Shown: piece after piece, positions 1 through 64,000 of the stretch
Layout of the letters: every line of letters begins with the position of its first letter
Position numbering within the stretch: position 1 is the first letter of the stretch
Assembly: GCA_965655095.1 (NCBI GenBank)
Contig: OZ296650.1
Span: 134,230,001 to 134,294,000, forward strand
Direction: 5' to 3'
DNA: 64,000 nt
From: Haplodiscus bocki
Lineage: Eukaryota
Made by a program: the position numbers and the translations under genes
Notes under the pieces: generated by a model
Databases searched by the model: none
The model's input: the letters and a program-made list of their open reading frames with translations, nothing else
Told to the model about the DNA's origin: nothing

Positions 1-640
1 CTTATTGAAATAAAGCATTACCAGATTGCTTCCCCTGAAATAACGTTTTATGTAACTTAGATTCAACTTCATTTGTTGAAGTCAAGAAACTGCCGATTGT
101 TTTATTTCTCTTGAATTGCTATCATTGTCTGTGCACTGATTTGTTTAATTTCGAAAAGGTTTTCTTTCGTGTTAGAGTGGTTTTCACGAAAGAGAAATTT
201 TTATCCTGAATTAACACGTTTCAATTCCCTATAGTCTTTTCATTTACATTCACAGCCGTTAATGATGCGTGAAAGTTCGTTGAAAAATGTAATTGTGAGC
301 AAACATAAACGTCATTCACTGATGACTGAACTTTGAAACTGTTGACACGTGAAAAAAAGTTGAAAGAAGTCAGTTCCGCCTTTTGCGTGGCATCACGTAA
401 AGGAACATGTAACTTTTTTCAATAGAAAACTAGCAAGAAGTTTTTTATCAAACCTTTTAATGTATACTAGCGATTCTCACTGTGACGTGGAAATTTACTG
501 AAGTTGTATTTGATCATGTTGAACTTCATCTTCCTTGTTTTAATTTTTGAGAGTAATTAGTTCTGCGTCCTGAATAGGTTGACGAAATGTCACTGTGTAA
601 ACCGCGTTGTATAAGATGATGCTTGAAAAGATTGTTCCAG

Positions 641-1654
641 ATGATGACCACCCGTGTAAATACGGCCCAAATAACTGCTCCCAATTTCTTGCGCAACAGT
701 GAGAACACATATATCCGAGGTGTTGTTTTGGTTTTTAAAAAATTTGATCGTCCCCTACAGTTATTTCGACCGCAAGCTGTAAAAGCTAAACGAATGAGCC
801 CTGACACAAACTACGATCGCCTAATCATCATCGGCGAAATCGAAACGCGAGAATGTTTTGCAATAATAGCAGATTCTGCGCAGAAAAGTTCACTCCTTTT
901 TGCTGACCGAAAACTAACTATTGGTGCCATCGTTGATGTGAAAGAAGCTATTTTTTCCAACTCCTGCCTTGGTAACGATCGAACTAATCCAATTTTTAAT
1001 GTGTCTCTTCCTTTAGAGGTAGTTACAGACGACCCGCCAATGGAGCCTATTCCTATCGATTTGAATCCCTCGACGAGTGCAATGTTTCACTTCTGTCTCC
1101 CAAACCGACCCCTTTCGTTTTTGCACGCAATTCCTGTGTTTCCGACTTGTTCCGGTTTTTTGTGCGACAGAAGAAATAGAAAAAACGAAAGCATTTGCGC
1201 ATGTTTGCAAAAATCGACTTTGTCAGCGTGGGTCATGTCAGCAAGGGTAATTAGTCAGGACATATTGAGCGAAGACGATGATCCTCTAACAGGGGATGTT
1301 CTGCAAAGTTTGTCATTGACCAAACTTTTTTGTGAGGAGGCTATCATTAGATCGGCATACACATCAATTGACAGGGGACTTTTGAGAGACGCTGTCATGC
1401 GTGTTGCTAACCATGTTAATAGCAATGGTGGGTGGAGAGTGTCAGGCTTCTATAAAACTGCTTTAACAGAAGAAAACATTGCGCAAAATGTTCAAAGGGT
1501 AAGAATTTGTCGAATCACTCCAGCGATTGAGATCCCTGTGCACTTGAAATACAATGTGATTCCTTGGATTGGAGACAATACAAACCAGCCACCACGCCTT
1601 CTTCACGCTAACGCAAATTTGCCAGCAACTAACAATGTAAACAACATGAGATGA
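641..1654 (+). CDS. Element accessory protein, ~337 aa, probable OB-fold/Zn ssDNA-binding (RPA-like) protein; intact
   Basis: ORF 623..1654; the first ATG is at 641, directly after a ttccag acceptor-like site. Homologous to the ORFs at 17585, 22088, 35329 and 49939. Beta-rich N-terminal half (IRGVVLV, YDRLIIIG, LTIGAIVDV) and a CSGxxCDRR..CAC Cys cluster. The coding call is strong; the OB-fold call is inference. Confidence 0.75.
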   Translation: MMTTRVNTAQITAPNFLRNSENTYIRGVVLVFKKFDRPLQLFRPQAVKAKRMSPDTNYDRLIIIGEIETRECFAIIADSAQKSSLLFADRKLTIGAIVDVKEAIFSNSCLGNDRTNPIFNVSLPLEVVTDDPPMEPIPIDLNPSTSAMFHFCLPNRPLSFLHAIPVFPTCSGFLCDRRNRKNESICACLQKSTLSAWVMSARVISQDILSEDDDPLTGDVLQSLSLTKLFCEEAIIRSAYTSIDRGLLRDAVMRVANHVNSNGGWRVSGFYKTALTEENIAQNVQRVRICRITPAIEIPVHLKYNVIPWIGDNTNQPPRLLHANANLPATNNVNNMR

Positions 1655-2419
1655 ACGATTAATTGAAGCAACAAAACTCAAAGAAATGTTATGTCAATCA
1701 CTGTTGTGACATTTTTTACTACAGCTAAAAATTACCTATAGAATCAAGAGAGGTATTACAGACAAGTAAAACAATGTGCCAGTAATCATTTAGCAAACTA
1801 CCGAATGTTGCTTCCATGCAACATCGACTGTTACAAGGCATTCGACCGTAAGGTGTTTGCCCAAAATTAGGAGTTCATTTGGCGTTAAAGAAAATGAGAG
1901 TTGTCGTAAAGTGGATTTATTTTACGTGCATCAAAATGAACTGTCAATTGTTGCTACCATTCATTTGCAGTTAAATTGAGAGTTTACTTTGTTTCACTGG
2001 ACATTTTTATTTATCACAGTTTAAATTGTTTTCTGTAGTTGGTACATATAATGTTCATTAAAAATTAAATGGATCATCTAGAGAAACGTTTGTGTGCAGC
2101 TCCTTACAACTAATTACCTCAAACCTAATCCGTTGTCCACTGAGACAAAAAAGTTGCTACAGTTATGTAACTATAACATAATTTTCGCAAATTATTTTAC
2201 AAATAATTCGGCATTGGAAGAAAAAAAAGATAAGATTTTTTCAAAAATAAATTGGCCCAGAATAAAACTTGTGTCACCAACAGTTTGCCAGCCCAGTAGT
2301 TTACTACGAAATTTCAGCAAAGCTTGATTGCCGCCCCTTCAAAAAGTTGACGGATTTCAGATAGATCAATTAGAAAAACTGACTTTTTTAGCAGGTTTTT
2401 CTTTTTTCTTCGACAAAAA

Positions 2420-2927
2420 ATCGTCATAACCGTCATTATTTTCGGCAATTTGGCCAAAACATTTTTTCGCTGCAAAATTATTTTTCTTTTGATACAGGTC
2501 CCGTCACGTTGTGACGAATGCTCACATCACTTTTTTAACATCAACCTGGGAGAAATGACAAAATGCTCGATTTTGGCCTCTTTTTGACAAATTTGAAAGG
2601 TCATATCTCCTAGGGCAAAAGGCCCTGGCCAAAAATTTTTGGCATGTAGGTAGTTAACAGCAAATGTGCTTCACACAAAAAATTTGGGTCCAATGCTATG
2701 GGTAAAGTGTGGAGATATTGCGGGAAAAACATCGAAACCTGCCAAAAAACAGGATCATTGCGTCATATCTCCCCAACCAAAAGAAAAAAAATGATGTAAG
2801 TGCCAAAAATCTTCATACATCGGCGGACTCTATCCACATGCAAAGTTTCATCAAAATCGTATGGTTAGGTTTCGAGATCGTCTCCTTTTCGGCGGGTTGA
2901 GTGTAAGTGTAAACTTGATTTTTGAAA
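2420..2927 (+). repeat. Subterminal module of unit 0 (degenerate ~162-bp repeats, CGTCA-rich)
   Basis: Nearly identical to 19345-19855. Shares blocks (cgtcataaccgtcatt, gcttcacac, tgtggagat, gatcatt(g/c)cgtcata) with 34240-34681, 47575-48124 and 60915-61450. GTCATATCTC occurs at 2600 and 2762. Confidence 0.75.
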
Positions 2928-3025
2928 CTCGGCACAGGGGCCCCTCCCCCGCCTCGTAACAGTTTTGTGTCGCTAAAAAGCTTGACCACCCAGTGGAGGC
3001 AACGGTGAAATTTACTAGATGGCGG
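2928..3025 (+). other. Inter-element junction motif J1 (CTCGGC, GC hairpin, GCCTCG, then core TGACCACCCAGTGGAGGC, N14, CTAG)
   Basis: Core at 2983-3000 and CTAG at 3015-3018. The same architecture recurs at 19912, 48175, 61505, 62561 and 63615. Confidence 0.85.
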
Positions 3026-4149
3026 GTTTTTTTGCTTTCAATTTTTTTCCGGTATCAATTCTGGTGATTGGTTCGAAGTTCTAAATTTTTGTTTATATAA
3101 TTGAAAACTGTTGTTTGTTCTTTTTTTACGATACTTTTCTCCAGGCTGAAGATTAACTCGCACAGTGCAGATGCAACTGATACGCACAGAGTTCATCTCA
3201 CACCGTAAATGTGGGGTTGTTCCTCAAAACCTAGTAAATTTCCTGTTTTTTTAAAGTTCATGACAGCAGCAATGAAGTATGGCAAACGTACTTTCCGGTC
3301 GATTTTTTCCCGAAGTCAGCTCAGAACAGTAAAGTAACAATTTTTCCACTTTATCAGCTGCTGAATTAAAATATAACTCCACAGACCTACCCGTTACCGG
3401 CTTCCATAACAATGGAAGTTTTCAGTTCTGTTCCGTTCCATTTCTTGAATCCACTTTTTTCAAAGAAATCTTTTGGTTGCGTAATGAGTCATGTACTTGA
3501 AGCATTTCTTGCTGGTTCTCGTTGCCTTCTTTTGTGCTTCAGAGGAACAATATAGGTGTTGTGTGCTATTTCACATCAGTTGATTTTTTCAAAAAATGAA
3601 AATGTACAGTTAGGTGTTCTGTACTAGACAAATTTATGAAAAAGAAGTTCTGCGCCATGACATTTCATCCACTATGTAACAATATTGTTCATGCGTCGTC
3701 CAAAACATATATAGAATGCTGGATGCTTCCGGAAAATAAAAACATGAGAAAAAGTTACTGGTCATAATCATCATTGAATTGAGACAGTTGTGTTCATAAA
3801 ATAATCGTCAACCATAAATTATGACAAGATGAAGGCCAATTTGATGGCGGATCAGTACTGATGTCGATTAAATATCTGCCTTCCATTTATGAAGTCGTGA
3901 AAGCAGTACTTCGATTCTCTACATTTTGAGCTTTCGTCAACATGAAATGTGGTTAGTGGAAGCAACTTTAACAATATGTGGAGGTAACGTGTAGAGTTAA
4001 AACGATGCTTCTCTACTGTTGATGTCGGTTTTGAGTGTTTCCGATTTTGAAGATTTTACTGCTCTACAGACCGTTCAAAAATTGTTTGCGTTTCACAAAT
4101 TCTTATATCTGAGTTTTTCGGAAGAATATATCTGGTTGGTTTTGAAGCC

Positions 4150-5330
4150 TACTTATCGGAGTTTTGAACTTCTTTCAAAATAAGTTTTGATTTTTCTGTG
4201 AAAAAATGCTTCTCGTTGTCAAAATAAAATATCCGCCGTTGAGCGAAATATGGCAACGTGTTATTCCTCTGAACTCATGCCGAAGTTAGTTTTTGGATAA
4301 AGTGTTTTGATATGGAATCATTATTTCTTTAGCGTCAACTCGACATTGCCAATTTCCCATCCCTCATTTGAACCCTCTGAAATAGATACTTTTCTCATGT
4401 CATTCGATCGTTTGAACTTTTCATATTGTGAATCGTGACTCACTGAAGTCTCAACTGACTATGGTCAACATCGTATGGCTTCTGTCGACAAATTGAGCCA
4501 ATTGTTTTGGGTAATTTTTTTAAATGACGTTTTCGTACACGAAGAATGCTGGATATTGTTTGTAACAATCGTTGCCTGAGTACTAGGTGTTCTTCCACAA
4601 TTTCTGAATTGCAAAGGGGAACTCCGCTGTTATCATCGTACATGAATTGCTAATGTTACTCATGAAGCATGAGAAACGTAAGAAAAATTGAAAAGTGTAC
4701 AACATAATCGTAACTTTAAATTTATACCGATGGATCCCAAAGATGATTGGCATTGAACGAACAGGGTCAACGGGCTCCTCAAATTTGAGCATGTTAATGG
4801 TTTTGCTACGGAGGAGAAATTGTTTTCATTAATTTTTTACCCATCTACCGCCTAAAAGCTACAGAGTGTTAACGTGCATGTTCGCAGAACTACATTACCT
4901 ATAGGTTTCTGACAAACTTGTTATTGTGTGCGCTATTTCATCGTGTTTTTGCTGGCATTGAAAGTTCTTCATGTTTGTGTTTCCTGTGAGGTTCGTTTCA
5001 TTTTCTATGTGAACAAACCAATCAATCGTTTTTACCATTGTTGGAACGAAATTCAAGATCGAATAACCATAATTCATATCATATTTTCAATAGTTTTGAC
5101 CGCAAAAAATTGCCTTCTCCGACGACATTGTTTGGATTCGGACGCGCTTTGTGCAGATATTACCGAAAAAGCTGCGGAAAATACTTATTGATGAAAAGTA
5201 CTGCCTCAACATTTATAGCAAACTGTGTGTTATCTTTGGCATGGAAGTACCACGCATCTGACTGTGGATCAACTTTGGGACGCACTTATCAGAAAACGAT
5301 TTCTCTTTGACGGCAATTTCAATAACTTTC
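4150..5330 (-). pseudogene. Possible decayed spliced gene, divergent from RepHel A; product unknown
   Basis: Chain of short minus-strand ORFs (4895..5077, 4583..4792, 4440..4643) near donor-like (gtaatg, gtgagt) and acceptor-like (ttttag, tttcag) sites, with stop-interrupted protein-like frames. No recognisable motif. Confidence 0.25.
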
Positions 5331-6765
5331 GGTAAATACTGAATGTTTACATTCTTCAGTTGTTCAAATGAAACTTTGACAAGGTTTAATTGTTAACATG
5401 TTTTTTTGCGGGGGAAAAAGACGGCCTCTTGCTGTTTCTTGTTTCAAACTTTCAAAAATCCCATCTGTTTTGTACAATAATCAATTTGAATGTTTTATTT
5501 TTAGCATATACATAATCGCTGTCGACATTATTGACTGATATTTTATTGATCAACCGCTGCTCTGAGCAATTGTTTTCTCAACTAAATCACCCGGTTTTTT
5601 CAGATTTCATAATTTCCTTATAATGCAATGATTTTGGAAGCCAAGATTTCCCCAAGAGAAAAACAAGATGGTGAGAATCTTTCAAACATAGTTCTCTAAT
5701 TTGTTAGGCTTTCCGGTTTTCTACATGATGACGTTTTTTTGTGGTATCATTTTTCACGTCATGTCAGACTTCAGTCATAAACAAAAGGGCATAATTTCAG
5801 TTTGCCTGAATTAGTAGTAAGATCTCAGAAAAACTTTATTTTTTCTCCATTTCTTGCCTCCACATTTTTCATGATTACTCTTTTCGTGTTAACTTGCAGC
5901 CCTGCTAAAGTGCACACTTTTCCGAAACACCTTTGGAAATTCGTATGAGTTCGCTCAACACTCATGCGTTCTCAGTTGGTTTTTCCAACTGAACCTTGTT
6001 GGCTTCTAAGAACAATTGTGATGTGCATTGTAGTCTCTTTCACTGAGGATTGGGGAAAAAACTTTCGAATTCAACGAACTCGCCGTGTACACTACTAATT
6101 GACGGGAGTCCGTAACATCGGGATGCGTTCCACTTGTATGGGTGAACGGAAAATAAATTCTTATATACGATTTTCAAACAACACAAGATTCGCAATTAAC
6201 ACTCATTACATCGCCGCCTCTACGAGTAAATACCTGTTTGTTTTCTTTCTCTGATGAATGCCTTGGTTTTGCTTCGTTAACTGCGCAAAACCAAGGCCCA
6301 CATTGCATATATTTTTCTGGATACTGCTTTTTTCGAATTCATTAGATGCTACCGTTAATTGAACAGTTTGAAAGTTTTGTACGTTGGTCCTATAGTGGCG
6401 CCCACTCTTTACAATGTATTCACTATTGAAGATGAGTTATTGATAAACTTTTGCGCGAAGTTTCTTGTGAAAGAGTAATGCCATCTGGCAAGAATGATTT
6501 GAAAAGACGTCGCTGTGCAAAATGTGGACGCTTCAGTGAACGTAATCACTCCTGTCCAAATAACACCGACAATGTTTCTTCAACTAGCGAACCATTAGGA
6601 ATTTTGTACAGTATACCTGACAGTAATTTGCTGGTCTCCTCTGTTGATGCCCTGCACTTAGAATCAACGTTGGAAGCGATGGGACTATCCTGTTCCCCAA
6701 CAAGCGGCATAATTGGGAATAAAACTAACATTCGCCTCAGTTCTGTTCAACCCTCGCACAGTCTT

Positions 6766-7175
6766 TCTATAACGGGTGATGGTAATTGTCTTTTCACTGC
6801 CCTGGGCGTTGCCCTCGGTTTTTCTCATGAAAGTGGTCATGATTTGAGGAAACTTATTGTGAGTAACATGGACTCGGTGACTTTTCCGGAAAACAGTTTG
6901 CAAACCTCAATCTATTCCGCTGAGTTCCCCAACCAGAACAAACTTCTCACGAGCCCAACTGTCAACCACTACCTGCAGACATCGCGAATGGCAGAAAATG
7001 GAGTTTTTGGCACTTGTGTGGAAATTTATACCTTTTGTCAAATTTTTAATTTGGACGTTTATGTATACCACAATATTTTGAAAAGTTGGTTCGTTTACAA
7101 ATGCGACTGCTCAAATGACAGACAAGGAGTTTTCATTCAACAAACGCGAACTGGAGATCACTTTGAGGTAATTAG
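6766..7175 (+). other. OTU-like cysteine protease domain
   Basis: ITGDGNCLFTAL (catalytic Cys box), FGTCVEIY and GDHFEVI (His box). The same motifs occur in C, D and E. Confidence 0.85.
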
Positions 7176-10100
7176 TGGCTTGACCGAAACATGCCACACT
7201 TCATTACTCCTATCAGAAGATTTAGCTGGTTCGAGTAGTCAATGTGGAAATTCAGCAATGAATACTGACTGCCACGTAATCCAGACAGCACTTGAAGCAC
7301 TTGATGAAACTGAGCCCTTGCAGAAGCGCAGACGGACTTCAGATTATCCAGTCGGCACACATTTGATCGACATTGGAGAAACTAATACAGCTGTGACATC
7401 TTTTTGTTTGGCGGAAGCTCTTTGTGGTGCAGAAAATACTACAACGCAAAATGGAGGCCGTCCTCCAACTGCTGTGGAACATCGACAACATCAATTTCAC
7501 AGATTGCCTGGAGGTGAGTTGACTGATGAGATTTTCCTGAAATTAACTGAAAACTTTGTACCACCACCGAAATCGACTGAAGAATCAACCGTTGAAATCG
7601 AGTCAAAATTGGTTGTGACAGATACTGTCGATGCTGCCAACATTTGTTGCAAGTGCATGCGTCAAGCCACGGTATATTTTCCGTTCGACATTAAGGCCTA
7701 CAGCAAAGTTGGATTGGTTAATAGAAAGTTCGGCAAAAAGCTGAAAAACGAAAATGTACATCTGTGTTGTTTCTGTTATAACTATTGTACTGCACCAAAG
7801 GTTAACTGGCAAATGGCTTGGCCAGCTGTTTTTTTCACGCTCCTTTCTGATACTTCCAGACCCGAAGCTTCTTTAGTCGCTATTTGCTCGCTGTTACCCC
7901 TGGAAATAAGGCAACATTGGCTAGGGGTAATTACCCTTTTCCCTATCTGCATCCAGCGTGTTTTAAATCGGCCGCGTATTCTTGGCACTTGTACTGTTGA
8001 TGGAACACAGAGATTGAAACGTTTCGAGCAACTAATGAGAACAATGAGACAAAAAGAAATGGCTGAAGCTTTGGACTTGGAACCGTATCCAAACATACGT
8101 TGCCCTTCTGGTTGTTGGACGTTTATCGAAGATCCTGGGTACATACCAGCGCAGCATTTTATAAACTTGATCGACAGAACTTTCACATCATTCCAAGCGT
8201 CTGCATTCAAAAAACTCAGAGGCGCCAGACTCGACTTTTTGCGCCCTTTGATGTGTTTAAAAACGTTTCTAGTGGCTGCCACAGTGCGGTTACATGAGAA
8301 AGAAGGTTTGGTTGTGCAAACTTGTTGTGCGCATGACAGGGGATGTGCGTTACAGTTCTTGCATCCCCCCAGGCATCCGGAGCTGGGACGAATTCCAACT
8401 TTGTTTGAGGAACGATTAGCCATTGCATCACCTTCATTGTCGTTTGTGAGTAGCTTAAAGGCTAATTATGCTAGCCACAACTATCAACTGTTTCGGAGCG
8501 TTGGGTCTTATAGTGGTATGAGTACTGTTTCATTGAGACGTAAACGGCGTTGGAACATCACTAGCAACCGTTTGTTCCAAGCTGAAGGAACTGTCATGTT
8601 TTTCAGGTCAGATATTCCCATTTTAATTAGACAATGGGTTGTTGAAGGTAAATTGATTGAAGATGTCGCCACTGATCTCTCTCAATATCAGCCGGAAAAT
8701 GAAAAAATGGCGGAGCATGTCGGCGTAGATCTTGACACCTGCATTCGATTGACGAAGGTGATGGACAAAAACGAACAAGAACTTTTGAGTAATGTGAAAT
8801 TTCTTCAGTGCTACGCTTTGGCTCAACCAAACAATGAACATGGTTGCTCACCTCCTCCTCTGATCAATGATACTGGCGATACACTCTGGTTTCTTCAAGC
8901 AGCATGCTGCATATCTCCATTTTTATGTTCATCCATGGTGTCTGGCGTTAATCACGTTTTCGCAACAAATTTGTTTTCACTGTTGCGTCATACATTTGCT
9001 GGGTTTGGAAAAGAAAGCAAGTTGCAGCGTACTTCACAAGCTCAAGCTGACATTGACAGTATATTGAATAACGCGGCGAATAACAATGACAAGCCAAACA
9101 TGATTTCAAACTTTTTTCAGGAGGGTGGCGTGGTGTTGCACGCATTATGTGCTGACTTATGCCATCTGCAGTTGAGCCAAAGAAAAGAATTAACTGAGAA
9201 AATTCTGCGCGACGTAACCGTGGATACGAAACACGTGATCGCTACAACAACTGATGTAAACAATCTGAGGAACAAGGTCAACCCACCTCTCAACGTCGTC
9301 CTATTTGATGTCCCATTTGAGCTTGTGGGATGTGGTTGTGGTTCTCGGGGTACAGATGCTGTAATTTTGCTTCGGCACGGTGGTCGCTTCTGCAATTTTT
9401 GGCGTATAGTGAAAGCTAACAAGTTTGCTGAACCTTTGTTGGACTCACCTGAGACCTTACTAGAAAAAATTCTACGAGGCTACTGGACTTTTTTAATCTA
9501 CCGAGGAACTAACTCTAAAAAGGTGTCGACTGTAAAGTGGCACTATCTTAGTAATTTAACCGGTCAAGGAATTTTCATTTGTGACAAACATGATGTTCCG
9601 TTAACGAGGGACTTCCGACGTAGCAACTACTTCTGTCGATGTGGAAGGTCATCATTCCTCAGATGTGCCTACTCAAAATGCAACAGTTGTGTGTGTAAGA
9701 AACACTTCGACGAGGGAATGAAACATCCAAACTTACGAGTTTTAGTTCGACCTACAGCAGAACAAAAATTAACGCCTGAAAAACCGACCGCTGAAGCTGC
9801 AATCATTGCTACACAGTGTGAACTGAATTCCAACTTAGGTAGTTTATGTGAGCAGGACAAAAGCGTTGTTGAACCAGATCTATCCATCAACTGTTCCAGT
9901 CAAAACTCAAGTTCATCATCAATAGCTTCTTTTTTGTGCAACAACATGAACGCAAACTCGATCAGCGAAAGTGAATTGGCGATGAATAAATTGAACGTGT
10001 GTTCCGGTGAAAGGGCCATTGTTGCTGTACAAGAGGCTTTCAGAGAAGAAGACTACAATATTCCTCTCCACATACTGTTGAATTCTCGATGCAACTTACT

Positions 10101-10584
10101 GTACAGGAAAAAAAGTCATCCCATTTCCCTGACCGTTAAGGAGAAACGTTTCATGGAAAACATTACAGCTTCTTCAACATCATCAACGCCTTTGCTTCAA
10201 CCGGAAGGGCTGCTTTTTCCTTCTATTTTCTGGTGCCAAAGTTCCGATGGCAGCATTGAAGGAGCAATTCCAATATCCCTTTTCCAATCCGAGAAATACA
10301 ACAAACAAGTGGGGTTTGCAGGGTTAGAGAACATGCTACGAACTCGCATCACTGATGGGTCGCTTTTAACCTCCAGTCACACATCATATCTTCAGTTCGT
10401 TTTTGACTGTCTTTTAAACTTACAACTGAGTAAAACTGATATTCGAATTGTGTTGAACAGAGGCTGGCAAGAATTGGGCAGTACGCCTACTAATTACCAG
10501 TACTTTTCCAATGAAACGTTCAAGTTTGATTGTGCAGAATCCCGGAAAAATGTGTGCGAAGTAGCAGCACTCATTAGAGATAAA

Positions 10585-11390
10585 AACCCCACTTATTTTG
10601 TAACATACACATGTGGGCAATCTACTCACCCTGGCTTGCGGAAAATTTTTCAGGCTATTGACAAACTTTACCCGCCCGATATGACATCCAAAGAACTGAG
10701 ATTATCTGTAATACAAAGTGAATTAATGCCTATGCTTAGATGTTGGCATCGCGCCTCACAGTATGTAATGCAATGGTTGAAATGTTCGGCCGAGCAACCT
10801 TTGGGACCAATCTCTCACTTATGGATGAGATACGAGTGGCAAGACGAAACTTCGGCCTTTCCACACATCCATGCACTAGTGTGTACCGGAGAAAACAAGT
10901 TTGGTCCGGAAGTTCAATCCCGAGTCTGCTGTTCAAAAGAAACATTCATGGGCGCCTTAAGCAAATGCTGTCCAGCGTTATCGGATAGCGAACGGTTCCG
11001 GTTGGGAGAACTTTTCCAAAAATACCAACGGCACGATTGTGGCAAGGGAAAAAATAGATGTAAAAAAAACTGATTGGTTAGGAAAACCAGTGTGTAGAGT
11101 GCCCAAATATCCTGCATCAGTTGGGTTCTCTTTTAAAGAAATACAACCTAATTACTCGAAAGAAACTTGGGACTTGTTGAGAAGCATGAAATTGTCCTAT
11201 ATTGACCCTAACTCTTCAACAGACAAAGTTGAAGAAGAACTTAAAGCTGGAAAACATCACTACCCTGCTGCTTACAAGGAACACATGTCACCAACAAATG
11301 CTGCGTTGTTTGCTTTCACGGAAAGCAGTACGAACGTCCAAATTTGTGACGACGAAATGTGTTCACGATACGTTGCAAAGTATGCTGCCG
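10585..11390 (+). other. HUH (Y2) Rep domain
   Basis: Motif 1 YFVTYTC (10594), motif 2 RYEWQ...FPHIHAL (HIH at 10864-10872) and motif 3 YVAKY (11369-11383). Confidence 0.9.
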
Positions 11391-12779
11391 GTGTGGAAGG
11401 TCGGGCGTTCACAAAGATATTAGCCTCTGCTGGTGAGAATGAAGTGAAAGTCCAAACAGAACCTATTGTGAACGAAAAAATCGCCGGAGTCCAAACCAGC
11501 ATTACCAAAAAACGTCAGGATGATGATAAACGCAAATCTGTAACGGGCAGAATTGTTAGCATAACTGTATGCTTGTGGTGGGCTTTGCAGTTGCCGTACG
11601 TTTGCACAAACATAGATTTCATTCATGTACCAACAGTTCCCAAAGAGTTCAGATCAGGAATAGTGATTGAAAAAAAAATTGCGAGCACCATGAACTTCAG
11701 TGCTGTTTTTGCCGAAGCTGTTCGAATTCGGAATTTCTGAAGCTTCCAAAACATCGACAATTAACAAAAAATCAAGAATTGTTGTTGGCAGATGTGGAAG
11801 CGAGTTCAATTACGCCTGACAAAGTGACCATTTTTGGCCTGAGACCACCGGAGCTTCTGTTTGTCAGCAGTTTGAAAAGTTATTTCAGTTGGTTCGTTAG
11901 ATTCAAATACAACATTTCGAAAGGGAAAAGTAGTCATGAGATTTTGTTGAGCCGTGCATCGTGTAATGAGTTTTGGGTTGATTGCCTTGGATACGTAATC
12001 AAGATACGCCCACCCGCTATCTTTGATTTTCTTGATTTTTGTGCAACAAGAAGTGGTAACCCGAGGGACGAATTTTTGAAAGAGGAGTGCCGCAAACACA
12101 TTGTCCCCAAATTGCAAGGAGCCAACAGTTGCCCCAGACTAGTGGCGTACAATCTTTGTTTCTCAGATCAAAAAGCCATAGTGGTTTTCACAAATACTCT
12201 GCCCAGTAGTCCAACAAAGTTCTTGTTGCACTTTGTGCTAACATTTGGTTCGTTTGACACCGAACTGGACATTCTCTGTTTCATCTCTCGGGGAATCTTT
12301 TGTAGCTGCCAAACTGGTGGAGCGTAACAACATTACTGTATCAGTCGTCCGTCTACTAGCTCGCCGGTACCTTTTGCAACAGCTCCGCTTTGTGCCAGGA
12401 TCCTCTAAACTCATAGACAAGTTTTTGTTGATGGCAAACAGCGTTCTAGGAGAAGCACTGTTAGAAAACAATTTGTATTTTGCATCCGGGGTACCAGCTG
12501 TCTTAGATCGCACTTTTTCTGCCGACTCCGAAGAAAATATTGCTGTAGATTTGACAATGAACAAGAGTAGATTGGTGGAGTTCTTACACACATGTCAAAT
12601 GGGACTTCCAAGCGAAGAAAGTATGATAGATGCTTCTGTAACTGCACCCGTTGCATGGAAACCCGACTTTGGTAGACATCCTAGCCAGAGAGTGAAGTCG
12701 TACTGTGAACAGACTAAGATTTTGAAACATTTAGTTGAAATCGTGGACTTGTACAGAGGAGGAACACAAAATTTCGTCA

Positions 12780-14070
12780 GACATCAAATCATTGCAGGGG
12801 CACCAGGAACGGGAAAAACGTTCATCATGTTGAGAGCTCTGAGTTATGCAATAAGTCAAGGACTCAATTGCATGGTAACTTCGCTGGCGGCCGAAAGGTC
12901 GGCTGCTTTAGCTGGCAAGCATCTGAACGCTCTCATTCCTTTCCCGGTGGAAAAAAATGGAACTGTTAATTCTTTGTCTCGAGTAGCTTTGTCCAGCTTG
13001 CAGAAATCACCGGACAAAAGTCGGTTACTCCAGAATTTGGATGTATTGTTCGTTGAAGAGATTTCGATGATCTCTAGTGAACTTTGGGCGGCCACGGACC
13101 ACGTTTTCCAAATCATCTGCTCGAACTACGTGCCATTTGCTGGGAAACTAATCATTGCCACAGGAGATTTTTTTCAACTTCCTCCACCAAAAGGAAGTTG
13201 TCTGATCAGTTCTTCATTCCCTTTAACAACTTTTCATTTTAGTTTCCTCCAACACTTTGTGCGTATGCAAAATGAAACAGGTCAGAAAGTTTTGTCACTC
13301 ATGTCAACTTTTCCCAGAACAACTGCCATGGGAAAGCAAATTTGGAATTTGATCGAGCGAAATTGCAATTTCGTAGAATGTTGGGATGACGTACCAAATG
13401 ATGCAATTCGAATTTTTGCTACTCGCAAAGCAGAAAGATATGCGACGTTGAAAAAAATTAATCAAGTGAAAGACAGTGGTTCCCAGTTCCATGAAAGTTC
13501 ATCGACAGATGAAATGTGCGTGTCAAGTACGGACAACTGGATAGAAGCTTCTGGAGCGGTAACAAAGTTTCTAAACAAGAAATGTTTGGAGCCACAATCG
13601 TTGTTTCTGTTCCTCGGAGCAATTCTCCGACTCACCGTGAACAAGCCAAATGTGATGGCTTTCCAAGGACAACTCTGTGTTTTGGTCTCCCTGGACTCAT
13701 TGGCTGACAACGGAACAGTAACTGTTGCCTTGGCACCTGCTGGTTGCCGATCTATTCCACCAGTCTCTGTAATACGAAGTACCTGGAGATGTATTGTCCT
13801 TGCAAAAGAAATTGGAGTGAACATTCGTCTAAACCACAGGACTATTTGTCGCAGAATCCAATTCCCCCTCAAATTGTACGTGGCGTCAACTATTCATAAA
13901 ACTATGGGCGAAACACTCCCAACAGTTGCTACGCAGATTGTTGGAGCTCAAGAGTTTTCTCTTTGGCTGCCGGAGCAACTATACGTAGTAATGAGTCGTG
14001 TTCGATCACTGGCGGATATCACTTTCGTGGGATCGAAGCAGTCCAACGAAGGAGCCATCCTGAGTTTGCT
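12780..14070 (+). other. PIF1-like SF1B helicase domain
   Basis: GAPGTGKT (12797-12820), VEEISM, GDFFQLPP, QFPLKLYVASTIHK and QLYVVMSRV. Confidence 0.9.
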
Positions 14071-14194
14071 GAGTAAAAAGTCACAGTGGTCGGAGCTGAG
14101 TACCGAAATCCTCCAGAAGTGTTCTTCCCGTGACCCAACGATCTTCCATGGTGCTACAAACCCTTTTCCATCAACCATCAGTATACCGCAGGAG

Positions 14195-14440
14195 ATTGTT
14201 GGCTACTGTTACCTTATTCAGAGCGTCCCCCAAAACAACTTGTTATATATTGGTTCAACAATGTGCCTCAATCGACGAATTCGTGAACATAATGTTGGCT
14301 TGGGAGCATCATTCACACAGGATCCCTCTCGAAGACCTTGGGTTTTGTGTGCTTATGTGACCGGCTTTCTTGCAAGCAGCTCAACGGATCGAATAAGGTT
14401 TTTTGAAAAACAGTGGCTTGAGGCAGTTACTAAAGTGCTT
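14195..14440 (+). other. GIY-YIG endonuclease domain (SLX1/UPF0213-like)
   Basis: GYCYLI...YIGST..LNRRIREHN.G.GASFT...RRPWVL..YVTGF...FEKQW. Confidence 0.85.
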
Positions 14441-15496
14441 AACTTGAGGAAGAAGAACGTCTCCCTCCCGAATGCATTGTCAACAGCAGAAAACTTAATC
14501 ATAAATTGGCCTCATAAAGAAGATGTCTTGAAATTGGTAGCTTGCTGTAATCAGCCCATATTACCTTAGTACCTTAGAGAAACACTCACAAACTACTTAT
14601 CAAATGATTCGTCGACTGTGAAATGTGACCAAGTGAATGCCTTCTCACAAAAAAACTTGAAGTTCATTATTTAATCAACACCTGAAGTGAATATTTAAAC
14701 GTCCAACGTATATCTTCAATTTGTCCGGTGGTTTCGAGAGGTGCACGTATGAAGTTTTTCGTATGTGTGTTTTTGCTTTTTGTTGCGTTTAAAGAACGCT
14801 GAATTTGTTAATTCTAAATGTTGTTTCTCTTGCTAATTACAACAATTCAATTGTTCGATTTGTGATGTCTTTGAGAGTAGTCTGCAGAATATTTAGCCAA
14901 CGTACTCTTTTCCATTGAGCTTAACGTTTAAGTAAGTTTAATACAAAACTTTCTCGACATTATTCATTTGCGGAAAAGAATTTGCTGCACTTTTCCATGC
15001 TGCACTTTGCTGCACAACATGCTTTTTGGAACCTTAAAATAGGTACATTAGGTTTTCATAAACTGCACCTTAACAATGAACGTTCCTGATTGCCCACTGT
15101 ATTTAAAGTTGATTGATTACTAAATTTAACTTTTTGCACTGCATTTTTAGCGTATGCTTGTCGAACACTTTCTTTTTTGTTTGTCCTAATAACGATATAC
15201 TCCCAGATAATGTATGATAAAAGCCCTGTACTTCTTCTTGTTTCGACCGCAAGGTGAAACACTTGGTAAAACGTTAATTCTATACCAAAAAGCAGACATA
15301 CTCAAATGAGCAAATAAATATTTAGAGCTTCTGGAACAAAGTTATTTTCAGCTCTTGCGTTTTATACTCCAACATAATGCTAATGACAGTTGTTTTGTGT
15401 GTTCCATCATAGTGTACCTATGCTGTTGGAATCATTATTTGTCGTTTTTTTTGTCTTCGCCCCTTGTCGTTGCTTTTCAATGTTCTGCAGATCGAA

Positions 15497-16261
15497 ATGA
15501 AACATCTTATCATAGCTGATTCTCTTGGAAGAAGACTTGCCAGGAAGCACGAAAACCTGGAAGTGAAGTTCTTCCCTGGTGCCACGGCATCTTGCCGTGG
15601 GGTAATTGACTGTTTAAGAAACCTAACAACGTTTTATGAATCAATCATTCTGTTCATCGGGGGAAATGGACTTACAAGCCGGGGCAGACAACGGGGAAAG
15701 AGTCCTGAGCAAGTGAGTAATTTATTCAACACAATGTCAAATTGCTTGCGACTGAAAACGTTTTAGAAAAATACTGGTTGCAACATCAGGGTGCATTGTG
15801 TATGAGTCGATACGCGGGCAATATTTCCCTGCGAAAACATTTTCCAATTAATGACCAGAGCTTCAAATGCAACTGAAAGTATTTTCTTTTTATTTTCTCC
15901 AAAATTTGAAGAAAGTTGAACAAAATCAGACGAAGTGCATCTTCAGCTAAAAAAATTTGTTAACTCTTAGGTGGTTCGAGACATTATGTACCTCGTGCGT
16001 CTGGCCACTCCAATGTGTTACAGAGTATACTGTCTGGCTCTAGTCATGAGATCCGAACCTTGCTTCCTAGATATCAAAAGGGTGAACGATGGACTCAGAA
16101 ACTCTTCGAGTCAATACAATTTTGTGTCGGTTGCTAGCAAAATGAGCTCCGAGAGGAATTTGATGGATGGTTTGCATTTATCTCGTCACGGTGTTTCCAA
16201 CTTGATGTACATTCTAAAGAAAAGAGTTTTGGGTACTGTACTACGTTTTTCTGACCTGTGA
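15497..16261 (+). CDS. SGNH/GDSL hydrolase-like protein, 168 aa, two exons (15497-15712, 15971-16261)
   Basis: A phase-0 intron (gtgagt at 15713 to cttag at 15970) joins two ORFs in frame. Blocks IIADSL, FPGAT, IGGNGL and DGLHLS match SGNH blocks I, II, III and V. Confidence 0.8.
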
Positions 16262-17584
16262 TAAGTACAAGTAACAAAACCTTCGTGAAGTAGTTGTTGA
16301 TTAATGAACGCAGTCTCTAACATGGTACCCTGTGTTTGATTTTTTGGTAATGGCGTGTTTGTTCCCTTTCCTCGTTCTTTTATTTCAAATTATGAAAGTT
16401 GACTGGAAAATTGTCATAATGTGGCCGACAAAATTCTGATCAATTGTAACTGTTTAATGCCCACTGTTTTAACAGAGCGTCGCAGAATACGTACACCTGC
16501 TCATTGTCGACTGGGGTTCTGAAAGCAATCACATCCTTTTGCAGCTGAAAGAGAGAAAAAAGTGTAGTGGTAAACTTGGACGACCAATGTTATGAAGGCT
16601 TCTTTCAGTAAATTCGATTAAACAGATATTCCTATTTTATCATGCAGCAAACAAATGGGACTTATTGGTTGTTTTACTGTGCATACAATTGGAATCGACT
16701 TTAAAGTGATCTGAGTTTTTAGTTTTTGTAACTTCTTAACAAAGTTAAATGATTTTCTTGAATAAATGTCGGTGTATTTCGTGAAAACTTTGAATTTGGC
16801 ATGTTGTGTTGTTTTTTTCTGTATGTTAGTTTCTTTCAGTTACGTTTTTCCATAAACTTTGAATACTGCTAAACCTATGATTGTTGCTCTTTGCTCAGCA
16901 TTGACTTTATGCCTGTTGTTTTTTTGTAGCTAATTGAACTTCTCATTGAAATGAAACATTCCACAGATTACTTGCCTTGAAATATTGTTTTACGTAGCTT
17001 CAAGCTAACTTCATTTGTTTAAGTCAAAAAATGCCGATTGTTTCATTTCTTTTGAATTGCTCTCATTGTCTGTGCAATGAATTGTTTTTTTTAAAAAAAA
17101 CTTTTTCTTTCATGTTAGACTGGTTGTCATATAAAAGAACATTTTTATCCTGAATTAACACGTTTTCAATCCGTATACTCTTTTCATTTGCATTTACAGC
17201 CATTAATATTCAGTGAAAGTTCATTGAAGATTGTAATTGTGACCAAACATACTCCTCATTCACTAAAGACTGAACTTTCAGACCGTTGAAACGTGAAAAA
17301 ATGTTGAAAGAAGTCAGTTGCACCATTTGCGTGGCATCACTTAAAGGAACATGTAAATTTTTTCAATAGAAAAATAGCAAGAACTTTTCTATCAAACATT
17401 TTAATGTATACTAACGATACTCACTGTGACGTGGAATTTTAATGAAATTGTATTTGATCATGTTGAACTTCATCTTGTTTGTTTTAAATTTTGAGAAAAA
17501 TTAGTTCTGCGTCCTGGATAGGTTGACAAAATGTCACTGTGTAAACCGCGTTGTATAAGATGATGCTTGAAGAGATTGTTCCAG

Positions 17585-18597
17585 ATGATGACCACCCGTG
17601 TAAATACGGCCCAAATAACTGCTCCCAATTTCTTGCGCAACAGTGAGAACACATATATCCGAGGTGTTGTTTTGGTTTTTAAAAAATTTGATCGTCCCCT
17701 ACAGTTATTTCGACCGCAAGCTGTAAAAGCTAAAAGAATGACCCCTGACACAAACTATGATCGCCTAATCATCATCGGCGAAATCCAGACGCGAGAATGC
17801 TTTGCAATAATAGCAGATTCTGCGCAGAAAAGTTCACTCCTTTTTGCTGACCGAAAATTAACTATTGGTGCCATCGTTGATGTGAAAGAAGCTATTTTTT
17901 CCAACTCCTGCCTTGGTAACGATCGAACCAATCAATTTTCAACGTGTCTCTTCCGTTAGAGGTAGTTACCGACGACCTGCCAATGGAGCCTATTCCTATC
18001 GATTTGAATCCCTCGACGGGTGCAATGTTCCACTTCTGTCTCCCACACCGACCCCTTTCGTTTTTGCACGCTATTCCTGTGTTTCCGACTTGTTCCGGTT
18101 TTTTGTGCGACAGAAGAAATAGAAAAAACGAAAGCATTTGTGCATGTTTGCAAAAATCAACTTTGTCAGCATGGGTCATGTCAGCAAGGGTAGTTAGTCA
18201 GGACATACTGAACGAAGACGATGATCCTCTAACAGGTGATATTCTGCAAAGTTTGTCATTGACCAAACTTTTTTGTGAGGAAGCTATCATTAGATCGGCA
18301 TACACATCAATTGACAGGGGACTTTTGAGAGAAGCTGTCATGCGTGTTGCTAACCATGTTAATAACAATGGTGGGTGGAGAGTGTCAGGCTTCTACAAAA
18401 CTGCTTTAACAGAAGAAAACATTGCGCAAAATGTTCAAAGGGTGAGAATTTGTCGAATCACTCCAGCGATTGAGATCCCTGTGAACTTGAAGTACAATGT
18501 GATTCCTTGGAATGGAGATGATACAAACCAGCCACCACAACTTTTTCACGCTAACGCAAATTTGCCGGCAAGTAACAATGCAAACAACATGAGATGA
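17585..18597 (+). pseudogene. OB-like accessory gene of element A, 1-nt deletion at ~17932
   Basis: ORFs 17567..17959 and 17944..18597 together are nearly identical to 641..1654; aatcc has become aatc. Confidence 0.85.
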
Positions 18598-19344
18598 ACA
18601 CTTAATTGAACCAACAAAACTCAAACAAATCTTATGTCAATCACTGTTGTGATAATTTTTACTACAGTTACAAATACTTGATTACCAGTTCAACACAGGT
18701 ATTAGAGACATTTAAAACAAGGTGCAATGAATCATTCAGCAAGCTACCGAAAGTTGTTTGCATGCAACATCGACTGTCACAAGGCATTCGACCGTAAGGT
18801 GTTTGCCCAAAACTAATAGATCAATTGTCGTTAAAGAAAATGAGAGTTGTCATGAAGTGGATTTGTTTTATGTGCATCCAATTGAACTTACAAGGGTTGC
18901 TACCATTCAAGATACTTAGATTTCACTTTGTATTACTGGTCAACTTTATTTAGCACAGTTTATGTTGTTTTCTGTAGTTGATACGTATAATGTTCATTAA
19001 AAATTAAATGGGTCATTCAGGAAAAGTTTGTGTGCAGCTCTTTATAACTAATCACCTCAAATCTAATTCAATGTCCACTGAGACAGAAAATTTGCTACAG
19101 TTTTGTATAATTTTAACATAATTTTGAAAATTTCTGTTACAAATAATTCGGAATTGAAAGAAAAAACTGCAACGAGTTTTTATGAATTGGCCCAAGTAAA
19201 AATTTTGCGTCACCGACATTTTCCCAGCCCAATAGTTCAGTACAAACTTTCAGCAATGCTTGATTCCCGCCTTCAGAATGTTGACGGATTTCAGATGAAG
19301 TAGAGAAACTGACCTTTTACCTGGTTTTTCTTCTTCCACGAAAA

Positions 19345-19855
19345 ATCGTCATAACCGTCATTATTTTCGGCAATTTGACCAAAACTGTTTTTTTTTGTCG
19401 AAAAATTATCTTTCATTTGACACAGGTCCCGTCACGTTTTGACGAAAGCTTACATCACTTTTTTAACATCAAATTGGGAGAAATGACAAAATGATCGATT
19501 TTGGCCTATTTTTGACAAATTTGAAAGGTCATATCTCCTAGGGTAAAAGGCCCAGGCCAAAAATTTTTGGCATGTAGGTAGTTGACAACAATTGTGCTTC
19601 ACACAAAAAAATTGGGTCCGATGCTATGGTTAAAGTGTGGAGATATTGCGAAAAAAACATCGAAACCTGCCAAAAAACAGGATCATTGCGTCATATCTCC
19701 CCAACCAAAAGAAAACAAATGATGTAAGTGCCAAAAAACTTCATACATCGGCGGACTCAATCCACATGCATAGTTTGATCAAAATCGTATGGTTAGGTTT
19801 CGAGATCGTGTTTTCTGCGGGTGGGTGCGGGTAAGTGTAAACTTGATTTTTGAAG
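19345..19855 (+). repeat. Subterminal module of element A
   Basis: Near-copy of 2420-2927. Confidence 0.75.
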
Positions 19856-19955
19856 CTCGGCACAGGGCCCCTCCCCCGCCTCGCAATACTGTTTTGTGGA
19901 GCTTAAGAGCGTGACCACCCAGTGGAGGCAAAGGTACCGTTCGCTAGAAAGGCCC
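19856..19955 (+). other. Junction motif J2 (A | C)
   Basis: Core TGACCACCCAGTGGAGGC at 19912-19929 and CTAG at 19944-19947. Similarity to the J1 flank ends here. Confidence 0.85.
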
Positions 19956-21095
19956 AGTGATTGTTGGATAGAAAGCTGTCAACACCAATTGTAATGGATT
20001 TTTGTCATAAAAGTAAAAAAAAAAGGACAACTCTCATTCTGGACACAACAGAAGCTAAAACCGTTCAAGAAATGAACAACAAAAGCCAAAACTGACAATA
20101 AGACCCTACTTTATCAAAGAAAAACCATTGAGTAAAAGTATGCTTTCCAACTCGTATTGAAAAAAACCAGGTCCGAAAACAACAATTAAATTTTCAGAAG
20201 AAACATAAAAGACAAAACAGCTGTATATGAAAAGTTTCAAAGCTCCTACACGTTTTCCCATTTGTAAATGTTTCTAAAAGATCGATATGTGTACATAGCA
20301 AAACGAGGCTCATACACTGACGAATTTTTTCAACCTACTTCACTGTCCCATTTGAAACATGAAGTTCATCTCCGTTTAATCACTGCGACATTTTGAACAA
20401 CAAAAACATACACTTCTGTGAGCGTACCACTGACTAGGGACGTCGAAAAGACTTCACGGGTCATCCAAACTATGAATCGGTCCAATTCAGAGTAAATCTC
20501 ACTTTTAAAACTTTGAACACTTTCAAAGTTTTTTCATTTGTTTCTCCAACTTCATGAGTAAACTATTTCAACACAAGTGAAATCGCGAAACAAAAGTTCT
20601 AGCTAATTTGAGTAAAATGACAAAAAAACGTTGAACTTAACATTATCTTGACGAATTGGAGCATACATATGTCCCAATGCTAATGATAGCATCATTGATG
20701 AGAGACCACTGACTTGAGAAAATTACTTCCAAAGTGCATTACTAACATTGAAAAGCGTAGTGAAAATTTCACAAAACCTTCAACGTGGATTTTTGAAGTA
20801 AATCGAAGTACTAAACAGACTACGATGCAGGTTACTGCCATAACGAAAAAAGATTTAATTAGGTGACAAAACAACAGTTGTTTGCGTCTTTGTAATGTAT
20901 AACGAAAGAAAGTTTAAATGTAAAAGAGAGCATGTAAAATTGAGTTACTAAGGCAAATGTATTGAATTTATCGACGGCACTACAGAAGGACAATTGATGT
21001 AAGACTTTCAAAAAGGAACATCTTTCTATGTGTTCATTGTCATTCGACTTCACAAAGCACATATCCGTAGGGGATTTTAAAAAATCCATAACAAA

Positions 21096-22088
21096 TCAAT
21101 CACTCTGAACATTTGGGTTCGCATGTTGTAGTGGAGGTGGCCGATTGGGCGGTTGCCGAGCATTACCAATAGTATACTTCAAGTTGTTCGGGATTACCGA
21201 AGCTGGCATAAGACGACAAATTCTCACATGATGAACAGCCTGAGTAATTGACTCATCACTGACACTGGATTTGCTGTAGCCAGATATTCTCCAACCACCA
21301 TTATCGTTGACATATGCTGTCACCCTAGTCATTGATTCACGCAACAGATTCAATTCAACCGAGCTCGCTGGCAATCGCAGAACATCATTGCTGCAAAAAA
21401 ACGATGCCAATTGATGACTTTGGGTCATGTCTCCGCTCAGGAGATCGTCCGCTTCTTCTTCCACGTCCCTCGAAATGATGCGTGCGGCGACAGTCCACGA
21501 CGAAACTGAATTCTTCTGTAAGCAAGCGCACACCGTTTCACTTCTGAGAATACGGCGGTCGCACATAGTTCCAGAACACGTAGGTGATATAATGTTTCCA
21601 TGCAAAAACAACAAATATCTACTGTTCAGAGTCTAATGGAACATTGCGGGTGTGCTGGGTAAGGAAATAATTGGAATTGGCGGAAAATCCTCATTGGTTA
21701 CGGTATTGATGACAACGATCGCCTGATGAGTTTCAATAATTGGATTATTTCGGTCATTCCCTAGACACGTGTTCGAATATATAGGCTCTGTAACCTCTAC
21801 AACAGAACCAACAGTCAGATGACGATCCGAAAAAAGTTTAGCAGACTTCTGCGCGGAAGCTGAGATGACAACAAAACAATCTTTACTATTCCATTGACCA
21901 ATAATAGCCATTCTGTCATATGTCCCTTCAGGAAGTGGCCGTTTCAATTTTGTAGCTTGAGGTCTAAACAACTGAAGTGGCCGATCACTCTTTTTCAGGA
22001 CCAAAACTATCCCCCTTATTACAGTGTTTTGGCTGTTGCGCAGGAAACCCTCGCCTGTAACTTCAGCAACAGTTACTTGTCTATTCAT
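21096..22088 (-). pseudogene. OB-like accessory gene of C, premature TAG at 21633
   Basis: ORFs 21633..22088 and 21096..21614 are in the same frame; D has TAC (Tyr) at the equivalent codon. Confidence 0.85.
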
Positions 22089-22754
22089 TTCTTAAAGAAT
22101 GCAAATTGATATATTCCAAACAAGAAAGTACACGATAAAAAAGACATGTCAAGTTTTGCAGTCTGATTTATTTTAAACGAAAAAACTCCCTATGAAGAAA
22201 GAAAAATTTTTGAAGAAAGAAAACTTGAGAAAATCCGTTTCTTTTATCAAAGCCTAGCAACTCTTCACTGCCGTCTATGGTACACTTTATGTGGAACGAA
22301 CTGAATCTGCAGCCATTTACCGGGTGTGTCCTCAAAACAGTTTTCCACTCCAAGGCAAAAAATAGTCGCACACTGAAAACCATATAAATTGAAACACAGA
22401 TAGTACATTAAACTCGACTTCCTCTCAACTAATTCTATTTCCAAAAACAAAACAGTTTACAACAGATTCCAGTAATAAAAAGTGCATGCGAAAAAGTTGT
22501 AAACAAAATGCCAAAAAAGCGTTCAGCATCAAATAACTTCATCAAAAGTAGAAACATACTTCAACTAAATCAAAGGAAGATCGCCAATTCATTATTCACA
22601 TTCATAAACCATATGGCAGCACAAATAGTGCAATTAAACAATAAAACCAAGTCAAGATAGAAATGACCGCATTACAAATGTTCACGTGGTGTTAAAACAC
22701 CGACGGACTTCCTAATCATCAAGTTATCTTCATGGAGCTCGCGGTAATTGATGC

Positions 22755-23682
22755 CTATGCCGATTCGTGCAACCCACATCTGTTTCTTTTGACCTGCAAA
22801 AAACACATACTCTCAAAAAAGTTTGCAAAGGACTTGCTTGTTTTCACGATAAATCGTGGAAACAAGCAATTGCTTTTATTGAAACATAACAAACTCTCCA
22901 GTCACACACTTCCAACTGCGGATTGGGTCCCCAGAAACTTTAAAATATTGATACTGAGTAAAGTGATAGTGTTATGCACGAAGTCTGTATGTACTCAGTT
23001 GGTTCGGATGTTCAATGTATCAACGGAGTAACCGCTGACGTTCATCTTTTCTTTCAAAACATCATCGGAAGTAAATATTCCTGCTTATCTTCTGAAATAT
23101 CAATAAAACAAAAACCAAAACACTAACTTTGTTTCGAAGATTATTGCGTCTATTCCGGGACCGACGCAAAGTCAAGTCCTGCAAGCCATTGTTCAACAGT
23201 GTTCTGGATACCATATGATTCTCTAACAAGCTATTCAAGTGCAGATCTTTACTTTCATCTAATAAAATTTTGTACCGTTTTGACAGAATCGATTTCATTT
23301 TCAAGAAAATAATTCCTGCTGGACAATTTTGTAAGAGGTCGTTTAAATTATGTGCTCCTGATCGTGGCAAATTGGAAAAAGCCACGACATTGAATTTTCT
23401 CAAGTAGGCCAGCTTACTGAAAAAAGCCTCAGGACTCATTGCCGGACTCTTCTTGCTTGACAAAGAGTTATTGACAGCATCATGCCAAATGATAACCTTT
23501 TTTCCATTCGTGTTGTAGAAATTCGATTCAAGAAGATAACATATGTTTTTTCCTGGCTGGTAGTTATTCAGTGAAGCATCCGAAATTGCACAAAATTGTG
23601 ATTCGAACGGATCAAATAGGTGAGGTTTCTCCTGTGCTGCCCAATAAAGGGACGAGGCCGCCAAAACAAAATATTCAGACAT
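22755..23682 (-). CDS. Divergent SGNH-fold-like protein of C; probable exons 23682-23128 and 22793-22755
   Basis: VLAASSL, AIS(G/D)ASL, WHDAVNNSL and DLHL resemble SGNH blocks. Conserved with D and E. A gttagt donor after ...RNK is shared by C, D and E, and a tttgcag acceptor gives VKRNRCGLHESA*. The last exon is inferred. Confidence 0.65.
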
Positions 23683-25002
23683 AAGAACCGAAAACAGAAG
23701 GACAATGTATTATCGAAGCAGACAAACGAACGAAACATACTTTATAGTGTTTACTTAGCAATTCGAAAAACCGACGAATTCTCCATAACCTACTTTCCTT
23801 AATGTCATCTGCTTATTAGACAAAACAGTAAGTGAGCCAAAATTTCGCATCTGTTCCACACCTACAGACCCGTCATTACGGTCCAAAATCAAAATTGTAC
23901 TCTGAGGAAAGGAAACTTTAGGTGAAATTCAAATGCCATATACCCGAATAATGAAAAAATTACTCAAGCAACCCGAGATGCACGAAAAAAGGGCCCGTCT
24001 TCAATCGCTGCAAAAAAGTACATGGTGGTGAAAAACTTCAACTCACAAAAAGTAACCATAATGAAATTGCTTCTCATTCAATAACTGTTAGAGCGTTTGA
24101 TGACTGGAAAGAACAAGTGTTTACAGAGTCCGTAACAAGGAATATGGAATTGGTTTGAAAGGTGCCGCGCAACCAAAGAACTCCACTGCTATGTCATGTT
24201 TAAAGGCCAGTTTGTAGAACAGGGTTGCTGGAAAACCAACTCATATGAGTTAATCTAGCAAACAACATTCTAATTGAGAAATCGCAACCAGCCGATCAAA
24301 ACATACAACATAAACTGCCACCGTCGGGTAAAAAACATTAAATCATTATATGAGTCAGAATTGTCATCTGAAACAGCTCACAATCAGTGAGATACTCAGA
24401 AAACATAAACAACACTGTCACACTGTACAAAACTCTTCAAATTGTCTTCCACTTAACATTTATTCACTAATTTTTTGCATTGGTCACCGAACGAAAAATT
24501 GAACCCCTATACTGACTGAAATATTGAAATAATCTCTCGAAAACACCAAAAGAGCTCCTTCAGTGTTAATTTTAGACACACGTGGAAACAAATCGTTGCA
24601 GCAAAAGATTGTATGAAATTTTCAATTACCGTGTGATATAATTATATACGTTTTCCCACAAAGTATCATAGCATAAAAGTTCAATCAGGAGTCTAAAAAA
24701 GTTACGCTGTGAGTCCAATGAAAAAGTTAATGAAAAATGAAAAAGAAATCCCGTTACAAAATTAATCTGATAACAATTACAACACGTCCACTTTTTCAAA
24801 GGTTGGCTCAAAAGTAGCAACAAACAATAGGAAACATTAAAATCAATCAACATGATTGGCTACAAAAAATATCTGCTGAAAAGTTGCTTTCACACAAACC
24901 AATGGTTCACGAATACATTGAAATACAAACGGTTTTTTCGATGGCAGCTTTACAAAACCTTAAACCCTTGAAGACAATTACATATCAGCAATCGAATAAA
25001 CA

Positions 25003-28000
25003 CTAAAAGTTTTGCATGAATTCACAGTCCAGGGCTGTCTCGATGCCAGTAACTTTATACAAATCCATACGAACATGACATTCTGACAAGTAATCTGCAA
25101 GCGTTAGCATCACATTCGAATAATTCCGATTAAGCATTGCTCTTTGCCAATCCTGTTCAAAAGAGTAACGGCTTCGTGAAACGGCGTTGGAAAAGCCCGT
25201 CACGTAGGCAACTAGAGCCCAGGGTCTTCTTTCAACAGGCTTTGTCAATGCACTCCCAATTCCCGAATTATGCTCCTGCAATCGCCGCCGCAACTTCTTA
25301 CAGCTTCCGATATAAAAAATTCCCTGTGTTTAACAGTCACCAACAAATAACAGAAACCAATTGCCGAAAGGAGTACATCAAAAAAACGTAAGGGAAACGG
25401 ATAAAATGTTTGGGTCGTTGAAACACTGGAATTACGCCTGCCACGAGACGACAAAAAGTTATCTATCAAAGGTACCAAATGGCTATCTTTGCGGCAAAGA
25501 AGATTAATTGCATCAAGTGTCCGCTGCTTGTCACCGACATACGTTATGTGGGAAAGATCAGTGACCCGACTAACAACTACATAAAGCTGCTCTTTCAGCC
25601 AGTAGGAGAATTTTTTACAACCAACAATCTGTGTTGCCAAGTTTGGAACAGTGTCACCCATTACTTTGTGAACTGTTGAAGCCACATACATTTTCAAAGG
25701 AAATTGAACACGTCTGCAAACGGTGGAATTGCTATACTTATGGAGAACGCCAATTCTTTTACGAACAACTACAAGCCTCCAGGAATTAACGTCCGGGTTA
25801 TTAGATGACACAGACCTTACTCCGGCTGGTGCAACTCTAACAACAATATGAGGATCAAATTCATCGATCGACTCTACTAAACACAATTGTCCCTGGAACA
25901 GTTTCACCGATGGCAAATTGCAAGTTAAGCGCAATACACACCCAACATGAATAAACAAAGACTCTGGCTCTAGGCAACTTCTGTTGCGAAACTTCGTCAT
26001 GGGTGCTGATGCGGTAACCCAATTCTGAGTTCCTGTATTTGACATTTCATCCTTACATTGGAAAGACACACTCTGTATGTTTTGATGTGTTGTTACAAAA
26101 GATATTCTTTCTTCCACGGCCTCTTTTTCCGCAACTCTAGTACTGAACACTCTCAAACTATCCAGAGGGACTACAGACCAAGTGCTTACAAAATTACAGA
26201 ATTTCTCAATTATTTCACAACACTCTTTAGCACATGCTTCTGTCACAGGATATTGAGACAGCAAGTCCAGAACTCTCTTTCCTTGTTGGTTCTGCATCCT
26301 CACATAGTGCTTCAAATACCGAACCTCGAAATTAGCTAACACCGAGTTGCTCAGCAAAAGGAATGTTCCCGTAGGAGGCGGAAGTTGACGAAAATCACCT
26401 GTGCAAATAACAATCTTTCCTCCAAAAGGAACATTGTTTTCAGACACGGCTTGCAACACATTGTCCATTGCGGACCAAAGTTCAGCTGAAATCAATGAGA
26501 CTTCCTCGACAAAAAAAACATCCAAACTCTCCAAAAAAGTAAATTTTACAGGATCACGAGCAAGACTGTTCAATGCATGCGAAACTAGATGACTCACCGT
26601 TTCATTTTGAACGACGGGAAAAGGGATTAAAGCGTTTATGTGTCTTCCGCCGAAAACTGAAGCTCTCTCCGCAGCGACACTGGTTATGACGCATCTCAAT
26701 CCTCTAGCTAGAGCCGCAATCACACAATGAATTAGCACATGGCTTTTTCCTGTGCCTGGTGGACCAACTATGAACTGATGTTTAATAAAAGCGGTCGTAC
26801 AAGAAGAATAATTATCGTACAAAGAACAAACGTAATCCAAAATCTTCTGTTGATCATGCAATGATTCGTCAGTCTGATTGCGCGCTTTATGTATCTTCTG
26901 GCTCCAAGTGAAAGGACGTGCTAAGGTAGCGTTCATCAATTGTGCATACGTTGGTAAACCAACATAACCCCCATTGACAACTGCACACAAAAGACTCTCT
27001 TTTTGCGCACTTAATTCGTCTGAAATGTTGCTGTCACTCTGCTCCACAATACTCTGTTCTAAAACGCGCGGTTTTGAGCACGGGAAAACGACTGAAATAT
27101 TTTGTGCTGCTTCCTGGATGCACAAATAGGCACTGGTAACAACTCGATCTAGTAAAGTTGATGATCCTGGGTAAAAGCGTAGTTGTTCAAGCACAAAGCG
27201 CCGAACAACATCACTAATCTCGGAATCTTCGCATCCCAAAGGAGACCTCGCCAAAGAAGCCTCAAAGAACGCAGATTTCAAATCCGATTGCGAAAAAATG
27301 TCAAGTTCGGTTACGTATTCTCCAAGAGACAACAGAATGTGGGTCAAAAAATTGGTTGTGTTCCTCGGAACAACGTTCGACAAAACAACTTGAGTTTGAC
27401 AAGCCTTTTTCTCATAAATGAACTTGTGACTTGAACTGCTCGTTGTACATGCAATGGCTTCACGACATTGCGTGGAAAAACGAGGGACCCCACTAGAAAA
27501 GTTGTTACAGTAGCTGAAAAAAGCCTCTTTGTACAAGGAATTAAGGTTATGCAATAGCCGAGGCCATCCACCCAACAGGATTTAGTTACATTTTTCTTTA
27601 GTAAACTTTCTGGTGTCACTTTTAAGGGCTTTCGGAAGCGGCAGAACCAAGTGAAAAACTTTTCCACTTTGAGCACAGAAGTTAGTTCGGGGGGACGTAC
27701 ACCAAAAACTGTTATCTTGTCTGGAGAAAGAGAACTTTTTTCTGCATCAATTATCAGCAGCTTCTGATTATCCGTGAAGCAACGGTGAGGAGGAAAGCCC
27801 TTGCTGTGTCTAATAGCACTCTGCCGCCCAAAAAGAGGACCTTGATTGCTATTAGAAAGTCTGCATTTCGGTTCAATAACTATTCCAGCCCGTTTCTCTC
27901 GCGGGCCAGTGACAACGTGAATGAATTGAATATTGGTCACTACGTAAGGAATTTGCAATGACCACCATACAGATTCCGTTAAACACAAAATGCGAGAGTT

Positions 28001-31000
28001 AAAACACTTTTTATTCGGTTCTCTTTCCTTGTTCATATTGGTGAAGTACACCCCGGCAATTTTGTTGTTCACTTGTTGATGAACATGGAAATCATACAAA
28101 TGTGTTCCACTTGACGTAGAAATAGAAACTTCGGTGCGTTCCTCCACGCCTGCAACATATTTTGACAAATAACGGCTACTCATGTAAATGTCGCAAATTT
28201 GTAGATTGGTGCTAGATCGGACGAGGGCAAAAATTTTGGCGTTTGTTGGAGAAGTGTGCGTGTTACTTTCTGTTGGATAATGATGCTTGCCACCACAAAG
28301 ACGCTGATCAAGGGTGACAGAACAATCAACATCACTCGACTCAGCTAATCCGATCTTCTTCAAAACTGCGATCGTTTCCTCAGACAATTCCTTGTGAATA
28401 CATTTGTAGGTAAAACTAGCACAAGGAGGGTATTTGGGCACTCGGCAAGTTTTTTTTTCAATTTGTCAGTTTTTTTCTGACAACGAAATTTAGCTTTAAA
28501 ACGGCTGTGTGATTGGTAACCGTTAAACAAATCTCGTAACTCGGTCAAGTCATCCAAACTATAATGGTGCAAACCAACTTCAGTCACTAAGTTCCCCAGA
28601 AAAGTTGTTGCCGAGCAACAAACTCTAGACCTTACTGCTTCACTAAAGCAATCTTCTGCCGTCCAAATCAAGGCATGTACATGAGGGAACCCACTGGCTT
28701 CATCTTGAAACTCATATCGATACCAAATCTTACAAACTTTTCCCAGTGGCTGCTCGGGTGACGTTTCAATGTATTTCATGACAAGACGAGAAGTTCGCTC
28801 CCATGCTCTGAACATTGTGACCATTTCAGATTGTATCGCTGATTTTCGGTCTTCCTCTTTACATCCAGCGCCTCAAAGTCTTTCGGAAACTTTGCATCCA
28901 GCGCACTGAAAATTTTTCTCAAGCCAGGATGCGTCGACTGCCCACAACTGTAACTGAAAAAATATGTAGCTGGCCGATCTTCAAAGCTGCTCCCAGTTCG
29001 TTAACATTTTTCCGAGAATCACATTTATCGAAAAAAATTGCACCTTCTCGCATGGCATGAACATTCTTTCTTTGCCGAGCCGCTTCACTCCAACCTCTGT
29101 TCAAAACAATTCTGGTGTCATTGACACGCAGCTGTAGGTTAAATATTGTGTCAAATACGTATTGGACGTAACCAGGATCTGATGACGTCAACAGAGACGA
29201 ATCTTTCAAGCGCGTTTGTAAATGTTGTTCTAAACTTGCGAAACCGAGCAATTCGTTTTGCTTCTGATCATTATACAAAGGAGAAGGTATTGCACCAGAA
29301 TAACTGCCGTCTGCGTTTTGGTGCCAAAAGATGGACGGAAACAACATGGCTTCCGGCTGAAGCAAAGGGACAGAGTTAGGGGGCGACGTCGCGGTGATAT
29401 TCTCCAAAAATCTTTTGTGTCTAGCTGCAACATACAACGGAGACCCTTTACTCCTTTTCAGTAAACCGCATTGGCCATTCAATAAAACATGTAGCGGGAG
29501 CTGAAAATCAGTGCTGTCTATTCGGAAATCACGTTCCAAAACAACAGTTGAATCTCCAGCTGCAGTTGTAACAGGCAGCGAAACATGCGATCCCTCAGAC
29601 TCTTCCTCTAAAATCCCAGGGTTGGTAACAAATTCCGAGGATGCGACCGTGTTGGTAGGCGATGTGGACCGGTTTTGTGAAGAGACAGAAACACGACTAT
29701 GGCCACAATCATCTAATTGACTTGAATCGCACGCTGAGCTTTTTGTGGACTCACCAAAGATCCTTTTCTTACCATCAAATACAAACTTCTTTTCCTGACT
29801 TTCATCTTTAGAATGCATTCTGCAAACACTTGCCGAACAACCAGACACTAGGCAACGTAAAAAAGAACTTCTGCCACATGAGCATTTGAAACCACTGGAA
29901 GGAAAGTCACGGGTAAGTAACAGAGAATGGTTCTTACAAAAGAATTTTCCTTGACCTGCCAGTGTTTCAAAATACTTTGACCGCATCTCACTAACATCGG
30001 CAGACGTCTGCCGATAGTAAACACAGATATTCCAGTAGTCATTTATAAAGTGATCAACCGCTGTATCACAAGGCAGCCTCACCTGTTCAGGGAAAATACT
30101 TTTGCTTTTATACACCCAAAAACTTTGAAAAACACCAACATGCCTCAAAAGAATGTTACTACGAGTCGCTAAACCTTCAGTAGCAATAAACTTCAACTCG
30201 AAAACGGAATGATTAGTTTGAAAATTAAGAGGAGCTTTGAATTTAGAACGCAAAGTATTTACTCCAGCGTATGAAAAAAGTATGACATTTACTCCATCAA
30301 AATCCTGAGTTTCCAAAAAATGCATAATATCTTGACGGCTTGCTACGTTTTCATGAATGACATTGTCACAAAATTGTGAGACACCGAAACTGAGGCAACG
30401 AGATGGACTTTCCGGAAATCTTGTAAACAACTGCGATAGTTCATCACTCATGGAAGCATCGACAGTTTTTCTTTTGCAGCGACTGAAACTCGGAAAAACT
30501 ACAGGGTCCAAAAAATGCAGCAAAGGAAACATCGCATTATCAACAGCAGCTGCATCAGATATACATCGACACAGTTGAGGAGAAATGCAGAATAAAGTTT
30601 GCAGCAACGACAAAAAGTAAGTCTTGGAGCTCAAAATGTTTGGAGGAGAGGAACCAAAAGAATTCGGAGGCTGAGCGAACGTCACAGACTTGAATTTTGA
30701 GCACAAGCGTTGTCCGTCAGTCAACCCAGGAAAAATGAATAAACGATACGTATCCGTTATAGACACACTTGTTGATGCGGAAAGACAAACAGCCGATTGT
30801 TCAATGTTGGGTTTACTTTGAATGCCTTGTCGGATTTCATCAGTTATTTCGCCAGAGGACACTAAGTTATTCAAAAAATACTGAATATCCCTTCGGTAAA
30901 AACTACATTGAGATTCCACCTTCACTAACAGATCCGAAGTAACATCCCAACGGCGTTTAGAACTCAAGCGAATGCTGCTAATTCCTGAAAAAATTCCCAC

Positions 31001-33346
31001 AGCTTTCAACAACTGGAAAGTGTGGCTAGCGTAATTCGCTTTGGCATTCTTCAAAGTACGCAAATTTGGAGCAACAAATGCTAATCTGTCGTTGGTAGGA
31101 ACACTGAGCCGTCCTAGAGACGGGTGCGCAGGCGGGTGAAGATATTGCAGCTGAGACCCATTGTTATGACTGACACAAGTTCCTACAACAAGGCCATATG
31201 CCTCATGCACACTGACAAAGCCGGAAACATCAAACGCATCCAAGACTTTCATTGGTTTCAAGCAATCGTCTCTTGCACCTCGCAAATGGTTCAAGTAATC
31301 AGAGTTGAACGATGTGAAAGAAGGCAAAAATCCATTTAGAAGGTGGTTGAAACCGATTTGACCGGTTTCTTCAACAAATGTGAAACAACCGAAGGGACAT
31401 CTACAATTTGGATAACATTCACTATCTAAGGCTTCCTCCAAATCAGTGAAAACACCCGAATTTATTTTGTTCAGAAAAACTTGCTTCCGTTTTGTTATAT
31501 CAACTAGAACAGCTCGATCAGCCATAGAAACAGCAGGATGCAAATGTTGACACATAGCCCAGCTGTCGCGTATTTCGGGAGGTAAAAAAGAAACAAGTTT
31601 TTTCATAGTACAATCTCGAATGCTGAGATCTTTCAGTAACGAATGAATAACGGAAGGCCAAGCATACCGCCAAAAATTTCCGTCGTTATTGTAATTGAAA
31701 CAATTCTGGCAGACAAAACAGGTACCAGTAGGTCGCAAACCAAATCTCCTTCGTTTCATTGCTTTCTTTTCAAGAATTTGCCATTGCAAAGGATACGCAG
31801 CAGTTGAAATTCGACAACATTTACCGCACATTTCTCTACTTTGTGCTTTGTCGCTTGAAAAAGAGGACTTGAAAACACAATAGTTACTCGAGGCATCCAC
31901 CTGACGACATGCCTTATCTTTCTCCACTATCATTGTGGCTGTTTCATTGTGTGCGGATTGCGTGGATTGAATCTCCTGAGGCAGGGAATTGAAGCAAACG
32001 CCTGAAATGAAAGGATCATAATTAGTACCAATTTTTTCACAATCAAATTTCGCTCCACTGAAAGAATTGTTGCCGGGCAACAAAAGGTCGTTGTGCATAC
32101 CGCCGAATCCAACAGAGGATGATGTGAGGCCTTCATCGCTCAAAAGAGGCAAAACCTTAACCTCACAACACGCAGTACATTTTGACGAACAAGTGTTCTT
32201 TTGAAATGATGTGGAAACCAGATTTTTTTGTAAGGTCGTTTCTCTCAATGAACTCTGGAGGCAACCATCAGGCAATATTTGCTGAGAAATTGGAATTTCT
32301 GCAGACAACACTGCTACCGTTTCAAAATGATTACCTGCGTGAGTATGTACCAAGAACACAGATGAAACGTCCATTGAAGCACGATCTCCGGCATAGCTAT
32401 AGACTATCCACAATTTTGTCATGCAATGGTAAACGTAAACATCAACCACCGCAATTTGGGCGAAGCCATAGATCTCTAAACAAGTGCCATACACACCACT
32501 CGATCGCATTCCGGAACGATTCAAATATTCGTTCACGTTTGAAGCTGTCTGTACCACAACATTTCCATCAATGGTTGTGTAAATTTCCAAAAAATGCGGA
32601 GCAATATCTAGCAAAGGTAAGGCCGAACAAATACGCTGGCGTAACTTTGAATGATACCAAGTTTGTGAACCAATTGACACGGCTAAAGCAGAGAACAAAC
32701 AATTACCGTCACCTGGAACAGGATGAGTTTGTGATGGAAGCAAACTGTTCAAAGAATTGGCACCCAACAAATGCGTGTTCAATGGTTTCCCCACAAACGG
32801 TACTCCAAGCTCAATGCAAACTCTCGTCAAATTAGCGTTTGTGCAAAAAAAAGCTGTTGAATTCGGCACGTTTGAGAAAAGACTCATAGTATTGAATGGT
32901 GCAGAAGACAGCGACCGATCAAAAAAGTCTTCACCAACTGATGCTCTCTCCATTGATGATTGGAAACAGGAGCAGTCTTTGCTGCCATAAAAACGCCCAC
33001 ACGTTACGCACTTCCTGGGCTCTCTGCAGAATTTCTTTTTTTTTGGCGGGCCAGGGTTGGTTTCTATACCACTTCTCAACAGAAACAAAAGTAACATTCT
33101 GCGAGTCATGGAAACCTCACGAGAATTGCCGACCCTCAAAAACTGCAACTGATCCTGAATTAACACAGAAACATAAAACTCCCCAAAGGTGACATCTGAG
33201 CTGAACACTTCCACAACATTGTTCACATAAACAGGTCCATCTTTTTCCAAAATTGTCAATAAAGAAGACCAAATCATAAACAAAGTTAAAAAAATTGAGT
33301 ACACCATTTTCTGAAAAAGAGATTTTTCAAGACTCTGTACAAACAC
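25003..33346 (-). pseudogene. RepHel polyprotein of C (2A-like, OTU, Rep, PIF1, GIY-YIG), several frameshifts
   Basis: ORFs 28919..33346, 28360..28824, 27344..28441, 25245..27575 and 25003..25293. Motifs GDGNCLF, FPHVHAL, YLSKY, GPPGTGKS and RRRLQEHN. First ATG at 33307. Confidence 0.9.
33047..33110 (-). other. 2A/StopGo-like peptide (RRMLLLFLLRSGIETNPG|P)
   Basis: G-I-E-x-NPGP preceded by a Leu-rich helix and followed by PKKKK. Confidence 0.65.
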
Positions 33347-34239
33347 TCAGTGGCGGCGCCTACATCAATGAAACTCATTCAAAGAAGAATTTGATAAAGC
33401 CACATGCGTTACACAAAAATATTCTGTACAGAGTAAAATAATGTTAGAGCAATTGAATTGAAAAAAGATTCACGGTGTTGAATAATTCAAGTTCAGCAAT
33501 TAAACTACTAATTTTCTCCTAACCGCCGTTTCGTTTTTAATGGCGAAGGTACCATGCATGAATAATTTCAGCAACACTTTGAGTTCTTGAAAAATTGATT
33601 ACTTAAATACGGTTCAAATCCAAAACAGAATGAGGACTGTTGGTGTTGTACACCAAACAAAGGAAACTCCTGAGTAAATGTAGTCTCAAGATAATCCTTG
33701 CAAAATGCAAAAGTGGTGCTTGTTGAACGCCAACCATAAATTGTCCAAACATTTAGCAATTACATAACACACTCCAACGTACAACGCCCAAAAGAGGTTG
33801 AAATCATGCAATGGAGACCTGAAAAGTTCGAACACTGGAGATTTCTACGAACAAACATAAAAACGAAAACGAAGGAACGTCAAATTTGGTCAGAACAATA
33901 ATACGATAAAAGCAAAATTTCTGGCAAACAATTCAAATTGAATGCACATATTCGTCAGAACTTTCATTTATTTTTCAAAATGCATGACACGCAATGGAAG
34001 TATTCATTGCATTCTACAACCAACAAAGAGCCCTAATCCATGATTTAAATTATGTATGACAATTTACTTGATGAGATGTAAAGGTAAGTTTAAAAAATGT
34101 AAGTTACATAAAAAACGCCTAACTAGTTTAAATTTGTGGTTAGCAGAAAAAACTATCTCATATGGGGTAAAATACGGTCAAAGTGTCAACATCCATCTGT
34201 GTGGGAGCTGTGTAACGTTGTTCGGCGCCTTTTACGCGC

Positions 34240-34681
34240 AAAAACGATCATTTCCTGAAAAATTATTTTTTATAGAAAAAAATTATCTGTCATTTCCGTC
34301 ATTTTTTTCCCGTCATATCCGTCATTTTTTTTCTCGTCATTTTGACCGAAAATTTTTGGCCAATCAAAGTCAATTGCCGGTTCAGTTTTGGCATCCTTAG
34401 CGAAGGATAGCTTACGGGAAAAAGTTGGTTTTGGCGATCAAAAATGACGGATTGACGCATTTTTAGCAAAAATCCGAAAATTCATCAGCGCCTATCTCCC
34501 ATACGAAAACAGCTGGGCCAAAAAGTTTTGGCATGCAAATTGTTCAAATCATTTGTGCCTCACACACAAAATTTGGGCCAATTGTATCGGGTAGATGTGG
34601 AAATAGAGCGATGAGAAGTCAAAATCGGGGCAGAAAACACGATCATTCCGTCATAACTCATCACGTTGTGAATGGAAAAAG
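34240..34681 (+). repeat. Truncated subterminal module of C
   Basis: Aligns with 47540-47986 up to ...gtgaatggaaaaag. Confidence 0.75.
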
Positions 34682-35329
34682 TGGATCGTCCGCTTCTTCT
34701 TCCACGTCCCTGGAAATGATGCGTGCGGCGACAGTCCACGACGAAACTGAATTCTTTTGTAAGCAAGCGCACACCGTGTCATTTCTGAGAACACGACGGT
34801 CGCACATAATTCCAGAACACGTAGGTGATATAATGTTTCCATGCAAAAACAACAAGTTTCTACTGTTCAGAGTGTAATGGAACATTGCTGGTGTGCTGGG
34901 TAAGGAACTAATTGGAATTGGCGGGAAATCTGCATTGGTTACGTTGTTGATAACAACGATCGCCCGATGAGTTTCAATAATCGGATTGTTTCGGTCATTC
35001 CCTAAACACGTGTTCGAATATATAGGCTCTGTAACCTCTACAACAGAACCAACAGTAAGATGACGATCCGAGAAAAGTTTAGCAGACTTCTGGGCGGAAG
35101 CTGAGATGACGACAAAACAATCTTTACTATTCCATTGACCAATAATAGCCATTCTGTCATATGTCCCTTCAGGAAGTGGGCGTTTCAATTTTGTAGCTTG
35201 AGGTCTAAACAACTGAAGTGGCCGATCACTCTTTTTCAGGACCAAAACTATCCCCCTTATTACAGTGTTTTGGCTGTTGCGCAGGAAACCCTCGCCTGTA
35301 ACTTCAGCAACAGTTACTTGTCTATTCAT
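34682..35329 (-). pseudogene. 3'-truncated OB-like gene of D
   Basis: Matches C's gene up to EEEADD, then reads into C's subterminal module and stops at 34661. Confidence 0.85.
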
Positions 35330-35990
35330 TTCTTAAAGAATGCAAATTGATATATTCCAAACAAGAAAGTACACGATAAAAAAGACATGTCAAGTTTTGC
35401 AGTCTGATTTATTTTAAACGAAAAAACTCCCTATGAAGAAAGAAAAATTTTTGAAGAAAGAAAACTTGAGAAAATCCGTTTCTTTTATCAAAGCCTAGCA
35501 ACTCTTCACTGCCGTCTATGGTACACTTTATGTGGAACGAACTGAATCTGCAGCCATTTACCGGGTGTGTCCTCAAAACAGTTTTCCACTCCAAGGCAAA
35601 AAATAGTCGCACACTGAAAACATATAAATTGAAACACAGATAGTACATTAAACTCGACTTCCTCTGAACTATTTCTATTTCCAAAAACAAAACAATTTTC
35701 AACAGATTCCAGTAAAAAAATCTGGATGCCAAAAGGCTATTAAAATTTGCTAAAAAAGCGTTCAGCTTCAAATAACATCATCAAAATTAGAATCGTACTT
35801 CAACTAAATCAAGGCAAGATCGCCAAATCATTTTTTAAAATCAAAAACCATATGGCAGCACAAGTGCAATTAAACAATAAAACCAAGTCACGACAGAAAT
35901 GACTGCAATACAAATGTTCACGCGGTGTTAAAACACCGACGGTCTTCCCAATCATCAAGTTATCTTCATCGAGTTCGCGGTAATTGATGC

Positions 35991-36924
35991 CTATGCCGAT
36001 TCGTGCAACCCACATCTGTTTCTTTTGACCTGCAAAAAACAGATACTCTTGAAAAATTTTGCAAAGGACTTGCTTGTTTTCACGATAAATCGTGAAAACA
36101 AGCAAGTGCTGTTATTGAAGCATGTCAAACTCTCCAGTTAACACTTCCAACTGCGGATTTGGTCTCCAAAAACTTTAAAATATTAACACTGAGTAAAGTG
36201 AAGATGTTATGCACGAAATTTGTATCTACTCAGTTGCTTCAGATGTTAAATGCATCAACGGAGTAATCACTAACGTTCCGCTTTGCTTTCAAAAAATTAT
36301 GGGAAAAATATATTGCTGCTTATCCTCCAAATTGTCAATAAAACAAAAACCAAAAGTCAAAACACTAACTTTATTTCGAAGATTATTGCGTCTATTCCGG
36401 CAGCGACGCAAGGTCAAGTCCTGCAAGCCATTGTTCAACAGCGCTCTAGATAGCATATGATTCTCTAGCACGCTATTCAGGTGCAGATCTTTACTTTCAT
36501 CTCGTAAAATTTTGTACCGTTTTGATAAAATTGATTTCATTTTCAAGAAAATAAATCCTGTTGGACAATTTTCCAAGAGCTCGTTTAAATTATGTGCTCC
36601 TGATCGTGGCAAATAGGAAAAGGCCACGACATTGAAGTTTCACAAGTAGGCCAGTTTACTGAAAAAAGCCTCAGGACTCATTGCCGGATTCTTCTTGCTT
36701 GACAAAGAGTTATTGACAGCATCATGCCAAATGATAACCTTTCTTCCATTCGTGATGCAGAAATTCGATTCAAGGAGATAACATATGTTTTTTTCTGGCT
36801 GGCAGCTATTCAACGAAGCACCCGAAATTGCATAAAATTGTGACTTGAAAGGATCAAAGAGGTGAGGTTTCTCCTGTGCTGCCCAATAAAGGGACGAGGC
36901 CGCCAAAACAAAATATTCAGACAT
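35991..36924 (-). pseudogene. SGNH-fold-like gene of D, in-frame TGA at 36640
   Basis: ORFs 36640..36924 and 36289..36627 match C's 23062..23682. The same inferred last exon is at 36029-35991. Confidence 0.7.
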
Positions 36925-38261
36925 AACAACCGGAAACCGAAGGACAATGTATTATCAGAACAAATAAGCGAACAAATCATACTTTATTTTGTTTACTTAG
37001 CAATTGGAAAAACTTACGAAAACTCCAGAATCTCATTTCGTTCATGTCATTTGCTTATTAGACAAAAGACTAAGTCAAACAAAAATTCACATCTGTCACA
37101 CAGATACAGAGCCGTCAATACAATCATAAATCAGAATTGTTCTTTGAAGAAAGGAAATTTTATGAAAAATACAAATTCCATATACCCGAAGAGTGAAAAT
37201 TTCACCCAAGCAACTCAATATGCACGAAATAAGAGCCCCTCTTCTATCGCTGCCAAAAAGTACATAGTGGTGAAACACTTCAATTCACAAAAGTAACGAT
37301 CATAAAAAGGATTCTCAAAAAATAATTGATAGATCGTTCAATGACTTGAAAGAACAAGTGTTTACAGCTTCCGTAACAAGAAATATGGAATGGGTTTGAA
37401 GGGTGCCGCGCTACAAATGAACGCCGCTCCTATCTTCTTCTGTTTAGAGGCCAGTTTGTAGAACATGGGTTGCTGGACAACCCACTCATATACGTTCATC
37501 TAGCAAACAACATTCTCATTCAGAACCCGCGTCGGTGGTTGCTGAGCAACCAGCAGAACAAAACATAAAACCTAAATTGCCTCCGTCAGGTATAAAACAA
37601 TAAATCATTAAATGAGTCACAATTAACATCTAAAACAGCTCACAGTCAATGAGACAATCACAAAATATAAACAACAACATCGCATCGTAGAAACCCCTTC
37701 ATATTGTCTTCCAGTTAACATTTTTTCAATAATTTTGTGCACTGATTACCGAACAAAAAGTTAAATCCCTATAGCGTCTGAAATATTGGAGATAATCGCG
37801 CGAAAACATCAAAACAGCTCCTTCAGTGTAATTTTAGACACACGTCAAAACAAATTGTTGCGGGAAAGGATTGTATGAAACTTTCAATTAACGTGTCATA
37901 AAATTATGTACGTTATTCCATAAACTATCATAGCATAAAAGTTCGATCACGAATCTAAACAAAGTTAATCTGTGAGTCCAACGAAAATGTGATAAAAAAT
38001 GAAAAGAAAATCCCGTTACAAATTATTGTTTTAACAGTTACAACACGTCCTCTTTTTCAAAGGTTGGCTCAAAACTAACAACAAACAATGGCAAACATTC
38101 AAATCAATCAACATGATTCGCTACAAAAACATTTGCTGAAAAGTGGGTTTCGGACAAACCATTGTTCATGAATACTTTGAAATACAATCGGTTTTCTGGA
38201 TGGCAATTTTACAAAAGTCCAAACCCTTGTAGACAATTACATATCAACAATCAAATAAACA

Positions 38262-41200
38262 CTAAAAAATTTGCATGCAATCACATTGCAGGGCTGTTTC
38301 GATGCCCGTAACTTTATACGAATCCATTAAAACATGGCATTCTGATAAGTAATCTGCAAGCGTTAGGTTCACATTCGAATAATTGTGATTAACCATTGCT
38401 CTTTGCCAATCCTGTTCGAAAGAATAACGGCTTCGCGAAACAGCGTTGGAAAACCCCGTCACGTAAGCAACTAAAGCCCAGGGTCTTCTTTCAACAGGCT
38501 TTGTGAATGCGCTCCCATTTCCCGAATTATGCTCCTGCAACCGTCGCCGCAACCTCCTACAGCTTCCAATGTAAAATAGTTCCCGGTGTTTAACACTCAC
38601 CAACAAATAACAGTAACCAATTGCCGAAAGGGGTACATCGAAAACACGTAAAGGAAAGGGATAAAATGTCTGGGTCGTTGAAACACCGGAATTACAACTG
38701 CCACGAGACGACAGAAAGTTATTTATCAAAGGTACCAAATGGCTATCTTTGCGGCAAAGAAGATTAATTGCATCAAGTGTCCGCTGCTTGTCGCCGACAA
38801 ACGTTATGTGGGAAAGATCAGCGACCCGACTAACGACTACATAAAGCTGCTCTTTCAGCCAGTAGGAGAATTTTCTACCACCAACAATCTGTGTGGCCAA
38901 GCTTGGAACAGTGTCACCCATTATTTTGTGAACTGTTGACGCTACATACATTTTCAAAGGAAATTGAACACGTCTGCAAACAGTGGAATTGTTATACTTA
39001 TGGAGAATGCTAATTCTTTTACGAACAACTACAAGCCTCCAGAAATTAACGTCCGGGTTGTTAGATGACACAGACCTTACTCCGGCTGGTGCAACTCTAA
39101 CAACAATGTGAGGATCAATTTCGTCGAACGATTCAACTAAACACAATTGTCCCTGAAACAGTTTCAGCGATGGCAAATTGCAAGTTAAGCGCAATACACA
39201 CCCAACATGTATAAAGAAAGACTCCGGCTCAAGGCAACTTCTATTGAGAAACTTGCTGACGGGTGTTGTTGCAGTAACCCAATTTTGAGTTCCTGTATTA
39301 GACATTTCATCCTTGCATTGGAAAGACACACTCTGTATGTTTTGATGTGTTGTCACAAAAGCTATTCTCTCTTCCACAGCCTCTTTTTCCGCAACTCTAG
39401 TACTGAACACTCTCAAACTATCCAGAGGGACTACAGACCAAGTGCTTACAAAATTACAGAATTTCTCAATTATTTCACAACACTCTTTAACACATGCTTC
39501 TGTCACAGGATATTGAGACAGCAAGTCCAGAACTCTCTTTCCTTGTTGGTTCTGCATCCTCACATAGTGCTTCAAATACCGAACCTCGAAATTAGCTAAC
39601 ATTGAGTTGCTCAGCAAAAGGAATGTTCCCGTAGGAGGCGGAAGTTGACGAAAATCCCCTGTGGAAATAACAATCTTTCCTCCAAAAGGAAGATTGTTTT
39701 CAGATACGGCTTGTAACACATTGTCCATCGCGGACCAAAGTTCAGCTGAAATCATTGAAACTTCCTCGACAAATAAAACATCCAACCTCTCCAAAAAAGT
39801 AAATTTAACAGGATCTCGGGCAAGAGTGTTCAATGCATGCGAAACTAAATGACTGACCGTCTCATTTTGAACGATGGGGAAAGGGATTAAAGCGTTTATG
39901 TGTCTTCCGCCGAAAACTGAAGCTCTCTCCGCAGCGACACTAGTTATGACGCATCTCAATCCCCTAGCTAAAGCCGCAATAACACAATGAATCAGCACAT
40001 GGCTCTTTCCTGTACCTGGTGGACCAACTATGAACTGATGTTTAATAAAGGCAGTCGTACAAGAACAATAATTGTCGTACAAAGAACAAACCTTATCCAA
40101 AATATTCTGTTGATCATGCAATGATTCGTCAGTCTGGTTGCGCGCTTTATGTATCTTCTGGCTCCAAGTCAAAGGACGTGCTAAGGTGGCGTTCATCAAT
40201 TCTGCATAAGTTGGTAAACCAACATAACCCCCATTGACAATTGCACACAGAAGACTCTCTTTCTGCGCATTTAATTCGTCTGAAATGTTGCTGTCACTCT
40301 GCTCCACAATACTCTATTCTAAAACGCGCGGTGTTGAGCAGGGAAAAACGACTGAATTATTTTGTGCTGCTTGCTGGATGCACAAATAGGCACTGGTAAC
40401 AACTCGATCTAGTAAAGTTGATGATCCTGGGTAAAAGCGTAGTTGTTCAAGCACAAAGCGCCGAACAACATCACTAATCTCGGAATCTTCGCATCCCAAA
40501 GGAGACCTCGCCAAAGAAGCCTCAAAGAACGCAGATTTCAAATCCGATTGCGAAAAAATGTCAAGTTCGGTTACGTATTCTCCAAGAGACAACAGAATGT
40601 GGGTCAAAAAATTGGTTGTGTTCCTCGGAACAACGTTCGACAAAACAACTTGAGTTTGACAAGCCTTTTTCTCATAAATGAACTTGTGACTTGAACTGCT
40701 CGTTGTACATGCAATGGCTTCACGACATTGCGTGGAGAAACGAGGGACCCCACTAGAAAAGTTGCGACAGTAGTTGAAAAAAGCTTCTTTGTACAAATAA
40801 TTAAGGTATATGCAATAGCCGAGGCCATCCACCCAACAAGATTTAGTTACATTTTTCTTTAGTAAACCTTCTGGTGTCACCTTTAAGGGCTTTCGGAACC
40901 GGCTGAACCAAGTGAAATAGTTTTCCACTTTGAGCACAAAAGTTAGTTCAGGGGGTCGTACACCAAAAACTGTTATCTTGTCAGGACAAAGAGAACTTTT
41001 TTCTGCATCAATTATCAGCAGCTTCTGATTTAACGTGAAGCAACGGTGAGGAGGAAAGCCCTTGCTATGTCTAATGGAAATCTGTCGCCCGAAAGGAGGA
41101 CCTTGATTGCTATTAGAGAGTCTGCCCTTCGGTTCAATGACTATTCCAGCCCGTTTCTCTCGCGGGGCAGTGACAACGTGAATGAATTGTATATTGGTCA

Positions 41201-44200
41201 CCACGTAAGGAAATCGCAATGACCACCACACGGATTCCGTTAAACTCAAAATGCGAGAGTTCACACACTTTTTCTTCGGCTTTCCCTCCTTGTTCATATT
41301 GGTCAAGTATACCCCAGCAATTTTGTTGTTCACTTGTTGATCAACCTGGAAGTCATACAAATCTGTCCCACTTGACGTAGAAATAGAAACTTCGGTGCGT
41401 TCCTCCACGCCTGCAACATATTTTGACAGATAACGGCTACTCATGTAAATGTCGCAAATTTGTAGATTGGTGCTAGATCGGACGAGGGCAAAAATTTTGG
41501 CGTTTGTTGGGGAAATGTGCGTGTTAATTTCTGTTGGATAATGATGCTTGCCACCACAAAGACGCTGATCAATGGTGACGGAACAATCAAAATCACTCGA
41601 CTCAGCTAATCCGATCTTCTTCAAAACTGCTATCGTTTCCTCCGACAAATCCTTGTGAATACATTTGTAGGTAAAACTAGCACAAGGAGGGTATTTGGGC
41701 ACTCGGCAGATTTTTTCTTTCAATTTGTCTGTTTTTTTCTGACAACGAAATTTAGCTTTAAAACAGCTGTGTGATTGGTAACGGTTGAACAGATCTCGTA
41801 ACTCGTTCAAATCGTCCAAACTATATTTGTGCGAACCAACTTCAGTCAATAAGTTCCCCAGAAAAGTTGTTGCTGAGCAACAAACTCTAGACCTTACTGC
41901 TTCACTAAAGCGATCTTCTGCCGTCCAAATCAAAGCATGTACATGAGGGAACCCACTAGCTTCATCTTGAAACTCATATCGATACCAAATCTTAATAACC
42001 TTTCCCAGTGGCTGCTCGGGCGACGTTTCAATGTACTTCATGACAAGACGAGAAGCTCGTTCCCAGGCTCTCAACATGGTGACCATATCAGATTGAATTG
42101 CTGATTTTCGGTCCTCCTCTTTACATAAGTCTTTCGGAAACTTTGCGTCCAACGCACAAAAAATTTTCTTCAAGCCAGGATGCGTGGACTGCCCACATGT
42201 GTAAGTGAAAAAATATGTAGCTGGTCGTTCTTTCAAAGCTGCTCCCAATTCATTGACATTCTTCCGAGAATCGCATTGATCAAAGAAAATGGCTCCTTCT
42301 CGCATGGCATGTACATTTTTTCTTTGCCGTGCCGCTTCACTCCAACCTCTGTTCAAAACTATTCTCGTGTCATTGACACGCAGCTGTAGGTTAAATATTG
42401 TGTCAAATACGTATTGGACGTAACGAGGATCTGTTGACGTCAGCAGAGATGAATCTTTCAAGCGCGTCTGTAAATGTTGTTCTAAGCTTGCGAATCCGAG
42501 CAATTCGTTTTGTTTGTGATCATTATACAAGGGAGAAGGTATTGCACCCGAATAACTGCCGTCTGTATTTTGGTGCCAGAAGATGGACGGAAACAACATG
42601 GCTTCCGGCTGAAGCAAAGGGACAGAATTAGGGGGCGACGTTGCGGTGATATTCTCCAAAAATCTTTTGTGTCTAGCTGCAACATACAACGGAGACCCTT
42701 TACTCCTTTTCAGTAAGCCGCATTGACCATTCAATAAAACATGTGGTGGGAGCTGAAAATCAGTACTGTCTATTCGGAAATCACGTTCCAAAACAACAGT
42801 TGAATCTCCAGCAGCAGTTGTAACAGGCAGCGAAACATGCGATACCTCAGAATCTTCCTCTAAAAGCCCAGGGATGGTAACAAATTCCGAGGACGCGACC
42901 GTGTTGGTAGGCGATGTGGACCAATTCTGTGAATCAACAGAAACACGGCTATAGCTACAATCATCCAACTGACTTGAACCGCACGCTGAGTTTTTTGTGG
43001 ACTCAACAAAGGTCCTTTTTTTACCATCAAAAACAAACTGCCTTTCCTGACTTTCATCTTTGGAATGCATTCTGCAAACACTTGCCAAACAACCAGACAC
43101 TGGACAACGTAAAAAAGAACTTCTACCACATGAGCATTTAAAACCACTGGAAGGAAAATCACGGGTGAGTAACAGCGAATGGTTCTTACAAAAGAATTTT
43201 CCTTGACCTGCCAGTGTTTCAAAATATTTTGACCGCAGCTCATCAATATCAGCAGACGTCTGTCGATAGTAAACACAGATATTCCAATAATCATTAATAA
43301 AATGATCAACCGCTGTATCAGAAGGCAGCCTCACCTGTTCAGGGAAAACATTTTTGTTTTTGTACGCCCAAAAACTTTGAAAGACACCACCATGCCTCAA
43401 AAGGATGTTATTACGAGTCGCTAAACGTTCAGTAGCAATAAACTTCAACTCGAAAACGGACTGAGCAGTTTGAAAGTTCAGAGGAGCTTTGAATTTAGAA
43501 CGCAAAGTATTTACTCCCGCGTATGAAAAAAGTATGACATTTACACCATCAAATTCCCGAGTTTCCAAAAAGTGCAAAACATCTTGACGGCTTGCTACGT
43601 CTTCATGAATGACATCTTCACAAAATTGTGAGACACCGAAACTGAGGCAACGAGATGGACTTTCCGGAAATCTTGTGAACAACTCCGACAGTTAATCACT
43701 CATAGAAGCATCGACGGTTTTCTTTTTGCAGCGACTGAACCTCGGAAAAATTACAGGGTCCAAGAAATGCAGCAAAGGAAAGATCGCATTATCAACAGCA
43801 GCTGCATCAGATATAGATCGACACAGTTGAGGAGAGATGCAGAATAAAGTTTGCAACAACGACAAAAAGTAAGTCTTGCAGCTCAAAATTTTCGGAGGAG
43901 AGGAACCAAACGAATTCGGAGGCTGAGCGAACGTCACAGACTTGAATTTTGCGCACAAGCGTTGTCCGTCAGTCAATCCAGGAGAAGTGAATAAACGATA
44001 AGTATCCGTTATAGACACACTTGTTGATGCAGAAATACAAGCAGCCGACTGTTCAATGTTGGGTTTACTTTGAATGCTTTGTCGGATTTCATCAGTTGTT
44101 TCGCCAGAGGACACTAAGTTATTCAAAAAATACTGAACATCGCTTCGGTAAAAACTGCATTGAGATTCCGCCTTCACTAATAAATCCGAAGTAATATCCC

Positions 44201-46600
44201 AACGGCGTTTAGAGCTCAAGCGAATGCTGCTAATGCCTGAATAATTACCGACAGCTTTCAACAACTGGAAAGTGTGGCTAGCGTAATTCGCTTTGGCATT
44301 CTTCAAAATACGCAAATTTGGAGCAACAAATGCTAATCTGTCGTTGGTAGGAACACTCAGACGTCCTAGAGACGGGTGTGCAGGTGGGTGAAGATACTGC
44401 AGGTGAGAACCATTGTTATGCTGCTGCACACAAGTTCCTATAACAAGGCCATATGCCTCTTTAACACTGACAAAGCCGGAAACATCAAACGCATCCAAAA
44501 CTTTCATTGGTTTCAACCAATCGTGTCTTGCACCTCGCAAATGGTTCAAGTAATCAGAGCTGAACGATGTGAATGAAGGCAAAATCCCATTTACAAGGTG
44601 GTTGAAACCGATTTGACCTGTTTCTTCAACAAATGTGAAACAACCGAACGGACATCTACAATTTGGATAACATTCACTATCTAAGGCTTCCTCCAAATCA
44701 GTGAAATTGCCCGAACTTACTTTGTTCAGAAAAACTTGCTTCCGTTTTGTTATATCAACTAGAACAGCTCGATCAGCCATAGAAACAGCAGGATGCAAAT
44801 GTTGACACATAGCCCAGCTGTCGCGTATTTCGGGAGGTAAAAAAGAAACAAGTTTTTTCATAGTACAATCTCGAATGCTGAGATCTTTCAGTAACGAATG
44901 AATAACGGAAGGCCAAGCATACCGCCAAAAATTTCCGTCGTTATTGTAATTGAAACAATTCTGGCAGACAAAACAGGTACCAGTAGGTCGCAAACCAAAT
45001 CTCCTTCGTTTCATTGCTTTCTTTTCAAGAATTTGCCATTGCAAAGGATACGCAGCAGTTGAAATTCGACAACATTTACCGCACATTTCTCTACTTTGTG
45101 CTTTGTCGCTTGAAAAAGAGGACTTGAAAACACAATAGTTACTCGAGGCATCCACCTGACGACATGCCTTATCTTTCTCCACTATCATTGTGGCTGTTTC
45201 ATTGTGTGCGGATTGCGTGGATTGAATCTCCTGAGGCAGGGAATTGAAGCAAACGCCTGAAATGAAAGGATCATAATTAGTACCAATTTTTTCACAATCA
45301 AATTTCGCTCCACTGAAAGAATTGTTGCTGGGCAACAAAAGGTCGTTGTGCATACCGCCCAATCCAATAGAGAATGATGTGAGGCCTTCATCGCACAAAT
45401 GGGGCAAAACCTTAATATCAGAACATGCACCATATTTTGACGAACAAGTGTTCATTTGGAATGATGTGGAAATCAGAGTTCTTCGTGGTGTCGTTTCTGT
45501 GAATGAACTCTGGAGGCAGCCATGAGGCAACAATTGCTGAGAAATTGGAATTTCTACTGCCAGCACTGCTACCGTTTCAAAATGGTTACCTGCGTGAGTA
45601 TGTACCAAGAAGACAGATGGAACGTCCATTGAAGCACGATCTCCAGCATAGCTATAAACTAACCACAGCTTTGTCATGCAATGGTACACAAAAACATCAA
45701 CCATCGCAATTTGGGCAAAACCATAGATCTCTACACAAGTGCCATACACACCATTTGATCGCATTCCGGAACGATTCAAATATTCGTTCACGTTTGAAGC
45801 TGTCTGTACCACATTATTTCCATCAACGGTTGTGTAAATTTCAAAAAACTGCGGACGAATATCTAGTGAAGGTAAGGCCGATCAAATACGCTGGCGTAAT
45901 TTTGAATGATACCAAGCTTGTGAGCCAATTGACAACGCCAACGCTGAGAACAAACAATTACCGTCACTTGGAACAGGATGAGTTTGTGATGGAACCAACT
46001 GTTCAAAGAATTGGCACCCAACAAATGTGTGTTCCTTGGTTTCCCCACAAACGGTATTCCCAACTCAATGCAAACTCTCGTCAAATTAGCGATTGTGCAA
46101 GAAAAAGCTGTTGAATTCGGCACGTTCGAGAAAAGACTCATGTTATTGAATGGCGCACACGACAGCGACCGATCAAAGTAGTCATCACCAACTGAGGCTT
46201 TTACCATGGATGATTGGAAACAAGAGCAGTCTTTGCCGCCATAAAAACGCCCACACGTTACGCATTTCCTGGGCTCTCTGCAGAATTTCTTTTTTTTTGG
46301 CGGGCCAGGGTTGGTTTCTATACCAATTCTCAACAGAAACAAAAGCAACATTCTGCGAGTCATGGAAACCTCACCAGAAGTGCCGATCCTCAGAAACTGC
46401 AACTGATCCTGAAGAAACACAGAAACATAAAATTCCCCAACGGTGACGTCTGAGCTGAAGACTTCTCCAACATTGTTCACATAAACAAGTCCATCTTTTT
46501 CCAAAACTGTCGATAAAGAGGACCAAATCATCAACAAAGTTAAACAAAGTGAGTACACCATTTTCTGAAAATGAGATTCGTCAAGACTCTGCACACTCAT
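38262..46600 (-). pseudogene. RepHel polyprotein of D, with frameshifts and nonsense codons
   Basis: ORFs 45863..46606, 43692..45812, 40314..43682 and 38262..40307. In-frame stops at 43692 and 40314; indels near 45995 and 45842. Rep, helicase and GIY-YIG (GYCYLL..FYIGSC..RRRLQEHN) motifs are present. Confidence 0.9.
46301..46365 (-). other. 2A/StopGo-like peptide (RRMLLLFLLRIGIETNPG|P)
   Basis: As in C. Confidence 0.65.
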
Positions 46601-47574
46601 CAACACTCAGTGGCGTCGCCTACATCTATGAAACTCAGTCAAAGATGAATTTGAAAAAGCCCTTTGCGTTACACAAAAATATTCTATCGAAACGAACTTC
46701 AAATAGAGTTGGAGCATTTGAATTCAAAACATTCACTGTATTGAATTATTGAAGCTCAGCAGTTAAATTATGAGCTGTCTCTTGAGTGACTTTTCGTTTT
46801 TAAAGGCGAAGATACCACGCATGAGTGATTTGAGCAAGACTTTGAGTACTTGAAAAAATGATTAGTTAAATACGATTAAAATTCAAAACAGAATGAGGAC
46901 TGTTGGTGTTGAACACCAAACAAAACAAACTGCTGAGTAAGTGTAGTCTCAATATAATCCATGTCGAATGCCAAAGTGATGCTTGTTGAACGCCAACCAT
47001 AGACTGTCCAAAAAGTTGACAATTACAAAACACACTCCAACGTACAATGCACAAAAGAGGTTAAACTCTCGTAATGCAAACATGAAAAGTTCAAACACTG
47101 CTGTTTCCTACGAAGAAACTTAAAAAACTTAAAAAAGAAAACGAAAGAACCTCATTTTTGCTCAGAACAATAAAACAACAAACCAAAATTTTCTGGCAAA
47201 CAATTGAAATTGAATGCAAAACTAATTGCATTTTTTGTTAATTTTCAAAATGCATGACACGTAATGGAAACATTTATTGCATTCCACAACCAAGAAACAG
47301 CCCCGATTCATGATTTAATTTATGTATGACATTATACTTGATGAGAGGAAAGGCAACATTAAAAAATGTAACTTACATAAGTAACGCCTAACTAGTTTAA
47401 ATTTGATTTTAGCTAAAAAAAACTGTGTCAAATGAAGTAAAATACGGTAAAAGTGTCAACAACTACCTGTCTAGAAAAAGTGTAACCTTGTTAGGTGCCT
47501 TTTACGCGCAAAACGATCATTTCCAGCAATTTTAGGCGCATTTTACGCGCAAAGCGATCATTTCCAAAAAAAAA

Positions 47575-48124
47575 ATTTTTTTCACAAAAACATCCGTCAT
47601 TTCCGTCATGTTCTTCACGTCATATCCGTCATTTTTTTCGGCATTCTGACCGAAATTTTCTGACTAACCAAAACCAATTGCCCTTTCAGTTTTGGCTGCC
47701 TTTGCGAAGGCCAGCATACGAGAAATAGTTGTTTTTGGCGATCAAAAATGACGGAATGACGCTTTTTTGGCAAAATTCCGAAACTTTGTCAGCGCCTATC
47801 TCCTGAGCGAAAAGAGCTGGGCCAACAATTTTTGGCATGCAAATTGTTGAGATCATTTGTGCTTCACACACAAAATTTTGGCCAATTGTATCGGGTGGAT
47901 GTGGAACTAGACCGATGAGAAATCAATTTTCAGGCAAAAAACACGATCATTGCGTCATAACTCATCACGTTGTGAATGGAAAAAGTTTTTTCCCTCCCTC
48001 CCTTTCTTACCTCGCCATTTTAGGACCGCATGCAAAATATGAATAAATTCTATCGGGTACGACCCGAGATCGGCTTCCCAGTCCTACCATGCGGTATGAT
48101 GAAATTTATCGATTAATATTTAAC
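47575..48124 (+). repeat. Subterminal module of D
   Basis: Clustered CGTCAT/ATGACG sites and blocks shared with the other modules. Confidence 0.7.
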
Positions 48125-48220
48125 CTCGGCAACGGGACCCTACCCGGCCTCGGACTCTAAGAAGGTTACATCCCTGACCACCCAGCGGAGGCTAGGGTAA
48201 CAACTACCAGTGGAGGCTTT
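48125..48220 (+). other. Junction motif J3 (D | E)
   Basis: Core TGACCACCCAGCGGAGGC at 48175-48192; second repeat CCAGTGGAGGC at 48207. Confidence 0.85.
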
Positions 48221-48940
48221 AGCGTATGTAAATTAGAAGAAAGTATTTTAATTTCTTGAAGTCTTCACATAAGTATAATTATTATGATAGCGACAGCAAA
48301 AACCGTCTCGTTGGATTTAAATTTCCCATAGTTTGAAACATTTTTAGGAAATATATGGGAAAATCGTACAAAATGTATCGCCCATTTCGCTGTGAGTTGT
48401 TTATGTTTTCCTTGCATGTAAAAAAAACTGTCTGAAGCTACTGCTACCAGTTTTGATTGTGCTCCAGCGATTACAATTGTATTTTTTGTTGCAGTATTTG
48501 AAAAAAACTTTGGTGAAAGAAAATAGTAAACCATATGAGAAAACTTCGTTGTCATCAGAAGCAGTTGATTGTGAGTGGTAAACTAATGTAAATTTTTACT
48601 CCAAACTCGTAAAACTTCTAATGAAACAGAAAGTTGTTCGAAATGATAATTTTGTCAGATTGAGAAGTGAAAAACTTCAATAATATAATAATTCGAAGTA
48701 CCAATTTTGCATTACTTTATAACCGGAAGAGAATATGGTAATCAATTATTACACTAAATAACTGATTTGTATTGAGAACACAACTACGTATTCACAAAGA
48801 TGCCGCTCAGTTTAAAGTAAAGAAAAATATGAGAAGAGTTCTAACAACCAACTAGTTGAAATCTCTTTTCAACCAATAATGTCCTCCAGTTACAACTACA
48901 AGAAACTCAACAACAGGATTTTCCGAAATTTCACTGGAAA

Positions 48941-49939
48941 TTAATGTTGTACGTTCAACACATTAGGATTTGCATGCTGTAGAGGTGGTGGTCCACCGCG
49001 TGGTTGTTCCGCTTCGCCAATGCCGTATTTCATGTTGTCAGGCACCTGAACTGCTGAGATCAAACAACAAACTCTGACGCGTTGAACTTCCTGTGTGATT
49101 GATTCGTCGCTCACACTACTTTTAACAAAACCAGAGACTCGCCATCCGCCGTTAGCATTGACGTGTTGAGAAACACGATCAATAGCCTCGCGCAATTCGC
49201 CTACATCGACAGAACTTGATGGGAGACGCAATAAATCGTTGGTACAGAAGAAGGACGCGACATGATGACTTTGAGTCATATCACCACTCAGCGGGTCATC
49301 GTCTTCATCATCAACATCTCGTGAGATTATTCGTGTCGACAGGGTCCACGACGAAACAGAACTTTTTTGAATGCAAGCACAAACGCTTTCATTCTTCGTC
49401 GATCTTCTGTCACAAAGAGTTCCCGAACAGGTTGGTGCCACCACAATTGAGTGCAAGAATGTCAGTGGCCTGTTTGTCAACGTATAATGGAACATTGCTG
49501 GAGTTGTTGGCGACGTGGAAATGGGTATGGGAGGGAAATCATTGTCATTTAAGTTATTCACAACTGTCAGTGGATGGTGAGTCTCCACGATGGGGTTATG
49601 CATGTCATTTCCCAGACAAGTGTTAGTGTACAGCGGCTCGACGACATCGACGATAGACCCCACCGTCAGATAACGATCAGAGAAAAGATTCGCTGACTTT
49701 TGAGCCGACTGTGAAATTACTACAAAACAATCCTTACAGTTCCACTGACCTATTATTGCCATTCGGTCGTAATTTCCTTCAGGGGAAGGCCTTTTAAGTT
49801 TAAGGGTTTGGGGCCGATAGAGCTGCAGTGGACGATCACTTCTTTTGAGCACAAGTACAATTCCTCGCAAGGTTGTATTCCCACTGATACGTAAAAAACC
49901 TTTCGAGGTCACCTGTGCCAGAGGCACTTGACGATTCAT
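48941..49939 (-). CDS. OB-like/Zn accessory protein of E, 332 aa, intact
   Basis: Full-length homologue of 641..1654 (RPLQL.RPQ, YDR..IIG, CSG.LCDRR, CAC.QKS, NGGWRVSG). Confidence 0.8.
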   Translation of the reverse strand: MNRQVPLAQVTSKGFLRISGNTTLRGIVLVLKRSDRPLQLYRPQTLKLKRPSPEGNYDRMAIIGQWNCKDCFVVISQSAQKSANLFSDRYLTVGSIVDVVEPLYTNTCLGNDMHNPIVETHHPLTVVNNLNDNDFPPIPISTSPTTPAMFHYTLTNRPLTFLHSIVVAPTCSGTLCDRRSTKNESVCACIQKSSVSSWTLSTRIISRDVDDEDDDPLSGDMTQSHHVASFFCTNDLLRLPSSSVDVGELREAIDRVSQHVNANGGWRVSGFVKSSVSDESITQEVQRVRVCCLISAVQVPDNMKYGIGEAEQPRGGPPPLQHANPNVLNVQH

Positions 49940-50694
49940 ATCTTAAAAACGCGACGTACTCAAATAATTATTCATAAATTAACTTGTGATGTTTAATATT
50001 TTACTTTTCAAGTTTCAGCGACAGTCTGACCGTTAACTACTTTCAACTAGACAAAAAGTTTCGTTAACCAGACTAACTTTACAACGTAAACATACCTAAG
50101 ATTGTGCTTTTTATGCATTCAATTCAAAGGCTTTTTTCAAAACACTCGAACTACCTGCGAGACAACAACGAAATCTAATGACTTCAAAGTGTTTTTCTTA
50201 CTCCTGCTATCCAATTCAACAGACAACTATACGCTCAACTGCTCATCGATTATTGTCATCCAAGATTAAAAAGTGCTCGGATAATTATAATTAAATTTGA
50301 TTTCCATTTTAAAAATGTAACAGTAATTAGTGGAGAAAAGTAAAAATTCCAAACGCACTCATTCATAATTTCTACAATTTCAGATGAAAACCTTCAACAT
50401 TCTTAGAACAATTCAAGATATCGAAAACACAAAAGTTTGTTTCCGATAACAAAAGGTGCGGTGTTGAAACACCGACACCTCAACAACAATACATTAAGCA
50501 ATAAAAAAGTCGATGAAAGTCTCCAATGAATGAAAGAAACACGTTCTTTTCAAGTAACGCAAGCGGTGAAGAACACCGACGAATCAAAGTTTCAGTTGGG
50601 AACGACATAATTTTATGCGGTGATGGAGGTCAGCACACCACAGTAGAAATAAATTGAAATTTGAGGCTCCACAAGAGCTGTTGTTCAGTAACGG

Positions 50695-51584
50695 CTAATG
50701 AGATAACCTAGCTACCTGATAAAAAAAAAGAAACAAATGAATAAAATATAAAGGTAGAAAGCTTGTTTCCACGCTCCGCGCGGAAACAAGCAACCAATAT
50801 CCGCACCCAACAAAAAAAAACCTATGCTTCTACAGTTAAAAGTATTTTTCTTTGATGCGGAACTGGAAACGTTTTTAACAGCTCTTAATATACGTCTTAA
50901 AGAGACACGTTGAAATGATTTCTCCATTCTCTTGTTAGGTCATTCCGAGCAATTGAATATCTTGCGACCAATGTCAAGAAAAACAATTGTTGAAGACAAA
51001 AAAAAATGATAACTATCAAAACCACTAACCCTATTTTCCAAATTTCTTTTCCTGTTAACTGCTCGTTTTTGGGACAGAACAAAAAGACTCTCACAGAAGA
51101 TTACTCGTGACACCATGTGAGCTTCTAAAATTGGATTTAAATGCAAATCATTGCCAGGTTGCAGCAGTTTCTTGTACCGTTGTGTGAGAATTGCTTTGAT
51201 TTTGATAAACGTGATACCAGCTGGGCAAAATGAAAGATCATCAGAAAGGTCGTGCGCACCACGACGAGGTAAATAGGTGAAGCCAATGACATTGTATTGA
51301 GTAAGAAGTCGTAACTTTTGAAAAAATTGATACGGGGTCAACGCTGGATTCTTCTTTGAAGAAAGACTGTTATTTACAGCATCATGCCACAAAATTATTT
51401 TGTTTGATGTCGTTGGAATTTTATGTGTCCTCAAAAGCACTTCAATGTTTTTCTCTTCATTTGCATGATTTAAAGCCAAACCGGGAACGCTAAAAACTTT
51501 ATTTTGTAAACCTTCGAACAGATGCGGTTTGTCATCCATTGCCCAGTACACAGACGAGGCTGCAACTATCAAATACTCATTCAT
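50695..51584 (-). CDS. SGNH-fold-like protein of E; probable exons 51584-51030 and 50715-50695
   Basis: ORF 50940..51584 with IVAASSV, SVPGLAL, WHDAVNNSL and DLHL. Conserved gttagt donor; strong pyrimidine-rich atcag acceptor at ~50716. Confidence 0.65.
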
Positions 51585-52267
51585 TGTCCTGGAAAGCTCC
51601 TCCTTGTGTTAGTAATGAACCAAAAAAAGTTCGATTTCTAATCAAAGAAAAGAAGTTAATGAAATAGAAGATGCGTTTAGTAAACTTCAGGGCCCAGAAA
51701 ACTGTGAAATGACAGAAGTTTTTATTACAAACACTTTGCAACTTTCACAACTGTTCTCCATTTAAGTATGAACAACTCAAATTTGTTGAAAAAACATTCC
51801 TTGGAAAAATAATTTTTTTATCATTTAACGTGCAACCACTAGTGCATTCAATCCCAACCAAAAACGATTGGACGCCTCTTCAATCCTCTATCGCCTTCAT
51901 AAGGAACTAGCAGTTTAAACAACATTCAATTGAAGTTTTTAATCGAGAATGATCAAAAGGCTATGGATAAAAAGTGTTTCTGATGTAATATACATACTGG
52001 CAATTCAAATAAAAAACAGTAAATGAATAATGGACAGAATGGTTTTCAAAGCTGAGAGAAGATAATAGGTTGCCGTGCAACCAAAGAAAACAATAGGTTT
52101 GCGGAAGTTTTTTGGAACTGCAAACATTTTGAAGAAATCAGCACGAAGTACACAATAAATACGAAGCGGATGGAAACTTTTCAAGAAAGGTTACTGTGCA
52201 ACCAAAAATTGACACCTATCAACAGAGTTAACATTCAGTGAAGAAGAAACGTTGACATTGATTGAGT

Positions 52268-55200
52268 TCAGTTTGTTCCGCCATATACAGACGTTTTCAC
52301 AAGGCATTCGCACCGCAACGACCCCTCTACGTTAGTACAACGATACAAATCAATTAACACGTCGCATTCGCTCAGATAGTCAGCAAGTTTCAGTTGCACA
52401 ACGTTTCTTTTTCTGCGAGACATCGCTTTCTGCCAGGCCACTTCGAATGAAGACAAAGAATTTCCGGTTACATCAGCGAAGCCATGCACATAAGCAATTA
52501 CTGTCCAGGGACGACGAGGTATGGGCTTTGTAAACTCACTTCCGCGCCCGGAATTGTGTTCATGAACACGCCGACGAAGATTTTTGCAGCGACCGACGTA
52601 AAACAAATGAGGCAACTTCAAAGTCCTCAGCAAATAGCAGAAACTAAACGAAGTGTTAGGTATTTCGCTAAACCGCAAAGGAAACGGGCTTAATGTTTCT
52701 ACAGAGCTCAGATTGCTTCTCATATCAGTGTAACTGTCCAGTAGGCTATTGATGAAAGGAAACGGATGGTTTTCCTTGAATAAAGTGTTGTCAATGCTTC
52801 TCATCGTGGCTAATCTGTCGCCCACGAAAGTAATATGGCTGAGATCTCTGACACGACTAAGGAGGACGTACAGTTGTTCTTTGACCCAAAACTTGAACTT
52901 TCGGGAATCGGTTATTTCAGTTGCAATCATCGGGACAGTATCACCCATCACTTTGTGAACAGTAGACGCCACGTACATTTTTAAAGGAAACTGCCATCGC
53001 CGGCAAACTGTGGAGGCGTTCAGCTTGAACAGGACACCCATTTGTCTCCTCAGTTTAACTTCTTGCCAATTCAATGAACTAACATTTGTAACTAGAGTAG
53101 ATCTGAAACCTGGAGGATAGTGCCGCAGTATGTGTCAAAACTTTTTACAAAGCAAAGTTGTCCTTGCTGCAAATTTTCAGCTGGCAAATTACGGTTTAAG
53201 CGAAGCACGGCACCTTCATGGACAAATAGTTGCTGGGGCTCCGTGCAAACACGGTTCAAGAAAAGAGAAGCTGTCACGTTAGCTGGAACCCAATTTTGAG
53301 TTCCAGAGGGAGTCATTTCGTCAACGGCAATGAAAGTTGTGTTCGAAACATTGCCACTACTTCGCACAGCCTCTATTCGTTCGTCAATTGCCTCCCGTTC
53401 AGCTAACTGAGTGCTAAAAACTCGTAAACAATACATGGGAACTTCAGACCATGACCTCACAAAATTACAGTTCTGCTCAATTATTGTTAACACTTCATTT
53501 CGGATAGTTTCAGTGGACGGATACTGGGCAATTAGGTCGAGGATTCTTTGTCCGGTTATGTTGATCATTCGCACATACGATTTTAGGTGATAAAAAGTGA
53601 AACACGTCAACACGGTGTTACTGCGGAGTAAGAAAGTACCGGAAGGAGGTGGTAACTGACGGAAATCTCCACTACAAAACCAAAAATTTCCCACCAAAAG
53701 GAAGACTGTTCCCACAAACACATTGCAATACAGAATCCATGGAAGACCACAATTCGGCTGAAACCATTGACACCTCTTCTATGAAAATAACATGAACTCT
53801 TTGTAAATACTTGCATTTAACTGGATCCCTGCACAATTTTTCTAGGGGGCATATGAAGTCATCTGGGAAACCGATGCATTATCATTTACGGGAAACGGAA
53901 TGAGAGCATTTATGTGCAAACCACCAAAAATTGAAGCCCTCTCAGCCGCCAGACTGGTAACCACACAATTGAAACCTTTTGCTAGGGCTTCAGCTATACA
54001 GTGAATCAGAACATGACTTTTACCGGTTCCAGGTGGCCCAACAATCACTTGGTGCTTCACAAAAAATGAGGTACTCTTGTGAAATGTATTCATTGTCTCC
54101 AGAATCAACTGCAGTATTCGACATTGATCGGACACAGATTCAATTGTCTGAAGTGTTTCTTGGTATTTTTGAGGCTGCCAATTCAAAGGACTGCTCAGAG
54201 AAGCCGACATGAATTCATTGAAGGAAGGGAAAGTTGTCGGGCTTTTCTCCATTAAGGCTGCTACTAAGTTACTCTTCACTCTATTGCTTTCTTCTAAAAC
54301 ATGTTCCTCTGCTTTCTGGAAAATTGAGGACTCCAGAACAAGGGGTAAATCTTTGCAAAAGGTTAGAAGATTGTTTTGTGTAGCTTCCTTTAAACAGTGA
54401 TACGCCGTTCCAACATGCCTGCCAAGAGGGTTGACGAACCGGGGTAAAACCGCAGTTGCTCCATCACAAAACGCTTAGTCAATGAAACAACTTCCTCATC
54501 GGTGGCTTCTTCAGTTGACGAAATCAGACCACTGTAGACGAATGCAGACTTCAAGGACAAATGGGAAAACAAACCAATTTCAGTGCAATACTCACCAAAG
54601 GAGAGAAGATAATGATTGAGAAAGTTTGATGTACTTTTAGGCACAATTGTTGATAAAACAACTTGCACTAGTGGAAAACTCATACTCTCGTTTATGAAGT
54701 GGGACTTGTTTGGTTTTCGTAAACATTCAAGTGCTTCCCTTGCTTGCCGGACATAATGACTGTTGTTGCTTTGGAAATTCTCACAGTAACTGATTAACGC
54801 TGTTAAATAATGCATGTTGACTGTAACTTTGAAACCAAAACCGTCAATCCAAAACGAACAGAAAATATCTGGTTTTATCATCGATTCAATGGACGCAGTT
54901 GGTGACACCTTGGTGCGGACGAACCAAGTGAAATATTTCTCTACAGTACGCAGGAACAACATTTCTGGAGGTCGTGCAGAAAAAACTGTTATTTTGTCAT
55001 AAGACACAGAACTTTTCTCAGCATCAACAATGGTCCATTCTTGTGTCTGTGTGAAAAGTCTATGAGAAGGGAGCTGAAGGTTTTTTCGCAGAAGAACTTG
55101 CTGACCATACAAAGGACCCTGCTTAGCAGGACGTATCATCCGTTCTATCACAATACCAGCTCTTTTCTCTTTGGGAGTTGTCACTACGTGAATGAAGTGA

Positions 55201-58200
55201 ATGTTTGAACAAACATAAGGAAACTTCAGAAGCCAACACGCCGACTCTGTCAAGCTGATAGCCCTTCCAGTCAAAGTTTTACGCTTCTGGCAAGAGCTTT
55301 GGTTCTTTGACCAGCGAACTCCGCTTATTTTTTCGTTTGACTGATCCTCAACGTTGTAGCCAAAAGTTGCATCAGTGGAACTACTGTAAAGGTTTACGGT
55401 ACTTCGTTCTTCTATTCCCGCAGCGTACTTGGCCAAATACCTTGCACTCATATAGACGTCACAAATCTGTAAATTTGTACTTGACCGAACCAAAGCGAAA
55501 ATTAGGGCGTTTGTTGGCGAAAAATGGGTACCTTTCTCTGACGGATAATGATGTTTACCACCACGTAGCTCATCAATGAGAAACAACTGACCGGTCACGG
55601 AATCTTCAAACGCAACATTCAGTTTTCGTAGAATATCCCATGTCTCTTTGGATAAATTTTTCTCGACTTCCTTGTAGGAAAAAGCGACACTGCTTGGATA
55701 AGCTGGAACTCTGCAAATTGACTTTTGTAATCTGTTCGATTTCTTGTGGCAACGCATTTTTGCTTTCCTGCAATTATGACTTTGGTATTTTTGAAACAAG
55801 ATCTGCAAATCTTCTTTCTCCTCCGGTGAAAATTTTTCCGATCCCACTTCCGCGTTCAGATTACCTAAGAACGTTGGTAAGCTACAACAAACTCTCGATC
55901 GAACTTTTTCGCTGAAAGCATTTTCTGAAGTCCAGATAAGAGCATGGATATGTGGGAAGGCACTTGTTTTATCTTGAAATTCATAACGATACCACAACTT
56001 CCGTACTCTGCCTAACGGACGTTCCGTAGAAGTTTCGATGTACTTCATCACGAGTCGGGAACTGCGTTCCCACGCTCGTAGCATTGTTATCATTTCAGCT
56101 TGAACCGCAGAATTTCGAATCTCCGAGCTGGTTATTGTTTCAGGGTATTTCTCTTCCAAAGCTTGAAAAAACTTCCGTACTCCAGGATGAGTAGACTGAC
56201 TGCAAGTGTAAGTGAAAAAATAGGTTGCAGGTTCATCCTTCAATGCACACTAAGTTCATTGACATTTTTTCTTGAATCACTCTGATCGAAGTGCATAGCT
56301 CCTTCTTTGACGCATTGGCCACTTACGTTTTTGTCAGAATCTTGTCCCCAGCCTCTGTTCAACACCAATCTAGTGTCTTTTCCGCGCAAATCTAAACTAA
56401 AAACCGAATCAAAAGCGTACTGTATGTATCTGGGATCGGATGCCGTTAACAGAGATCCATCTTTGACTCTTGCACGCAGCATATCATCTAAGCTTGCAAA
56501 ACCAAATTTGGCATTGTTATTCTTGTTGTTAAACAACGAAGCAGGTATAGCACCTGCGTAACTGCCGTCCTCATTCTGTTTCCAAAAAATAGTTGGGAAC
56601 ATCATCGCCTCTGGTTGAATTAGTGGTACCGAATTACACGGTTTGGTAGCTGTAACAATCTCCAACACTCTTTTGTGTCTTGCAGTCACGTAAATGGGAG
56701 ACCCTCTACTACGTTTCAGAAGGCCACACTGACCATTCAAAAGAATATGCAGAGGTAAATTGAAATTGGTGTCCGTCATTACAGGTTCCCTGACATAGCT
56801 TGGTTCCAGTGCAGCATCCGTTACCTCCGGTAATGTCAATTCCGAAGAGTCTGTGTGTTCATTCAACAATCCTGCATCCATTAGGAAATCACTTTGAGAA
56901 GTTGACGATGAAGAGACAGAGTTGCTCCACACACCTCCATCTGAAAGATTTTCCTCGCTGACACTCCTGCCGTAGCTACTGTCACCACTGATGCTCCTTG
57001 CAGCTTTGTCTCCATCGTTCTCAGACTTCGGCTCAGATTGGTTGTAACAGACAGAAGCGATGTCTTCTGAAGACGATGTGAACGGCAACTTATCTGTTCG
57101 CCTCACATTCGGAACATCCGCAAGATTGTCTTGCTGCATTACGTCTTTCCGACAAAGACAAGAGGTGCACTCGTTAACTGGACATCGGAGAAACGAAACC
57201 CGACTACATTCACAGTAATAACCGCTTCCAGGAAAATCTCTGGTTAAAGGCAGCAAATGTTCCTCACAAAAAAACTTCCCTTGTCCAGTGAGTGTTTGGA
57301 AATAATCAAGTTTCAATTGTTTGATGGTTTGCGTTTGCACAAGGTAATAAATTGCGACATCCCAATGACCTTTATTGTGATGGTCGACGGCCTCCAACGG
57401 TGGAAGGTTAACACGACTAGCAAACGGTCTCTTGTTCTCGTAAAGCCAAAATTTATCAAAAGAACCTCCATGCCTCACAAGCGATTTCCTGCTAATGTTA
57501 TCTGTCAACGTCGAAATGCACCTCAACTCGTAGTCTCTATCGTCAACAGTTATGGTTATGGGTGGGCAACTTTTATTGCGCAAATTTTTTCGTGCTGGGT
57601 TTGTAACAATAACAGTTTGGGTCGAGCTTTGAAGTGAACTCTCAAAAGCAACAACCATTTTCGACTTGTCCTTCAAGGGACAATGTGAAACTTCATCTAA
57701 AGCTGATGTCAAAGTTTCCGAAAACATTACCGCGGGAAACTCACTGTGTGAATTGACTTCAAAAATTTTGGAAATTCGGCCGTTAAATTGACGCTACCAG
57801 TCCAATCCTTCCGACCAGAAAAAACAACAGGTTCCGAAAATTTCAAAATGGGAACAAGATTGGGAGTGGACATACAAGCTGACGACAATTGATCGCAAAG
57901 AGGTGGAGAGATGCAAAACGCTGTCTGTAAAAGAAACATCAGTTCAGAAGTTCTACAACTGATCTTAGGAGGAAGGGCGCCAAAGAAATTGTTACCATGG
58001 GCGAAAGCCAAGGATTTGAATTTAGCGCAAAGAGAGTTCTCCAGAGACACACCCAATGATGACATCAGAGATAAAGAGGACTTCAAAGAGACACTTGTTG
58101 TGGAGAGCAAAGATTGCACAGCTAATCTCTCGTTGGGACGAAACAAAGTCTGCTGTCGAATTTCTTCAGATATTTCCTTGGAATCAACCAAGTTTTGTAG

Positions 58201-60431
58201 TAACACTTGTAGATCTGGTCTGAAAAAAGAACACTGCGCCTCCGCTTTAACCAACAACTCCGACGTGCGCATCCAATTTCGCTTGGACGTTAAGGATATA
58301 CTGCTCATTCCAGAATAGTTACCAACAGCCTTGAGCAATTGGTATGTATGGCTCGAATAATTAGCCTTGACGTTTTTTATGAGGCGCAAAGTTGGCATAA
58401 TTAAAGCTAACCTGTCTTCACAAGGCACGCTCAATCTTCCCAGTTGGGGATGTGTAGGTGGATGTAAAAACTGCAAATTTGAACCATTGTGGTGATCAAG
58501 ACAAGTGCCAATAACAGGACCCTTGGAACAGTGAACGAAAGCGAAAGCGGAAACTTTGAATTTCTCCAGCACATTGAAGGGGGTGCTCCAATCAGATCTT
58601 ATTCCACGAAAATGAGAGTTAAATGACGACTTAAAGGACACGAAACTCGGCATCAGTCCATTGATGAGATGATGAAACGGAATGAAGCCAGTTTCCTCAA
58701 CGAAAGTGAAACAACCGAAGGGATATCGACATTTGGGATAGGTTTCTTGATCCAGTGCTTTTTCCAACCGTTCAGAAGATCCCGAATTAACATGAGCATC
58801 GAAAATTGACTTTCTCTGTGTTGTGTCGGACACCAACGAAGGAACATTTTGTTCACGTACGGCTGGATGTAGATGATTGAAACGATGCTTCCAACTTTGC
58901 CTGATCTCCGAAGGAATCATTGCATACAGAATTTTTACCTCATCATCCAAAATTGAAGTGTCATGAATGAGGCTACTTAAAACGGTGGGCCAAGCGTCTT
59001 TCCAAGCGACTCTGCTGCCCTGCAAATACCGTAGACAAACTTGGCAAACTTTTTGACCAACACGACATTTGCGCCCAAATTTTTTCCTCCGCCCGCTAAC
59101 ATTTTCCAAAACAAAGAAAAACAATTCGTAATACTTCGTCGATCTTCGCAAACAGTTGGCACATTCTAGGTGCCCAACAACAATCTGTGAATCACTATGA
59201 GAAGTGGTGTCGGAAAAAGCAACCGCTTCACAAGAGTCTACTGTGACTTCTGCTGAATCATTGTGTTGTGGTGAATTCTGCCGAAAAGTGGTCGTTGCAA
59301 CAAATGAGGGAATGAAGTTAGATAACGCTGGCAGCGGTAAAGTTTCGAAATGTGCAGACGAGCTCCTGTTGTGTTTTTCCACTTCATGATTACTCAAATT
59401 TTGCCTTTTTGCAAAACTTGAAATTACGTCGAAATGATTTCCTGAAATACTGTGACGAACAAAAATCGACGGAATATCCAAAGCATTTCGGTCACCTTGA
59501 TACTCATAAACAAACCACGAAGAGGTCATACTGTGATAAACCACAACATCAACTCGAGCCAGCTGTGCAAATGTGAAAAGTTCAACGCACGTTCCAAATA
59601 CACCATCCGTACCCATGCGAGACACTTCCAAATAACTGATGACATTTCGACAGGAAATTGCTCTGACACCTGGCCCTCCAGGAACATAAGCTTCCAAAAA
59701 TTGGCTTTGTAAGCCAACACTGGGTAAATGGTAGCAAATAGCAGCCCGTATGAAAGCATGGTTTGTTGCATGCGAACCGATAGCTACAGAAAGTGCAAAA
59801 AAAGGCAATTTCCGTCTCCTGGAACATCAACACAACTTCCAGGAACCAAATCTGACAATGGATGCTCATCAATCAAACTCGTTGGGAGAAACAAACCTTG
59901 AAAACTGACTTCCAGCTTATTGCAAACATGCTGTAGACTATGCTGACTTCCAATGATTTTTCTACCCTTCGAAATTACCGAATACAAATTTGCTTCCAAC
60001 AATGGATCAGCATCTGATGACAGCGGAGTTAATGTAACATTCGAAATATTCGCCAATTTTGGACTTTTCAAACACTTGCATTCCCCTTTCCCTTTGAAAC
60101 AACCGCACCACACACACTGCTCAGTCACATTGTGACGTCGCCTCTTCGTACCTGGGCCAGGATTCAATTCCAATCCTCCACGAAAAAGAGCTAACACAAT
60201 AAGACGTCTAGTTAAGCTTGAATCGTTGCCACCACAAAATTGAAGCTGTCCTTGAACGCAACACGCCGATTGACCATTCCGGTAATTTCGTTTCTCAATG
60301 CAGAAACCACCGAATAACGACACCGTGTAATTATGTGTCTGAGACAACGTTTGCAAACTTTTTTCACTTGAGAAAATTGATGTTGAACACCAAAAAAACA
60401 AAAGCATTGTTAAACAACCGTAAAAATCCAT
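52268..60431 (-). pseudogene. RepHel polyprotein of E, many frameshifts
   Basis: Eight collinear ORF fragments, from 59784..60431 to 52268..53074. Motifs GDGNC, YFFTYTC, FPHIHAL, YLAKY, GPPGTGKS, GDFRQLPP and FYVG...RRRVHEHN. Confidence 0.9.
60153..60215 (-). other. 2A/StopGo-like peptide (RRLIVLALFRGGLELNPG|P)
   Basis: The NPGP motif is retained although the surrounding N-terminus has diverged from C/D. Confidence 0.6.
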
Positions 60432-60914
60432 TGAAATCTACAAAATAATCCAATTGGAAAAGGGATTAGAACAACATATCCAATGATCATTCGCAAATCG
60501 GAATAAGCAATAGCGCTTCTGGGCTGCAAAATCAATACAAAACTTTACACATTTAAATGAACAATGTTAGTAATGTTTTTGAGAAAACAAAGTTTACTAG
60601 CATGTTCATCATATGTCACGTCACAGCATTCAGCATCCGCGACTTAAATACACATCAGAAAGCCGAGAACATTGCAATGGCATTCGCATGCTACCTTCAA
60701 AACCTACTTTTGATCACACTTTGTAGAAAAAATAAAATTTTGTCAACACGCACAACATGTTTGCATAAGTTTTTAATCCACTAACTTTATAAATGTGTCC
60801 GATCCAAAAAGCTTTCAAAAAAGTCGAGAAAAACTTTTTAACAGTCTGTAGACCGTTGTTTAGTATCTTTTAACTAAAAATACAAAAAAAAATCAGCTAA
60901 AATTTTTTTTTGGA

Positions 60915-61450
60915 AATGTCGTCATGACCGTCATTTTTTCGTTTTAATCGTCATTTTTTCGTCATTCTAAACCGAAAAATTTTGTCGTCGAGACAAGTTC
61001 TTGCAATTGGTAGAGGTTGTTCCGCTGTCCGGCAGCCCTAGATGTCAATGCTGATATTTCGACAAAGGAGAAATGACGGATTGATCATTTTTTTGAAATT
61101 TCTACTGCTTTCATCCGTCATATCTCCACTTTTATGACGAGTTGGCGGAAAATTTTTTGCATGCGGATAACTCACAGTCAACATGCTTCACACACACAAA
61201 GCTAGCCCAATGCGTATGGTTAGTTGTGGAGATTGGGCCAAAAAACTTCGGTAAGGAGCCAAAAATGACGATCATTCCGTCATAACTCCTCCCCCAATGA
61301 ATCAATCATGACGGGACCTACATCAAAATTCTTATATTTGAAAGTTATGGCCACATACAAAGTTTGACCAAAATCTAATGGTTGGAACGCGAGATCGCCT
61401 TATTTAGCCCCCCCACGGACGGATACTATTTGCTACGCACTATATTTTAA
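60915..61450 (+). repeat. Subterminal module of E
   Basis: About ten CGTCAT/ATGACG sites; GTCATA(T/A)CTCC at 61117 and 61279. Copied in the downstream 1.055-kb units. Confidence 0.8.
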
Positions 61451-61550
61451 GCTCGGCGAACGGGTCCCTTCCCGGCCTCGCAGATTGTTAAAGGGGTATC
61501 ACCCTGACCCCCCAGTGGAGGCTAGGGTACCAATTACCAGAGGAGGCTTA
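61451..61550 (+). other. Junction motif J4
   Basis: Core variant TGACCCCCCAGTGGAGGC at 61505-61522, followed by CCAGAGGAGGC. Confidence 0.85.
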
Positions 61551-64000
61551 ACTGTAGGTACATATTTGCGTGAATAAAAACTGTTCAAGTTAAAGAAATT
61601 TTGATCTATGGGTAATGACGTTTACATTTTTGCTATTGAGTCTCCTACTGTTTTGTGTTCCACTCAGCAAAGGAGACAACTGCACCCCAAATGCTTTTAT
61701 TGTGGTCCGAGCCCGTTGTTCATCCGATTAGCTACTCGCTAATCTCCGGAACAACGGGAAAAATCAATGTTCAGAAGAAATTCCGTTTTTGAAGAAAGCT
61801 GTGGTTCACAAAAAAAATCATCTCCATTGAGTTATAAAACTGGTTAGAAAACCAGAAAACACTTGTTTACAGCGACTGCATTCATTTTTGTTGTATTCTA
61901 CTTGCTAAAACACACTTTTTGGGGAAGTTTCTTTTTTTTTTGAAAAACTCGTCATAACCGTCATTTTTTTGTCATAAAAGTCATTTTTTCGTCATAACCG
62001 TCATTTTTTCCGTCATTCTGAGCGAAAAAAAATTGTCGTCGAGAAAAATTCTTACAATCGGTGTGAATTGTTCCGCTGTCCGGCCGCCCCAGATGTCAAT
62101 GTTGATACTTCGAAAAAGGAGAAATGACGGAATGATCAATTTTTTTTCAAATTTTCTATCAGTTTCATCCGTCATATCTCCACTTTTATGACGAGTTGGC
62201 GGAAAATTTTTTGCATGCTCATAATCCACACCCGAAATGCTTCACACACAAAAAGCTAGCCCAATGCGTATGGTTACTTGTGGAGATTGGGCCAAAAAAC
62301 TTCGGTAAGGGGCCAAAAATGACGATCATTCCGTCATAACTCCTCCCCCAATGAATCAATCATGACGGGACCTAAATCAAAATTCTTAGAATTAAAAGTT
62401 ATGGCCACATGCAAAGTTTGAACAAAATCTATTGGTTGGAACGCGAGATCGCCCTATTTAGCCCCCCCCTACGGACGGATACTATTTGCTACGCACTATA
62501 TTTTAAGCTCGGCGAACGGGTCCCTTCCCGGCCTCGCAGATTGTTAGTGGGGTACCACCCTGACCACCCAGTGGAGGCGAGGGTACCAATTACCAGAGGA
62601 GGCCTAACTGTAGGTAGACATTTCCTTGAATACATTTTGTTCAAGTTAAATTATTTTTTGATCTATGAGTATTGATGTCTACATGTTTGCTATTGAGTCT
62701 TCTACTGTTTTGTGTTCCCCTCAGCAAAGAAAATTACATGACTCCAAATGTTATTATGGTGGTCTGAGCCCGTTGTTCATCCGATTAGCTACTCGCTAAT
62801 CTCCGGAACAACGGGAAAAATCAATGTTTAAAAGCAATTCCGTTTTTGAAAAAAGCTGTGGTTCACAAAAAAAATTCATCTCCATTGAGTTATAAAACTG
62901 GTTAGAAAACCAAAAAACACTTATTTACAGCGACTGCAAATATTTTTGTTGTATTTTACTTGCTAAAACACACTTTTTGGGGAAGTTTCATTTTTTTGAA
63001 AAACTCGTCATAACCTTCATTTTTTTGTCATAAAAGTCATTTTTTCGTCATAACCGTCATTTTTTTGGTCATTCTGAACTAAAAATTTTTGTCATGGAGA
63101 AAAATTCTTTCAATTGGTGTAAGTTGTTGCGCTGTCGGGCAGCGCTAGAGGTCAATGTTGAAACTTCGACAAAGGAGAAATGACGGAATGATCATTTTTT
63201 TTCAAATTTTCCATCAATTTCATCCGTCATATCTCCACTTCTATGACCAGTTGGCAGAACATTTTTTGCATGCGGATAACCCACACTCGAAATGCTTCAC
63301 ACACAAAAAGCTAGCCCAATGCATGTGGTTACTTGTGGAGATTGGGCCAAAAAACTTCGGTAAGGGGCCAAAAATGACGATCATTCCGTCATAACTCCTC
63401 CCCCAATGAATCAATCATGACGGGACCTACATCAAAATTCTTAGAATTAAAAGTTATGGCCACATACAAAGTTTGAACAAAATCTAATGGTTGGAACGCG
63501 AGATCGCCTTATTTAGCCCCCCCTACGGACGGATACTATTTGCTACGCACTATATTTTAAGCTCGGCGAACGGGTCCCTTCCCGGCCTCGCAGATTGTTA
63601 GTGGGGTATCACCCTGACCACCCAGTGGAGGCTAGGGTACCAATTACCAGAGGAGGCTTAACTGTAGGTACATATTTGCGTGAATAAAAACTGTTCAAGT
63701 TAAAGAAATTGTTCTATGGGTAATGACGTTTACATTTTTGCTATTGAGTCTCCTACTGTTTTGTGTTCCACTCAGCAAAGGAGACCACTGCACCCCAATT
63801 GCTTTTGTTGTGGTCCGAGCCCGTTGTGCTTCCGATCAGCCACCCGCTGACCTCCCGAACAACGGGAAATTTCAATGTTTAAAAGAAATTCCGTTTTTGA
63901 AAAAAGCTGTTTTTCACAAAAAGAAACCTTTTCCACTGAGTTATAAAAGTGGTTAGAAAATTGAGAAACCTTTCTTTACATTGACTGTAACTTTTTTATT
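61514..64000 (+). repeat. Tandem ~1,055-bp non-coding units (two complete, one partial); probable non-autonomous derivatives of the E family
   Basis: Cores at 61505, 62561 and 63615 (periods 1056 and 1054). Each unit has ~0.4 kb of its own left-hand sequence plus E's subterminal module and junction. Confidence 0.9.

What the first reader, a model, noticed from the sequence alone, without database searches (positions are those of the whole stretch)
1..64000. Polarised array of divergent rolling-circle elements sharing one junction: candidate self-targeting, integron-like Helitron system
Seen: at least three clearly different families (0/A, C/D, E) plus non-coding mini-units abut with no evident host DNA between them. 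Every intact boundary has the same junction in the same polarity. Known: Helitron arrays are usually explained as head-to-tail concatemers of one element, and HUH relaxases such as TrwC can catalyse site-specific strand transfer into their own nick site. Inference: excised circles integrate into an existing end-to-end junction, regenerate it, and so stack unrelated elements like cassettes. Simple concatemerisation cannot explain mixed families.
Basis: partly seen in the sequence, partly recalled or inferred. Interest (0 to 1): 0.92.

Follow-up and report, generated by a model that had tools for sequence, protein, structure and literature searches.

The report
Self-stacking rolling-circle transposon array
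The whole 64 kb window is a one-directional stack of different Helitron-like (rolling-circle) transposons joined end to start at one exact cut site, and comparison with other copies suggests that new elements insert precisely at the end of a resident element, which would be an unusual, self-targeting way for such transposons to build islands.

Summary
The window is filled by eight units with no host DNA between them: a partial unit 0, A, C, D, E and three 1.05 kb non-coding mini-units. Six of seven boundaries carry the 18-mer TGACCACCCAGTGGAGGC, always on the + strand (0.05 expected by chance). The C|D boundary is a deletion.

The elements resemble Helitron2/Helentron (HLE2). Their roughly 2,650 aa protein carries OTU, HUH-Rep, Pif1 helicase and GIY-YIG, next to an RPA-like ORF. 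All copies in the window are broken.

The cut lies at ...TGACCACC|CAG.... Three 99.9% identical copies elsewhere share the right end (RTS) to the last base and then have three different right neighbours.

In 13 related loci plus the window and two metagenome contigs, 31 of 31 canonical left ends (LTS) directly follow an RTS. RTS hits never change strand within a locus. RTS ends pair with 16 kinds of right neighbour.

I judge targeted insertion at a resident RTS end or junction the best explanation, at about 0.6. Tandem duplication and deletion also shaped the array. The chemistry is inferred and 'integron-like' is only an analogy. I call it a new variant of a known kind.

The parts
1..2990 (+). 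Unit 0: 3' part of an old A-family element. It holds the RPA-like ORF (623-1654), the CGTCAT motif (2421-2437) and the RTS (2869-2990).
   Evidence: 89% identical to 16942-19919; RTS HMM hit ends at 2990.
2983..3000 (+). Junction core 0|A; cut between 2990 and 2991 (TGACCACC|CAGTGGAGGC).
2991..19919 (+). Unit A (16,929 bp), an autonomous-type element whose coding block runs in the same direction as LTS to RTS.
   Evidence: Collinear with L001 283-17240 at 98.9% and with L003 at about 90%. The identity stops at the cut on both sides.
6451..14569 (+). A RepHel pseudogene in four overlapping ORF pieces (OTU, Helitron_like_N Rep, PIF1, GIY-YIG).
   Evidence: intact relatives are 2,647-2,778 aa.
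17564..18597 (+). A copy of the conserved ~330 aa accessory ORF (RPA/OB-fold-like), split by a frameshift.
19346..19362 (+). CGTCAT-type repeat motif about 570 bp inside the right end of A. Equivalents lie at 2421, 34310, 47617, 60919-60955, 61949-62005 and 63005-63061.
   Evidence: 14 hits, all on +, 0.14 expected; alignment.
19912..19929 (+). Junction core A|C; cut between 19919 and 19920.
19920..34683 (-). Unit C (C/D family). Its coding block is reversed relative to LTS to RTS, and its RTS lacks the last ~196 bp.
   Evidence: Collinear with L016 8690-23039 at 89.9%; ORFs.
34683..34684 (.). Deletion junction C|D with no core. It removes the end of C's RTS and about 1.5 kb of D's LTS side, including the C-terminal third of D's ORF330.
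34684..48182 (-). Unit D (C/D family, 91% identical to C), with reversed coding block and a complete RTS.
48175..48192 (+). Junction core D|E (one mismatch, CAGCGGAGGC); cut between 48182 and 48183.
48183..61512 (-). Unit E (third family), with reversed coding block. The RepHel pieces span 52268-60431, ORF213 is at 50940-51584 and ORF330 at 48941-49939.
61513..62568 (+). Mini-unit 1 (1,056 bp, non-coding). Its RTS is of the same type as E's.
62569..63622 (+). Mini-unit 2 (1,054 bp).
63623..64000 (+). Mini-unit 3, cut by the end of the window.

Best explanation
The window is part of a transposon island built by a lineage of Helitron2/Helentron-like rolling-circle elements. Each unit runs from a left end (LTS, starting CAGTGGAGGC...) to a conserved right end (RTS). 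The RTS spans about 125 bp and ends in a short stem followed by TGACCACC. The HUH Rep presumably nicks the top strand at CCACC|YAG. I propose that a transposing element, probably a circle carrying an RTS-LTS joint, is inserted exactly at the 3' end of an RTS already in the chromosome, or at a host site that mimics the nick site. Resident RTS joins incoming LTS, and incoming RTS joins whatever lay downstream, so the junction is regenerated and polarity is fixed by the termini. Related Reps would recognise related RTSs, so different families and their non-autonomous mini-units stack in one direction whichever way their genes point. Local tandem duplication or concatemerisation and deletions then remodel the stack. 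Shown: the anatomy, the exact cut site, mixed neighbours and absolute polarity. Inferred: that the resident RTS is the target, and the strand-transfer chemistry.
For: (1) Six same-strand cores in the window against 0.05 expected. (2) The cut site is fixed to the base: three G copies are identical over the last 70 nt of the RTS up to ...TGACCACC. They then continue as CAGTGGAGGCGACGG (P0026-family LTS), TAGCGCTGGAGGC (1.4 kb unit) or CAGTGGAGGCACCGG (mini-unit). (3) The same holds for A (window vs L001), F (L002 vs L019) and the P0026 family (L018 vs L021). (4) 31 of 31 canonical LTS hits directly follow an RTS. Only 30 of 40 RTS ends are followed by a canonical LTS; 31 counting L013, whose RTS is cut off by the contig start. 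This asymmetry points to the RTS as the required partner. (5) 37 RTS ends fall into 7 RTS types and 16 downstream types, giving 25 distinct pairings. (6) RTS hits never change strand within any of 9 loci with two or more hits, although the coding strand differs between families. (7) One array edge abuts a host rootletin-like gene region, and that flank also begins with CAG. (8) The core CCACC|TAG is conserved in a second assembly, in families whose protein is only about 32% identical. (9) Full-length relatives keep the HUH motif (PHxHA), the RYxxKY tyrosines, Pif1 and GIY-YIG. (10) For Helraiser, circles with a precise RTS-LTS joint exist and the joint is cleaved on the plus strand (PMC5876387). 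(11) In Paramecium, strand-specific targeting gives absolute LTS/RTS polarity with ORFs in either orientation (PMC13085455).
Against: No filled/empty pair of the same site was found, so insertion is inferred from differing neighbours. No left edge of an array was seen, so the 5' half of the target is unknown. The loci were reached through RepHel proteins and total about 350 kb, so solitary non-autonomous copies could be missed, and selection against insertions in unique DNA could mimic targeting. Three of the seven boundaries in the window join members of the same family, and L016 is a 99.8% tandem, so duplication or concatemerisation is clearly also at work. Several junctions are imprecise (window C|D, L005 4456, L016 8026, L018 2626). 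Predicted DNA structures at the RTS end fold no better than shuffled sequence (z from -0.8 to +0.9).
Confidence: 0.6

Rival explanations
1. Hetero-concatemers: during rolling-circle replication, Rep bound to the 5' end of one element joins it to the RTS 3' end of another element. Mixed multimers form off the chromosome and integrate as blocks, so the array reflects a few block insertions rather than site-specific targeting.
For: The junctions are the exact RTS-LTS joints expected from termination chemistry. Same-family tandems exist. Terminator bypass and tandem Helitron arrays are documented (PMC4067079, PMC5876387).
Against: Neighbouring units differ greatly in apparent age. G copies are 99.9% identical between loci but sit beside mini-units that are only 85-90% identical to each other. 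A is 98.9% identical to its L001 copy but 89% identical to neighbour 0. One recent element has three different neighbours, which needs three separate hetero-joins. Block insertion also does not explain why no LTS lacks an upstream RTS.
Confidence: 0.15
2. No targeting: elements insert with weak specificity. Arrays then arise from unequal crossing-over, gene conversion and ectopic recombination within the conserved ~125-600 bp right-end region, together with purging of insertions outside gene-poor islands.
For: The RTS regions are conserved across families, giving substrates for recombination. Satellite-like mini-unit arrays and deletion junctions are present. Helitron-derived tandem arrays are common in animals (PMC11934779, PMC7492417).
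Against: Recombination inside the conserved region should put breakpoints anywhere within it. Instead, identity between copies ends at the same phosphodiester bond in every case examined, including where upstream RTS types differ right up to the terminal 11 nt. Random insertion would give both orientations, yet no strand switch is seen. One array edge lies only about 4 kb from a host gene exon, so islands are not confined to gene deserts.
Confidence: 0.15
3. Assembly artefact: repeats collapsed or were mis-joined at the conserved core.
For: Repeat-rich sequence; some related contigs show raised coverage (L016 contig 128x against about 37-73x for the others).
Against: The same architecture recurs in the window, in 13 loci from two independent long-contig assemblies and in short JGI metagenome contigs (L006, L013). 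Units are 1-17 kb and diverged by 1-11%, so they are easy to tell apart. The conserved core region is only about 170 bp.
Confidence: 0.03

Closest known systems
Helitron2/Helentron group (HLE2), including the 'HLE2-reverse' forms (FoHeli3-5, proto-Helentron)
   Same: A giant RepHel protein with HUH and two-tyrosine Rep motifs and a Pif1 helicase. An upstream OTU domain, an RPA-like accessory ORF and a C-terminal nuclease. A conserved right end with a subterminal repeat and a short stem before the terminus. Non-autonomous derivatives that share the ends. Families whose ORF is inverted relative to the termini (PMC11417382, PMC4067079, PMC5148889).
   Different: The nuclease is GIY-YIG, not an AP endonuclease; I found this noted only once, in a moss family (PMC11417382). 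The ends are CAG... and ...CCACC, not T-flanked, and no T|T target is seen. The inverted repeat is only about 7-8 nt. Every LTS sampled sits on another element's RTS. The DUF6570 marker was not detected.
Paramecium aurelia chromosome-end Helitrons (PMC13085455)
   Same: Many divergent families stacked with an absolute LTS/RTS orientation bias while ORFs point either way. The paper explains this by strand-specific insertion into a defined target sequence.
   Different: There the target is host telomeric C4A2/C3A3 repeats, which remain as spacers on both sides of each copy. Here there is no spacer, and the apparent target is the element's own right end. The Paramecium elements form a separate clade and no GIY-YIG is mentioned in that paper.
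Tandem Helitron arrays in bat, silkworm, maize and plant centromeres
   Same: Head-to-tail RTS-LTS joints. Thomas et al. also remark that distantly related Helitrons sometimes lie directly next to one another (PMC4067079, PMC5876387).
   Different: Those arrays are mostly copies of one element and are attributed to terminator bypass or concatemers. Systematic, base-exact stacking of different families with no solitary left ends has not, to my knowledge, been described.
Bacterial HUH systems with end-related target choice: IS91/ISCR, IS200/IS605, and TrwC relaxase integration at oriT-like nic sites (from my own knowledge of these families)
   Same: A single-strand HUH nuclease whose target resembles its own cleavage site. 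This gives orientation-specific insertion next to a defined sequence and regenerates the site.
   Different: Different protein families, prokaryotic, with short targets. No homology was tested here; the comparison is by mechanism only.
Integron cassette arrays
   Same: Unrelated cassettes stacked in one direction at a recombination site that is regenerated.
   Different: Integrons use a tyrosine-recombinase integrase, attI/attC sites and a common promoter. None of these is present.

Membership tests
Helitron-like elements (eukaryotic rolling-circle transposons) | RepHel protein: HUH motif, two-tyrosine motif and Pif1-type helicase | tested here: met
   Pfam Helitron_like_N and PIF1. Conserved PHxHA and RYxxKY in 11 full-length relatives. 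The helicase matches Helraiser 7lcc at E = 1e-7.
HLE2 (Helitron2/Helentron) | Short asymmetric terminal inverted repeats: at the 5' end, and 38-60 bp from the 3' end | tested here: inconclusive
   The LTS start TGGAGGC is the reverse complement of GCCTC(G)CA, which lies about 45-50 nt before the RTS end in all families. It is only 7-8 nt long with an indel, below the 12-16 nt described.
HLE2 (Helitron2/Helentron) | Stem-loop between the right repeat and the 3' terminus | tested here: inconclusive
   Short 3-4 bp stems of differing sequence (GGGG/CCCC, GGGT/ACCC, GACC/GGTC, GCT/AGC) sit just before TGACCACC. Folding energies are no better than for shuffled sequence.
HLE2 (Helitron2/Helentron) | Insertion between T and T | tested here: not met
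   All junctions read CCACC|YAG, and the one host flank begins with CAG.
HLE2 (Helitron2/Helentron) | Rep groups with HLE2 in phylogeny, or carries the DUF6570 marker domain | tested here: inconclusive
   DUF6570 was not reported by Pfam at E <= 0.01 for a full-length protein. No tree with HLE1/HLE2 reference sequences could be built with the data at hand.
Helentron sensu stricto | C-terminal apurinic/apyrimidinic endonuclease fused to RepHel | tested here: not met
   The C-terminal domain is GIY-YIG (PF01541, E about 1e-9) in A, D and all full-length relatives, with no Exo_endo_phos hit.
HLE2-reverse (ORF inverted relative to the termini) | Conserved hairpin-bearing end lies upstream of the transposase gene | tested here: met
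   True for C, D, E, L004, L016, L017 and L020. The A, F, G and P0026 families have the opposite arrangement and form one clade (support 96/98) nested among the reverse lineages.
Integron | IntI tyrosine recombinase with attI and attC sites | tested here: not met
   No such domain appeared among the Pfam hits of the large ORFs scanned from A, C, D and E or of the accessory ORFs. The junction is a Rep-type nick site.
Telomere-targeting Paramecium Helitrons | Copies flanked by telomeric repeats | tested here: not met
   Units abut directly with no spacer.

The most novel reading that the evidence does not exclude
A eukaryotic HUH transposase lineage has made the 3' end of its own kind its integration site. 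The Rep, possibly helped by its GIY-YIG nuclease on the other strand, cleaves a resident RTS at CCACC|YAG and transfers an incoming circle into it. Unrelated families and their parasites therefore self-assemble into growing, strictly polar 'safe-haven' islands. This would be a cassette-stacking system that needs no integrase.
Probability: 0.5. Interest if true: 0.78.

Novelty: new variant of a known kind. Interest (0 to 1): 0.62.

Why it matters
Helitron integration is the least understood step of rolling-circle transposition, and known targets are only dinucleotides. A lineage with a base-exact, self-derived target of at least 8 nt would provide a tractable substrate for biochemistry: one oligonucleotide would serve as both donor joint and target. 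It would also explain how Helitron-rich islands and Helitron-derived satellites grow in one direction. Together with the Paramecium telomere case, it would show that strand-specific targeting is a recurring strategy of these elements. The GIY-YIG fusion in place of the AP endonuclease is a barely described architecture. Site-specific HUH integration is also of interest as a tool.

Tried and rejected
1. I first took the CGTCAT motif for the junction. I rejected this when homology breaks between copies fell 370-600 bp to its right.
2. Rfam gathering-score scan of the window and L001, L003, L004: no known RNA family, so no RNA-gene target (the first attempt, exceeded the size limit).
3. Repeat-induced point mutation or CpG decay as the source of the 9-11% divergence: rejected, since ts/tv is about 1 and CpG o/e is 0.90.
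4. A thermodynamically significant hairpin at the RTS end: not supported.
5. The JGI metagenome scan for the 18-mer gave 9 contigs, of which only L006 and L013 are true relatives.
6. No homologue carrying a source name or organism was found, so the host species remains unidentified. A rootletin-like host gene next to one array suggests a ciliated eukaryote or animal.
7. Pfam found nothing for ORF330 or ORF213. A structure model gave only weak RPA/OB-fold matches for ORF330.
8. PMC2785268 (maize Helitron distribution) is not held in the library, and the barley paper was not relevant.
9. I treated the flank 'X' after two RTS ends (L001, L004) as a possible array edge. It more likely represents a TAG-type LTS, like those in the second assembly.

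Full report
**What is in the window**

The window has about 40% G+C and no N. Self-comparison finds four repeats:
- 1-3006 matches 16942-19935 at 89%.
- 21443-34255 matches 34684-47524 at 91%.
- 34221-34682 matches 47532-47986 at 85%.
- A repeat of about 1,055 bp runs from 60921 to the end of the window.

The long ORFs encode OTU, Helitron_like_N (Rep), PIF1 and GIY-YIG domains. Protein comparison shows three families: 0/A, C/D and E. Each has the same gene set of RepHel plus a ~330 aa ORF, and C/D/E also carry a ~213 aa ORF. All RepHel genes in the window are broken into three to seven pieces. Intact relatives elsewhere are 2,647-2,778 aa.

**Finding the true boundary**

A motif TCGTCATAACCGTCATT occurs 14 times, always on +, but it is not the boundary. 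A 98.9% identical copy of A in another contig (L001) matches window 2983-19919 and nothing beyond. The homology breaks of the C/D pair also lie to the right of that motif.

The boundary is the 18-mer TGACCACCCAGTGGAGGC. It lies at 2983, 19912, 48175, 61505, 62561 and 63615, all on +, against 0.05 expected by chance.

Upstream of it lies a conserved right end (RTS) of about 125 bp. In order, it contains GAGATCG, CTCGGCA, GGGGCCCCTCCCCCGCCTCGC, a short stem of variable sequence, and TGACCACC. Downstream lies a left end (LTS) of about 40 nt, CAGTGGAGGC..ACCAG..GGCGG.

**The cut site**

Three copies of another family, which I call G (L021, L022, L023), are 99.85-99.96% identical to each other. They are identical over the last 70 nt of the RTS up to ...TGACCACC. 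After that they continue with three different units, starting CAGTGGAGGCGACGG, TAGCGCTGGAGGC and CAGTGGAGGCACCGG. The first base after ACC therefore varies with the downstream unit.

A junction in L016 joins ...TGACCACC directly to internal sequence GAGAATTT of a truncated copy. The cut is therefore CCACC|YAG. In a second assembly (L015, L017), whose families are only about 32% identical in protein, the junction is again CCACC|TAG.

**Unit map**

| Unit | Coordinates | Note |
|---|---|---|
| 0 | 1-2990 | partial |
| A | 2991-19919 | complete |
| C | 19920-34683 | last ~196 bp of RTS lost |
| D | 34684-48182 | ~1.5 kb of LTS side lost |
| E | 48183-61512 | complete |
| mini-units | 61513-62568, 62569-63622, 63623-64000 | third is cut by the window end |

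The C|D boundary is a deletion with 1-2 nt of microhomology. A, C and D are collinear with independent copies end to end, so no host DNA lies between units.

0 and A code on the + strand, while C, D and E code on the - strand. All termini nevertheless point the same way. Array polarity therefore follows the cis-acting ends, not the genes.

In a tree of the helicase-nuclease region, the families with genes co-directional with LTS to RTS (A, F, G, P0026) form one clade with 96/98 support. That clade is nested among lineages with the reversed arrangement. A single inversion of the coding block is enough to explain this. ORF inversion relative to the termini is known in Fusarium Helitron2-like elements and in Paramecium Helitrons (PMC5148889, PMC11417382, PMC13085455).

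**Related loci**

Protein searches found relatives only in two ENA long-contig assemblies, and none carries a name. Four 90% clusters hold 458 member sequences. Judging by the contig lengths listed, at least eight contigs carry members of two or more clusters.

I fetched 13 loci of about 20-28 kb by protein identity, without regard to their surroundings. Two true JGI metagenome relatives came from a scan for the core. I then searched all of them with separate RTS and LTS profiles.

- All 31 canonical LTS hits, 6 of them in the window, are directly preceded by an RTS end.
- Of 40 RTS ends in the window's own genome set, 30 are followed by a canonical LTS (31 counting L013, whose RTS is cut off by the contig start).
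- The remaining RTS ends are followed by one of four things: a TAG-type start (L001, L003, L004, L022), a truncated element (L005, L016, L018, window C|D), or, in L020, unique DNA carrying two rootletin-like exons. That flank also begins with CAG.
- RTS hits never change strand within a locus.
- The 37 RTS ends examined fall into 7 RTS types and 16 downstream types, with 25 different pairings.

**Same element, different neighbours**

| Family | Copies compared | Identity | Neighbours |
|---|---|---|---|
| A | window vs L001 | 98.9% | window: between unit 0 and C; L001: between a mini-unit and a TAG-type start |
| G | L021, L022, L023 | 99.9% | three different right neighbours |
| F | L002 vs L019 | 98.7% | two different left neighbours |
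| P0026 family | L018 vs L021 | 98.6% | two different left neighbours |

In every case the identity ends at the cut, even where the upstream RTS types differ right up to the terminal 11 nt. The young G copies sit beside mini-units that are only 85-90% identical to one another. This indicates that G arrived at arrays that already existed.

**Interpretation**

These results are what targeted insertion at a resident RTS end or junction predicts. The asymmetry matters: every LTS has an RTS before it, but not every RTS has an LTS after it. Together with the host flank starting with CAG, this suggests the target is the RTS 3' end, or a mimic of the nick site, rather than a full junction.

The mechanism is plausible on known chemistry. 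Helraiser makes circles with a precise RTS-LTS joint and cleaves that joint on the plus strand (PMC5876387). Cleaving a resident RTS is the same reaction as termination. The full-length proteins keep the HUH and RYxxKY motifs and a GIY-YIG domain that could nick the other strand. The role of the GIY-YIG domain is inference only.

**Limits**

- No filled/empty pair of the same site was found.
- No left edge of an array was seen.
- No circles have been observed.
- The sample is about 350 kb and was reached through RepHel genes.
- Same-family neighbours (0/A, C/D, the minis, and the 99.8% tandem in L016) and several imprecise junctions show that duplication or concatemerisation and deletion also shape the arrays.
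- Predicted structures at the RTS end fold no better than shuffled sequence. A 4 bp CCAC/GTGG mini-hairpin with the cut in its loop recurs, but it is weak.

The rivals are hetero-concatemer blocks, recombination within the conserved ends combined with selection, and misassembly. Each is less consistent with the data, for the reasons given under the rival explanations.

**Comparison with known systems**

The protein and end architecture are closest to HLE2 (PMC11417382, PMC4067079). Several defining features are not met or only weakly met:
- There is no T|T target.
- The nuclease is GIY-YIG rather than an AP endonuclease.
- The inverted repeat is only 7-8 nt.
- DUF6570 was not detected.

I therefore call the lineage HLE2-like rather than a Helentron. 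Thomas et al. noted that distantly related Helitrons sometimes lie directly next to one another (PMC4067079). The Paramecium study shows absolute LTS/RTS polarity arising from telomere-repeat targeting (PMC13085455). The present case differs in using the element's own right end, with no spacer. 'Integron-like' is an analogy only.

**Verdict**

This is a new variant of a known kind, with interest 0.62. My confidence in RTS-targeted stacking as the main process building the array is about 0.6.

Noticed in passing
window 2421-2437, 19346-19362, 34310-34326, 47617-47633, 60919-60955, 61949-62005, 63005-63061: A conserved block about 570-600 bp inside every right end: a T-run, GAAAAA, one to three 20 bp tandem copies of CGTCATAACCGTCATTTTTT, then CGTCATTCTGACCGAAAA and a short stem. 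GTCAT/ATGAC words are also dense over the next ~400 bp of the mini-units. This could be protein-binding repeats (an origin-like element) or a promoter; in the reversed families the block lies upstream of RepHel.
   Followed up: partly
window 48941-49939 (-), 623-1654 (+), 17564-18597 (+), 21099-22091 (-), 34661-35329 (-): A conserved ~330 aa accessory ORF with no Pfam hit. Ten homologues share invariant Cys171, Cys176, Cys187 and Cys189. The AlphaFold model (pLDDT 75.7) gives only weak matches, but all are to RPA, CST, Teb1 or SSB OB-fold proteins (best E = 2.8e-3). It is probably an RPA-like single-strand DNA-binding protein.
   Followed up: partly
window 50940-51584 (-), 23062-23682 (-), 36292-36951 (-): A second conserved accessory ORF of ~213 aa, found in C, D and E but not in A. 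It has no Pfam hit and its function is unknown.
   Followed up: no
window 2991-3030, 19920-19960, 48183-48225, 61513-61555: Each LTS carries a second, junction-like copy of the motif (CCAG/CTAG followed by .GG.GGC) about 24-26 nt after the real cut. In E the second copy, ACCAGTGGAGGC, fits the consensus better than the first. It may be a pseudo nick site or a second Rep-binding site.
   Followed up: no
window 61709-61760 (and the same place in the other mini-units): A long imperfect hairpin: a 10 bp outer stem CCCGTTGTTC/GAACAACGGG encloses a 7 bp inner stem GATTAGC/GCTAATC. It lies about 240 bp before the CGTCAT block.
   Followed up: no
L016 1-27944 and L020: Apparently intact, 99.8% identical tandem copies of the C/D family on a contig with 128x coverage (other contigs have about 37-73x). 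This suggests recent activity or collapsed extra copies. One of the two junctions is precise; the other joins the RTS to a copy lacking its first 440 bp.
   Followed up: partly
L003 16640-21305, L005 1-3414, L022 14300-17586: A different non-coding unit family with a period of about 1.43 kb. Its LTS starts TAGCGCTGGAGGC, three extra bases compared with the canonical start. It forms its own arrays next to autonomous elements.
   Followed up: partly
L017 (assembly ERZ25074608) 1-27209: A second genome shows the same architecture: an autonomous element flanked by arrays of ~1.3 kb units. The junctions read CCACC|TAGC, and a conserved palindrome GGCATGCC..GGCATGCC lies about 50 nt into each LTS.
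   Followed up: partly
whole window: Substitutions between paired copies have a transition/transversion ratio of about 1, and CpG observed/expected is 0.90. There is therefore no sign of RIP or of strong methylation-driven decay in these repeats.
   Followed up: yes

What the first reader, a model, noticed from the sequence alone, without database searches (positions are those of the whole stretch)
2928..3025. Near-invariant structured junction core TGACCACCCAGTGGAGGC, a candidate origin/nick site
Six copies (2983, 19912, 48175, 61505, 62561, 63615) each differ by at most one base, while the flanks of different families barely align. Shared architecture: CTCGGC, a GGG/CCC hairpin, GCCTCG, a ~25-nt spacer, the core (CCAC/GTGG mini-hairpin; GAGGC can pair with the upstream GCCTC), then exactly 14 nt to CYAG. 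In J3-J6 the CCAG.GGAGGC motif is directly repeated. Sequence left of the core tends to track the upstream family and sequence right of it the downstream unit, which would put the crossover in or near the core. The exact position is unresolved.
Basis: partly seen in the sequence, partly recalled or inferred. Interest (0 to 1): 0.8.

Follow-up and report, generated by a model that had tools for sequence, protein, structure and literature searches.

The report
Helitron-like end-to-end junction site
The 18-base "core" is where the conserved 3' end of one rolling-circle (Helitron-like) transposon unit abuts the conserved 5' start of the next in a mixed head-to-tail array. It is a real and informative junction, but of a kind already known for Helitrons.

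Summary
In detail: six + strand copies of the 18-mer against 0.05 expected by chance.

**What the window is.** It is one head-to-tail array of Helitron-like units. The encoded protein has OTU, HUH Rep, PIF1 helicase and GIY-YIG domains. The units are an A tail, a full A, a rearranged B pair, C, and three 1.05-kb non-coding S units.

**What the core is.** I collected 38 such ends from the window and 15 related contigs, which appear to come from stony corals.
- Core bases 1-8, plus two upstream hairpins and a ~600-bp module, travel with the upstream unit. This is an ordinary Helitron-type 3' end.
- Bases 12-18 travel with one class of downstream 5' starts.
- Tails and heads assort freely. Three near-identical A copies sit between different neighbours.

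**Where the switch lies.** Base 9 follows the downstream partner in all 38 ends. It is C in 24/24 junctions with TGGAGGC-type heads, T in 13/14 others, and G in one truncated unit, where the G comes from the downstream sequence. The switch therefore maps between bases 8 and 9, or at most 8 to 12.

**Mechanism (inferred).** The core is the Rep nick-and-join site, meaning termination of one unit and initiation of the next. Resident 3' ends probably serve as insertion targets.

**Limits.** No free 5' end or empty site was found, so the exact bond is not proven.

**Verdict.** A new variant of a known kind.

The parts
2928..3025 (+). Junction J1 (A tail to A unit). Long imperfect hairpin HP1 at 2928-2956. 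Small hairpin HP2 at 2972-2981. 3' terminus TGACCACC at 2983-2990. Shared triplet CAG at 2991-2993. 5' start TGGAGGC at 2994-3000. 14-nt leader at 3001-3014. Second CTAG at 3015-3018.
19912..19929 (+). Core J2 (A unit to B unit). The upstream unit ends at 19919.
   Evidence: two A copies elsewhere match the window only as far as the middle of this core (BLAST endpoint 19922). By eye they are identical through base 8 and differ at base 9.
48175..48192 (+). Core J3 (B to C), one mismatch.
61505..61522 (+). Core J4 (C to short unit S1), one mismatch.
62561..62578 (+). Core J5 (S1 to S2).
63615..63632 (+). Core J6 (S2 to S3).
1..2990 (+). 3' part of an A-family unit, cut by the window start.
   Evidence: 1-3006 matches 16942-19935 at 89%.
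2991..19919 (+). Complete A-family unit, 16.9 kb, coding block on the + strand.
   Evidence: 98.7-98.8% identical copies in L010 and L021 with the same bounds and different neighbours.
6484..14470 (+). RepHel gene of unit A (OTU, Helitron-type Rep, PIF1 helicase, GIY-YIG). Broken: 3 frame changes and 1 in-frame stop relative to an intact 2672-aa relative.
19920..34682 (+). B-family unit B1: complete 5' region and body, with the 3' module cut off about 200 bp before its end. Coding block on the - strand.
34684..48182 (+). B-family unit B2: lacks the first ~1.5 kb and has a complete 3' end. It is joined to B1 without a core.
25006..32953 (-). RepHel gene of B1. Broken: 5 frame changes and 2 in-frame stops relative to intact P0030.
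38265..46207 (-). RepHel gene of B2. Broken: 1 frame change and 3 in-frame stops.
48183..61512 (+). C-family unit, 13.3 kb, 61-68% identical to B, coding block on the - strand.
52301..60005 (-). RepHel gene of C. Broken: 5 frame changes and 2 in-frame stops.
61513..64000 (+). Short non-coding S units of ~1055 bp (a ~415-bp 5' part plus the ~600-bp 3' module). There are two complete units (61513-62568 and 62569-63622) and the start of a third.
2423..2990 (+). Conserved 3' module, running from the GTCATANCCGTCAT motif to the CCACC end. The other copies are at 19348-19919, 34289-34682 (truncated), 47596-48182, 60921-61512, 61951-62568 and 63007-63622.

Best explanation
The core is a composite. 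It is the point where the right terminal sequence of one Helitron-like unit is joined, with no intervening base, to the left terminal sequence of the next unit.

**Anatomy.**
- The 3' end consists of a ~600-bp conserved module ending in a long G/C-rich imperfect hairpin, a small family-specific hairpin, and then TGACCACC.
- One class of 5' starts supplies CAG-TGGAGGC, followed by a short hairpin leader and a second, similar AC-YAG site.

**Inferred mechanism.**
- The HUH Rep of these elements nicks and rejoins the + strand here, most likely between core bases 8 and 9 (..CCACC | NAG..).
- The same site would then terminate transfer of the upstream unit and start the downstream one.
- Because a resident 3' end offers the sequence the enzyme cuts, new units are inserted preferentially at such ends. 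This builds mixed head-to-tail arrays.
- The core is near-invariant because every family depends on related Reps.

**Shown.** The anatomy, the free assortment of tails and heads, and the position of the linkage switch.

**Inferred.** Cleavage, its exact bond, and the targeting of resident ends.
For: **Element identity.**
- Pfam finds OTU, Helitron_like_N, PIF1 and GIY-YIG in the window ORFs.
- Intact relatives are single ORFs of 2647-2689 aa, and Helitron_like_N scores above Pfam's cut-off in two of them.
- Conserved HxH and YxxxY columns are present.

**Linkage switch.**
- Tails and heads occur in 26 or more combinations.
- Three A copies that are 98.7-98.8% identical have the same bounds but different neighbours on both sides.
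- The A and X tails occur with or without bases 12-18.

**Base 9.**
- It is C in 24/24 junctions with TGGAGGC-type heads, T in 13/14 others and G in one (two false positives removed by eye).
- In L017 a unit that is 99.8% identical to its neighbour but lacks its first 430 bp is joined as CCACC + GAG. The G matches that unit's own internal sequence.

**Conservation.**
- Core bases 5, 7, 8, 10 and 11 are invariant in all 38 ends.
- This includes families whose Rep region is only 33-36% identical and that come from other samples.

**Structure.**
- HP1 is predicted on the alignment, with compensatory changes in two pairs.
- HP2 sits at a fixed place with ten different arm sequences (shuffle test combined p = 0.0015).

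**Literature.**
- Helraiser has a hairpin 11 nt before its CTAG end and forms circles with directly joined ends (PMC4778049, PMC5876387).
- Head-to-tail Helitron junctions and arrays are known (PMC5876387).
Against: - No cleavage data exist.
- No free 5' end, array start in unique DNA, or empty site was found in 15 related contigs, so targeting of resident ends and the exact bond rest on comparison alone.
- The placement at 8|9 rests on one variable column plus a single aberrant junction. Canonical Helitrons are described as ending after CTAG, which would put the bond at 11|12.
- HP2 hairpins are short (3-5 bp) and none is significant on its own.
- The Rep assignment is by sequence only. A profile of the N-terminal ORFs did not reach Helraiser in the PDB, the AlphaFold model was poor (pLDDT 48.7), and Foldseek gave nothing significant.
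- All four RepHel genes in the window are broken, so this array is not itself a source of enzyme.
Confidence: 0.7

Rival explanations
1. Ordinary Helitron 3' end only. The element ends after CTAG/CCAG (bond at 11|12) as in canonical Helitrons. TGGAGGC is simply the first bases of one 5' end class. The C at base 9 is a variant that weakens termination, so that only such junctions persist as arrays (read-through concatemers).
For: - A hairpin followed by ~11 nt ending in CTAG matches the Helraiser layout (PMC4778049).
- AG at bases 10-11 is invariant whatever follows.
- Homologous A-A, B-B and S-S junctions exist.
Against: - Tandem short units joined through TAG persist in L011, L018 and L020, so T does not prevent arrays.
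- Base 9 follows the head class within the same tail family.
- The G in the L017 junction comes from the downstream sequence.
- Read-through cannot make junctions between different families.
Confidence: 0.2
2. The arrays were shuffled by host homologous or microhomology-mediated recombination within the conserved core and hairpin region. The element's enzyme plays no part, and the core is conserved for another reason, such as protein binding or a promoter.
For: - The core and hairpins are the only sequence shared by all families.
- Ordinary deletions do occur in the array, for example the B1/B2 joint at 34683.
Against: - The shared stretch is only 18 nt of identity plus about 40 nt of partial identity.
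- Switches are never seen elsewhere in the ~600-bp module, which is 65-68% shared.
- Near-identical A copies have exact bounds in three different contexts.
Confidence: 0.07
3. The ~1-kb short units are a host satellite or a tandem RNA gene, and the large elements are site-specific insertions into it.
For: - The S, X and Z units form 1.04-1.06-kb tandem runs.
Against: - There is no Rfam match at gathering score, none on the core at E up to 10, and no tRNA.
- Each autonomous family has its own 3' module continuous with its body, and short-unit tails match their cognate autonomous element at 82-92%. The short units are therefore head-plus-tail derivatives.
Confidence: 0.03

Closest known systems
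Canonical Helitron right terminal sequence and the RTS-LTS joint of Helitron circles and tandem arrays (Helraiser/Helibat; PMC4778049, PMC5876387)
   Same: - RepHel protein with HxH and two tyrosines four residues apart.
- A hairpin a few bases before an ~11-nt terminal stretch that ends in CTAG in 13 of 14 ends not followed by TGGAGGC.
- Ends of consecutive units joined directly.
- Non-autonomous derivatives that keep only the ends.
   Different: - The 5' start is not TC.
- The junction with the main head class reads CCAG, not CTRR.
- The linkage switch maps 3 nt inside the CTAG-like tetramer.
- A and T flanks are not seen.
- Arrays mix several families.
- The protein carries OTU and a C-terminal GIY-YIG nuclease.
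Helentron / HLE2 elements and their non-autonomous HINE/DINE-1 derivatives (PMC4067079, PMC11417382)
   Same: - An OTU domain upstream of Rep and a nuclease fused after the helicase.
- The layout is similar: a short 5' motif 2-4 nt from the start (TGGAGGC after CAG), complementary to a motif about 35-40 nt from the 3' end (GCCTC), with a small palindrome 8-35 nt from the 3' end.
- A GIY-YIG domain has been reported in one plant HLE2 family.
- Elements whose coding block is inverted relative to the end structures have been described as 'HLE2-reverse'.
   Different: - The complementarity is only 5-6 nt, not 12-16.
- The nuclease is GIY-YIG, not AP-type.
- The HLE2 marker domain DUF6570 is not detected.
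- No TT flanks are seen.
IS91 / IS200-IS605 HUH transposons (named from PMC5876387; the details given here are from general knowledge)
   Same: - Single-strand HUH transposition without target duplication.
- The target sequence resembles the element's own cleavage site, so ends and targets share a short motif.
   Different: These are prokaryotic elements with no helicase fusion. The likeness is one of proposed mechanism only, and no homology was tested.

Membership tests
Helitron-like elements (RepHel transposons) | HUH Rep domain with two catalytic tyrosines | tested here: met
   Helitron_like_N scores 27 bits in the window's A copy, just below the 28.9 cut-off. It scores 30.5 and 32.7 bits in the intact relatives P0028 and P0030. 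HxH and YxxxY columns are conserved in 12 sequences. The fold test was inconclusive.
Helitron-like elements (RepHel transposons) | PIF1-type helicase downstream of Rep in the same protein | tested here: met
   PF05970 at E 4e-13. PDB PIF1 hits and Helraiser through the helicase. Single ORFs of ~2650 aa in relatives.
Canonical Helitron (HLE1) | 5' end starts with TC | tested here: not met
   The 5' starts read CAG-TGGAGGC or TAG-....
Canonical Helitron (HLE1) | 3' end CTRR preceded by a hairpin about 10-12 nt upstream | tested here: inconclusive
   CTAG in 13/14 ends not followed by TGGAGGC, but CCAG in 24/24 junctions of the window's type. A small hairpin ends 1-4 nt before CCACC.
Canonical Helitron (HLE1) | Insertion between host A and T without target duplication | not testable with these tools
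   No free end in unique DNA and no empty site among the 15 related contigs.
Helentron / HLE2 | Terminal or subterminal inverted repeats of 12-16 nt | tested here: not met
   Only GCCTC/GAGGC (5-6 nt) is complementary between the ends. GCCTCG also pairs within its own hairpin, perfectly so in family X.
Helentron / HLE2 | [quoted passage not shown] | tested here: met
   HP2 lies between GCCTCG and the terminus in all families.
Helentron / HLE2 | Accessory domains: AP endonuclease, OTU, DUF6570 marker | tested here: inconclusive
   OTU is present. The nuclease is GIY-YIG, not AP-type. There is no DUF6570 at E up to 0.05-0.1.
Head-to-tail Helitron array / circle-type RTS-LTS joint | 3' end of one unit joined directly to the 5' end of the next, same strand | tested here: met
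   All six window cores are on the + strand. 24 such joints have identical spacing.
Structured host RNA gene | Match to a curated RNA family, or occurrence independent of the elements | tested here: not met
   No Rfam match at gathering score, and none on the core at E up to 10. No tRNA. Of 9 metagenome hits to the 18-mer, the 2 true ones are element junctions and 7 are chance matches in GC-rich DNA.
Hairpin-loop origin of HUH replicons (nick in a hairpin loop) | Nick site in the loop of a conserved stem supported by covariation | tested here: inconclusive
   The CCAC/GTGG stem is predicted, but its columns never vary in the 18 aligned joints. It cannot form at the 14 ends with other heads.

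The most novel reading that the evidence does not exclude
These coral elements are an undescribed lineage of Helitron-like transposons that integrate site-specifically at the terminus of resident copies of any related family. Their Rep would cut 3 nt inside the CTAG-like end (..CCACC | NAG..). Heads and tails would then behave as exchangeable cassettes, and mixed arrays would grow without ever leaving free 5' ends. Coding blocks are tolerated in either orientation.
Probability: 0.35. Interest if true: 0.7.

Novelty: new variant of a known kind. Interest (0 to 1): 0.48.

Why it matters
**Mapping the joining site.** How Helitron-like elements choose their ends and their targets is known experimentally for essentially one reconstructed element. 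Here nature provides a large set of joints between different families that share one end sequence. The joining site can therefore be mapped by comparison alone, to within 1-4 bases.

**Practical consequences.**
- Tools that expect TC...CTRR ends or 12-16-nt inverted repeats would miss or mis-bound these 13-17-kb elements and their 1-kb derivatives.
- The arrays could be mistaken for satellites.

**If self-targeted insertion is confirmed.** It would be a clear case of a eukaryotic rolling-circle element that uses its own ends as a safe landing site.

Tried and rejected
**RNA genes.**
- Rfam at gathering score on the whole window, and at E up to 10 on 60800-64000, gave nothing on the core.
- ARAGORN found no tRNA.

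**Collection scans for the 18-mer.**
- Viral contigs gave none.
- Metagenome contigs gave 9 hits, of which 7 are chance matches in GC-rich bacterial-like DNA.

**The 'solo' 3' ends.**
- I first read the ends in L010 and L011 as free ends.
- A profile search with nhmmer then showed further diverged 3' modules downstream.
- Two of these 'flanks' share a GC-rich hairpin segment. They are therefore joints to units with another kind of 5' start, not free ends.

**Free 5' starts.** None were found. All other matches to the start motif are chance one-mismatch hits without the leader.

**Rep fold.**
- A PDB profile search with the N-terminal ORFs found no Rep structure.
- The AlphaFold model of the longest uninterrupted frame covering Rep in copy B2, built with 12 rows, was poor (pLDDT 48.7).
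- Foldseek gave no significant match. Helraiser came fourth at E 0.9. This test is inconclusive.

**Other checks.**
- A 14/18 core-like site inside B-type elements is at chance level and was dropped.
- Long inverted repeats between the ends were looked for by eye and not found.
- The GCCTC/GAGGC pairing cannot be tested because neither side varies.

Full report
**1. The observation**

The 18-mer is present six times, always on the + strand, at the stated positions and with at most one mismatch. Shuffled sequence gives 0.05 matches. Reading 2700-3300 and aligning the six sites confirms the described order:
- CTCGGC, a G-run/C-run hairpin, then GCCTCG;
- a spacer of about 25 nt;
- the core;
- 14 nt, then CYAG;
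- in J3-J6, a second CCAG.GGAGGC.

One statement needs correcting. The left flanks are not unalignable. A module of about 600 bp upstream of every core is shared by all families at 65-68% identity. It starts at a second conserved motif, GTCATANCCGTCAT, which has 11 matches, all on the + strand, against 0.06 expected.

**2. What the window is**

Self-comparison resolves one head-to-tail array:
- the last 3 kb of an A unit;
- a complete A unit of 16.9 kb;
- a B pair;
- a C unit of 13.3 kb;
- three S units of 1055 bp.

The B pair is a rearranged tandem. B1 lacks the last ~200 bp of its 3' module and B2 lacks its first ~1.5 kb. They are joined at 34683 without a core. A full B unit is 15.0 kb in a related contig.

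The large units encode OTU, a Helitron-type Rep, a PIF1 helicase and a GIY-YIG nuclease. Relatives with intact genes have all four domains in one ORF of 2647-2689 aa.
- Helitron_like_N passes Pfam's cut-off in two of these relatives.
- An alignment of 12 proteins has conserved HxH and YxxxY columns. This is the signature that is needed for Helraiser activity (PMC4778049).

All four RepHel genes in the window are broken. Counts of frame changes plus in-frame stops are:

| Copy | Frame changes | In-frame stops |
|---|---|---|
| A | 3 | 1 |
| B1 | 5 | 2 |
| B2 | 1 | 3 |
| C | 5 | 2 |

These are counts only. The coding block is on the + strand in A and on the - strand in B and C, although all cores have the same orientation.

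No Rfam family and no tRNA matches the core.

**3. Related sequences**

A scan of metagenome contigs for the 18-mer gave two true relatives in a Cyphastrea coral metagenome and seven chance hits. Protein word searches found relatives only in unnamed ENA and JGI assemblies. Twelve look-ups gave contigs L010-L021 from three ENA assemblies. The host is therefore probably a stony coral. This is an inference.

**4. Where linkage switches**

In the window plus 15 related contigs I found 38 ends of the 3' module (two false positives were removed by eye).

*Free assortment.* Tails and heads combine freely: A-A, A-B, A-Z, B-B, B-C, B-Z, C-S, S-S, S-A, X-A, X-Y, X-Z, X-D, E-Z and others, at least 26 combinations in all.

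*Same unit, different neighbours.* Three A copies that are 98.7-98.8% identical sit in different surroundings:

| A copy | Left neighbour | Right neighbour |
|---|---|---|
| Window | A tail | B head |
| L010 | S tail | A different kind of head |
| L021 | A further tail type | A head |

In each case similarity to the window's A ends inside or right next to the core. The unit bounded by cores is therefore what has been copied to new places.

*The tail alone.* Fourteen ends carry the tail up to ..CCACC but are not followed by TGGAGGC. They are followed by TAG plus other heads, many of which have a GC-rich hairpin. These include tandem 1.2-1.3-kb units in L011, L018 and L020. The hairpins plus core bases 1-8 are thus the 3' end proper, and bases 12-18 belong to one class of heads.

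*Conservation.* Core bases 5, 7, 8, 10 and 11 are invariant in all 38 ends. This holds even in families whose Rep region is 33-36% identical to A.

*Base 9.* This is the only informative column:
- C in 24/24 joints with TGGAGGC-type heads;
- T in 13/14 others;
- G in one.

Within the same tail family (A or X) it changes with the head. The G case is decisive in kind. In L017 a unit 99.8% identical to its neighbour lacks its first 430 bp, and the joint reads CCACC-GAG. The intact neighbour has ..C-GAG.. at the corresponding internal place, so the G came from the downstream partner.

The switch is therefore between bases 8 and 9. If base 9 is discounted, it lies somewhere between 8 and 12.

**5. 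Structure**

- *HP1.* Folding each tail as DNA and the alignment fold give a long imperfect hairpin. Its outer arms are G-C-(G/T)-(A/C)-G-G-C and GCCTCGC, which are perfect in family X. Its inner stem is a G run paired with a C run. Two of its pairs show compensatory changes.
- *HP2.* Between HP1 and the terminus there is a small hairpin that always ends 1-4 nt before CCACC. It has ten different arm sequences in ten tail types. Each alone is weak (3-5 bp), but together they beat shuffles (combined p = 0.0015).
- *Comparison with Helraiser.* The hairpin followed by about 11 nt ending in CTAG is the layout of the Helraiser right end (PMC4778049).
- *Leader.* A short hairpin whose 3' arm ends at the second AC-YAG site shows GC, AU and GU variants at one pair.

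**6. Mechanism**

*Shown.*
- The core is the direct joint of a conserved 3' end and a conserved 5' start.
- Units bounded by it have been copied into different contexts.
- The joint is confined to a few bases.

*Inferred from established knowledge of HUH enzymes and Helraiser* (PMC4778049, PMC5876387).
- Rep nicks one strand at the 5' start, the helicase unwinds, and the 3' hairpin signals termination.
- The ends are then joined directly, as in Helraiser circles.
- A joint in an array is thus both a terminator and an initiator.
- The invariance of bases on both sides of the switch fits an enzyme that reads both sides of its cut.

*Why resident ends look like targets.*
- Every 5' start seen is preceded by a 3' end.
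- Whatever follows a 3' end begins with NAG.
- I therefore propose that resident 3' ends are the preferred targets. This would resemble the prokaryotic HUH elements whose target resembles their own cleavage site (general knowledge).

*Other routes to arrays.*
- Read-through can add homologous repeats but cannot explain joints between families.
- Host recombination in so short a shared stretch seems a minor route.

**7. Comparison and novelty**

Head-to-tail Helitron junctions and arrays, and the direct RTS-LTS joint, are known (PMC5876387). Helentron/HLE2 elements with OTU and a fused nuclease are known. So are one HLE2 family with a GIY-YIG domain and 'HLE2-reverse' elements, whose end structures are inverted relative to the gene (PMC4067079, PMC11417382).

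This lineage fits neither class fully:
- there is no TC start;
- CTAG appears only outside the main joint type;
- there are no 12-16-nt inverted repeats;
- DUF6570 is not detected;
- the nuclease is GIY-YIG.

I file it as a new variant of a known kind. The finding itself is a correct and useful observation whose explanation is largely ordinary.

**8. Limits and conduct**

- The Rep fold test failed for lack of a confident model.
- A profile HMM of aligned 3' ends was used only to detect further copies.

Noticed in passing
window 2423, 19348, 34289/34312, 47596/47619, 60921, 61951/61991, 63007/63047: A second conserved motif, GTCATANCCGTCAT, lies on the + strand about 560-610 nt upstream of every core, at the start of the shared 3' module. 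It occurs in one to three tandem copies (20-24-nt periods, also reported by TRF). There are 11 matches against 0.06 expected. It may be a protein-binding site.
   Followed up: partly
window 6484-14470 (+) versus 25006-32953, 38265-46207 and 52301-60005 (-); also L014, L021 (sense) and L016, L017 (antisense): The whole coding block (RepHel followed by a ~330-aa ORF) is inverted relative to the same end sequences in families B, C, F and the L017 family compared with A and D. This recalls the 'HLE2-reverse' elements in the HELIANO paper. GC and AT skew shift accordingly near 20 kb.
   Followed up: partly
window 34683: B1 and B2 are joined without a core. The last ~200 bp of B1's 3' module and the first ~1.5 kb of B2 are missing, which looks like an ordinary deletion across a former junction.
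   Followed up: yes
L017 minus strand 8033 (junction); L017 as a whole: This is a tandem of B-type units with intact 2647-aa ORFs. One unit lacks its first 430 bp and is joined to the preceding 3' end as CCACC-GAG, with the G taken from its own internal sequence. It is the most informative aberrant joint.
   Followed up: yes
L010 17244-17350; L015 minus 2185-2080; L011 16643-20700; L018 minus 26330-25000; L020 minus 25940-22200: A second class of 5' starts follows TAG. They contain a GC-rich hairpin with a 4-nt loop within about 15-70 nt, and some form 1.2-1.3-kb tandem units. None was seen in the window.
   Followed up: partly
window 623-1654 (+), 17944-18597 (+), 48941-49939 (-); L010 14908-15921; L017 6308-7303: An ORF of about 330-343 aa downstream of RepHel is conserved in all families and has no Pfam match. 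Its function is unknown.
   Followed up: no
L014 15562-15575: One short unit has a 10-nt deletion in the leader between two CACC repeats. This brings the second ACCAG site next to the first. It is the only exception to the 14-nt spacing.
   Followed up: no
L001, L008 (JGI Ga0126343): The only true metagenome matches come from a Cyphastrea sp. coral metagenome (bioRxiv 10.1101/391565), so the window probably derives from a stony coral or a close associate. Contig depths of 37-128x in the ENA assemblies suggest collapsed high-copy repeats.
   Followed up: partly
L012 1-2543 and 3213-6926: A 640-bp 3' module starts abruptly after DNA unrelated to any other locus. The unit after the next core shares only ~27 nt of head with family D before becoming unique. 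These may be an array start and a captured or unrelated segment.
   Followed up: no
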